From the NCBI RefSeq assembly GCF_028641065.1, contig NW_026575257.1, positions 1-58,301 on the forward strand: 58,301 nucleotides of DNA, read 5' to 3'. This DNA is from Leucoraja erinacea. Taxonomy: Eukaryota. A program made the position numbers and the translations under genes. The notes under the pieces are model-generated. The model worked only from the letters and a program-made list of their open reading frames with translations. It did no database searches and was not told where the DNA came from. Below, piece by piece: positions 1-58,301 of this stretch (position 1 is its first letter; each line of letters opens with the position of its first letter).

Positions 1-495
1 TCCATAGTGGAGAAGTTATTCTGATTTGTATAATTCCTTTTGGCAATTGCTTCTGAAGATCTTTTATAGTAATGTCTGTAAGAATATTACGCTCGTCACC
101 GTTTCTTCCAGCTTGTCATTTCTTTCTCCTTTGTATCACTTCTCGCAGCCATATCGCTTGTAGGTTGTTGAGGTTCCAGCTCCTCTTCCAAACTTTCAAA
201 AGTGGGTTCAGGGGTGGTTTCAAGCTCATCCAGAGCTTTTTGGAGCTGGAAACTGATTGTAGTCTTCTTGGGTCCTCTCTGACCTCTTCTCTTTCTCATC
301 CAGTTTTTACGATAAGGTCGTTTTAAATCCCAAATCCACCAGTACCGTTTGATGGAGTCAGTACCCTCGACGTTCAGCAAACCTGATAAGAGTTTTTAAC
401 TCGATCCTGGCATGGGAGTCGAATTTAAACACGATTTGTCTGGAGGAGAGCTCAGTGCAGCTGCCTTCACTGCTTCATAGCAGCCACTGGAAGTG
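1..495 (-). mobile_element. Probable 5' end (5'UTR and start of ORF1) of an L1/Tx1-clade LINE, running off the window start
   Basis: Minus strand begins CACTTCCAGTGGCTGC, similar to the GACTTCCGG-type 5' ends of fish L1 elements. It is followed by a basic then acidic low-complexity ORF (96..380) resembling an ORF1 N-terminus. Confidence 0.4.
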
Positions 496-607
496 TTCTG
501 AATTGTTTAATAATTTCTTAGTTAAATATTTACATCAATCCATCTAGGATTAATGGAACGAAGAGTCTTTGCGATTATCTATAAACTCCTTCACTCCTTG
601 GCGAAAA

Positions 608-985
608 TGACACAAAATTCCGGAGTAACTCCGCGGGACGGGCAGCATCTCTGGAGAGGGGGGGGGGGGGGGGGGGGGGGGGATGCGTGAGGTTTCGGGT
701 CGTTGCCCTTCTTCAGACTGAGAGTCGGAGAAAGGGAAACGAGAGATGTAGATGGTGATGTAGAGAGATATAGAACAAATGAATATAATATATAAGTAAA
801 ATGTAACGATGATTAGGTAAACAGGTCATTGTTTGCTGTTTGCGAGGCGGAGAAGGAGAAACTAGTGCGACTTGGGTGGAGGTTGGGATGGAGGAGAGAG
901 CAAATGCAGGGGTTACTTGAAGTTAGATAAATCAATATTCATACCTTGGGTTGTAAACTGCCCTGGGGAAAACATGAGATACCTG
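608..985 (-). mobile_element. Penelope-like element 3' end (GIY-YIG C-terminus remnant and terminal repeat)
   Basis: 910-985 (-) reads approximately GSLQP-GMNIDLSNFK*, matching the end of the GIY-YIG ORF at 21811-22137. Terminal motif CTGAAGAAGGGCAACGACCCGAAAC at ~692-716 (-). Confidence 0.7.
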
Positions 986-1764
986 GGCATTCGCGATGCT
1001 GAATAAGGTCGTGATGCAACACATCTGTCTAATACTAGATGCGTGATGTGCAAATGATACGGTTTCCCGTTTATCTTTGTCTTTCAATGTTTGTGTTTTC
1101 ATCCCTGTCCGTTGTGCAATCATCTGCCATCAAAAACTACTGCGATGCTGTATCTACAAGTCATTTTGTCCGGCTTTTCCCCGTAACACAGCTTCACCCC
1201 CCCCCCCCCCCACCCACTGTAATGTGTGAATAAGGTCACGACCCTAAATGCAGCGTATTGATGTTCTCCAGAGATGCCCCTGACCCACTGCATACTCCAA
1301 TACAGTGTCTATTTCAGAATAATTTGCTTCATAGTGCAGAGTTAAACAAGCTCCATTTATCTCCTATCTGACAGCAAAGCAGAAATTATCCCACATAAAT
1401 ATAACATGGCGGTCACTTGCCACTTCTGTGAGCCAGTGGATGCTCTCGCGATTTGCAAGAGGAATTTTATTGCCAGCTCTGATCAACAATGCATCGAACA
1501 CGGCCCAGGTCTGACTAAATAAATATATTTTGATTCAATTACCTAATTCAGATTTATAACATTTGTCATACTACAGCAAAGTTGTTCGTAGTGAAACACA
1601 ATTCCTATCTGCAGTAGTGTAGTACTGTGTAAAATACGGTAACTATGAACAAGCATAAACATCACCGGTTGAAATGAGAGTGAAGACGCCGGATAAAATA
1701 TCTTGAATAATGTATTATACATTTACAGAATTCAAGTTCTGCTTGTTACTTGCTATCTATTATA

Positions 1765-2335
1765 CATGGTGCTGGTGAGACCACACCTCGAGTACTGTGC
1801 GCAATTGTGGTCTCCGAATTTGAGGAAGGACATTCTAGCTATTGTGGGAGTGCAGCGCAGGTTCACCGGGTTAATTCGCGGGATGGCAGGACTGACATAT
1901 AATGAAAGAAAGGGTCGATAAGATGGGCTTATGTTTACTGGAATTTAGAAGTATGAGAGGGGATCTTATAGAAACATATAACATTTTTCAGGGATTGGAC
2001 AGGCTAGATGCAGGTAAAATGTTCCCGAAGTTGGGGGAGTCCAGAACCAGGGGTCACAGTATAGGAATAGGTAGCCTATTTTGGTCTGAGATGAAAGAAA
2101 ATAGTTTTTACCCAGAGTATTGTGAATCTGTGGAATTCCCTGCCACATAAGGCAATGGAGACCATTTCACTGGACGTGTTCAAGAGAGAATTCGATATAT
2201 CCATATAACTGAATCATTGGATATGGGGAGGAACCAGGAACGGAATATTGATTTTGGATGAACATATTGAATGGCGGTGCTTGCTCGACGGGCCGAATGG
2301 CCTACTCAGGCATCTATTTTTCATGTCTCTGTCTA
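1765..2335 (+). mobile_element. CR1 LINE 3' fragment
   Basis: LVRPHLEYCAQLWSPNLRKDI...VQRRFT...RGDLIETY...RTRGHS is the CR1 ORF2 C-terminus, followed by the 3'UTR motif GGGCCGAATGGCCTACTC. Confidence 0.85.
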
Positions 2336-2650
2336 AGTAATTTGGACACATTGTGGGTGAATTTCAAATCAAATTAATTCAAAATGAAAAACTGCCCCCA
2401 GTAAATGCTAAACATTCTGGATTTTGTCAAGACTGAAGGGCGCCCACACCGGCACAAATTCTTGCTTCAGTTTAATCTAACGTGGATCTAAATATAAACG
2501 TCCTCACTGATGTTGAAATGTTTGAATTTGAATGAATCATTCATCTGATGTGTTGCAGCTGCTGGGACTCAAATTAACCGATCTGTTGCAATGTCTATAG
2601 TCAATTGATGCAATCACGTGGTATAGACGTGTGTCACCAGGGGCTTCTTC

Positions 2651-2660
2651 TATATATAAA
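2651..2660 (+). promoter_or_regulatory. TATA box candidate for GPR139-like copy 1
   Basis: TATATATAAA about 60-70 nt upstream of the exon 1 ATG at 2722. Confidence 0.45.
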
Positions 2661-3031
2661 TACGGTATTATTAAAGGTCCAGGCAAATCACCGGGTGGAA
2701 CAGGATATAATTCCTCAAAACATGGAGAGACCTGTAATTTTACAGATTGAACGAATTTACTACCCCATTCTTGGAACAATTGGGGTACCTGCTAAGCCAT
2801 TTAAAACCGGGTAAAACTCGTTATTGCGAGCAAGTTTCATGCACATGTCTATTGAATGGATGTGTTGCTTTTGATGACGTAATTGTCGAATTTCAAATGA
2901 ATTCACATCTGTTTTCCCGTTGTGTTCAATTGATCTAATTCAGCTGATTGTGTGAGGTGGCAAAATAGAAATAGACACATGTCTGGATTAATATGTGAAA
3001 AATTAATGTGAATGGTTTGTTTGTCGACAAG

Positions 3032-3452
3032 ACCATATAACCATATAACCATATAACAATTACAGCACGGAAACAGGCCATCTCGACCCTTCTAGTCCGT
3101 GCCGAACACATAATCTCCCCTAGTCCCATATACCTGCGCTCAGACCATAACCCTCCATTCCCTTCCCATCCATATAACTATCCAATTTATTTTTAAATGA
3201 TAAAAACGAACCTGCCTCCACCACCTTCACTGGAAGCTCATTCCACACAGCTACCACTCTCTGAGTAAAAAGTTCCCCCTCATGTCACCCCTAAACTTCA
3301 GTCCCTTAATTCTCATGTCATGTCCCCTTGTTTGAATCTTCCCTACTCTCAGTGGGGAAAGCTTTTCCACGTCAACTCTGTCTATCCCTCTCATCATTTT
3401 AAAAACCTCTATCAAGTCCCCCCTTAACCTTCTGCGCTCCAAAGAATAAAGA
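3032..3452 (-). mobile_element. CR1 LINE 3' end, (TTATATGG)n-tailed subfamily
   Basis: ORF 3251..3442 ERRRLRGDLIEVFKMMRG; CCATATAA repeats at 3033-3056. Confidence 0.85.
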
Positions 3453-3469
3453 CAACCAATCCTGAAATA

Positions 3470-3728
3470 TTTAAGAAGGAACTGCAGGTGCTGGAAAATC
3501 GAAGGTAGACAAAAGTGCTGGAGAAACTCAGCGGGTGCAGCAGCATCTATGGAGCGAAGGTAATAGGCAACATTTCGGGCCGAAACCCTTCTTCAGATCA
3601 GTCTCACTCTGATACAAAAATATATCTGCCGGGTCTAGGGGACAAGGCAGGTGTGTGTCCTCACAAACAAAATGCCGCAGTAACTCAGCGAGGCAGGCAG
3701 CATCTCTGGAGAGATCGAATGGGTGACA
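3470..3728 (-). mobile_element. Penelope-derived terminal-repeat fragments
   Basis: Near-identical to the terminal repeat at 21575-21700. Contains CTGAAGAAGGGTTTCGGCCCGAAATGTT on the minus strand. Confidence 0.7.
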
Positions 3729-3729
3729 G

Positions 3730-5212
3730 AGAAATATTTAAAATAGGTGCAGGAGACTGTTTGGCCCTTCGGGCCTGCATCTACATTTAGTGTGATCATG
3801 GCTGATCATCCACAATCCGTAACCCGTGCTTACCTTCTCCCCATGTCCCTTGATTCCGCTACGCCCAAGTGCTCTATCTAAATTTTAAATTCATCTAGTG
3901 AATTGGTCTCCACTGCTTTCTGTGGCAGAGAATTCGCCAAATTCACAACTCTCAGGGTGATTTTTTTTCTCATCTCAGTTTTAAATGACCTCCCCTTTAT
4001 TCTGAGACTGTGGCCCCTGGTTCTGGACTCCTCCAACATACAACACGATACAATACAATACAATACAAGTTATTTGTTGTCATTTAAACCTCATTGAGGT
4101 TCAAATGAAATGTTATTTCTGCAGTCATATACACAATTAAAAAGAACCAAGACAACACAATTTACACAAATATCCTCACTGTGATGGAAGGCAAAGTCTT
4201 ATCTCTCCCTTGCACTCCCCATTCTCCTCCCGATGTCAGAGTCAAACCCCCGGCGGGCGATGGTAATTGTCCCGCGGCCATTAAAACCGCGCCGGGTGAT
4301 GTAAGGCCCCGCTCCAGGTGCTCTTCAACCCCGGAACTCGGACGGGAGAAGCCGCCGTTGCGGAAGTCCCGAAAAGCGGTCTCCCAGCAGGGACCCGCGG
4401 GCTCCCGGCATTACTGTCGACCAGACCTGCGGTAAGCATTCGAATCTTCGGGGTCAGGTCGCAGCCGAGCGCCACCACAGCTCCACCCGCTCCGAACTCG
4501 GCCAGCTCCACGATGGTGAATAGGTCCGCAGCTGCGTGACAGGAGCCTTAGGTCGTTCCGTTTGGAGGCCGCTCCACGCAGCCCCAACGACAACGGAGAC
4601 CCGACAGAGAAAAGGTCGGGTTCTCCGCGCAGGGAAAAGATTTTAAAAGTCTCCCCACCCCCCGTCCCCACACACATACCCAGTTAAAAAATAAAAACTA
4701 CATTCAGACGAGACAAAAAATAATAAAAAAGACAGACAGACTGCAGAGGCCGCTGCGACGTGAGTCGCGCCTGGGAACATTTTCCTGCATCTAACCTGTA
4801 AAGTTCTGTTATAATAGTATACGTTTGTACAAGATATCCCCTCATCGTTCTAAACTCCAGTGAATACAAGCCTAGTCTTTTCAATCTTTCCTCATATGAC
4901 AGTCCCGCCATCCCAGGGATGGATCTCGTGAACCTACGCTGCACTGCCTCAATCACAATGTCCTCAAATTAGGAGACCAAAACTGTACACAATACTCCAG
5001 ATGTGGTCTCACCAGAGCCCTATACAACTGCAGAAGAACCTCTTTACTCCTATACTGAAATCCACTTGTTATGAAGGCCAACATTCCATTAGCTTTCTTC
5101 ACTGCCTGCTGTACCCGCACGCTAACTTTCAGTGGCCGGTGTACAAGGACACCCAGGTCTCGCTGCCCCTCCCCCTTACCTAACCTAACCCGATTGAGAT
5201 AATAATCTGCCC
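3730..5212 (-). mobile_element. CR1 LINE 3' fragment split by an insertion at ~4040-4771
   Basis: ORFs 3878..4063 (ESRTRGHSLRIKG) and 4684..4956 (AVQRRFTRSIPGMAGLSYEERL) are colinear parts of CR1 ORF2. Confidence 0.8.
4040..4771 (-). mobile_element. Non-autonomous GC-rich retroelement with a simple-repeat (TATTG)n 3' tail
   Basis: Interrupts a CR1 and has a CAATA-repeat tail. Shares blocks (CCTCACTGTGATGGAAGGCAAA, GGGYGATGGTAA, GACAGAC..ACTGCAG) with 17271-18066. Confidence 0.6.
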
Positions 5213-7439
5213 CCGATGGGTAGGCGGGGAATGGAGGGATCTGGATCTCGACCTGGCAGAGGAGATTTTCTGAACGTATACCGATATTGAGGAGCGAACG
5301 ACCTGCTGGTGCACTGTACTATTTGTAATCAATATTATAAATATAAATAACTCTCTGGAGACAACAGTGCAAATGATCTACTCGATGCGGACGAACAGTC
5401 AATGGTAAGTAATAATAAGAAGGATGATACTTGGTTTGGCAACATTGCCCGGAACCCGCAACCGTACAGATGCCTGTCTGCATTTTTACTCGTTATTTCT
5501 GCCGACGTGAGTCGAGTCGAGCTCTAGACATCACTATGGCGTTAGTCGTTTAAAGTGGAGTGTTGCATTGGCCATGACAACATCCCAAATAATGAATCAT
5601 GAGTTCCTACTTAAAACAGTCACCAAAACTTTAGGCAATTCCTTCCTGTCAGCGGTATGTACGGGAATCAATAACCGGGAATACTTACAATATTTTAAAC
5701 AATCAAAATAAACGATTAAAAAAAACAAGGATAAATTAATGTATTGCTCCCAGTTATATCCAAATGAAACATTATTTCAAATCTTTAGAATGAAGAAACA
5801 ATACAACAAAATTATTTACTTTAAAGACACCTCCAATGAATGGAGTCGCGTTATATAAGCCAGTCATGCTTCGTATAAAGCACAATTCAGCGAGACCAGC
5901 CTCCCGCTCAGTACTTGGTTCATGGTTCTACAGCAGAGACGAATCTAATCTACAGCTGTATTCAGACTTTAGCGCTGCAAAGACCAGACCCACTAATCGG
6001 GGTTGACCGAACGGTCACAATTGCAACCGATTTTTCCACTAAAACTATCAGATAAATATTGTGCAATAAATTCTAATCCAGATAATGAAACATCACTATT
6101 CGGCGTCTCATATCGAATATCATTATTAATATACATTTGTTGTATGCAGAAAATTTGTTGGCCATCGTGATCTTGTCCCGAGGAAAGTGCGGTCTCTCCA
6201 AATGCATCACTCGTTACCTGCTGGGAATGGCTGTCGCTGACTTGATGGTCATTACATTTGTTGTCATTTGATATCAGATTATTGACGCATATTTTCCACA
6301 GTCCTTCTTCAATCTCACCATTATTTGTAGATTTATTTTAACCATGATTTTTATTTCCATGGACTGTTCAGTGTGGCTCACTGTGGCTTTTACTTTCGAC
6401 CGATTTATTGCGATTTGCCATCAAATGCTACGAACAAAATATTGCACTGAAAAGAATGTGACTATCGTGACAGCGGTGGTGTTGTGTACAAGTATTGTGG
6501 AAAACATTCCGTACTATTTTATATACGAACCACGGGAGGTAGTTAATGGCGTTGAGTGGTCGTGCTATGTAAAATCAAACTTCTACACATTACCCATTTG
6601 GGCCGCATTTCTGTGGCTGGAAACGATCTTGACTCCGTTTGCTCCCTATGTGTTGATCTTGCTGCTTAATTCATCTGACCATCAGACACATTATACTGGC
6701 GAACCGAGTGAGGAGCGGACTACGTGGAAACAACAGTATTGTGAAGCACACTGACCCAGAGATAGAGAACCGCAGAAAATCCATCGTGTTGCTGCTCGCC
6801 ATATCTGGCAGCTTTATTCTCTTGTGGATGGTTAATTTGGTATGTTACATATACGTGCAATTTACTGACACGCATTTTTTGGATGCAAGTTACAATGACC
6901 CCTTCACCATTGCTGAGTTATCCGGGTACATGCTGAAGTCTTTGAGTTCTTGCACGAACACCTTTATTTATGCTGTATCCCAGAGAAAATTCAGAGAGGA
7001 ACTGAAACACGTGATCAAATGGCCCATGGTTCTTGTTGCCACTGTAACCAACTGCATTAAATGATCCACCGAATATTTTGTCCAAATTACAAATGTAATT
7101 GCCTTGAACACTATTGAACAAAATTGAAAGGGTGTGCATGCACGCAAGGAGATCTATAAATGAGCCAAATGTCTCGGGAAGTTGTTTAAACCGTCAAACA
7201 ACATACACCGTAATGGGACTACTTATGCGATTATTTATGTTATTTTTTTGCAGAGATGTTATGGATGGGAGATGTATGTGATGGGGAAGGTCAGTGCATA
7301 GGGTGATGAAACCAAACTCGAGTCAGTGAAGTAGGTCCCAATTGCCCGCAGCATATCGGAAATACCAAGCGTATATAAATGTTGTTTTAGTACTGCGTCC
7401 CGACCTCATATCAAGATATAACTTTCAACTAAAAACAGT

Positions 7440-8215
7440 CCCCTTCTTGCCGTGCCGAACACATATCGCCCATCCCATATCCCTGTAACCATATTCCCTG
7501 CCCTTCCCATCCATATAGCTGTCCAAGCGTATATTAAAAAACGAACCTGTGTTTTAGTGGACCTGCGTCAACGACCATCATCTGGCTGAAGTCATTGTTA
7601 CGTAGTTCCGCCGTCCCTCACTTCCGTGTCCAACAATGGGTGAAAACGTTGCCCTTCAGGCTCCTATTATTCATCTTCTCAACTTAAACTATGAACGTCT
7701 GTTTCTTGATTCTCCTCTTAGTAAAATACTCAGTTCATTTCATTCACTCTATCGATTTCACTCATTATTTTATACACCTCTATAAGATAAACCCTCAGCC
7801 TTCTGTGATCTAAGGAACAAAATCCCAACCTCCACTGTGTAGGTCCAGTTGATTTTCCAGCTGAATAAAACCGTTTCTGTAACAGGTTGACCAAAAACAA
7901 CTCTAAACGCGGCCTCAACAACGTGGCGTCCAACGGCACCATATCGGCCCAAGTGTTTACCTCAACACACTGACTGATGAAGGTCAAATGTACCAAACAC
8001 CCCATTCACCACAGGAAAATCATATCTGGTCAGAAACATGCGTAGGAAACGTTCATAGGGACATGGGCCAAACTTAGGCAGGTGGGATTAGCGTCGAGGG
8101 ACAAGGGCAAGTTGGGCCAAGGTCCTTTCTTCGTGTTTTCTGGCTCCATGACTCTAAATGTGACAAGCCCAACATGCCAACATGGTCAGCATGGATGAGA
8201 TGGGCCGAAGGGCGT
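7440..8215. mobile_element. Degenerate CR1 fragments
   Basis: ORF 7730..8005 (-) contains LRPRLE...RRLRVYLIEVYKIM; CR1-type 3'UTR remnants on both strands. Confidence 0.55.
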
Positions 8216-8521
8216 ACTTCTGTGTGACGAAACTCTATGTTTATGATTTTACGAATCTCTCTGGTCAGGCGGGATGTTCTTACATCCAAGCCTCAGCGAG
8301 GATGTATAACCGCGAGATCCTTATTCAGGCTCTCCCTCAAAACAGCGCAGCTCTGCACGGCTGCTCGTCTCACAACATCTGCCGACAATGCCGAGAACCT
8401 AGCGATCTTGTGGCCAATGAGGGTTACGGTACGGGATACTGAGTTGGATGATCTCATATTTCATGAAGGGAATGGCCTACCCTGCACCTAATTTCTATGT
8501 TTCTATGTTTCCCGAAGGTTC

Positions 8522-10170
8522 ATATAACCATATAACCATATAACCATATAACAATTACAGCATGGACACAGGCCATCTCGACCCTTCTAGTCCGTGCCGA
8601 ACACATATTCTCCCCTAGTCCCATATACCTGCGCTCAGACCATAACCTTCCATTCCCTTCCCGCCCATATAACTATCCAATTTATTTTTAAATGATAAAA
8701 ACGAACCTGCCTCCACCACCTTCACTGGAAGCTCATTCCACACAGCCACCACTCTCTGAGTAAAGAAGTTCCCCCTCATGTTACCCCTAAACTTCAGTCC
8801 CTTAATTCTCATGTCATGTCCCCTTGTTTGAATCTTCCCTACTCTCAGTGGTAAAAGCTTTTCCACGTCAACTCTGTCTATCCCTCTCATCATTTTAAAA
8901 ACCTCTATCAAGTCCCCCCTTAACCTTCTGCGCTCCAAAGAATAAATCCCTAACTTGTTCAACCTTTCTCTGTAACTTAGTTGCTGAAACCCAGGCAACA
9001 TTATAGTAAATCTCCTCTGTACTCTCTCTCTATTTTGTTGACATTCTTCCTATAAAGGCGACCAAAATTGTACACCATACTCCAGAATTGGCCTCACCAA
9101 TGCCTTGTACAATTTTAACATTACATCTCAACTTCTATACTCAATGCTCTCATTTATAAAGGCCAGCACACCAAAAGCTTTCTTTACCACCCTACCATGA
9201 GATTCCACTTTCAGGGAACTGTGCACAGTTATTCCCAGATCCCTTTGTTCACCTACATTCTTCAATTCCCTGCCATTTACCATGTACGTCCTATTTTGAT
9301 TTGTCCTGCCAAGATGTAGCACCTCACACTTATCAGCATTAAACTCCATCTGCCATCTTTCAGCCCACTCTTCCAACTGGCATAAATCTCTCTGTAGACT
9401 TTGAAACTCTACTTCATTACCCACAACCCCACCTATCTTATTATCATCTGCATACTTACTAATCCAATTTACCACACCATCATCCAGGTCATTGATGTAC
9501 ATGACAAACAACAGTGGACCCAACACAGATCCCTGTGTCACCCCACTCGTCACTGGCCTCCAACCTGACAAACAACCATCCACCATTACTCTCTGGCATC
9601 TCCCATTCAGCCACTGTTAAATCCATCTTGCTACTCCACCATTAATACCCAACCATTGAAACTTCTTAACCAACCTTCCATGAGGAACCTCGTCAAAGGC
9701 CTTACTGAAGTCCATATACACAACATCCACTGCTGTACCCTCATCAATTTCCCGAGTAACATCTTCAAAAAATTCAAGAAGATTAGTCAAACATGACCTT
9801 CCAGGCACAAATTCATGTTGACTGTTCCTAATCAGGCCCTGCTTATCCAGATGCTTATATATATTATTTCTAAGTATTCTTGCCATTAATTTGCCCACCA
9901 CGGACGTCAAACTAACAGGTCTATAATTGCTAGGTTTACTCTTAGACCCCTTTTTAAACAATGGAACAACATGCGCAGTACGCCAATCCCCCGGCACTAT
10001 TCCCGTTTCTAATGACCCTTGAAATATTTCTGCCATAGCCCCTGCTATTTCTACACTAACTTCCCTCAATGTCCTAGGGAATATCCTGTCCGGACCTGGA
10101 GACTTATCCACTTTTATATTTCTCAAAAGTGTCAGTATTTCCTCTTCTTTGAATCTCATAGTTTCCATCA
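8522..10170 (-). mobile_element. 5'-truncated CR1 LINE (RT domain to 3' tail)
   Basis: ORFs 9617..10168, 9128..9586 and 8615..9001 give KSPGPD, NYRPVSLTSVVGK, DFSKAFD, QGSVLGP, YADD. CCATATAA tail at 8522-8551. Confidence 0.92.
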
Positions 10171-10283
10171 GTCTATATGGCCTTGTGACAATTCATTGGG
10201 TAAAACAGTTTGAATTGGTCCAAATATTGTTGCAAATCACGAACACCTATCTATGTCACTTTCTATATTTTCTGACTGGCTTT

Positions 10284-10570
10284 GGTACCCGGAAGTGGCG
10301 CCGACGGGGGAGAAGCCGAAGCAAAGAAGTGGATCCAAATAACTGAATGGAAACGAAGCCGAAGCGCCAAATAAGCGAATGGAAACGAAGCCGAAACACC
10401 AACTAACCGAGAGGGGGGGGGGACGCCTAAGTGCAAACTAACCGACAGGGCAGGACGCTTAAAAGCGAATTAACCGAAAGGCTGTGTCGCCTAAAAACAA
10501 AACCACCGAATGGCCTCTTTGCCGAAATGCCACCTACCCGAAAGGCGGCGTCGCCTACAAGCAAACAGAT
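10284..10570. repeat. 16-bp periodic CCGAA array, probable DNA-transposon subterminal region
   Basis: Units such as CTGAATGGAAACGAAG, CCGAAGCGCCAAATAA and CCGAAACACCAACTAA. A homologous array lies at 38156-38390. Confidence 0.65.
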
Positions 10571-10894
10571 CAATTGCCGTCATCGAAATCAGAAAACAAG
10601 GAACTTGTATCCATCTGGATCTCTGTTCACCAATTGTTCTGCGGTCCCAACATTTACCGGTGATGTCCGACTACTATTTACCTCCCGAAACATTGTATAA
10701 CTTCCGAGTTGTCAGAATTCAACGCCATTCAATTCAAAATGTGCACGCATTCATCTCTCTTCCTTATCATCCATTGCTGTGTCTCACATTGCTTTCATTC
10801 AAATGCATTTTCATCTCTGGCCTTTGTTCGATCAGCCATGCCAACCAAAACCACCGTCAACCTGCATCCGCCTGTCACTTCGCTCGGTTTTGGC

Positions 10895-11515
10895 GAGCCC
10901 CACATCTCTCCCAGCTCCTCCAGCCCCCCGCCCACGTCTCTCCCAGCTCCTCGCCTCATTTCCCGCCGGTCAAGTCGAAATGAGGTCGTCAACCGCATGT
11001 CTATTACTCCAAAATCGCCCCCCCTGCCTCACGTCTCTCCATCTCTGCCTCCATCCGCCCCAAAAACCACCGTCCTGCATCCGCCTGTCACTTGCCCAGC
11101 TCCCCGCCCCACGCCTCGTCTCTCCCCCACTCACGTCTCTCCCAGCTCCTCGCCCCCGCCCACGTCTCCCAGCTCTCGCCGCCCCACGCTCTCCCAGCGC
11201 CCGCCCACTCCCAGTCTCTCTCGCCCGCCCCCCCAGGTCTCGCCCAGCTCCAGCCCCCGCCCACGTCTCTCCCAGCTCCTCGCCCCCGTCCCACAGCCCA
11301 CTCCCAGCCCCGTCGCTCTCAGCCCGCCGTCGCCCACGTCTCTCCCAGCCCACCGACCCCGCCCACGTCTCTCCCAGCTCTCATCCCCCCGCCCACGTCT
11401 CTCTCAGCTATCTGCCCCCGCCCACGTCTCTCCCAGCCCACCGACACCGCCCACGTCTCTCTCAGCTATCCGCCCCCGCCCACGTCTCTCCCAGCTCCTC
11501 GCCCCCCTCCTCCCC
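10895..11515 (+). repeat. C-rich minisatellite, ~29-bp unit CCCCCGCCCACGTCTCTCCCAGCTCCTCG
   Basis: Many degenerate tandem copies are directly visible. They explain the Pro/Ser-rich ORFs here. Confidence 0.9.
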
Positions 11516-12378
11516 AACCAGTCTGAGTTGGGGTGCTGACCCGAAATGTCGCATATTTATATTCCCCAGGGATGCTCCCGGAATTACTGCAACACAGTGT
11601 CTATGCGAAAGGTAATATAATTTACGAATCATCTGTTTCATAATGAATATTCAAACATCATCAATTTCTATCACATCTGTCTGCGAAATAGAAGCGATCT
11701 TATTTAAATGGACCGTGGTCGCCGCCTGCAATCCCAGTGGGCCAATGTGTGCGATTTGCAAGAGCACACATATTGCTGATTCTGATTAACAATACATTGA
11801 GCACACCCCACGATCACTAACGGAATACATATTAAGGATCTTCTCCAAATACAGATGTCCATAGACCTTCACATTGAAGACCCTCTTTTGCTCAATATTC
11901 TCTCGGAATCACCATTCTATATAACACATATAAGATAGAGGAGGATAGCACAGGACCAGGCAAATTCCACCCTAACTGTCGAACATGATGACAACATAAT
12001 CCAATCTCGTGTTCCTGAACATGAACATGAACTTATCCAAAAGCCTCTTCAATGCCACGTTGTCATAAGTCTCCACCGTCTCCTCTGGCAGTGCGTTCCG
12101 GGCTCCCACCACTCTCAGGAGTCATTTGTCATGTGGTTATTGTTTAGAAAACTATGTCGAGTTGTTTGTGAGAAGGACCAGATGGGCGCCCTTATTGCTG
12201 TTACGCTTTGCATATGAGCACAGGGGGATATGATCAGTTAATCTACAGGTTTCTACAAAAATGATGTTATGGTTTGCAGTAAGGAAATAATTATTGGGTG
12301 CAGGATGATATTGATCACTTGGTAAAATGGCTGAACTGGGGTACGTAGAATATAATGCTGACAATTGTGTGGTGATGT

Positions 12379-12626
12379 TTTTTACACAGAGAGTGGTGAA
12401 TCTGTGGAATTCTCTGCCAGAGAAGATAGTTGAGGCCAGTTCATTGGCTATATTTAAGAGAGAGTTAGATGTGGGCCTTGTGGCTAAAGGGGTCAGGGGT
12501 ATGGAGAGAAGGCAGGGACGGGATACTGAGTTGGAAGATCAGCCATGATTATATTGAATAGCGGTGCAGGTTCGAAGGGCCGAATGGCCTACTCCTGCAC
12601 CTATTTTCTATATTTCTATGTTTCTA
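12379..12626 (+). mobile_element. CR1 3' end, (TTTCTATG)n-tailed subfamily, candidate TSD TGATGT
   Basis: FFTQRVVNLWNSLP; TGATGT at 12373-12378 and 12627-12632. Absent from the paralogous site at ~25755. Confidence 0.8.
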
Positions 12627-13363
12627 TGATGTACGTTGGAAGGACAGAAAAACATAGGCCGTTCACAATTTGTAGCTTTACGTATAGTTATGGTAGGTAC
12701 TGGGAATATGGGGATGCATTGGAGATGGTGCAGGCGAGGACAGAATGCTGCCCAGTTTAGAGGTTATGGAATGTAAGAGGTTTGACGGAGTTGCCTCTTT
12801 AAACAGTAACCCAAATCTCACTATCACCTGGGATCCACTTGCGCTCGAAATGACAGCTTATAATGGCAGACAGAAAGATTCGTCTAAATGAGCAGTCTTG
12901 AATTTATCAAAGAAGTCCGTTACTTCAAGGCCTTAACAGTACATACTGCGAAACACTGAGAGTACCAGGCGTGTATAATGATTCAAAGCATCTACAGATT
13001 GTATATATCCGGTGACACAATGGTTACACGCGGATTGTTTATAATAATGAATCAGTGATCAATGTATCCGGTAATCTTCCTGTATTCACCGCTTCCACCA
13101 CAGCACACTCATATTTATTCTTCCCCAGTGTTATCTTTATTCTTCGAATAACCCGGTGCCAATTCTGCATCCACCATTCAAAGTATTTATCCCTCGTCAT
13201 CCAACGTTTTAGACTGTCACTTTGCGAGCGAGTCGATGTATTTGCATAAGTTTACGGTCTCTGTAAATTGCCCATCGTGTGTAGGGGCCGGATGCGGATC
13301 TACTGTAGCGCAGAACAAGTGTGAATGGGTGATCTAGCGTGGACTCAATGGTACCTTTTACAT

Positions 13364-13430
13364 CAGTGGTTCTTAACCTGGTGGTCGGGACCCCCATGAG
13401 GGGTCGTTTGGGGCTTTACCGGGGGGACAG
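13364..13430 (+). mobile_element. hAT/Charlie-type MITE end
   Basis: CAGTGGTTCTTAACCT..GGTCGGGACCCCC is a typical hAT-Charlie terminus. The partner TIR was not found. Confidence 0.5.
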
Positions 13431-14322
13431 GAAGTGGTCATAAATAACTTCCATTTGTTGAGCCCATTTTTTTGAACCTAAGAGAGGTAAAACCACATGA
13501 AGCATTTTGTTCGCATATGCGCGTACCCCTGCCTCGTTTACTCATATAATCAACACTCCTCTCCCTCTGAACGTTTTCGATATTAGACTTATCCCTGCTA
13601 TTGCACTTGCAGAACGATATCACATTTGCTGTTCCCAAGATATCCTGTACATTGACAGCGCCAAGAATAACATGAACACGGCTATCAGGTTCCCAATGAT
13701 CGTCTCTCCTCATCTGATCCGGGGGATCTATCCAAGTTTCAACCTGCGATGATATTTGACGACCCCATAAATAATGTCACATGTTCTAGTATTTCACTGC
13801 CAGCTATGCTATTTCTGGAATAGTTCTCTTCCCCGCAGTGAGTTCAGGTGGAGGGTATTTCTACGAGGTTATTTCCATAATCAACCACGTCAAGGATCGC
13901 CACATTCTGGCTAGTTATGCTCTTGTTGTAATAAATGTATTAATAGGAATTTGGGATTTCACGTGACCGTCTCATTAAATGATCCGTTTGTGATCCATTG
14001 TTGTTTCACTTCCGGTGTATGTTATGATTTCCTGTACTTGCAGAAATAGACAAATGGGTCCAGTGTAGATGGGGACACGTTTGGCAAGGAAGTGGCTGAA
14101 GGTCTCTATCCTCTGCTGCACGATGCTATGAATCAACGTTTCTATAATTGTAATCTCCAGCCCCCCCCCCCCCCCCCCCCCCCCCAGGCAGCGAACTGCA
14201 TACACACAGCACCCCCTTGTTAGAATCGAACCCAAACATCTGGCTCTATGAGCCAACTGGTCTTGCACCGGGCCGCCAGGTTTCACCTTGACCTTGGTTC
14301 GAGTGAAATTGGTTATTTGTGA

Positions 14323-16882
14323 TCACACTGCCAAGGGAGTTTACAGTGGTGTTCCTCACTGCTGTTTACATACCACCACAATCTAACGCTAAGCTAGCAC
14401 TGGCTAGTCTGCATGATGCTATCCACCAGCTGAAAAACAACCACCCAGACGGCGTGTTTTTAATAGCAGGATACTTCAATCACGCCAAGCTGAAGACTGT
14501 AATGCCAACGTTTCACCAGTGTATTGATTTTCCGACCAGAGGAAACAATATCTTGGACCAGGTCTACTGCAACATTGCCAAGGGCTACAAAGCGTCCCCC
14601 TGCCCCCATCTTGGCCGATCCGATCACATCAGTCTGTACTTAACACCTGCATACAGACCCCTCATTGCAAGGACAAAGCCAACAGTTCGCACCATCATGG
14701 TCTGGCCAGAAGGAGGCATGGACAGGCTACAGAACTGCTTTGAGTACACTGATTGGGACATCTTTAAACAGGCTGCCACTCACAACAACCACACAGACCT
14801 CAGCACCTACTCCTCATCAGTATTAGATTACATCACCTTCTGTATGAACAGTGTCACCACACAGAGGACAATACTGACACTCCCCAACCATAAGCCATGA
14901 ATGAATGGCGCTGTAACTGGTCTGCTGAAGGCCCGGAATGCAGCTTTCCACTCAGGTGATGCAGAGGCCTACAGAACAGCAAGGTCCAGTTTGAGGAAGG
15001 GCATCAGGGAAGCAAAGCACCGCTACACGAAGCGTATCGAGGAGCATTTTAACAGCTCAGACTATCGACGCGTGAGGCAGGGCATCACAACCATCACCGG
15101 CTACAACAGCTCCACACACGCACAAAGCTCATCCCTCCCTGACGACCTGAACTGTTTTGCCAGGTTTGATTGTGCCGACAGCAGTGACAACATACGGGCA
15201 CAGCAGGGACCCTCACCACCGGTGCTGACTCTGAGCCCCCACGACAGGGACCCTCACCACCGGTGCTGACTCTGAGCCCCCACGACGTGAGACGGACCCT
15301 GACACTGAGCCCCCACGACGTGAGACGGACCCTGCAGCACATCAACCCCAACAAGGCCACCGGACCTGACGGAGTACCAGGGCGGGTTCTGAAGCACTGC
15401 GCAGGGGAGCTGACTGCGGTGCTCACGGACCTGTTTAACACCTCCCTGCTGCAGGCCTCCGTCCCCACATGCCTCAAGACAGCCACAATCATCCCTGTGC
15501 CAAAACAATCAGCCATCAGGTCCCTCAACGACTATAGGCCGATGGCGCTGACACCGGTGGTGATGATGTGCTTCGAACGTCTAGTACTGGGACACTTGAA
15601 TAACAGCATCCCCTCCCCCCCTCCTGAGACCACCACCAATTTCCCTATAGGGCAAACAGGTCGACGGAGGACGCAATGTCACTGGCCCTCCACTTCATCC
15701 TGACACATCTTGACCAGCGGGACAGTTATGTGCGGATGCTATTCATAGATTATAGCTCCGCCTTTAACACCATCCCCTCCATAAACTAGTCACCAAGCTG
15801 GACCATCTGGGCCTCAACACACACCTGAGCAGCTGGGTCCTGGACTTTCTCACCGGCCGACCACAGACTGTGCGCATGGGGAGGCAGGTCTCCTCCAGCA
15901 TCACCCTGAACATCGGTGCACCACAGGGCTGTGTGTTGAGCCCCTTCCTCTTCTCCCTCTACACTCTCGACTGCAAACCCACCCACGAGGCCAACACCAT
16001 ATTAAAGTTTGCAGATGACACCATCGTGGTAGGCAGGATCACGAGTAACAACGAGGCCGCCTACAGGACAGAGGTAGAAAACCTGGTGAGCTGGAGCCGT
16101 GAGAACAACCTGATCCTCAACGCAGCAAAAACAAAGGAGATGATCCTGGACTTCAGGAGGAGACCGAAGACCTTCGCCCATCAGCCCATCACCATTAACG
16201 GCGAGACAGTGGAGGCTGTGCAGAACATCAGGTACCCGGCGTCAACATCAGCCACGACCTGACCTGTACCGTCAACATCACGGCGACGGCCAAGAAAGGA
16301 CTTCAAAGGCTTCACTTCCTGAGGTGCTTGAAGAGGGCACGTCTCCCACAACAGCTGCTGGTGAGCTTCTACAGGTCAGCCATCGAGTCAGTTCTCACAT
16401 ACTGCATCACAGTATGGTACTCTGGCTGCACCGCAGAGAACAGGAAAGCTCTCCAACGCGTCATTAAGACTGCTGAGAGGATCACTGGCACCCAGCTCCC
16501 CAGACTGGAGGACATCTACCTGACCCGCTGCATCCGGAGGGTCAAGGGCATCATTAGAGACAGCACACACCCTGGACACTGCCTCTTCACCCCCCTGCCC
16601 TCAGGAAGACGATACAGGACACTGAGCGCCCGCACAACAAGACTAAAAAACAGCTTCTACCATAGAGCTGTGACACTACTGAACTCTATCCCCCTCCCAC
16701 ACTGAATCCCCCCTCTCTCTCACACACCCGCCCATACTCCTATATGGTTATAGTCTATTTTTTTTAATAGTTCTTTTTTAAACGTATTTTTATACTCATA
16801 TTCCTGTGCAGCTGGAGGACTGCTCCAACAAAATGTCGTTGTCTTGTACAATGACAATAAAGATTATTGTTATTATTATTAC
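14323..16882 (+). mobile_element. Rex1/Babar-type LINE, 5'-truncated and disrupted
   Basis: APE C-terminal part (VYIPP...TRGNNILD...SDH), RT ([31 protein letters not shown]) and C-terminus (FYRSAIESVLTY...LPSGRRYR), with an (ATT)n tail. Absent from the paralogous site at ~31450. Confidence 0.88.
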
Positions 16883-16914
16883 TGTGTGTCAGGAAATTAC
16901 TGTGTCTGTGAAAC

Positions 16915-17260
16915 GTCGCGACCCGAAACCTCACCTATTTACAGATAGTCACAAAACGCTGGATTAACCCAGCTGATCAGCAGCACCTCTTCAGACCATT
17001 GATAGGTCACTTTTCGGGTCGGAAACCTTATTCGGTCTGAAGAAGATTTCCGTCCAGAAATGTCACATATCTATGTTGTCGAGAGATGCTGCCTGACCTG
17101 GTGAATTCCTGCAACATTTTGTGTCAATCTTCGGTATTAACCATCTAGTGTAGATTCTTGTTATTACGTCACTATCTATGTTCCCCAGAGACGCTGCCTG
17201 ACCCGCAGATGTACTCCAGCATATTGTGCATTCTTTACGTAAACGAACATCTGTTGGTAT
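16915..17260. repeat. Penelope-derived inverted-repeat cluster
   Basis: Terminal-repeat arms in opposite orientations around CTGAAGAAG..GAAATGTC (17037-17064). Paralog at 31480-31820. Confidence 0.6.
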
Positions 17261-17270
17261 CTGGATTAAA

Positions 17271-18066
17271 GTTGGTGAGTTTCCTTTATTTTCATTCAAA
17301 CTATTTCGTTTGAACAAAATTGGGTACCTTGCAGTCACGACAGAAAATACAGTAGCAGAACACACAATAAACACAGTTTAACACAAACATCCATTACAGT
17401 GAATCTCCAGGCACCTCCTCACTGTGATGGAAGGCAAAAAGCCTTAAAGTCTTATATCTTCCTTCCTTGTTCTCCCTCTGCGTTGAGGCGATCCAGGCTT
17501 TCGATGTTGGCCCCCCGCCGGGTGATGGTAAGTCCCGCGGCCGAATCCAATCTCCGCGAACGGGCCGATTCAAACTACGCGACCCGGGGAGGACGAAGCT
17601 GCCACCCTCCAGTCCAGTGGTCGAAGATGTTATTATGGGAGCTCCGGCCAATCGGTCACCAACCTGGGACCTGCGAGCTCCCGATGCTGTCGTCCACTGG
17701 GCCCGCGGCTGAAGCCTCCGAGGCCCCGAAGTCGGGCCGCAGCGACAGCGACACCACAGCCCCGAAGTCGGCCAGCTTCGCGCTGGTGAGTCCGGGCTCT
17801 GCCTCCGGAGCCTCAAGGTAGGTCCCGTTGGAGGCCGCCAGCTCCACTATTAGGCCTCAGTGCAGACGGCGACGTAGACGGAGATACGACAAAGAAAAGG
17901 TCGCAACCCCTTGAAGGAAGAGGTTAAAACAAGTTTCCCACCTCCCACACATACACAACTAAAATTAAACTAAAACATACATCTAAAAGGCAAATGAAAA
18001 CACAACAAAAGCAAAGACAGACGGACTGCAGGCGAGCCGTAGTTGCATTGGCAGCGCCGCCCCTTC
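17271..18066 (-). mobile_element. Non-autonomous GC-rich element, same family as 4040-4771
   Basis: Shared sequence blocks; empty site visible in the paralog at ~31830. Confidence 0.6.
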
Positions 18067-18421
18067 TGCAGTAAATTACCCGTCACACAATTAGTTGCAG
18101 ATGTAATTCTAGCAAGATATCTATCCTGATAATTGCTATGATGTGAACGTGGTTAGTTCTGTAAAGACCCCATTATCAGCCTGCGGATGTTGCACCTGCA
18201 GACTCCTCCTCGTGATTCTGCCCTCTGATGCTGTGTGGATTTCGCATGGTCACCCTGCCGCCGCGGGGATTTATATCGTGGCCACAAGATCCCCTCGACG
18301 TCCCAACCACGCTATTGGTTGACAGAGTAAATAGCTTCCATGATGCGGCCCTGTTGATGCCGGGCTGTTGTAGCATCAGTGGTCATTTGAGTGCAATTTA
18401 AATAGATACATTGAATATGGA

Positions 18422-18640
18422 GGAAGGAATTGCAGACGCTGGTTTAAACGGAAGATAGGCAAAAAACAGCTGGAGTAACTCAGCGGGACAGGCAGCATCT
18501 GTGGAGAGATGGAATGGTGGCGTTTCAGTCGAGAGCCTTCTTAAGTCAGGATCCCGACCGGAAACATCACCCATTCCTTCTCTCCTGAGATGTTGCCGGT
18601 TCGGCTGAGTTACTCCTGCATTTTGTGTCTATCTTCGGAT
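18422..18640. repeat. Palindromic Penelope-derived element (~200-bp hairpin)
   Basis: Left arm GCTGGAGTAACTCAGCGGGACAGGCAGCATCT pairs imperfectly with right arm AGATGTTGCCGGTTCGGCTGAGTTACTCCTGC. Confidence 0.75.
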
Positions 18641-20089
18641 ACATTGAATGGGCGTTCGTCGGTTAAATTGACTGAAGCGGTTACCCTGATGTTTGGCATT
18701 GATTGGGAGGTCGGAACGGCCGCTCGCGCATTAAGATGCAATAACACAATGTAGAAGAAGACTTACTTTCGAAAGGAATTTTCTGATTCACCGGGACATT
18801 ACAGACACTTTAATGATTTGAACAACAAAACGAATGGGCTCTTAATCACATATATAAATTCATCCATGATTTTTTTCTGGGACACCCCATAAATAAAGGT
18901 GCTGGTGCAAGCATGCAGGGCCCTCAGCTTGTATCCGGACAGTTCTGCAACGGTAAATGGGTCGTTGTAATCTGACCCTAAAAGATGAACGTCGAGGAAG
19001 TTTACACTCGTGAAACACACGAAGGTCACCATCCACAGTAGTATGAAGTTACCGGATATGGCCAACAATAGAATGATGGACTTCCGTCGGTTCTCCACCT
19101 CTTGATCAGCGCCGCTCCCGGTTTTGTTGCCCTGTCGGAGACCGCTCCGCACTCTATTAGCGTGTATAATGTGTTTGATTGTCAGGGCGTTGAGTAGAAT
19201 AATCAGTAACATTGGTATGACTGGGGGTTACAATGGTTTCCATGACCGAAAATGCTGCCCCTATCGGTGTGGTGTAGACATCTGATGCTATCCAACAGTA
19301 CCAAGCCACGTTGTCAATTATGTGCAGAGGTGCGAGGAAAATATACACTGGAACATTTTGAATGATACTTAATATACACGTTACGGTTATCACCACAGCT
19401 GCAGTTTTCTCAGTGCAATATTTAGCTCGTAAACTCTGATTACAAATAGTGATAAATCGATCGAAGGTGAAAGTCACCGTTAGCCAGACAGAGCAATCAA
19501 TGGAAATACAAATAAACAAAATACGCAGCTTACAGATGTGAGATAAGTTGAGGAAATAATACGGATAATAGGCACCTGACATCTCTGAAATAATTACTTC
19601 GAAGATCAGAATCATTAGATTAGCCACGGCCATGGATAGCAGGTAGCGGGTGATACATTTGGAGAGACCACACTTTCCCCGGGAGAGAATGACGATTGCC
19701 AACAGGTTAGCTGTAGAAAAGAGGAAATTAAAACCAATGACCATCGTTCAATGTTCCAGGAGCATGTTAGTTTGACACATCATCGTTCGAAAGTGAGTGG
19801 ATTATATGATATTGTATCTCGCATCGAGGTGATCGGCAGGGGAATGGCCACCCGGACATTCCTCGGTATCAATCACAGACTGATTTCAGGATGCGCATGT
19901 GCATCCAAATAACGCCTATGTTAACCTGACCGGAATTACTTCATAAGGCGTACAATTTTTACCACCGTTTACCCTCAAAGGAAATTGACAGCAGTAACGC
20001 TGCTTCCTGTTTAGCTCCAGCGTCGCAGAATCGATACTAATTACTGTTATTGTTTGTGTGGAATTTGCACCTTTTGCCCGTGTTCACGT

Positions 20090-20405
20090 TGGCATGCCTG
20101 CGTGACTGATTGTTTGATTCAATGTCTTCCCTGCCTTTCGATGCCTCGCCTTGCCTTCAATGAATTCCATTCAATGCCTTGTCTTGCTTTCAATGCTTAG
20201 TATTGCCTTCCCATCAATGTCTTCCCTTGACTTCAATGGATTGCAGTCAATGTCATGCCTTGCCTTGTCTTCAATGCCATGACATTAATGACTTGCCTTG
20301 CATTTAATGCATTGCCTTCGATGCCTCCCCTTGCGTTGCCGTCAAAGCCTTGCCATCCAATCCTGTCTTTAATGCTTTACCTTACATACCTTGCCTTACC
20401 TTGCC

Positions 20406-20467
<62 letters not shown>

Positions 20468-20500
20468 CGATCGATTGATTGCTTGATTGATAGATAGATA
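20090..20500. repeat. Degenerate (TGCCT/CAATG)n repeat followed by a (GATT)n microsatellite
   Basis: Directly visible; GATT array at ~20408-20500. Paralog at 34868-34945 and 35565-35815. Confidence 0.85.
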
Positions 20501-21319
20501 CTGCATGGTCACAGTTCACCGGCACACCTAGATTGCCGTCCCATTCATACCAGTCCCCCATTCATAGCAGTGGAAGAAATTACAGAATGCAGTTTACCGT
20601 CAAATCAGGACGGGTTGAACGACGGCACCAGAGCTCCAGGATCTTTAGGATGCGGGAGAAACAAGACCTGATGGATGATTCAACGTTGTCCCGAAGAAAA
20701 TGTACAAACTCCACCCGGAAACGATGGAGGTCGGGACCAAACCCGGGTCACTGATGCTGTCAAACAGAAGCACGAGGTTTTGTCCTTGGAAAGAGCTCCG
20801 ATGTCCTTCTACTTGCGAAATATTGCTGGCTGGTCGGATACTCATACCTTGTCTGTAATGAATCGGCCTCTGGCAGAAACTTTAGGGAAATTGAGAAGTG
20901 CATGTGTAAACGAACATCAGCCGATGAATCCAATTGTAGTTGGTCACGACACACGCTAGATGGGCCGAACCTGCCGCCTTCTATATCGGAGGGGCTGTGT
21001 TCGCCTAACTCGATATCAGTCCGCTTCGATTTGGCGATGGAGACTTATCACAGTCCTGGTTTTGTGAACAGCGCCAATGGACACAAAAACATCTGCACCA
21101 GCTGCACATTGGTGTAACACAACATCTACGGGCAAATATCAATTACTGGGCGACCGACAGAACCGGTAAATATGAGGCCATTAGCAGATACCCCTTGGCA
21201 TGGGGTCGTCTATATCTCCTTGAGAGGGACATGGATAGATGAATTGCTCATGACTAATAACACGATGATAGCCATTTCCGATCACAGGACATAGAACATT
21301 TGTATAATATAGAACATAG

Positions 21320-21500
21320 AACGCCAGCAGAGACCAACCCGGTCTGTGAGAATCTTATACGTTCTGCATGTGCCCGCATCAGTTTCCTCCAGGTGTTATA
21401 ATCTTCCCTCATCCGGAAAACCTGCGGGTTTGTAGGTAATTTCGACCCGTACACATTGTCCCTCGCGCGCAACGAGTGCATGAGACACTGGGTTAACATA
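21320..21500 (+). mobile_element. Degenerate V-SINE/HE1-type SINE (paralogs ~23955-24130 and ~36630-36810)
   Basis: Core-like GTTTCCTCC...GGTTTGTAGGTAA..ATTGTCCC motif. Confidence 0.55.
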
Positions 21501-21570
21501 GAATAAATGTGCCTGTCTACATGACACTGGATTTACCGGCCATAGATTAAAGCGATTGTTTATTTTAGAT

Positions 21571-22717
21571 GTTCAAGAAGGAACTGCAGATGCTGGAAGA
21601 TTGAAGGTACACAAAATGCTGGAGAAACTCAGCGGGTGCAGCAGCATCTATGGAGCGAAGGAAATAGGCGACGTTTCCGGCCGAAACCCTTCTTCAGACT
21701 GATGGGCGGTGGGAGGGAGAAGGAAGGGAAAATGGAAGAGGAGGAGCCCGAGGGCTGGGGGATGGGAGGAGACAGCTCGAGTGTTAAGGAAGGGGAGAAG
21801 ACAGCAAGGGCTAGCAAAATTGGGAGAATGCAATGTTCATGCCATCCGGACGTAAGAAACCCAGGCGGAATATGAGGTGCTGTTCCTCCAATTTCCGGTG
21901 TTGCTCACTCTGGCAATGGAGGAGACACAGGGCAGAGAGGTCGGATTGGGAATGGGAGGGACAGTTGAAGTGCTGAGCCACCGGGAGATCAGGTAGGTTA
22001 TTGCGCACTGAGCGGAGGTGTTCGGCGAAACGATCGCCCAACCGCCGCTTAGTCTCCCCGATGTAGATCAGCTGACATCTAGAGCAGCGGATGCAGTAGA
22101 TGAGGTTGGAGGAGATGCAGGTGAACCTTTGTCGCACCTGGAACGACTACTTGGGTCCTTGAATGGAGTCGAGGGGGGGGGGGGGGGGGGGGGGGGGTGA
22201 AGGGACAGGTGTTGCATTTCTTGCGGTTGCAACGGAAAGTGCCCGGGGAGGGTGTGGTACGGGAGGGAAGGGAAGAATTGACAAGGGAGTTGCGGAGGGA
22301 GCGGTCTTTGCGGAAGGCAGACATGGGGGGAGATGGGAAGATGTGGCGAGTGGTGGGGTCACGTTGGAGGTGGCGGAAATGGCGGAGGATTATGTGTTGT
22401 ATTTGCCGGCTGGTGGCGTGAAAGGTGAGGACGAGGGGGACTCTGCCCTTGTTCCGAGTGCGGGGATGGGGAGAGAGAGCAGTGTTGCGGGGTCTGGATG
22501 AGACCGTGGTGCGAGCCTCATCTATGGTGCCGGAGGGGAATCCCCGTTCCCTGAAGAACGAGGACATTTCCGATGCCCTGGTATGGAATGTCTCATCTTG
22601 GGAACAGATGCGGCGTAGGCGGAGGAATTGGGAGTAGGTGATGGAGTCTTTACAGGGGGCAGGGTGGGAAGACGTGTAGTCCAGATAGCCATGTGAGTCA
22701 GTTGGTTTGTAGTGTAC
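21571..22717 (-). mobile_element. Penelope-like element, 5'-truncated: RT thumb, GIY-YIG endonuclease and terminal repeat with hammerhead core
   Basis: YKPTDSHGYLDYTSSHP...SQFLRLRRICS (22079..22792 frame) and NLIYCIRCSRCQLIYIGETKRRLGDRFAEH (21811..22137); frameshift in a poly-G run. Absent from the paralogous introns. Confidence 0.92.
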
Positions 22718-23151
22718 TAGCACGTCTATTTTTAACAGTGAGCCAGAGACGGCGAAATATAAAACGCTTACCAGGAACACCAATGGTGACAAGGATAGGG
22801 TAGAACACGTGTTCTACCTGGTTGACGACCCGTACACGACCAGGGATAATTCACGTTTCCTACCCATGGTATGACAGGTCGCTTGCTTTTAAAGATAACA
22901 TGCTTTTAACGACTCGTTAAGTTGCTTTTAACATATTCTCCAGATAAACCCTATGATGCCTAATCAAGGCAAATGAATTGAGATTAGTGTCAGTCAAATA
23001 AAGTTAGCAACATCACGTCTGCTACTTCTAATAATTATGGAATTGCTTAATACCTGCCAGCAGAGTTGGTTAATCTCTAAAATGGGGAATATATGATAGA
23101 ATATAGAGATCATTGTAAGTAATGATTGGTATTCTACACACTTCTATTTCT

Positions 23152-23159
23152 ATTTGCAT
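23152..23159 (-). promoter_or_regulatory. POU octamer ATGCAAAT upstream of copy 2
   Basis: Perfect octamer in the conserved upstream block, ~315 nt before the former start codon. Confidence 0.45.
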
Positions 23160-23202
23160 TCTCAGTTCCCTGCAGCAAAGTAACGTGTGTTGCCGATAAT
23201 CA

Positions 23203-24350
23203 CCAGCACCAAGCCAAGTTGTCAATTGTGTATAGCGGTACGAGGGAAATATACACTGGAATGTACACGTTAATGTTATCACCAGAATCCGCAGTTTTCT
23301 CAGTGCAATATTTTGGTCGTAAAATCTAATTACAAATAGTGATAAATCGATCGAAGGTGAAATACACCGTTAGCCAGACAGAGCAGTCAATGAAAATGAA
23401 ATTAAACAAAATACGAAGGTTACAAATATGAGATAAGTTGAGGAACGTGCACGGAAAATATGCAGCTGATATTTCAGAGAGAATTACCGTGATATCGACA
23501 GTGTATCGGCCCCAGTCGGAAACTTTGGGGAAAATGCGAAGGCATGTGAAAAGGAAAAGCCGCCGGTGAATCCAATTGCAGTTCGATACGACGCAAGCTA
23601 GATGGACCGAACCTGCCGCCTTCTATATCGTATTCATCTAATTCGCTATCAGTCCGCTTGGATTTGGCGATGAAGAATGACTACAATCCTGCTTCTGTGA
23701 CCATCTCCAATGGAGTTAAACGCATCAGCACCAGCTACATATTGGCATCACACAACATCTACGGGCACATGTTAATTACTGGGCGACCGACAGAACCGTT
23801 AAATACAAGGCGCATCAGCAGATGTGCCGTGGCAGGGGATCGTCTTTCTCTCCGTGGGAGGGAAATCGATAGATTCATTGCTCATGTCTAATAACATGAT
23901 GATAGCCAGTTCCCATCACAGGACATATAACACTTGTAGAACATGGAACATTGAACGCCAGCGGAGACCAACCCTGTCTGTGTGAATCTTACACGTTCTA
24001 CATGTGGCCGCGTCAGTTTCCTCCAGGTGGTACCGATTCTTCCATCATCCGAAAAACGCGTGGATTTGTAGGTAAAAACGCTTCCGTAAAAATTGTTCCT
24101 CGTACGCAAGGAGTGAATGAGAAACTGGGATACCATCTAACTGTATGGCACTGGACCTACCGACCACAGAAGCGATTGGGTATTTTAGATTTTCGGTGTC
24201 AATAATTGGATCAGATAAGCATTAAGTAATAGCTCATCTATGTTTAACAGTAAAATCTAGACGGTGAAATATCGGCAGAGAATTATAAAGGGCTTATCAG
24301 GAGCACCAATGATGACAAGAATGGGGTAGAAAACGTTTTCTAGCTGGATT
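23203..24350 (-). pseudogene. GPR139-like pseudogene, copy 3, heavily deleted (partial exon 1 ~24350-24298; internal exon 2 fragment ~23488-23203)
   Basis: The fragment translates VILSEISAAYFPCTFLNLSHICNLRILFNFIFIDCSVWLTVYFTFDRFITICN*. The exon 1 remnant reads LENVFYPILVIIGAP with the donor mutated to G|ATAAG. Confidence 0.82.
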
Positions 24351-24431
24351 AGTTTCAGTGATTTAAACAAACAAAGTTTGCCAGATCACGTTTGCAAATT
24401 CTATTTATGGAATTGCGTAATAACTGCCTGC

Positions 24432-24825
24432 AAAGGTAGACAAAAAATGGTGGAGAGACTCAGCGGGTGAGGCAGCATCTACGGAGAGAAGGAATGGGTA
24501 AAGTTTCGGGTCGAGAATCAGAAGAAACGTCGCCTATTCCTTCTTTCCATAGATGCTGCCTCACTCGCTGAATTTCTCCAGCATGTTTTCCTTCTTTGCA
24601 GGCAGCTATTACGTGATTCCATAATGTTTTGTCTTTAATAATTTTGTCTTTAATTTGTGTATTGGTGATGTCTTTATTATTTATTTTATTCCGATTATAT
24701 GTGTTTTACTCTTGTTAAATTATGTAAGGTGTCCTTGAGTCTTTTGAAAGGCGCCCACAAATAAAATGTATTATTATTATTATTATTACCTTCGATTTTT
24801 CCAGCATCTGCTGTTCTTTCTTAGC
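24432..24825. repeat. Palindromic Penelope-derived element carrying a nested LINE 3' tail (~24594-24788)
   Basis: Inverted arms centred at ~24515. The insert ends CCTTGAGTCTTTTGAAAGGCGCCCACAAATAAA-(TAT)n, resembling an L2-type 3' end. Confidence 0.65.
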
Positions 24826-24936
24826 CATAACTGCCAGCAATATTGGGCGTTTAGTAAAATAGAGACTACATTATTATATTATAGAATATAGAGATAATTG
24901 TGAGCTATGATTCACATTCTATACACTTCCTATTCT

Positions 24937-24944
24937 ATTTGCAT
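24937..24944 (-). promoter_or_regulatory. POU octamer ATGCAAAT upstream of copy 3
   Basis: Perfect octamer in the homologous upstream block. Confidence 0.4.
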
Positions 24945-24987
24945 TCTAATTTCCCTGCAGAAAAGTAACGTTGAATTATCTAATTAT

Positions 24988-25078
24988 CAAACATACAGCA
25001 CCCGTAGTCGGGATCGAACCCGGGCCACCTACATTCGCTGGAAGGCAGCAATTCTACCGCTGCGCTACCGTTCCGCCC
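24988..25078 (-). mobile_element. tRNA-derived SINE head (V-SINE/HE1 type)
   Basis: GGCGGAACGGTAGCGCAGCGGTAGAATTGCTGCC...GGGTTCGATCCCGACTACGGGTGCTG, with Pol III A and B boxes. Confidence 0.8.
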
Positions 25079-26689
25079 TGTGTCATCCAATCCTTTTGCA
25101 CCGAATAAGGCCCAATCCATATTCGGAAAGTTACAGTCACCCTCTGCAACAATAAGAGGTCGTGTATCCTTCTGTAATCTGTCCACATGGCTGTTCCTCT
25201 ACCAATGTAGGTTTGCCACTTTCAGATGTCCGTAGACCTTCACATAATGACCCTCTGTTGCTCAATATTATCTCGGACCACCCTTTGCTATAAAACACGT
25301 AACACAGGGGAATATGGTACAGGACAAGTCCCTTCCACCCCAACTGTCCAACATGATGGCAGCATAAGCCAATCTCGTGTTCCTGAACATGATCCATACC
25401 TCCCCATTCCTTGAATATCCATGTGCTTATACAAAAGCAACTTTCATCCCACGTCGCCATCTATCTCCACCATCACCTCGAGCACCCACCACTCTCAGGA
25501 GTAACTTGTCATTTGTTTATTGTTTGGAAAACTATGGCCAATTGTGTGTGAGAAGGATCAGGACTGGCGCCCGTATTGTTGTTATGCTTTGCATATGAGT
25601 GCAGGGGGATATGATCAGTAAGTCTACAGGTTCCTACAAAAATAACGCTATGGTTCACAATGAGGAAATAATTATAGGTTGCAGGATGATATTGATCACT
25701 TGGGGAAATGGCTGAACAAGGGCAGGTGGAAGATAATGCTGACAATGTTTAGGTGATGTACTTTGGAAGGACTAAAAGGCGCAGGTCGTTCACAATTTGC
25801 AGCTTTCCGTATTGTTATGGTACAGAGACTATGGGGAGGCATTGGAGAGGGTGCAGGCGAGGGTTACCCGAATTCTGCCCGGATCAGCGGTTATGAGCTA
25901 TGAGGTTTGACGGAGTTGTCTCTTTAAACTGTATCCCAAATCTCACTATCATCTGGGACCCACTTGCGCTCTGATTGACAGCTCATAATGGCGGACAGAA
26001 AGATTCGGCTCAACGAGCAGTCTTGAATTTATCAAACAAGTGCGTTATTTCACGGCCTATACATACTGCGAAACACTGAGAGCATCAGGCGTGTATAATG
26101 ATTCAAATCACCTATAGATTGTATATGACCGTTGACACAATGGTTACACGCGGATTGTTTACAATAATGAATCAGTGATCAATGTATTCCGGTAATGTTT
26201 CTGTATTGACAGCTTCCACCGCTCCAGCGTAATCTGTAATCTTTCCTAGAGTCATCTATGGTCTTCGAAAATAACCCAGTGCCATTTTTTCATAGAAAAT
26301 TCTGCATCCACCATTCGAAGTATTTAAGCTTCGTCTTCCAACGTTTTGAACTGTCATTGTGCGATCGAGTCGATGTATTTCCGTAAGGTTGTGGCCTCTA
26401 TAAAGTGTCCATCATATGCCGGGGGCGGATGCGGAGGTACTGTAGCACATAACTAGTGTGAATTGGTTATCGATTGCGTGGACTCGGCGGTGTCGTTGAT
26501 ATGCTACATATTTCAACCAACACTCCTCTCTCTCAGACCGTTTTATATAACTTCCCTATCACTGATACTAGAATTATCCGCGCTATTGCACTTCCATTAC
26601 GATATCACATTTGCCATTCTCCAGTTATCGTGAGCATTGACAGCGCCAAAGAAACCATGAACATGGCTATCAGGTTCCCAAGGAAAGGG

Positions 26690-28680
26690 ATCCGTTAATC
26701 CCTACTCTTTGCTTCCTGTCTGCCAACCACTTCACGATCCATGTCAGCACTCTACCCCCAATACGACGTGCCCACTAATCTCCTATGTGGGAACTTATCA
26801 AATGCTTTCTGAAAGTCCCGGTGCACTACATTCACTGGCTCACCCATGTCCATTTACCTAGTTACATCTTCAAAAAATTACAGAAGATTAGTCAAGCATT
26901 ATTTCCCCTTCGTAAATCCACGCTGACTCGGACCGATCATGTTACTGCAATCTAAATGTGCGGCTATTTCATCTTTATAATTGAATCCAGCATCTTCCCC
27001 GCCACCGATGTCAGGCTAACTGGTCTATAATTCCCCGTTTTCTCTCTCCCGCCTTTCTTAAAAAGTGGAATAACATTAGCTACACCCCATCCCCAGGAAC
27101 TGATCCTGAGTCTATAGAACATTGGAAAATTCTCACAAATGCATCCACGATTTCTAGAGCCACATCCTTAAGTACCCTGGGATGCAGACCATCCGGCCCC
27201 GGTGATTTATCAGCCTTCAGTCCCATCAGTCTATCCAACACCATTTCCTGCCTAACGTGGATTTCCTTCAGTTATTCTGGTACCCCAGATCCTCTGGCCA
27301 CTATTATATCAGGAAAACATAGAAACATAGAAAATAGGTGCAGGATTAGGCCATTCAGCCCTTCGAGCCTGCACCGCCATTCAATATGATCATGGCTGAT
27401 CATCCCACTCAGTATCCCGTACCTGCCTTCTTTCCATACCCCCTGATCCCTTTAGTCACAAGGGCCACATCTAACTCCATCTTAAATATAGCCAATGATC
27501 TGGCCTAAACTACCTTCTGTGGCAGAGAATTCCAGAGATTCACCACTCTGTGTGTGATTGTTTGTGTCCTTCTTATTGAAGACGGATCCAAAGTAGCTGT
27601 TGAACTCATCTGCCATTTCCTTGTTCCCCATAATAAATTCACGTTTTTCCATCTTCAAGGGTCCAACTTTGGTCTTAACTAATTGTTGCCTCTTCACATA
27701 CCTAAAGAAGCTTTTACTATCCTGCTTTACATTCTTGGCTAGCTTACCCTCGTACCTCATCTTTTCTCCCCGTATTGTCTTTTTGGTTTTCTTCTGTTGC
27801 TGTTTAAACATTACCCAATCCTTCCCGCTCATCTTTGCTACGTTGTACTTCTTTGTTTTAATTTTTATACTGTCCCTGACGTTCCTTGTCAGCTATGGTC
27901 GTCCCTTTCTCCACTTAGAATCTTTCTTCCTCCTAGGAATGAACTGATCCTGCACCTTCTGTATTATTCCTAGAAATACCTGTCATTTTTGTTCCACTGT
28001 CATCCCTGCTAGTGTATCTTTCCATTCAACTTTGTCCAGCTCCTCCCTCATGGCCCCATAGTCTCCTTTATTCAACTGCAACATCGACACCTCCGATCTC
28101 CCTTCTCCCTCTCCAATTGTACGTTAAACCTGACCATGTTATGGTCACTGCCTCTTAATGGCTCATTAACTTCGAGGTCCTTTATCAAATCCGGTTCATT
28201 ACATAACATTAAATGCAGAATTGCCTTCTCCCTGGTAGGCTCCAATACAAGCTGTTCTAAGAATCCATCATGAAGGCACTCTACAAAGTCCCTTTCTTGG
28301 GGTCCAGTACTAACCTGATTTTCCCAGTCTACCTGCATGTTGAAATCTCCCATAACAACCACAACATTACTTTTACTACATGCCAATTTTAACTCCTGAT
28401 TCCACTTGCGCTCTATGTCCAGGCAACTGTTTTGGGGGCTGTAGATTAGTCCCATTAAGGTATTTTTGCCCTTACTATTCCTTAGTTCTATCCATACTGA
28501 CTACACATCTCCTGTTTCAATGTCACCCCTTGCAAGGGACAGCATTTCATTCCTCACCAACAGGGCAACCGCACCCCCTCTGCCCATCAGTCTATCTTTT
28601 CGATAGGATGTAGACCCGTGAATATTCAGTTCCCAGCCCTGGCCCTCTTGCAGCCACGTCTCCGTAATTCCTACATGCCA
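26690..28680 (-). mobile_element. CR1 LINE internal fragment (APE endonuclease to RT N-terminus) with a nested CR1 3' end at ~27315-27555
   Basis: GITETWL, VVMGDFN, SDHNMV and NVKQDSKSFFRY in ORFs 28501..28752, 28072..28455 and 27482..27832. Confidence 0.85.
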
Positions 28681-28684
28681 GGCT

Positions 28685-29222
28685 GCTGTGGAACGTTGGA
28701 TCGCATGGTTATCCAAGAAGGTATAGCTGAATGGATAGCAAATTTGCCACATAGAAGGGAAGATAGTGATGGTGGAAGGTTGCTTCTCAGGCGGGAGGAC
28801 AGTGGCTAGTGGTGTGCCTCATGGTTCGGTGCCGGGACAGTTACTCTTTGTCATCTACTACAATGATTTAGATGAGAAGATACAGGGCAAGGATAGCAAG
28901 TTTGTGGATGATATAAAAGTGGATAGTTTTGCAGATAGTGAATATGGTTGTGAAAGTTTGCAGCAAGATCGGGATCGATTGGCCAGGTGGGCTGAGGAAT
29001 GATTGATGCAATTTAATACAGAGAAGTGTGAGGTGTTGCATTTTGGGACGTCTAACAAGAGCAGGAATTACACAGCGAATGGTCGGCCTCTGATAAGTGT
29101 TGTGGAGCAGGGGGATCTAGGAGTGCAGGTGCATGGTTCCTTGAAGGTCGAGTTGCACGTCGATCAGGTGGTCACAAAGGTTTTGGCATGTTGCATTTCA
29201 TCAGGCACAGTATTGAATATAG
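28685..29222 (+). mobile_element. CR1 RT fragment
   Basis: SGVPHGSVPGQLLF...KFVDD...FNTEKCEVLHFG. Confidence 0.8.
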
Positions 29223-30747
29223 AAACATAGAAACATAGAAACATAGAAAATGGGTGCAGGATTAGGCCATTCGGCCCTTCGAGCCTGCGCCGCCATTCAA
29301 TATGATCATGGCTGATCATCCAACTCAGTATCCCGTACCTGCCTTCTCTCCATACCCCCTGACCCCTTTAGCCACAAGGGTTACATCTAACTCCCTCTTA
29401 AATATAGCCAATGAACTGGCCTCAACTACCTTCTGTGACAGAGAATTCCAGAGATTCACCACTCTCTGTGTAAAAAATGATTTTCTCATCTCGGTCCTAA
29501 AAGACTTCCCTCTTATCCTTAAACTGTGACCCCCTAGTTCTGAACATCCCCAACATCGGGAATAATCTTCCTGCATCTAGCCGGTCGCACCCCCCTTAAG
29601 AATTTTGAAAATATCTATAAGATCCCCCCTCAATCATCTAAATTCTACCGTGTACAAGCCGAGTCTATCCAGGCTTACTTCATATGGAAGTCCTGCCATC
29701 CCAGGAATCAGTCTGGTGAATCTTCTCTGTACTCCCTCTATGGCAAGTATGTCTTTCCTCAGATTGGGAGACCAAAACTGTACGCAATACTCCAGGTGTG
29801 GTCTCATCAAGACCCTGTACGACTGCAGTAGAACCTCACTGCTCTTATACTCAAATCATTTTGCTATCAATGCTAACATACCATTTGTTTTCCTCACTGC
29901 CTGCAGCACCGGATGGCTACTTTCAATGACTGGTGTACCATGACACCCAGGTCTCGTTGCATCTACCCTTTTCCTAATTGACCACCATTCAGATAATAGT
30001 CTACTTTCCTGTGTTTTCCACCAAAGTGGATAACCTCACATGTATCCACATTATACTGCATCTGCCATGCATTTGCCCACTCACCCAACCTATCCAAGTC
30101 ACCTTGCAGCGTCCTAGCATCCTCCTCGCAGCTAACACTGCCCCCAGCTTCGTGTCGTCCGCAAACTTGGAGATGTTGCATTCAATTCCCTCATCCAGAT
30201 CACTAATATATATTGTAAATACCTGGGGTCCCAGCACTGAGCCTTGCGGTACCCCACTAGTCACTGCCTGCCATTCTGAAAAGGACACGTTTACTCCTAC
30301 TCTTTGCTTCCTGTCTGCCGGCCAGTTCTCTATCCACATCAATACTGAACACCCAATACCGTGTGCTTTAAGTTTGTATACAAATCTCTTATGTGGGACC
30401 TTGTCGAAAGCCTTCTGAAAGTCCAAATATAACCCATGCACTGGTTCTCCCTTATCCACTCTACTAGTTACATCCTTGAAAATTTCTATAAGATTCGTCA
30501 GACATGATTTACGTTTCATAAATCCATGCTGACTTTGGCCAATGATTTCACCACTTTCCAAATGTGCTGCTATCCCATATTTAATAAGTGACTAGCAGTT
30601 TCCCCACTACCGATGTTAGACTAACTGGTCTGTAATTCCCCGTTTTCTCTCTCGCTCCCTTTTTAAAAAGTGGGGTTACATTAGCTACCCTCCAGTCCTC
30701 AGGAACTACTACAGAATCTAAAGTGTTTTGAAAAATTATCACTAATG
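29220..30747 (-). mobile_element. 5'-truncated CR1 LINE, (TTTCTATG)n tail
   Basis: [52 protein letters not shown]. Confidence 0.9.
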
Positions 30748-31130
30748 CAGAAGTTGCGAGGTCATGTTGCAGTTGTATGTTCGTTGATGAGACCGCATTT
30801 AGAATAGTGTGTTCAGGTCTCGGCACCGCTATAGGAAAGATGTTGTCTAACTTGAAGGTGAAGGGAAAATATTTAATGGGAATGTGACAGGTAACCTTTT
30901 CACACAAAGTGTGTTGGGTGTTTGGAACAAACTGCGAGATGAGGTAGCTGAGGCTGGTTCTATTCCAGCATTTATGAACAAGTTAGTCAGATACATGGAT
31001 AGGCCAGGTTTGCAGGGACATGGATCAAGCGCAGGAAGGTGGAGGTATTGTAGCTGGGACATGTTGGCCGGTGTGGTAAAGTTGGAACGTAGGGCCTGTT
31101 TCCACACTGTTTCACTCTATGACTCTCTAC
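30748..31130 (+). mobile_element. Degenerate CR1 3' fragment
   Basis: GNLFTQSVLGVWNKL and the 3'UTR motif AGGGCCTGTTTCCACACTGT. Confidence 0.65.
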
Positions 31131-32287
31131 GATAAGCAGCGACGGACTATGTGGTGGTGGCCGGTGGCGGCGACATCTTGGTGGAACCGGCGGATGAGTG
31201 AGACTAGATCTATGTTATCCTACTGCGTCGCCCAATCCCTAAACACCAGGAACAATGTCCACACGTCAATATCCTACAAAACTCACACATCTATGGAATG
31301 TGAGGTAAAACCGGCATGCAGATAACATTCAGACGGCACTGCATGTTAGAATCAAACACGGGCATCTGGCGCCGTGAGCCAACAACTCTACCACCGCGCC
31401 ACCAAATGTCGCCTTGACCTTTCGTAAGAATAAAATTGGTTAATTGCGAGCATGCTGTATGTCAGGACGTTACTGTATCTGAGAAGGGTCCCGACCCCTA
31501 ACGTCACCTATTTATAGATATTTAAAAAATGCTGGATCAACCCAGCTGATCGGCAGCATCTCTTGCGAACACGAATAGGCGACTTTTCGGTTCCGAAACC
31601 TTGTTCAGTTTGATGAAGCTTTCCGTTCAGAAATGTCAACTATCTATGTTGTCGAGAGATCTTGCCTGACCTGGTGAATTTCTTCAACATCTTCGGTATA
31701 AAACATCTACCGTAGTTCCTTGTTATTACGTCAGCTATCTATCTTCCCCACATACGCTGCTTGACCCGCAGACGCAGCCCAGCATATTGTGCAATCTTTA
31801 CGTAAACAAACATCTGCAGGTACTTGGGTTAAATTACAATGAATTATCCGTCGCTCAATTACATGCAGATTCAATTCTAGCAAGATATATATCCTGATAA
31901 TTACTATTCTGTGTTACGTGTTGCAGTTGACAAACAATGCCATCATTCTGCAAAACTGCCTATTAATAATGTACCTGCAGGCTCCTCCTTGCGATCCTGC
32001 CGACTGATCCTGTGTGGTTTCCCATGTTCTCCCTGCCTCCGCGGGGATTTATCTCGTGGCCAGCTGATCCATTCCACGTCCTAACGGCTCAATTAGTTGA
32101 CTGAGTAAATTGCCTCAGTCATTTGAGTTCAATTCAAATGGATGTGTTGAAAGTGTACGAAGGAACAGTAGATACTGGTTTAAATGCAAGATAGACATAA
32201 AAAGCTGTAATAACTCAGCGGGACTTGCAGCATCTGTGGAGATAAGGAATGGGTGGCGTTTCGGGTTGAGACACTTCTTCATACAGG

Positions 32288-33306
32288 TAGCAATGTTATA
32301 ACATTTTGAGATTTAAAAAATCAAGTCTGCAATTTATCCCATCGGGTAAAGCATAACAATAAGTTTAATTTGACACCTAATTCACTTTAAAAGGTTATGG
32401 CCATTTTCATACTCGGAAATTAGCATATTGTTCCCTATTGATTTTCTATGGACATAACAAAAAAGCTGTGATCGTGGACAGTCAAAAGCCAATAACTTTC
32501 TTAAAAATTAAGAGAACTGAATGAAATTTTCAGTTATCATAGATTGAAGCATTCTGAAACAAATATGAAACAATCTTACTTGGATGACGTGAAATTAAAG
32601 CATATAATTAGTTAGTTACCCAATTGTAGCTAATTTCAAACTTCAATTACTAGATCTAAACATCTATCCATTTCTTAATAAATGATTAACATTTTTAAAT
32701 AGCCTAAGTGTCCAAATAATATTCAGATAATTCACAATAAAACATGATTTTAAATTAATTTACATTAATTTATAGGCCAAATGGAAGGAATTTAGTGTTC
32801 AATTGCTGTAAATTAAAGTCAATTTAAATCAGCGTTCTAGTGGGATCCTGTGAACGCGCTGGTTTAGAACGTTCACATTGCGGTGGATTTGTGCTCAAAT
32901 GCCCAGAAAAATACTGCGGGATATAATGGGCCCAAAATTAGCTACTCGCAACATTAAACTTTGTATAAAGGGATCTTAAGAAGCCTTTTTAAATGTAAAA
33001 ATAAACAGCCTACCTCCTGTTGTCCCCTGTATGACATCCGGCCGGTTGCAGGCGGTCACGGGTTTACAGGTTAAAATTTAAACTACTATAACAATTAGAT
33101 AAAGCCCTTAAAAGTAATAATAGCTAAAGCGACGGAATCTTCCAGCGATTTTTCGTTAATAATTAACCAGGCTGAACATCCTCGATTTGAACAGCCTAGG
33201 GAAAATCGCGTTTTAAACCCGCCCCCCTCTAAACGGCGCCAAAATCGCGCACACGGGCTGGGACAGATTTTCAGCGACGCTTCAGGTAGACTTTGCAACA
33301 TACCTA
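32288..33306. mobile_element. Non-autonomous DNA transposon (1019 bp) with imperfect TIRs and a 7-bp TSD ATACAGG
   Basis: ATACAGG at 32281-32287 and 33307-33313. Ends TAGCAATGTTATAAC versus the reverse complement of the right end TAGGTATGTTGCAAA (10/15 matches). Empty site in the paralog at ~18545. Confidence 0.72.
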
Positions 33307-33561
33307 ATACAGGGTCTCGACCCGAAACGTCACCCATTCCTTCTCTCCTTAGATGTTGCCTGCCCCGCTGGGTTAGTCCAGCTTTTTGTGTCTATCTTCG
33401 GATCCATTCAATGGGCGTGCGTAGGTGAATTGCTGAAGGGATTATCCTGATGTGGATGGTATTGAGTGGAAGGTACTAACGGCCGTTCGGACAGTAAGAT
33501 GCAATGACACAAGTTTAAAGTACACGTAATTTCGAAAGGAAATTTCAGATTTACCGTGCAA

Positions 33562-34472
33562 TTAAAGACACTTTATTGATTTGGAAATTAAAATGAATAT
33601 GCTCTTAAACACAGTTTTAAATTCCTCCCTGAATTTTGTCTGGGACACCCCATAAATAAATGTGTTGGTGCAAGCACCCAGAGCCCTCATCATGTACCCG
33701 GACAGTTCCGCAATGGTGAATGGGTCGTTGTAATCTGACCCTAAAAGATGAACGTCTAGGAAGTTTACACTCATGAAACACACGAAGGTCACCATCCACA
33801 GTAGTATGAAGTTACCGGATATGGCCAGCAATAGAATGATGGACTTCTTTCGATTCTCCACCTCCTGATCTGAACCGCTATCAGCCTTTTTATCCTGTCG
33901 GAGACCGTTCCTCACTCTATTAGCGTGTATAATGTGTTTGATTGTCAGGGCGTTGAGTAGAATAATCAGTAACATTGGTATAACTGGGGTTAGAATGGTT
34001 TCGAACACAGAAAGTGCAGCCCATATCGGTGTGGTGTAGACGTCTGATGATACCCAACAGTACCAAGCCACGTTGTCAATTATGTATAGAGGTACGAGGA
34101 AAATATATAGTGGAATATTTTGAATGATACTTAATATACACGTTACTGCTATCACCCAAGCTGCAGTTTTCTCAGTGCAATATTTAGCTCGTAAATTCTG
34201 ATTACAAATAGTGACAAATCGATCGAAGGTGAAAGTCACTGTTAGCCAGACAGAGCAATCAATGGAAATACAATTAAACAAAATACGCAGCCTACAAATG
34301 TGATATAGGTTGAGGAAGGAATGCGAAGAATTGTCAGCTGCAATTTCGGAGAGAATTACCTCGAAGATCAGAACCATTAGATCAGCTGCGGCCATGGATA
34401 CCAGGTAGCGCGTGATACATTTGGAGAGTCCACACTTTCCTCTGGAGAGAATGACGATTGCCAACAGGTTTG
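33562..34472 (-). CDS. GPR139-like class A GPCR, intact copy 4, exon 2 (end of TM1 to C-terminus)
   Basis: Uninterrupted frame after acceptor TTCTACAG|CA. Contains N1.50 (ANLL), D2.50 (AAADL), C3.25, DRF, ECL2 Cys, TM5 Pro and NTFIY. Phase-1 junction with exon 1 gives 981 nt, 326 aa. Confidence 0.92.
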
Positions 34473-34947
34473 CTGTAGAATAGACGCAATTAAATTGACC
34501 ATCTTGGATTGTTCAAGGGGCATGTTACTTTGACACTTCTTGTAACGAACGTGAGTGGATTATTTGATTCTATATCTCAGATCGAGATGTTCGGCACACA
34601 TGTCTACAGCGAGAGGAAAGGCAGTATCAATCGCAGAATGATTTCAGGATGCGCATGTGATTGCAAATGTTGCATTCAAATAACGCCTCTGTTTACCTTC
34701 ATCTCCGGCCCAATTTGCTTTACAAGACGTACAATTCTTACCACCATTTCCCCTTAAAGCAAATGGATAGCAATGGCTGCTTCCCGATAGCTCCAGCGTC
34801 CCAGGTTCGATACTGATTGCTGGAATTGTTTGTGTGGAGTTTGCACCTTCTCCATGTGTTTACGTTGGTTCAATGCCTTGCATTCCCTTCAATGCCGTGT
34901 CTTGCCTTTGAATTAAATACCATGCATTGCTATTGAATTCCATTTAG

Positions 34948-35562
34948 AATGCTGCTGGTGTCCTTCTACCGCTGCTCCATCGAGAGTGTGCTGGCGTACT
35001 GTATAACCACATGGTATGCAAGCTGCTCTGCAGCGGACAGGAGAGCCCTTCAAAGGGTCATCAACACCGCACAAAAAAATCACTGGCTGCCCACTTACCT
35101 CCCTGAAGGACAGCTTCATCTCTCGCTGCCTTGGCAGGGCAGCCAACATCCTGGAAACAACATGTTCCACCTGCTGCCCTCTGGCAGACGGTACAGGTCT
35201 TTCAAAACTCGCACAAACACTCAGAGACAGCTTCTACCCCATAGCCATACGTGAACTTAACAATGAAAAATAAGAATTAAGACTCACATTCAACTGAATG
35301 GTTCTAACTCACAAGCACCTTAAAACATCCTGAATGTACTTAACCATTTGCACTACTATATAACTGTATATAACTGTACAACACCGAATACCTCATAATG
35401 GCAAATTAGTGACAACAAATATTTGTAATTTTTTTATATGTATATAGTTTTACCTTTTCTTATATATTTAAAATTGGTCTTGTGAATCGCACCGTTGGAT
35501 TGACTTTTAAATTTCGTTGTACCATGTGCAATGACAATAAAGTGATTCATTCATTCATTCAT
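34948..35562 (+). mobile_element. Rex1/Babar LINE 3' fragment with (TTCA)n tail, in the intron of the intact GPCR
   Basis: LLVSFYRCSIESVLAYCIT...LLPSGRRYRS. Absent from the copy 2 intron. Confidence 0.85.
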
Positions 35563-36988
35563 TAATGCCTTGCTTTGCTTTCAATGCCTTGCCTTGCTTT
35601 CAAAGCCTTGCCTCGCCTCCCCTGATGTCAATGGATTGCATTCAATGCCTTGGTTTGCTTTGCCTTCAATGCATGCGATCAATGACTTGTCTTGCCTCTA
35701 ATGCATTGCCTTCGATGCCTTCCCGTGCGTTGGTCAAAGCCTTGCCAACAACGCCTGCCTTGCTTTCCATTCAATGCTTTACCGTACGGTGCTTTTGATC
35801 GATTGACTGATAGATACAGCATGATAACAGTTCCCCGGCACACCGACCCGCCGATCATTTATCACTCGTTGACACCAGTTCCATTTTCCCAACAATCGCA
35901 TCCACTCCCTGCACAGTGGAAGCAATGACAGAATCCAGTTTACCGACACGGGTTGTGTTAGAAAACTACAACTCTTGGATCTTTGGGATGCGGCGGAAAC
36001 TAGAGCTGACGGGTAAATCAACCTGGTCCCGAGGACAACGTACAAACTCCACCCGGGAAACGAGGTCAAGATCACTGCCGGTATCCGTCGCTGTGATTCA
36101 CAAACAAGAGCCCGGAGCTCCGGTGTCCTTCTACATGCGGATACTAATCCAAACACGTTGCCGGCACAGCATTGGCCTCTGGCAGAAAAGTTGGGGAAAT
36201 TTGGAAGATCATTTGATAAGCAAAATCAGCCATTGATTCCAATTGCAGTTGGATGCGACACAAACTTGATGGGCCGAACCTGCCGCCTTCTATATTGTAG
36301 GGGCTGAATTTACCTAATTCGCTGTAAGTTCACTTCTATTTGGCGATGGAGAATTACTACAGTCCTGGTTCCGTCAACACCGTCAATGGATTCAGGAACC
36401 TGTGGACCAGCTACATATTGATATCACACAACAACGGCGGGCACATGTTAATTAGTGGTCGACTGACAGAACCGGTGAATATGAGGTCATCAGCAGATGT
36501 GCCGTGGCAGGGGATCGTCTATATCTCCTTGGGATGAAAATCCATAGATTCATTGCTCATGTCTAATAACATGATGATAGCCATTTCCGATCACAGGACA
36601 TGGCACGCTCAGGGTCACTGAACATAGATCGCCAGCAGAGACCAACCCGGTCTATGTGAATCTTACACGTTCTGCATGTCCCCGTGTCAGTTTCCTCCAT
36701 GTGGTACCGATTCTTCTCTCATCCGAAATACGTGCGGGTTTGTAGGTGAACTCGGCGCCGTAAAAATGGCCCTTCGTGCGCAAGGAGTGAATGAGAAGCT
36801 TGGGATAACTTGAACTAATCTGCCTGTCTACACCGCATTGGAACTACCCGCCATAGGTGCGATTGTGTGTTTTACATTTTAGGTGTCAATAATTATGTCA
36901 GTTACTCAAGCAATAAATAATAGCACATCTATGTTTATCAGTAAAGTCTAGACGGCGATATATCGTCAGAAAAAGATCAAGGGCTTAC

Positions 36989-37058
36989 CAGGAACACCAA
37001 TAGTGACAAGGATAGGGTAGAACACGTTCTCGATCTGGTTGACGACCGGCCCGTTCAT
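36989..37058 (-). CDS. GPR139-like GPCR, intact copy 4, exon 1
   Basis: ATG at 37058 encodes MNGPVVNQIENVFYPILVTIGVP, then G|GTAAG. Same 70-nt size and phase as exon 1 of copy 1. Confidence 0.9.
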
Positions 37059-37339
37059 GATCAGAGATAAACACCGTTTCCTGCCATTGGAATGTGACAG
37101 GTCGCTTGCTTTTTAACCCTAGTAGCATATTCTCCAGAGACCCACATGGCGCCAAATCACGGCAAATTAATTGAGATTACCTTCAGTCATTTAAACAAAC
37201 AATGTTAGCCAGATCACGTTTGCTGCTGCTAATTATAGAATTGTGTAATAACTGCCAGCAGAGTTGGTTATTCTCTACAATAGGGAGTGTTATTATATTA
37301 TAGAATAGAGAGATATTTGTAAGCAATGATTCCTATTCT

Positions 37340-37347
37340 ATTTGCAT
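37340..37347 (-). promoter_or_regulatory. POU octamer ATGCAAAT, ~285 nt upstream of the intact GPCR start codon
   Basis: Perfect octamer, retained in all three minus-strand paralogs. Confidence 0.5.
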
Positions 37348-37389
37348 TCTCTGTTCCCGCTGTAAAGTAATGGTGAATTATCTATCCAC

Positions 37390-37990
37390 ACCCATGTGCT
37401 GATCTAAAAGCCTCTAGATGCTACTTTTACATTAGCTGCCACCATCATCACCAGCATCACGTTCCAGGCACCCGTCACCCTTTGTACACAAACCTGCTCG
37501 CGCACATCCTTTAAACTCTGACCATTTAACCTTAACAATATGCCCTACAATCTCCTCCACCGTGGAGAACGTTTCTGACCTGCTATCCCATCAATAGCTT
37601 TTGTGGCGTTGTATCATTCAGTCTCCTTTAAACCATCGGCATTCCAGATAAAGCATTCCAAGTTTGTCCTGGTTCGTCTCGTGGTCAAAGCTGTCCAATC
37701 CAGGAACAGTCTGTTGAATCTATTCTGCACTCACTCTGAAGCTTTCAAACCATTGCTGTGAATGGGCGAGGAGAACCACACATAATCCTTAACATATGAT
37801 CTGCCCAAAGTGTTATCGCCACTATCATAACATCCTGACTTTTGTAGTCAAACCCCGACTAATGAAGGCCAGCATACCAAACGGCTTCGGTACCATTCTA
37901 ACTACGTGTATTTCTCCTTTTCGGGAACTATCAATGTCGACCATAATTTCATTCCACACACCAGAGCTGTTAACCCCCACGCCACCAACA
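37390..37990 (-). mobile_element. Old degenerate CR1-like fragment
   Basis: Remnant motifs TTCCAGGCACCC..CACCCT and ATGAAGGCCAGCATACCAAA match CR1 copies elsewhere in the window. Confidence 0.5.
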
Positions 37991-38155
37991 TTACAGTTCC
38001 CCTTACATTGACCTCACAATGTGCAAAACTTCTCAGTCGCTTGCAGTAAAACCGGCTGCAGTTTATTGAATCTTGGGGAGGAGGTAAAAGAGGAGGAGGG
38101 GCCACAGTCTCCTTCACCTATTTTCTATATTTCTATGTTTCTAAACGGAATGTGA

Positions 38156-38645
38156 GGTAGCCGGACGTGGCGTCGAAGGACGAGAACCGAAGCAAAGTAG
38201 TGGAAGCCAAATAACCAAAAGGAAACGAAGCCGAAACGTAAAATAACCGAAAGCCTACGAAGCCGAAACGCCAACTAACCGAAAGGGTGAGACGCCTAAA
38301 AGCATCGAAATGCCGCTCTGCCGAAACGCCAACTCAGCGAAAGTCTACGTCGCCTGCAAGCCAACTCACCGAATGGCCGCTCTGCAGAAAAGTCAAATAA
38401 TGGACATGACGTCACGGAGGGCTGGATTTGTCAGCGATTGGGCCAGACCCCTGCGTCCATCACATCATTGGCCGGTGGGGATGGGAGGGAGGGGATCATT
38501 TTCCCACACAAAATATAGGTGACTGGGCACTCTGAACCGGAATACAAGTTTTAAGCGACCGAAGGAGCGCATCCCTCGGGACGGCCCCCAGTCTCCCACG
38601 GCCACAGCCGCCTTCCGCCTCTTCTCCCCCGTGCGGCCGCACTTA
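38156..38645. repeat. 16-bp periodic CCGAA array with GC-rich extension, probable DNA-transposon end
   Basis: CCGAAACGTAAAATAA / CCGAAAGCCTACGAAG / CCGAAACGCCAACTAA...; homologous to 10284-10570. Confidence 0.65.
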
Positions 38646-38887
38646 ACCATATAACCATATAATCATATAACAATTACAGCACGGAAACAGGCCATCTCGA
38701 CCCTTCTAGTCCGTGCCGAACACATAATCTCCCCTAGTCCCATATACCTGCGCTCAGACCATAACCCTCCATTCTCTTCCCATCCATATAACTATCCAAT
38801 TTATTTTTAAATGATAAAAACGAACCTGCCTCCACCATCTTCACTGGAAGCTCATTCCACACAGCTACCACTCTCTGAGTAAAGAAG
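38646..38887 (-). mobile_element. CR1 3' end, (TTATATGG)n tail
   Basis: FFTQRVVAVWNELP; near-identical to 3032-3270. Confidence 0.85.
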
Positions 38888-41800
38888 TGTGATAGAACAA
38901 AAAATAAAATTACTAGAACTGGACAATGCAACTGACCCAACCATGAATAAACATAATAAGATAACTTTATTGAAATATAAAGTCAATAGAATACTATCGG
39001 CTAGAGTAATAAGATTATTCCAAATTACAAAACAAGCACACTTCTAATTTGGGGATAAGCCACATAAACTATTCGCGAGGCAACTGAATCAACGAGAAAA
39101 GGAAAAAACTATTACTAAAATTAAATCGGATAAGGGTGAGTTTCTAACATTGCCTAAGGATATTAATCAGAGGTTTGCCCAATTTTATCATAATTTATAT
39201 ACATCTAAAATAAATACAGATGTAAGTACAATTATAAATGTTTTAGATAATTGCAATCTCCCAAAATTGGATAGTTTAACCATATAACCATATAACAATT
39301 ACAGCACGGAAACAGGCCATCTCGGCCCTACAAGTCCGTGCCGAACAACGTTTTTTTCCCTTAGTCCCACCTGCCTGCACTCATACCATAACCCTCCAGT
39401 CCCTTCTCATCCATATGCCTATCCAATTTATTTTTAGATGATACCAATTAACCTGCCTCCACCACTTCCACTGGAAGCTCATTCCACACCGCTACCACTC
39501 TCTGAGTAAAGAAGTTCCCCCTCATATTACCCCTAAACTTCTGTCCCTTAATTCTGAAGTCATGTCCTCTTGTTTGAATCTTCCCTATTCTCAAAGGGAA
39601 AAGCTTGTCCACATCAACTCTGTCTATCCCTGTCATCATTTTAAAGACCTCTATCAAATCCCCCCTTAACCTTCTGCGCTCCAGATAATAAAGACCTAAC
39701 TTATTCAACCTATCTCTGTAACTTAGTTGTTGAAACCCAGGCAACATTCTAGTAAATCTCCTCTGTACTCTCTCTATTTTGTTGACATCCTTCCTATAAT
39801 TTGGCGACCAAAATTGTGCACCATACTCCAGATTTGGTCTCACCAATGCCTTGTACAATTTTAACATTACATCCAAGCTTCTATACTCAATGCTCTGATT
39901 TGTAAAGGCTAGCATACCAAAAGCTTTCTTTACCACCCTATCTATATGAGATTCCACCTTCAAGGAACTATGCACGGTTATTCCCAGATGCCTCTGTTCA
40001 ACTGTATTCTTCAATTCCCTACCATTTACCATGTACGTCCTATTTTGATTTGTCCTGCCAAGGTGTAGCACCTCACATTTATCAGCATTAAACTCCATCT
40101 GCCATCTTTCAGCACATTTTTCCAAATGGCCTAAATCACTCTGTAGACTTTGGAAATCCTCTTCATTATCCACAACACCCCCTATCTTGGTATCATCTGC
40201 ATACTTACTAATCCAATTTATCACCCCTTCATCCAGATCATTGATGTACATGACAAACAACAAAGGACCCAACACAGATCCCCGAGGCACCCCACTAGTC
40301 ACCTGCCTCCAACCCGATAAACAGCCATCCACCATTACCCTCTGGCTTCTCCCATTCAGCCACTGTTGAATCCATCTTGCTATTCCTGCATTTACACCCA
40401 ACAGTTGAACCTTCTTAACCAACCTTCCATGAGGAACCTTGTCAAAGGCCTTACTAAAGTCCATATAGACAACATCCACTGCTTTACCCTCGTCAATTTC
40501 CCTAGTAGCCTCTTCAAACAATTCAAGATTATTAGTCAAACATGACCTTCCAGGCACAAATCCATGTTGACTGTTCCTAATCAGACCCTGTTTATCCAGA
40601 TGCTTATATATATTATCTCTAAGTATCTTTTCCATTAATTTGCCCACCACTGAAGTCAAACTAACAGGTCTATAATTGCTAGGTTTACTCTTAGAACCCT
40701 TTTTAAACAATGGAACAACATGCGCAGTACGCCAATCCTCGGGGACTATTCCCGTTTCTAATGGCATTTGAAATATTTCTGTCATAGCCCCGGCTATTTC
40801 TACACTAACTTCCCTCAATGTCCTAGGGAATATCCTGTCAGGACCTGGAGACTTATCCACTTTTATATTTTTCAAAAGTGTCAGTACTTCTTTTACTTTG
40901 AATCTCATAGTATCCATCGCTACTCTACTAGTTTCCCTTACCTCACATAATTCAATATCCTTCTCCTTGGTGAATACCGAAGAAAAAAAAAGTTCAATAT
41001 CTCCCCCATCTCTTTTAGCTCTGCAGATAGCTGTCCACTCTGTCTCTCCAATGGACCAATTTTATCCCTCGTTATCCTTTTGCTATTAATATAGCTGTAG
41101 AAACCCTTTGGATTTACTTTCACCTTACTTGCCAAAGCAACCTCATATCTTCTTTTAGCTTTTCTAATTTCTTTCTTAAGATACTTTTTACATTCCTTAT
41201 ACTCCTCAAGCACCTCATTTACTTCATGCAGCCTATAATTATTGTAGATCTCCCTCTTTTTCCGAACAAGATGTCCAATATCCCTTGAAAACCAGGGCTC
41301 TTTACAATTTTTACTGTTTCCTTTCAACCGAATAGGAACATAAAGATTCTGTACTCTTAAAATTTCCCCTTTAAATGTCCTCCATTTCTCTTCTACATCT
41401 TTCCCATAAAACAAAATGTCCCTGTTCACTCCTTTTAAATCATCTCGCATCTCATCAAAGTTAGCCTTTCTCCAATCAAAAATCTCAACCCTAGGTCCAG
41501 TTCTGACCCTCTCCATAATTATATTGAAACTAATGGTATTGTGATCACTGGACCCGAAGTGCTCCCCAACGCATACCTCCGCCACCTGTCCCGTCTCATT
41601 TCCTAACAGGAGGTCCAGCACTGCCCCTCCTCTAGTAGGTACCTCTATGTATTGCTGCAAAAAACTATCCTGCACACATTTTACAAACTCCAACCCATCC
41701 AGCCCATTACAGAATGTGTTTCCCAGTCTATGTGTGGAAAGTTGAAATCTCCCACAATCACTACCTTGTGCTTACTAGTAATATCTGCTATCTCCTTACA

Positions 41801-44800
41801 TATTTTCTCTCCCAATTCTCGTTCCCCGTTTGGCGGTCTATAATACACCCCTATAAGTGTTGCTACACCTTTCCCACTTCTCAATTCCACCGAAATAGCC
41901 TCCCTAGATGAGCCCTCCAATCTATCCTGCCAAAGCACTGCTGTAATATCTTCCCTGACTAGCAATGCAACACCCCCACCTCTTGCCCCTCCAATTCTAT
42001 CACACCTGATGCAACGAAATCCTGGAATATTTAGTTTCCAATCACAGCCCTCCTGCAACCAAGTTTCACTGATCGCCACGACATCATACTTCCAGGTGTC
42101 TATCCAGACTCTAAGTTCATCCACCTTTCTTACAATGCTCCTAGCATTAAAATATGCACATTTAAGAAACCCCCCGTCTCTTATTCTCTGTTTATTTCAT
42201 TTTTTTCTTTCTCCTCTTGTGTCCGAGTGCTTCCCTTTTCTGCTTCCTGCCTCCCATTCTGTCTACTAGCTTTCGCTATTTGAGTCCCTCGCCCCAACCA
42301 TTCTAGTTTAAAGTCTCCCCAGTGCCTTTGCAAATGTCCCCGCTAGGATATTGGTCGCCCTCGGGTTCAAGTGCAACCCATCCTTTCTGTACAGGTCCCA
42401 CCTTCCCCAAAAGAAGTCCCAATGATCCAGAAACTTGAATCCCTGCCCTCTGCACCAGTCTTTCAGCCACGCATTTATCCTCCACCTCGCTCCATTCCTA
42501 CTCTCCCTGTCACGTGGTACAGGCAGTAATCCTGAGATCGTTACCTTTTTGGTCCTTTTTCTTGACTCTCCTCCCAACTCCCTACATCCTCACTTCAGGA
42601 CCTCTTCCCTTTTTTTACTTATGTCATTGGTACCTATATGTACCACGACCTCAGGCTCCTCTCCCTCTGATTTAAGGATATCTTGGATGCGTTGAGACAC
42701 GTCCGAGACCTTGGCACCAGGGAGGCAGACCACCATCCTGGTCTCCCGACTGCGTCCACAGAATCGCCTATCCGACCCCCTAACAATGGAGTCCCCAATT
42801 ACTATTGCCCTCTTTTTCCCCCTACCTTTTGGAGGAACAGGGCCGGTCTCTGTGCTGGAGGCCCGTCCGCTGTCACTACCCCCGGTTAGGCTGTCACCCC
42901 CATCCGTACTCAAACAGGAGTGCTTATTTGCGAGGTGTACCGACATTGGAGTACTCACTCGTTCCTGCCTCTGCCCCTTGCCCTTCCTTAACGTGACCCA
43001 CATGTCTCTCTCCCGTGGTTTTGGAGTGACCACCTCCCTATAACTCCCCTCTATGACCTCCTCTCTCTCCCTGATCAGACAGAGGTCATCGAGCTGCTGC
43101 TCCAGGATCCTAATACGGTCCCTTAGTAGCCCCATCTCGCTGCACCTGGTGCAGATGTGGACGTCTGGAGGGCCATCCGACACCATGACCTCCCACATCT
43201 GACATCCAGAACAGTACACTGCTCTGACTGTCATTCTCCCGCCTTACCCTGGATCCGATACAAGTATAATACAATAGAAACTACTGGGAGAAATCAGCAG
43301 GTATCTGACTCACAACAGCTGCTCCCTCGTGACCTTTAAACTGCAACTTTATTATATAAACAAAAAGCACTGTACCCTTAGTCCATTGTACCCTTACTAA
43401 AGCACTGCTTAGAACAAGAGCAATTAGGAGCACGGATTACTAGTGAAGAAATAAAACAAATAATAAACTCACTGAAAAATGGGAAGACCCCAGGACCAGA
43501 CGGTTTTAGTAATGAATTTTATAAAAGATTTCAGGAGTCAATTGTACCAAGATTATTCAATTTATACACGCAGGCTAATACTGAAAATAAACTACCAGAA
43601 ACTCAAGCAGAAGCACCAATAACGCGTATACCAAAAAAAAGATAAAGATTTAGATGAACCGGGTTCTTATAGGGCTATTTCACTTTTAAATACGGATCAG
43701 AAAATTTTAGCAAAGATTCTAGCTAGAAGGCTAAATAATTATATTAACAATTTAATAAATACGGATCAACCGGGATTTATACCCAAAAGACAATCATTTA
43801 ATAATTTGAGAAGGCTTTTCAATATAATGTACTCTCATAATGAGGACAATGAAGATATTTCAGTTGTCACGCTGGATGCAGAGAAGGCATTTGATCAAGT
43901 AGAATGGCAGTATTTATACAAGGTACTCCAAACATTTAATACGGGAGAGAATTTTATTAGATGGGTTAAATTACTTTACGATAGACCTACGGCGAGAATA
44001 TTAACTAACAATACGCTTTCTCCAAAATTTTACTTATCAAGGGGTAATAGGCAAGGGTGTGCCTTATCACATTTGCTATTTTCCCTTATGATAGAACCGC
44101 TGGCCGAAAGGATTAGAAATCACCCGAATATTCACGGATATAACACTAAGGACTCAAAGAATAAAATTTCATTATATGCTGATGATATCCTTTTATATAT
44201 TACTAATACACAAACGACTATACCCACCTTATTAGCACTAATTGAGGAATTCGGCTCTTTTTCAGGATATAGAATAAATTGGAAATAGTGAAATTATGTC
44301 TTTAAAACCACAGGATTCGAGACACTTACTAAAATTCCCCTTCAAAATTGCAACAGAAAAATTCAAGTATCTGGGTATTCAAATTAGGAGAAGACACAAA
44401 TCATTATTTAGTGCCAATTTTATACCACTATTGAATAAACTGAATGATACGATTACATTTTGGAAAACGCTTCCGCTCTCATTGATAGGTAGAATTAACG
44501 CTATAAAAATGACTTTCTTACCACAATTAATATATTTGTTTCAAGCGATCCCAATATATATTCCAAAATATTTTTTCAAAAAACTAGATTCCGCTATCAC
44601 TAATTTTATATGGGATTACAGAACACATAGAACTCAACGAAAGCATTTGTGCAAATCTAAAGAAGTTGGGGGTTTATCATTACCTAACTTTATGTATTAC
44701 TACTGGGCAGTGCATATTAAGAACATAATGTACTGGCTGGATAGTTCCACTCAGCAGTTGGAGTGGATAAGAATGGAGAAAGAGGAGTGCTATCCGCACG

Positions 44801-46239
44801 ATATAGGAACGATCCTGCTCTCACCGATAAAATTGAATAGTATAACATATAAGAAGAACCCAATTATTCACAATATAATGAGAATTTGGAAACAAATAAA
44901 AGTATCCTTGAAATTAAATAATTTATCAGTACTAACCCCACTATTGAACAACCCCGCATTCAAACCTTCTCTCATCGACAACACATATCAACAATGGGAT
45001 AGATTGGGAATTAGGAAAGTAGGGGATATGTATGAATTAGGCAAACTGTTATCATTTCAACAATTAAAATTAAAATTTAAACTGAAGGATAACCAATATT
45101 TTAAATACATACAGGTAGTTGACTTTATGAAGAAATATACACATAGATTTCAAACTATATTTTAGACCCTTTAGAAGAATATTATATGAATTTAGATGAA
45201 TATTAAGGCTGATTCACAAAAAATAATATCATACTTTTATAATAATATATTAAATAGAGAATCACCCTCAACAGAAGCACTAAGGGAAGATTGGGAACAT
45301 GAGCTAATGATAAAGATCTCGAAGGATAGATGGGAAAAGTATCTGATGAATACACATAACTGTTCTATTAATGCAAGACATAATTGAATTCAATTCAAAT
45401 TATAACATAGACTATATTGTTCAAAAACGAGGTTGAATAAATTTTATCCGAACGTCTCTCTCAGATGCGATAAATGTTTGTTTCAAAACGCTAATATAAC
45501 ACATTCATTTGTAGGATGTACAAAGTTGAATAAATTTTGGAGTGATATATTTGATATATTTACAAAGCTTTTCAAGTCAAGAATAGAACCCAAAACGGAA
45601 TGGATTATATTTGGAATAATAGGAGAAGATGCCAATTTAAATAAAGACCAAAATGTTTTTTTTAATTATGGGTTAATAATTGGTAAAAAAAATGATACTT
45701 AAATTTTGCAAAAATACAACCATACCAACTGTTAAAATGTGGATTAGGAATATGATGGACATAGCACGCCTTGAAGAAATGAGACTCCGACATAGATAAA
45801 TATGACCAATTCTTAAGGATTTGGTCTCCTTTCATCGACTATTTGGAATCATCTGATGCAGTGGTACCGTAAAGATTGCTGATTTCAGTTCATGACGTGG
45901 ATAGACCTACATCTCGGAATACAGATTTGAAAGATTCTCTTTTAAGGGGCCTTCTCCTCTATTTCTACTTTCCACTTTTTTTATTTATTTATTTTTTATA
46001 TACACACTTCACGTTTTTCTACTCTCTACCATCTATTTTTCCACTTTTTCCCCTTTCTATTGTTTTCTTTTTCTTGTCTTGCTTACTTCCTTCTCATAAC
46101 ATAAAACTAGAGGTTGTACATGGAATGGATTACGGTATGACATAGTCGGCACCTAAAATTAGGTTCCACTGTACTGTTTTGTCCTGTATTAACGTCTAAT
46201 AAAATGAAATTAAATTATACAAAAATTTAAAAAAAAAAA
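38888..46239 (+). mobile_element. L1-clade LINE ORF2, 5'-truncated and poly(A)-tailed, interrupted by a CR1 at 39279-43408
   Basis: NLPKLDSL|EQEQL...GKTPGPDG, LDAEKAFD, RGNRQGCALS, LYADD, GGLSLPN, C-terminal CDKC..H....C, then 3'UTR, AATAAA (~46198) and an A-tail at ~46229-46239. Confidence 0.9.
39279..43408 (-). mobile_element. Near-full-length CR1 LINE (~4.1 kb): ORF1 zinc finger and SGNH esterase, ORF2 APE and RT
   Basis: ORF1 CSGC..CTRC, GDSIVR, HIGTND, DGLHLN (43234-42308). ORF2 AISETWL, GDFN, SDH, DFSKAFD, YADD (42124-39448), with a few frameshifts or stops. CCATATAA tail; TTA at both junctions. Confidence 0.93.
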
Positions 46240-46394
46240 CAATTCAGAACAACGCTGGCTTCTTGTCAGTTTTTAAAATATCTCCGAAATACCATTGTAA
46301 ACGGTGGGTATCGCGTGTACCTCTGCCCATAGATTCGTATATTCACAATATGTATCCCTTTGGTATCGGTTTCATCAACTTTCGTTGAGAAAAC

Positions 46395-46705
46395 TTAGAA
46401 ACATAGAAACATGGAAAATAGGTGCAGGAGTAGGCCATTCGGCCCTTCAAGCCTGCACCGCCATTCAATATGATCATGGCTGATCATCCAGCTCAGTATC
46501 CTGTACCTGCCTTCTCTCCATAGCCCCTGATCCCTTTAGCCACAAGGGCCACATCTAACTCCCTCTTAAATATAGCCAATGATCTGGCCTCAACTACCTT
46601 CTGTGGCAGAGAATTTCACAGATTCACCACTCTCTGTGTGAAAAATGTTTCCCTCATCTAGGTCCGAAAAGATTTCCCCCTTATCCTTAAACTGTGACCC
46701 CTTGT
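46395..46705 (-). mobile_element. CR1 3' end
   Basis: Near-identical to 29220-29535. Confidence 0.85.
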
Positions 46706-46718
46706 CACAGTTTAATTA

Positions 46719-46989
46719 NNNNNNNNNNNNNNNNNNNNNNNNNNNNNNNNNNNNNNNNNNNNNNNNNNNNNNNNNNNNNNNNNNNNNNNNNNNNNNNNNN
46801 NNNNNNNNNNNNNNNNNNNNNNNNNNNNNNNNNNNNNNNNNNNNNNNNNNNNNNNNNNNNNNNNNNNNNNNNNNNNNNNNNNNNNNNNNNNNNNNNNNNN
46901 NNNNNNNNNNNNNNNNNNNNNNNNNNNNNNNNNNNNNNNNNNNNNNNNNNNNNNNNNNNNNNNNNNNNNNNNNNNNNNNNNNNNNNNNN
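46719..46989. other. Assembly gap (271 N)
   Basis: Run of N. Confidence 1.
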
Positions 46990-47109
46990 GGTCCTTTCTC
47001 CAGATTCCAGCCCCTTCACATTTTACAGTGTTGCAGCATTTCAGTTTATTGTGTATTCTTTCACATGGAGGCATCGATAGCTGAATGATTAGAAAATTAA
47101 CTTCATAGA

Positions 47110-48320
47110 AGGAAGCAGATGGTGATGGTGGAACGATATTTTTCTGACTTAAGCCTGAAAAACAATTGATGTGATTTAATACCGAGAAACGTAAGATGTT
47201 GCATTTTGGGACATGTAACATAGGAAGGACGTACACAGTGAACGTGAAGGCGCTGGGGCGTGGTCTAGAGCAGAGGGATCGAGGAATACAGGCGCATAAT
47301 TCCTCAGTTCTCCCTGCTACCTTCAGGTAGACGGTACAGGAGCCTGAAGACTGCAACAACCAGATTTAGGAATAGCTACTTCCACACAGCCATCAGGCTA
47401 GCAAACATGGCTCGGACAAAATTCTGATCATTAATAAACCATTATCTGTTATTTGCACTTTATCATTTTATTTATTCATGTGTGTATATCCTTACAAAAT
47501 GCTTAAGGGATTGGACAGGCTAGATGCAGGAAGATTGTTCCCGAGCTTAAGGATAGAGGGGAAATCCTTTAGAACCGAGATGAGAAAACATTTTTCACAC
47601 AGAGAGCGGTGAATCTGTGGAATTCTCTGCCACAGGAGGTAGTTGAGGCCACAGTTCATTTGCAATATTTAAGAGGGAGTTAGATGTGGCCCTTGTGGCT
47701 AAAGGGATCAGGGGGTATGGAGAGAAGGCAGGGATGGGATACTGAGTTGGATGATCAGCCATGATTATACTGAATGGCAGTGCAGGCTCGAAGGGCCGAA
47801 TAGACTACTCCTGCACCTATTTTCTATGTTTCCATAGTTATATTATGGTATATGGACACACTGATCTGTTTTGTAGTGAATGCCTACTATGTTCTGTGTG
47901 CTGAAGCAAAGCAAGAATTTCATTGTCCTATCAGGGACACATGACAATAAACTCACTTGAACTTGAACTTGAAATTTGGCGTCATAAGTAGATAGGGTGG
48001 TCAAACTGCTTTTGGTACATTGGCCTCCATCAGTCTGAGTATCGAATATAGAAGTTGGGAGGTCATGTTGCAGTTATATATGAAGTTGGTGAGGCCAATT
48101 TTACAGCACTGTGTTCTGATTTGGTCATCGTGTTATAAAAAAGAAGTTGTCAAACTGGAAAGAATGTAGAGAAGATTCACAAAGTTGTCAGGATCCGAGC
48201 GCCTGAGCTACAGGGAGAGAATGAGCAGACCAGGACTTTATTTGTTGGAGTTCAGGAGGTTAAGGAGCACTTTTATAGAGTTCCACACATTCAAGTGAGA
48301 GACAGTTCTACTAAATGTAC
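47110..48320 (+). mobile_element. Nested LINE fragments: old CR1 containing a Rex/Babar 3' end (~47305-47972), itself containing a CR1 3' end (~47490-47835)
   Basis: The outer CR1 resumes at ~47973. The Rex piece has LLPSGRRYRS and an (ACTTGA)n tail; the inner CR1 has a TTTCTATG tail. Confidence 0.65.
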
Positions 48321-49740
48321 AGTCCTTTTTGTCCTTAAAATTGGAACAGGCTAGATGCAGGAAGATTGTTCCCGAGTTAAGGATAGGGGGGAAATCCTTT
48401 AGAACCGAGATGGCTGGCCTTTTTTCACACAGAGAGCGGCAGGCATCGTTTAATTCTCTGCCACAGGACAGGTACATGGGCCACAGTTTGGAGGGGCAAT
48501 GGGCCAAGAGGGAGTTAGATGTGCGACCTTGTGTAGATGGGGCATGTTGGTCTGCATTGGCGGGTTGGGCCGAAGGGCCTGTTGTCACGCTGATTTACTC
48601 TGGCTCTGTGTCTGGGCATCTTGCAGTCGGGAGATTCAACACTGAATTCTCCAACCTCAAATAACTCGTTCTTTATTTCTGTCGGTATCAAAATTAACAA
48701 TGTATGTTTCTCCTCAATGTGTCACATTGTTGTCATGTTTATTCGTCTAGTCTTGCCTGCCCAGTACATCTCTCAGTGTAACTATCTGCAACAAATTGTA
48801 CAGATAATGAAACAAATGTTCTTGCCCCTGATAGGTAAACTGCTTGTGGACATTGGCCAGCCATCAGTCAGAGTATAGAATATGAAGTGACGAGCTGAAA
48901 GGGGCAAAGGATATATGAAGTTCCTGTTGAGGCCAATTTTATGCATGTGTTCTGATTTGGTCATCGTGGTATAGTATAGAAGTTGTCAAACTGGAAAGTA
49001 TGTAGAGAAGATTCACAAAGTTTGTCAGGATCCGAGCGCCTGAGCTACAGGGAGAGAATGAGCAGGCCAGGACCTTATTTGTTGGAGTTCAGGAGGTTGA
49101 GGGGCACTTTTATAGAGTTCCACACATTCATGTGAGAGACAGTTCTGCTAAATGTACAGTCTTTTGTCCAGAAAATTGGAATCGAGAACCAGAGAATAGA
49201 GCTTTAAGTTGTAGGGGGGGGTCCTTTAACCCATCAACCCCGTGTGTGAAGCTTTTTATCCACCGGTTGGCAGGCAACGTCTCCTTCAACAAATGTCCTC
49301 TACATGGATTGGCACTTCAAACGTATGGGCCAGTTCTTGACTGTGCGACTTGTGATGTTGGGGCATGTTGGTCTTCTTGGCGGGTTGTATGCTAGAAAGG
49401 CCTGTGTATCTTTGATTTACTCTGTCTGTGTCTGGGCATCTTGCAGTCGGGAGATTCAACACTGAATTCTCCAACCTCAAATAACTCGTTCTTTATTTCT
49501 GTCGGTATCAAAATTAACAATGTATGTTTCTCCTCAATGTGTCACATTGTTGTCATGCTTATTCGTCTAGTCTTGCCTGCCCAGCTCATCTCTCAGTGTA
49601 ACTATCTGCAACAAATTGTACAGATAATGAAACAAAAGTTCTTGTCCCTGCCCTGTAACCCATGTGGACGCAGCCTATCGGAGATGATACGTTTGTTCAG
49701 ACGAGCTGAAAGGGGAAAGGAACAACTTTCCTGTTAATGC
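47990..49740 (+). repeat. ~820-840-bp tandem duplication with mosaic junctions (probable assembly artefact)
   Basis: 48605-48830 is near-identical to 49425-49650, and 48090-48330 is near-identical to 48930-49170. Confidence 0.75.
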
Positions 49741-50162
49741 GTTTCAATGGTGATGTCACCATCTTGTTATTTATCATTGATTTGCCTGTTTTAGTTTCAG
49801 CAAGTTGTAGCAGCTTTCCAATTTTCTGAATTCCAACATTTCCGATGTTCTCGTTTTTCTAAACCAGGAATACCCATGTGCCAATCTAAAAGCCTATTAA
49901 ACGTCGCTTTCATATCTGCCTTCCCCCCCCCCCCCCCCCCCACGCCCTGCGCGGTCCTGGCACCCACAAACCGCTGGTGTGAAGTCACTTTATCCACCGG
50001 TTCCTTTAAACCTTCCCATGTCTCCTTCAACCAATGTCCTCTAATCTTTCACACTTCAAACGTGGAAATAGTTCTTGACTGATTAACTTACCGATGTTTG
50101 TCATCATTTTATATACTTCTTTCAGGAAAATGTATGCTAGAAAGATCTTAATGTATCTTTAA

Positions 50163-50232
50163 TGCCCCTGTCCCACTTAGGAAACCTGAACGGCAACCTC
50201 TGGAGACATTGCGCCCCACCCAAAGTTTCCGT
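50163..50232 (+). mobile_element. Harbinger-like MITE end
   Basis: TGCCCCTGTCCCACTTAG terminus, related to AGGGCCTGTCCCAC at 50943. Confidence 0.45.
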
Positions 50233-50440
50233 TGATGAAAACCACGGATGAGGGAAGGGTCCAGGATGTCACGGGCAGGGATCCAGCTCCTCTCCTCTAG
50301 TCCGTTGCCCTCCCAGTCAATCAGGTAATGGATACCTCTGCACGCCGCCGGGAATACAGCAGCCGCTTCACCATCTACACGGGACCACAGTCGATGATGC
50401 GGGCTGGCGGAGGTAGCACAGGAGCGGGACACAGGAAGCT
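50228..50440 (-). mobile_element. Ty3/Gypsy chromovirus integrase chromodomain relic
   Basis: [35 protein letters not shown] matches the Sushi-type chromodomain pattern YLVDWEGYGPEERSW. Confidence 0.8.
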
Positions 50441-50497
50441 GGAAGATTCACGCTGAGATACATGGAGGTGGGGTGAATACACAACAGACCGGCGGAC

Positions 50498-50727
50498 ATG
50501 AGATTTTCTCATCTCGGTCCTAAAAAACTTCTCTCTTATCCATAAACTGTGACCCCCTGTTCTGGACTTCCCCAACATCGGGAATTATCTTCCTGCATCT
50601 AGCCTAACCAACCCCTTAAGAATTTTGTAAGTTTCTATCACAACCCCCCTCAATCTTCTAAATTCTAGTGAATACAAGCCGAGTCTATCCAGTCTTTCTA
50701 CATATGAACGTCCTGCCAATCCAGAAG
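50498..50727 (-). mobile_element. CR1 fragment
   Basis: SYVERLDRLGLYSLEFRRLRG. Confidence 0.8.
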
Positions 50728-50779
50728 AGAGGCTGACGGAGGAGCCTACTAGGGAGCAGAAAGCTTTCCAGATACAAGA

Positions 50780-50940
50780 CCGAAGATAGACACAAAATGC
50801 TGGAGCAATTGATCCGTTCAAGCAACGTCTGTGGAGAAAAGGAATGACGGTCGCTTCGGGTCGACAACGTCTGAAGAAGGGTCTCGACCCGAAACATCAC
50901 CCATTCCTGCTCTCCAGAGATGCTGCCTGGCCCGCTAAGT
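50780..50940. repeat. Palindromic Penelope-derived element with hammerhead core motif at 50871-50898
   Basis: CTGAAGA-A-GGGTC-TC-GACCC-GAAAC-ATC between inverted arms. Confidence 0.7.
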
Positions 50941-50942
50941 TA

Positions 50943-51340
50943 AGGGCCTGTCCCACGAGCATGCGACTGCATGCGGCTTGCGCGACCTATCGTGGTCGCT
51001 TGAGCCGTACGACGTCCCTGGGCCGGTCCCACTTCAGTCGCTGGAGCCGTATGGAGTTGTGCGGAGCTGGTCCCGACATCCGAAACACTGACACTGTCGA
51101 AAAACCCCGCGCGCGAACGGCCTGCCGGCCCGCAGCGTCTTGGCGGCGTAGGCAGCGTCTTGACGGCGTAGGCCTAGCGCGTGGCGTTGCGCGATGACGT
51201 AACGCTCGACGCCGTGGGGCGTCCAAATCCAGTCGGCCCGCCTCCTGCCCAGCTGATTGGTGAGGATGACGTCGGGACCGGCTCCAGACGGCTCCGCGGT
51301 TGGAAGTGGGACCGGCCTGGCGAGGATGTCCTGGCCCCTT
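50943..51340. mobile_element. PIF/Harbinger-like GC-rich MITE
   Basis: Starts (TTA)AGGGCCTGTCCCAC. Internal inverted repeat GGCCGGTCCCACTTC (~51021) / GAAGTGGGACCGGCC (~51303). Confidence 0.55.
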
Positions 51341-51629
51341 CCCCACACCCTCCCACGGCATGTTCCCACTGCCCCCCTCCCCCCTCTCCTACCAATCGCC
51401 GTGACCCCCACTCTCCCAACGTCCGTGACCCCCCAATCCCAGTGAACCCCCCCACCCTCCAATCCAGTATCCCAGTGTCCCCCCACGCACCCCACGCACC
51501 CTCCCCACAACCCGTGTCCCCACGCACCCCCCTACCCCAGTGACCCTACCCCCAATCCCCGTGACCCTCCCCCCCCCCCCCCCACCACCACAAGCAGCCA
51601 CGGACAAGTAGCTGGAGAACACACTTGAT

Positions 51630-51635
51630 TTTATT
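51630..51635 (-). terminator. Candidate polyadenylation signal of the MHC class I-like gene
   Basis: AATAAA on the minus strand, ~250 nt after a candidate last-exon acceptor (GTTCAG| at 51882). Confidence 0.35.
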
Positions 51636-51707
51636 GAACATTTATGTGGCGACAGTTAAGCAGAACACGCCCCCCTCCCCCAAAAAGAATCATATTCCCT
51701 GATCACC

Positions 51708-51744
<37 letters not shown>

Positions 51745-51934
51745 AGTCCACAGTCCACGGGTGGATGTGACGTCACAACGCCAGGAACCCCCCACTCCGT
51801 ATCCGGGCCTCGGGTCAACCAGCGCTGTAACGCTCCAGCTGTGATTCATTCCCACCAGATGTTGATCGGGACTGTTCCCCCCTGAACACCGTCATTGCAA
51901 GAACATTATGGGCAGCAGCAGCCTCCCCCCCCCC

Positions 51935-52005
<71 letters not shown>

Positions 52006-52181
52006 ACCCCCCCCAGTGCAGTCAGTGAATGAGCAGCGACCCATAGAGCGAAGCGCAAAGTACAAATCACCAAATCAGCTGTAGATGCGCTCATTGCTCC
52101 CCCTCCCCCACCATTACACCCCCCCCCCCAACAGCAGAAACCCCGCAAACGTGTCCGCGCTCTCCACCGACGCTCCTGTAC

Positions 52182-52208
52182 CGGGGGCGGCGGCGGCACA
52201 CGGCGGCC
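52182..52208 (-). CDS. Candidate 27-nt cytoplasmic-tail micro-exon of the MHC class I-like gene
   Basis: TAAC branch-like site, long pyrimidine tract and CCCCCAG| acceptor, then GG CCG CCG TGT GCC GCC GCC GCC CCC G|GTACAG; phase 1-1. Confidence 0.35.
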
Positions 52209-52499
52209 CTGGGGGAGACAGACAGACAGACAGAGAGAGAGAGTTGGTTACAGAGCGACACAAGCCCACCCGTGTAGCAGTAGTACTGACCCCCGCCCCT
52301 GCCGGCAATACACCCCCCAGCACCACAGCACAGTACAGCACAACAACAGGCCCTTCGGCCCTCACTGTCTGTGCCGACCATGCTGCCGACACCAACTATT
52401 TGTCTGCGCGTCACCTCCACCCCGCTCCCCGCATGTCCACGTGTCCATCCACAAGTCTCTTTAATGTCACTGTCGTGTCTGTGTGTCCCCCCCCCCATC

Positions 52500-53226
52500 C
52501 CCCTCAATTATCAGCAATAAAACCACCCCCCACCCCGGGAATAACTCCCACCCCCCGGAAATACCCACCCTCCCCTCACTGTATATAATACCCTCCCCCA
52601 CCAACCCACACACACCGATGGCATAACCCCCCCCCCCCCCCCCCCCCACACCACATACACACAAACGGTAGCCCCTCCCCTCACTGGATATGATACCCAC
52701 TCCCCAACACACACACACCGCTGGCATAACCCCCCCCCCCCCCCCCGCCACCACACACACACACACACACACAAAACACGGTAGCCCCTCCCCTCGCAAC
52801 GGGGCATTAAACCCACAGCTCCCCCGCCGGGAATAACCCCCCCCCCTTCCCCGGTGATAACCCCCCCCCCCTGGCGACGCCGTGGGTGCAGTGAGGCGCG
52901 GGCAGACTGACACGCGCACACACATGAGCACGGGGACACAGGGACTCGTACGGTCACGTACACGTGGCGGGGACGCGCACAGACAGTCACAGCGCAGACA
53001 CGTGGACAGATACGCAAGGGTGATGCGCACAAAAATATACAGACACACACGGCCACGCGCAGCAGCACACGGACACGCGCAGACATACACGGACACACGC
53101 AGGAGCACACGGACACGCGCACTGACACACGCAGACACGCGCGGCCACCAGCGGACACGCGCAGACACACACGGACACGCGCACAGACACACACGGACAC
53201 GCGCAGACACACACGGACACGCGCAC
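52500..53226. repeat. C-rich tandem repeats and a (CACACGGACACGCGCAGA)n minisatellite
   Basis: Directly visible. The Cys/Val-rich ORFs here are repeat artefacts. Confidence 0.85.
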
Positions 53227-55365
53227 AGAATAGAATATAGAATAGTTTATTTATTGTCATTGTAACATGAACCATGTACAACGAAATTTAAAAATGTCAG
53301 GCAGTCAGTGCACCATTCAAACATTTCTAAAAGCTAACGATACATACAAGATCAAATATTAAAAGATAAACAACTAATAATAAATATCACGAAAATAGCA
53401 CGCATAAACACCCAACCCTCCATCCTTCTGTCGATTTCACAGTGTACCACAGTCCCTTAGTATGTATCGCCCCTGCGTTCCTTGGCGGATACATTTAGTG
53501 CTTTTATAGCAGTGGGGTAAAAACTGTTTTTTAGTCTGTTCGTCCTTGTCCTTGTAGATCTGTACCGTCTGCCTGACGGCAACAGTTCAAACAGGGAGTG
53601 TCCGGGGTGGGAAATGTCTTTTATGGTACTCTGGGATTTTTTGGTGCAGCGGGAACTGTGTAAGTCCTCCAAGGTAAGGAGAGGGCAGCCGGCAATCCTC
53701 TGGGCGTTGTCAATGGCCCTCTGGAGCGCTTTCCTCTGCGCCGCTGTGCAGCTGGTGTATCACACGCATACACAGTATGTTAGTATGCTCTCAATGGAGC
53801 ACCGATAAAAGGACAGCAGCAGTCTCTGAGTGATGTTATTCTTCCTGAGCACCCTTAGGAAGTGCAGTCTCTGCTGGACCTTTTTCAGCAGCGCAGTGGT
53901 GTTCACGCTCCACGTCAGGTCCTCCTCAATATGGATTCCCAGGAAGCGGAAATCCGCCACCCTCTCCACAGAGCCCCCTCTGATAATCAATGGTACCATG
54001 TCCGTTTTATTCTTGCTAAAGTCTATTATTAATTCCTTTGTCATTAAGGTGTTGAGGAGCAGGTTATTTTCTTCACACCACACTGTCAGCTGCTCCGCCT
54101 CATCCCGGTAGGCGTACTCGTTCCCCCCCGGAGATGGGTCCAACCGCCGTAGTGTCCTCCGCAAATTTGGCAATGGTGTTGCTGTGGTGGGCGGGGATGC
54201 AGTCATGTGTGTAGACGGTGTAGAGCAGGGGGCTCAGTACGCAGCCCTGTGGAGAGCCGGTACTGAGGCTGAGGGCCGTGGATATATGATGGCCCACTCT
54301 GACTCTCTGGCTGCGACCCGACAGGAAGCTATTTATCCACGTGCAGGTGGAGTGTTGAAGTCCCAAGTCCCCCAGTTGGTCCATCAGTTTGTGGGGAAGG
54401 GTGGTATTAAAAGCAGAGCTGTAGTCCACAAAGAGCATCCGCACGTAGCTCCACCGCTGCTCCAGGTGAGACACTGCAGCATGGAGAGCTGTGGCTACAG
54501 CGTCCTCTGTAGATCTATTTGCTCTGTACGCAAACTGGTGGGGGTCAAAGCTTCGGGGCAGGAGTGATGTGATATGACCCCGGACCAGCTTTTCAAAACA
54601 CTTCATCACCACTGGTGTGAGTGCGACTGGCCGGTAGTCGTTGAGGCTGGAGATGTGGATTTTTTTGGGCAAGGGGATTATGGTGGAGGACTTCAGACAG
54701 GGTGGAACAGTGGACTGTGCCAGAGACTGGTTAAAAATCCTCGTCCAGACTCCAGCCAGCTGGTCTGCGCAGTCCTTCAACACGCGTCCAGAGACGCCGT
54801 CAGGTCCAGTAGCCTTCCTTGGATTGATGGCCCTCACCTCATGCTCCTCTATCTTGCGGGTTAGGCTGCTGTGGACCATGTGCTGTGATGTGGCTGTCTC
54901 GGGTGGCTCCACTTCAAAGCGAGCAAAAAAGTGGTTCAGCTCCTCTGCCAACGAGGCGTCACGTTCAACAGCTCCAAGGTTGGTCTTATAGTTGGTAAGA
55001 TACTGGATCCCCTGCCACACTTGCCTGCTGTTGTTACTGTCTAGGTGGTCCTCTATCTTCCTCCTGTAGTTTGATTTGGCCTCTCTGATGCCTCTCTTCA
55101 GGTTAGCTCGGGCCGTGCTGTATAAAGCCCTATCGCCAGACCTAAAAGCGGTGTTCCTCTCTTTCAACAGCCACTGGACCTCCCGGGTCATCCAGGGCTT
55201 CTCGTTGGGGTAGACCCGGATGCGTTTGTCCACTGTGACCGTGTCCATGCAGTTTTTAATGTAACACAGTACACTGTCTGTGAAAACCTCCAGGTCCCGG
55301 TGTTCAAACACCTCCCAGTTGGTCCTGTCGAAAACAGTCCTGCAGCTGCTGAGAAGCACCATCAG
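53227..55365 (-). mobile_element. Rex1/Babar LINE, 5'-truncated, intronic
   Basis: ORF 54100..55695 ([40 protein letters not shown]), plus 53760..54206 and 53457..53672 (LPSGRRYR). (TATTC)n tail. Confidence 0.9.
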
Positions 55366-55374
55366 GCCAGGTTG

Positions 55375-56110
55375 TGACAAACACGGCACGGACAAACACG
55401 GACACGCGCAGCCACACACGGGCACGCGCACAGACACACACGGACACGCGCAGCCACACACGGACACGCGCACAGACACACACGGACATGCACAGACACA
55501 CACGGACACACGCAGACACACACGGACACACGTCAGACCACACGGGATCTTCAGGTTGGGGACAGCACAGACACCCGGATGCGCACAGTCCACTGTGACA
55601 GCAGACCACACGGACACGCGCACAGACACACAACACAACACAGTACACACACGGTCACTCGCAGACACAGACACAGGTCCCTTGGTGGCATTCAAACACT
55701 CTCCCAGTTGGTCCTGTCGAAACAGTCCTGCAGCTGCTGAGAAGCACCATCAGGCCAGGTTGTGACAAACACGGCACGGACAAACACGGACACGCGCAGC
55801 CACACACGGGCACGCGCACAGACACACACGGACACGCGCAGCCACACCCCGGACACGCGCACAGGCCACCACACGGACACCGGCCCAGACACCCACACGG
55901 ACACACCACACACCACATACACCCACACCGCGCACAGACACACCGGCCCGGACACGAGCACACAGACACACACGGACACGCACAGACACCCACACCCACA
56001 CGCGCACAGACACACACGGACACGCGCAGACACACACACCGGACACGCGCACACCCACACCCACACGGACCCGAACACAGACCCACACGGACCCGCGCAC
56101 ACCGGCAGAC
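55375..56110. repeat. CA/CG-rich minisatellite containing a local duplicate (~55690-55850) of the LINE junction at 55303-55460
   Basis: Directly visible. Confidence 0.85.
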
Positions 56111-56204
56111 ACAGGCCCCCACACCTTGGTGGCCCCCACAGCCGCTCTTCCCCGCGGTAAAACACAGACACAGTTGTCAAACCCACAGCTCCACAACTCA
56201 ATCA

Positions 56205-56730
56205 CCCACACCGGACCCACGGGCTGGGCTGTGACCGGCCCCTACACCGGGACAACACCGGGGCCCGGCACCCACACCGGCCCCCACAACCACAGCGGCA
56301 CCCACACCCACACCGGCTCCCACACCCACACCGGCCCCCACACTGGCCCCCACACCCGCACCGGGCCCCCACACCCACACCGGCTTACACCCACACCGGC
56401 CCCCACACCCACATCGGCCCCCACACCCACACCGGCCCCCACACCCACCCCCACACCGGCCCCCACACCCCACACCCACACCCCCCACACCCACTGGCCC
56501 CCACACCCACACCGGCCCCCACACACCGGCCCCCACACCCACACCGGCCCCCACACACAGCGGCACACCCACACCCACACCCCCCCACCCCCACACCCAC
56601 ACCGGACCCCACACCCCACACGGCTCCCACACCCACTCCGGCCCCACACCGGCCCCTACACCGGCCCCCACACCGGCCCCCACACCGGCCCCCAACCCCA
56701 CACCGGCCACCAACCCCACACCGGCCCCCA
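56205..56730. repeat. (CACACCGGCCCCCACACC)n minisatellite
   Basis: Directly visible 12-18-bp units. Confidence 0.9.
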
Positions 56731-56906
56731 ACGGTCTGGGGAGGGAGCGGGGAGGAGACGGGAGACAGAGGAAACAACGTGACGTCTTGTATCAGAAGAG
56801 GCGGGGGTCGGGGGCAGGTTGAGGGGCATGGGTCGGGGGGGGGGGGGGGTGTGGGGGAGGAGGAGTGCACGTCCCTCCACTGTCTCCCCCCCCCCCCCAC
56901 TACTAC

Positions 56907-57056
56907 CGTGTTTCTTCTTCCAGCAGAGGACTCCCCCCACGACCGCGGCCACCAGCACCAGGACAACGAGCACCAGGCCACTGGTGAACACCTCCACCCG
57001 GTGTTCAAAACACCATGTTGCTGCCCGACTTGCCGACTGTCCCTGATTGACAAACA
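56907..57056 (-). CDS. MHC class I-like heavy chain, connecting peptide and transmembrane exon
   Basis: CCGCCAG| acceptor, 150 nt, phase 1-1: VFVNQGQSASRAATWCFEHRVEVFTSGLVLVVLVLVAAVVGGVLCWKKKH, then G|GTAGT. Hydrophobic helix followed by a basic stop-transfer. Confidence 0.78.
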
Positions 57057-57345
57057 CTGGCGGATGAGAGACAGAGACCCCCGGATCCTCCTCCCCCAAA
57101 ATCTCTCCTTCCCCATGTCTCACTCAACCCCTTCACCTTCTCTCCCCCTCCTCTCCCTCCCGTGCTGCTTTCCTCCTCACCCACCTGCCCTGAGCGCTAC
57201 CCCACACCTCCTCACAACTCTTCCTCCCTCCCCATCTCAACCCCCCCCCCCCCTCACCCAGTCCTCTATTTCCTAACCCTTCTCTTTCCTCCCTCCGATC
57301 TCCCGCTACACCCTAATCCCCCCCCCCCCCCCCGCCCGCACTCAC

Positions 57346-57609
57346 CCAGAAAGACCTCGAGGGCCTCGGACAGCCCCGGGTGCTCTACACGACAGGAGAG
57401 CGGGGCCTTGTGTACGGGCTCCACGTGGGCCCAGCGGCGCTGCTGAAAGGTGCCGTCGTGGTTGGGCAGCGTCCCGTGGGAGCGGCTCTCATCCAGGACC
57501 AGGCCGTCCCGCACCAGGTTCACTTCGATGGAGCGCGGGTAGAAGCCCGTGGTGAAACAACACACGCGGCGCCCATCCCCCGACAGGAAGATGCTCACCT
57601 CGGGCTGAA
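57346..57609 (-). CDS. MHC class I-like heavy chain, alpha3 (Ig C1-set) exon; alpha1/alpha2 exons would lie beyond the window
   Basis: CCACAG| acceptor, 264 nt, G|GTGAG donor: QPEVSIF...VCCFTTGFYPRSIEV...LPNHDGTFQ...LSCRVEHPGL. GFYP, LPNxDGTFQ and CxVxH are class I alpha3 signatures. Confidence 0.88.
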
Positions 57610-57619
57610 CTGTGGGGGG

Positions 57620-58030
57620 AGCACAGTGAGGGGGAGACAGTGAGGAGGAGACAGTGAGGACAGGACAGTGAGGGAAACTTAGTGAGCGGGGGACAGTATG
57701 GGGGGGGGAGACACAGTGAGGGGGGAGACACAGTGAGGGGGGGAAGTGAGGGGGGGGGGAGACACGGTGAGGGGGGGGGGCAGTGGGGGGGGGCAGTGAG
57801 GGGGGGGCGAGACAGTGAAGGGGGCAGTGAGGGGAGACAGTGAGGTGGGGGCAGTGAGGGGGGAACAGTGAGGGGGACAGTGAGGGGGGACAGTGAGGGG
57901 GAGACAGTGAGGGGGGATACAGTGAGGGGGACGGTGAGTGGGGAACAGTGAGGGGGAGACAGTGAGGGGGAGACAGTGAGGGGGAGACTGTGGGGGGGGG
58001 GGCAGTGAGGGGGGGGGGCAGTGAGGGTTA
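57620..58030. repeat. (GGGGAGACAGTGA)n G-rich intronic minisatellite
   Basis: Directly visible 13-16-bp units. Confidence 0.9.
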
Positions 58031-58061
58031 GACGCAGAGAGGAGACAGAGAGGAGAGTGCT

Positions 58062-58301
58062 GACAATGGATGGAGAAGTGGTTGGCAGACAGGAAACAGA
58101 GAGTAGGGATTAACGGGTACCTTTCAGAATGGCAGGCAGTGCCTACTGGGGAACCGCAAGGCTCGGTGCTGGGACCGCAGCTATTTATAATATACATCAA
58201 TGATTTGGATGATGGGATTCAAAGTACCATTAGCAACATTGCAGATGACACAAAGCTGAATGGCAGTGTGAAGCGTGAGGAGGATGCGAGGTGACTTGGA
58301 C
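58062..58301 (+). mobile_element. CR1 RT fragment
   Basis: [13 protein letters not shown]...[19 protein letters not shown]...ADDTKL. Confidence 0.85.

Follow-up and report, generated by a model that had tools for sequence, protein, structure and literature searches.

What family do the receptor genes clustered on contig NW_026575257.1 of Leucoraja erinacea belong to, and what might they detect? The window, as we call the whole 58,301-nt stretch that was analyzed, had initially been annotated as carrying GPR139-like receptors. Here we describe the loci of this cluster, the size and phylogenetic position of the family, its promoters and its pattern of selection, and weigh the functions that these features suggest.

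Receptor loci in the window

Four homologous loci lie within 2722-37058 (tblastn with copy D, E 1e-30 to 0), copy A on the + strand and copies B, C and D on the - strand. This agrees with the initial annotation, which had claimed a birth-and-death cluster of one intact gene and three pseudogenes in both orientations. Copy D encodes a lesion-free protein of 326 aa, there are three lesions in each of copies A and B, and copy C is a two-piece remnant. The further claim of four two-exon paralogs with a phase-1 intron in TM1 stands for A, B and D only, as C no longer has two exons. The features are as follows.

2602..2656, + strand: proximal promoter of copy A, with CAATTG (-120), O/E-like TCACCAGGGG (-88) and TATATA (-71)
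2722..2791, + strand: exon 1 of copy A, CT in place of the GT donor
6150..7064, + strand: exon 2 of copy A, interrupted by TGA at 6269 and by a 1-nt insertion near 6673
18799..19710, - strand: exon 2 of copy B, with a C run at 19227-19223 lengthened by 1 nt; identity to D 89%
21570..22720, - strand: Penelope-like retroelement fragment (GIY-YIG end, GIY-YIG E 5e-5) in the intron of copy B
22772..22837, - strand: exon 1 of copy B, ATG changed to GTG and a 4-nt deletion
23195..23488, - strand: exon-2 fragment of copy C, 294 nt, from the end of TM2 to ECL2, disrupted by a stop and a deletion
24298..24346, - strand: exon-1 remnant of copy C, with the ATG, TATA and O/E region deleted and AT as donor
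33562..34472, - strand: exon 2 of copy D, open from the last part of TM1 through to the stop codon; 7tm_1 E 3e-20
36989..37058, - strand: exon 1 of copy D, ATG to TM1, 70 nt, phase-1 GT donor
37109..37201, - strand: proximal promoter of copy D, with forkhead-like TGTTTGTT at -143, homeodomain-like CAATTA at -115, O/E-like palindrome TCTCTGGAGA at -82 and TATA-like TTAAAAAG at -58 (motif names from consensus sequences)

Copy A is a pseudogene of a different subfamily (DNA identity to D 69%), and its unit is duplicated together with its flanks on other contigs at 93%, several of these copies being broken as well. The exon-1 remnant of copy C is joined to upstream promoter DNA and has no acceptor. 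Lesions were checked against contigs of public sequencing runs, which provided a single usable bridging contig, for copy B: one contig of the independent run X4 (93 nt, 1 difference) spans the insertion gap-free with 34 and 54 letters on its two sides. No public-run contig passed the 31-letter bridging rule at the lesions of copy A. Paralogues mix in these contigs, because those from DNA or unrecorded runs contain no more than 59% of the words of D.

Size and spread of the family

The repertoire that had been proposed for cartilaginous fishes is borne out in size, being very large. Two genome-wide motif scans gave 788 and 649 matches, whereas the reversed controls gave 1 and 9, so the family is not one of few copies; 28/30 fetched matches proved to be family members. 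Since the two motifs recover 76/102 and 82/102 sampled loci, correcting the counts for sensitivity leads to roughly 800-1,050 loci in the skate genome. Intact genes account for 70 of the 102 sampled loci, for 30/33 loci in the C15 tiles and, judged by a full open exon 2, for 18/28 motif-found members; copy counts and intact fraction may nevertheless be too high, because some unplaced contigs may be duplicate haplotypes and the sampled tiles were placed where strong matches lay. Decay of three loci in four, as in the window, is thus atypical of the family. The 70 intact proteins have a median identity of 50%. Family members are present in sharks, rays and a chimaera, with subfamilies common to skates and sharks, and no one-to-one orthology across species was found. 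Overall, this is a large, lineage-specific tandem family with intact and dead copies at hundreds of loci, as is characteristic of chemoreceptor repertoires. The literature searched held no description of this skate receptor family, and whale shark supplements 1-12 of 24 contained no GPR139/GPR142 entry.

A lineage separate from GPR139 and GPR142

Databases label family members GPR139, and the best PDB match of D is GPR139 (E 5.7e-6) with CCK1R close behind (9.4e-6), so the label "GPR139-like" is loosely apt. The family is, however, a lineage separate from GPR139/142, and the supposed expansion of GPR139 was not borne out. The true skate GPR139 (G000:C20, matching the human chain at E 1.8e-159) and a GPR142-like gene (C23) are found elsewhere as single matches, which rules out the family as the GPR139 of this genome by best reciprocal match. 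Copy D is only 26% identical to the skate GPR139, and a single clade of the family with GPR139/142 is rejected (AU p 0.0016). In our trees the family grouped with single-copy fish, amphibian and reptile orphans near GPR139. Three GPR210-like vertebrate lineages were recovered as a group (97/95): two are represented by single skate genes (G000:C24 and C1243), and the third holds the skate family, which is sister (100/99) to apparently single-copy orphan receptors of amphibians and sturgeon, with about one member per species. An amphioxus receptor was placed between GPR139/142 and the GPR210-like group (97/92).

GPR210A, GPR210B and a third subtype have been reported from fishes and coelacanth as orphan lineages that neighbour GPR139/142 (Rinne et al. 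2019, PMC6504862). The group containing the skate family likewise consists of three lineages and is probably their GPR210. In the available text of that paper, the GPR210 set includes no cartilaginous fish ("shark" has 0 occurrences) and no expansion, in contrast to the expanded skate family.

Receptor class and predicted ligand contacts

Copy D is a class A receptor by its 7tm_1 profile score (73 bits, curated cut-off 30.5), and family members combine a 7TM fold with the set N1.50, D2.50, R3.50, P5.50 and Y7.53. DR and Y7.53 are found in 35/35 members, while P6.50 and P7.50 are absent. The predicted model of D (pLDDT 90.6) resembles peptide receptors at a TM of about 0.7; in the fold search GPR139 ranked 32 and was not separated from other peptide receptors. 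With respect to OR, TAAR, V1R, V2R and T2R profiles, D matches 7tm_1 alone in Pfam. A fragment of copy A reached 20.3 bits against 7tm_4, under the cut-off of 27.

The family shares with GPR139 and GPR142 the class A fold, a phase-1 intron just before N1.50, W6.48 and, often, an aromatic residue at 3.33 (25/35) and N at 7.39 (13/35). It differs in conserving C3.25 and the ECL2 Cys, in branch, in sequence (identity 25-32%), in number (hundreds of copies versus one), in the loss of P6.50 and in having mostly D/E in place of H5x43. Activation of GPR139 by Trp/Phe is reported to need F3x33, H5x43, W6x48 and N7x38 (PMC5430874). At these positions D has C, E, W and Y, and the family mostly Y/F, D/E, W and Y/N. 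Trp/Phe sensing is therefore not transferable from GPR139, as D keeps only W6.48 of the four residues. Acidic D/E occupies predicted position 5.42 in 30/35 and predicted 3.37 in 27/35 members; Asp5.42 is described as an amine contact in fish TAARs (PMC4695389).

A promoter common to the family

Promoters of the 70 intact genes were reduced to 49 after removal of redundancy and to 48 by leaving out C15:44054458, whose exon 1 call is ambiguous. They have in common a compact arrangement of forkhead-like, homeodomain-like and O/E-like sites and a TATA box, scored with consensus strings taken to represent these factors. The O/E-like string YCYCNNGRGR (1 mismatch) was found in 35/48 promoters, compared with 8.7 (at most 15) for windows further upstream and 7.9+-1.9 after shuffling, CTAATTR in 18/48 (0.8) and TGTTTRYT in 11/48 (0.9); the -160..-60 promoter window was picked after data inspection, 14 motif variants were tried, and promoters of paralogues are not mutually independent. 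The O/E-like site occurs in all 10 subfamily groups, which have protein identity under 60%, and in 23/38 TATA promoters versus 252/2,500 other TATA-like sites, with 19/25 sites starting 20-24 nt before the TATA. By motif match, the promoters thus appear to be of the O/E plus homeodomain type of chemoreceptor genes. OR promoters have such sites, and O/E-like sites are reported for all 39 V1R promoters examined (PMC3247230, PMC5608512). A strict, adjacent Lhx2/Ebf-type composite was found in only 6/49 promoters at a loose cut-off and in 1/49 at a tighter one.

NF-kB, IRF, ETS and octamer strings were not clearly enriched (6, 4, 4 and 9/48, versus 6.2, 6.1, 5.6 and 5.1 upstream), so the element before the TATA was not taken as NF-kB-like, and the POU2F3-type octamer occurred in 0/48. 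Similarly, the V1R motifs CNTCTGG, GNNNTCTGGR and TCTGGR (2, 3 and 8/48) were not enriched in the 48 promoters, and a repressor-type reading of this kind was discarded. The TATA/O/E module is absent at the equivalent place upstream of two single-copy skate relatives, which were not used as a control because there are just two of them, one with an apparent 5' intron. The promoter does not determine the cell type, because EBF also functions in B cells and is active in many neurons.

Selection on the receptor faces

The cytoplasmic face is conserved, and the extracellular face and predicted pocket are variable. Over 23 disjoint pairs, dN/dS was 0.45 overall, 0.20 in the cytoplasmic-half TM, 0.60 in the predicted pocket (95% interval 0.33-0.99), 0.77 in ECL2 and 0.81 in ECL3, and no value above 1 was seen in the pair comparison of the predicted pocket. 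Entropy in the predicted pocket was 1.93 versus 0.83, although these positions, taken from the alignment and generic numbering and not from model geometry, are only slightly more variable than others in the extracellular half (p 0.03).

What the family may do

Together with the promoter signatures, the variable predicted pocket upholds, as far as sequence can tell, the sensory-type pattern claimed for the cluster. We give an even chance to the reading that this family of hundreds is a chemosensory repertoire that has gone unrecognised and serves sensory neurons, in all likelihood those of the olfactory organ. Any one gene would be active in only some of these neurons, under the control of EBF and a LIM-homeodomain factor, and the receptors would differ from one another in the small water-borne ligand they bind. 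Given the prevalence of acidic residues at predicted 3.37 and 5.42, the likeliest ligands would be amines, basic amino acids or short peptides. Through the conserved DRF and NxxxY motifs the whole family would signal via a single G-protein pathway, for which the Go/PLC/TRPC2 pathway of microvillous neurons is plausible, and tandem and segmental duplication would give rise to new specificities and dead copies. A fuller version, possible but somewhat short of even chances, would make this a further olfactory family of cartilaginous fishes, derived from a GPR210-type orphan and at least ten times the size of their known olfactory families combined. Its members would be transcribed in subsets of olfactory neurons from EBF-homeodomain promoters of the OR/V1R kind, possibly together with neighbouring non-classical MHC class I genes. 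Among the top-50 catshark brain/olfactory genes in the available part of PMC11979771 no GPCR is listed, V2Rs being likewise absent. For D itself no RNA record was listed, which counts neither for nor against expression.

MHC linkage would also suit an immune repertoire, in which FPR-like receptors of leukocytes or lymphocytes would detect microbial or damage-derived peptides, with transcription through EBF/forkhead sites in cells of the B or myeloid lineages. D lies 20 kb from alpha3 and TM exons of MHC class I-like type, 9/11 contigs bearing a class I-like alpha3 exon (two class I lineages) also carry family copies, and EBF and forkhead factors are active in B cells. However, these contigs duplicate one another and are not independent events, class I genes were not seen adjoining the C15, C35, C8 and C9 tiles, which hold most clusters, and mammalian ORs are likewise MHC-linked. 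The enrichment of homeodomain sites, and not of NF-kB, IRF, ETS or octamer strings, also speaks against this reading, which we consider unlikely. A term search of the available text of a shark MHC paper (PMC10751288) returned no GPR, G protein or olfactory.

The size, diversity and selection data would equally fit chemosensory cells outside the nose, namely solitary cells of skin or gill, taste buds, gut or MRGPR-like somatosensory neurons. In the catshark, every olfactory neuron is described as Go/TRPC2 microvillous, and many V2Rs are already expressed there (PMC10116579); the reported absence of MAS1 relatives in cartilaginous fishes (PMC8455134) would leave the role of those receptors vacant. 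Such a location is quite unlikely in our view, as the O/E plus homeodomain grammar is best known in olfactory and vomeronasal receptor genes and the POU2F3-type octamer is missing from the 48 promoters.

Very unlikely is copy-number drift, the passive multiplication of a redundant receptor by segmental duplication in repeat-rich, often chromosome-end DNA. Many motif matches do lie on small contigs or close to contig ends, the unit of copy A was duplicated with its flanks, and dN/dS in the predicted pocket does not exceed 1; against this stand purifying selection, the intact loci of the C15 tiles, the subfamilies common to skates and sharks and a promoter motif kept across divergent subfamilies. 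It is extremely improbable that the family consists of amplified GPR139 orthologues that sense L-Trp/L-Phe like their mammalian counterpart: database names, the best PDB match and a phase-1 intron at the position found in skate GPR139 and the GPR142-like gene favor this, but orthology is rejected by the separate GPR139, the low identity and the AU test.

Known receptor repertoires and olfaction in cartilaginous fishes

The skate family resembles OR, TAAR, V1R/ORA, V2R/OlfC and T2R repertoires in tandem clusters, birth and death, a short N-terminus, a variable extracellular face and O/E plus homeodomain-like promoter sites, which hints at a similar mode of working. It differs in its intron-bearing coding region and, given that D matches only 7tm_1, is not homologous to them at family level. 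GPR139/142 cluster with the protostome MIP/sex-peptide/FMRFamide receptor superfamily (PMC11004728). In look-alike clusters of the Atlas, 7TM_GPCR_Srw is found in 17-74% of members. Nematode Srw is a chemoreceptor expansion derived from peptide receptors; together with the protostome superfamily it serves here as a lead only, known from that clustering and the Atlas clusters.

Cartilaginous fishes have large olfactory organs, and yet their olfactory receptor genes are put at about 44 (mean 43.8 complete genes in four olfactory families; PMC10869828). This mismatch has been explained as sensitivity traded against discrimination (PMC10116579). Several hundred intact receptors under an automatic "GPR139" label turn it into a question that RNA data already available for catshark and skate can address directly. 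If the family is olfactory, the view of sharks and rays smelling with a few dozen receptors would be overturned; if it is immune or somatosensory, it would still be a very large unstudied receptor family. The apparently single-copy counterpart in Xenopus and axolotl offers a route to the ancestral ligand.

One intact receptor gene and three decayed copies

The window is the entire 58-kb contig C76 of the skate assembly (G000; 2.19 Gb, 1,769 contigs). A tblastn search whose query was the long open reading frame spanning 34512-33562 (paralogue D) recovered four receptor loci in it, A to D. D is intact, encodes 326 aa and has an intron of 2.5 kb, in phase 1 as the initial annotation had noted for all four copies.

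37058-36989, minus strand: D exon 1, with GT donor
34472-33562, minus strand: D exon 2, open frame
21570-22720, minus strand: Penelope-like fragment with a GIY-YIG end, inside the intron of B

In copy A the donor reads CT, an in-frame TGA interrupts the frame at 6269, and 1 nt is inserted near 6673; B lacks its ATG and 4 nt of exon 1 and carries a 1-nt insertion at 19227-19223; all that is left of C is part of exon 1 and a 294-nt piece of exon 2. The description of a birth-and-death cluster with one intact gene and three dead copies stands, and so does the count of four loci, but C is a remnant of two pieces rather than a two-exon paralogue. Several independent lesions per copy, together with a contig of the independent public run X4 that spans the insertion of B without a gap, argue against assembly error. 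By DNA identity to D, B (89%) and C (79%) descend from a D-like gene and A (69%) comes from a different subfamily. The nearest proteins are from the skates Rhinoraja longicauda and Leucoraja erinacea (79-90% identity), which marks the DNA as skate-type. The feature is real; the window samples a small and ordinary part of an extraordinary family, with more decay than usual.

A large receptor family in cartilaginous fishes

Counts across the genome, of the kind that had been proposed, revealed many copies. Motif scans of the assembly gave 788 matches for TM3 and 649 for TM7 (controls, 1 and 9); of the first 30 TM7 matches, 28 belonged to the family, and in 18 of these exon 2 was complete and open. 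Identity to D was 47-100% in all 130 of the candidates that were scored, out of 1,433. The 1.23 Mb of fetched DNA, window included, contained 102 loci. Both exons were intact in 70 of them, 8 had an open exon 2 but lacked a call for a usable exon 1, 16 were broken and 8 were fragments. Scaling by motif sensitivity on these loci (TM3 76/102, TM7 82/102) gives about 800-1,050 loci in the assembly, but since sampled tiles were picked around strong matches and small contigs may include haplotype duplicates, the cautious figure is several hundred intact genes. Among public proteins, 1,998 of 3,527 candidates matched at E 1e-5 or better; the 115 named entries among 120 matches listed came without exception from 16 species of sharks and rays, and a chimaera also has a named member.

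Many copies occur in the first few hundred kb of large contigs (C3, C9, C11, C14, C26, C28 and C31) and, together with a cluster 1-2 Mb from the end of C15, hint at subtelomeric spread. A very dense array (L082-L085, G000:C35:12.04-12.07 Mb) holds nine near-identical intact genes in 40 kb.

The family is distinct from GPR139 and GPR142

The copies had been read as GPR139-like receptors, a label that fits them loosely; they are not copies of GPR139. Among solved structures D matches GPR139 best, at E 5.7e-6 only. A short motif search showed that the genome has one true GPR139 of its own, at G000:C20, which matches the human chain with E 1.8e-159 and is 26% identical to D. Searching the genome with this skate GPR139 returned one GPR142-like gene at 55% and next matches at 32% or less (best 127 of 1,159 candidates scored). 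The closest proteins outside Chondrichthyes are bony-vertebrate orphans, likewise named "probable GPR139" in databases.

Trees built from three hand-picked sets (58, 38 and 30 rows) were concordant. The chondrichthyan family formed its own clade (bootstrap 83-94), sister (100/99) to a receptor of amphibians (19 further clusters) and sturgeon present at about one per species. Two further vertebrate lineages contained one skate gene each (at G000:C24 and G000:C1243), an amphioxus protein branched outside the three vertebrate lineages, and, with a pair of skate somatostatin receptors as the root, GPR139/142 fell outside all of them. A constrained tree uniting the family with GPR139/142 was rejected (AU p 0.0016). 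The family belongs to no named chemoreceptor family, nor to GPR139/142. Its phase 1 intron before N1.50 is common to GPR139/142 and GPR210-like relatives.

Rinne et al. (PMC6504862) gave the name GPR210 to an orphan that lies close to GPR139/142 and comprises three subtypes; their dataset had no cartilaginous fish. Our three vertebrate lineages probably correspond to these subtypes.

G000:C24:9977257-9978201: L016, conserved, single-copy GPR210-like skate gene
G000:C1243:19267-20151: L017, conserved, single-copy GPR210-like skate gene

Relatives of L016 extend to reptiles and are sometimes fused into TMEM183A gene models in databases. The amphibian and sturgeon sister receptor (P0231, P0405-P0424) is conserved and apparently single-copy (66-74% across amphibians, sturgeon 46%), and offers a practical way to approach the ancestral ligand.

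Conserved signalling surfaces and variable ligand surfaces

The model of D is a confident, peptide-receptor-like 7TM bundle with an ECL2 beta-hairpin (pLDDT 90.6). All 35 representatives below 80% identity keep DR(F), N7.49 and Y7.53; W6.48 is found in 34 and P5.50 in 33, and P6.50 and P7.50 are lost (generic residue numbers are assigned by alignment). The 28 predicted pocket positions had an entropy of 1.93, against 1.56 in the rest of the extracellular half and 0.83 in the cytoplasmic-half TM. Across 23 disjoint close pairs, dN/dS was 0.45 overall, 0.20 in cytoplasmic parts, 0.77 in ECL2, 0.81 in ECL3 and 0.60 (interval 0.33-0.99) in the predicted pocket. Signalling surfaces are thus under purifying selection, and ligand surfaces show relaxed or diversifying change, with no dN/dS above 1. 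Of the four key residues reported for GPR139 (PMC5430874), D retains W6.48 only. Acidic residues (D/E) occupy position 5.42 in 30/35 and 3.37 in 27/35 representatives; comparison with Asp5.42 in fish TAARs (PMC4695389) suggests cationic ligands.

Promoters resemble those of chemoreceptor genes

We scored 48 non-redundant intact genes over 100 nt (-160 to -60), with assumed consensus strings for O/E, homeodomain and forkhead sites. An O/E (EBF)-like site occurred in 35 promoters, against 8.7 (max 15) in upstream windows and 7.9±1.9 in shuffles, counts to be read in light of 14 motif variants, a window chosen after inspection and paralogous promoters that are not independent. CTAATTR was found in 18/48 (background 0.8) and TGTTTRYT in 11/48 (background 0.9). 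All 10 subfamily groups have the O/E-like site, which starts mostly 20-24 nt ahead of TATA (23/38 promoters versus 252/2,500 other TATA-like sites); the site of D, at -82, fits the consensus exactly, and those of A and B have one mismatch. A strict composite site is rare (6/49), and V1R-specific motifs were not enriched (CNTCTGG, GNNNTCTGGR and TCTGGR in 2, 3 and 8 of 48). O/E and homeodomain sites are described for OR promoters, and O/E-like sites for all 39 V1R promoters studied (PMC3247230, PMC5608512).

In size and turnover, as well as in its variable surfaces and the grammar of its promoters, the family seems to work like a chemoreceptor repertoire. A repertoire of sensory neurons is the most likely reading, with about an even chance of being correct. 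Cartilaginous fishes are credited with an average of 43.8 olfactory receptor genes (PMC10869828), and catshark olfactory neurons are reported as all microvillous, Go/TRPC2, with many V2Rs expressed (PMC10116579). Our full-text literature search, with most subscription papers outside its scope, found no description of the expansion; the family is not mentioned in the main text of the catshark genome paper, whose brain/olfactory top-50 gene list contains no GPCR (PMC11979771), nor in the main text and 12 of 24 supplements covered of the whale shark genome paper (PMC8455134).

An MHC class I-like neighbour and alternative readings

The window ends in part of a class I-like gene, whose alpha1/alpha2 exons would lie past the contig end.

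about 57609-57346, minus strand: MHC class I-like alpha3 exon (best PDB match 6lup, E 1e-18)
about 57042-56907, minus strand: TM exon of the same gene

An immune repertoire, which we consider unlikely, would fit this neighbour and the 9 of 11 alpha3-bearing contigs that also carry family copies; the contigs fall into two class I lineages and are duplicates within each, which leaves the linkage as a lead. Both C1256 (50 of 101 kb scanned) and C633 (40 of 260 kb) bear the exon and showed no family copy. EBF is a B-cell factor too, but NF-kB, IRF, ETS and octamer strings were at or near background in the 48 promoters. The linkage is equally a lead for a pairing like that of V2R and H2-Mv. A chemosensory role outside the nose is slightly less probable than an immune one, and mere copy-number drift is improbable.

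The window-type alpha3 exon is 87-93% identical on six further contigs, and a second class I lineage (about 40%) also adjoins family receptors. Another class I-like gene, on C1679 (L182-L187), is adjoined by members of a more divergent subfamily: two additional pieces that resemble exon 1, and two exon 2 copies that are broken.

Repeats in the window

A direct duplication of about 0.9 kb (48003-49721, 80% identity) has no obvious coding match. Translations revealed decayed LINE fragments, presumably CR1/L2-type and L1-type:

8533-10192: decayed LINE fragment
14307-16705: decayed LINE fragment
39277-43243: decayed LINE fragment
43623-45165: decayed LINE fragment
53457-55749: decayed LINE fragment

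LINE remnants occupy most of the window.
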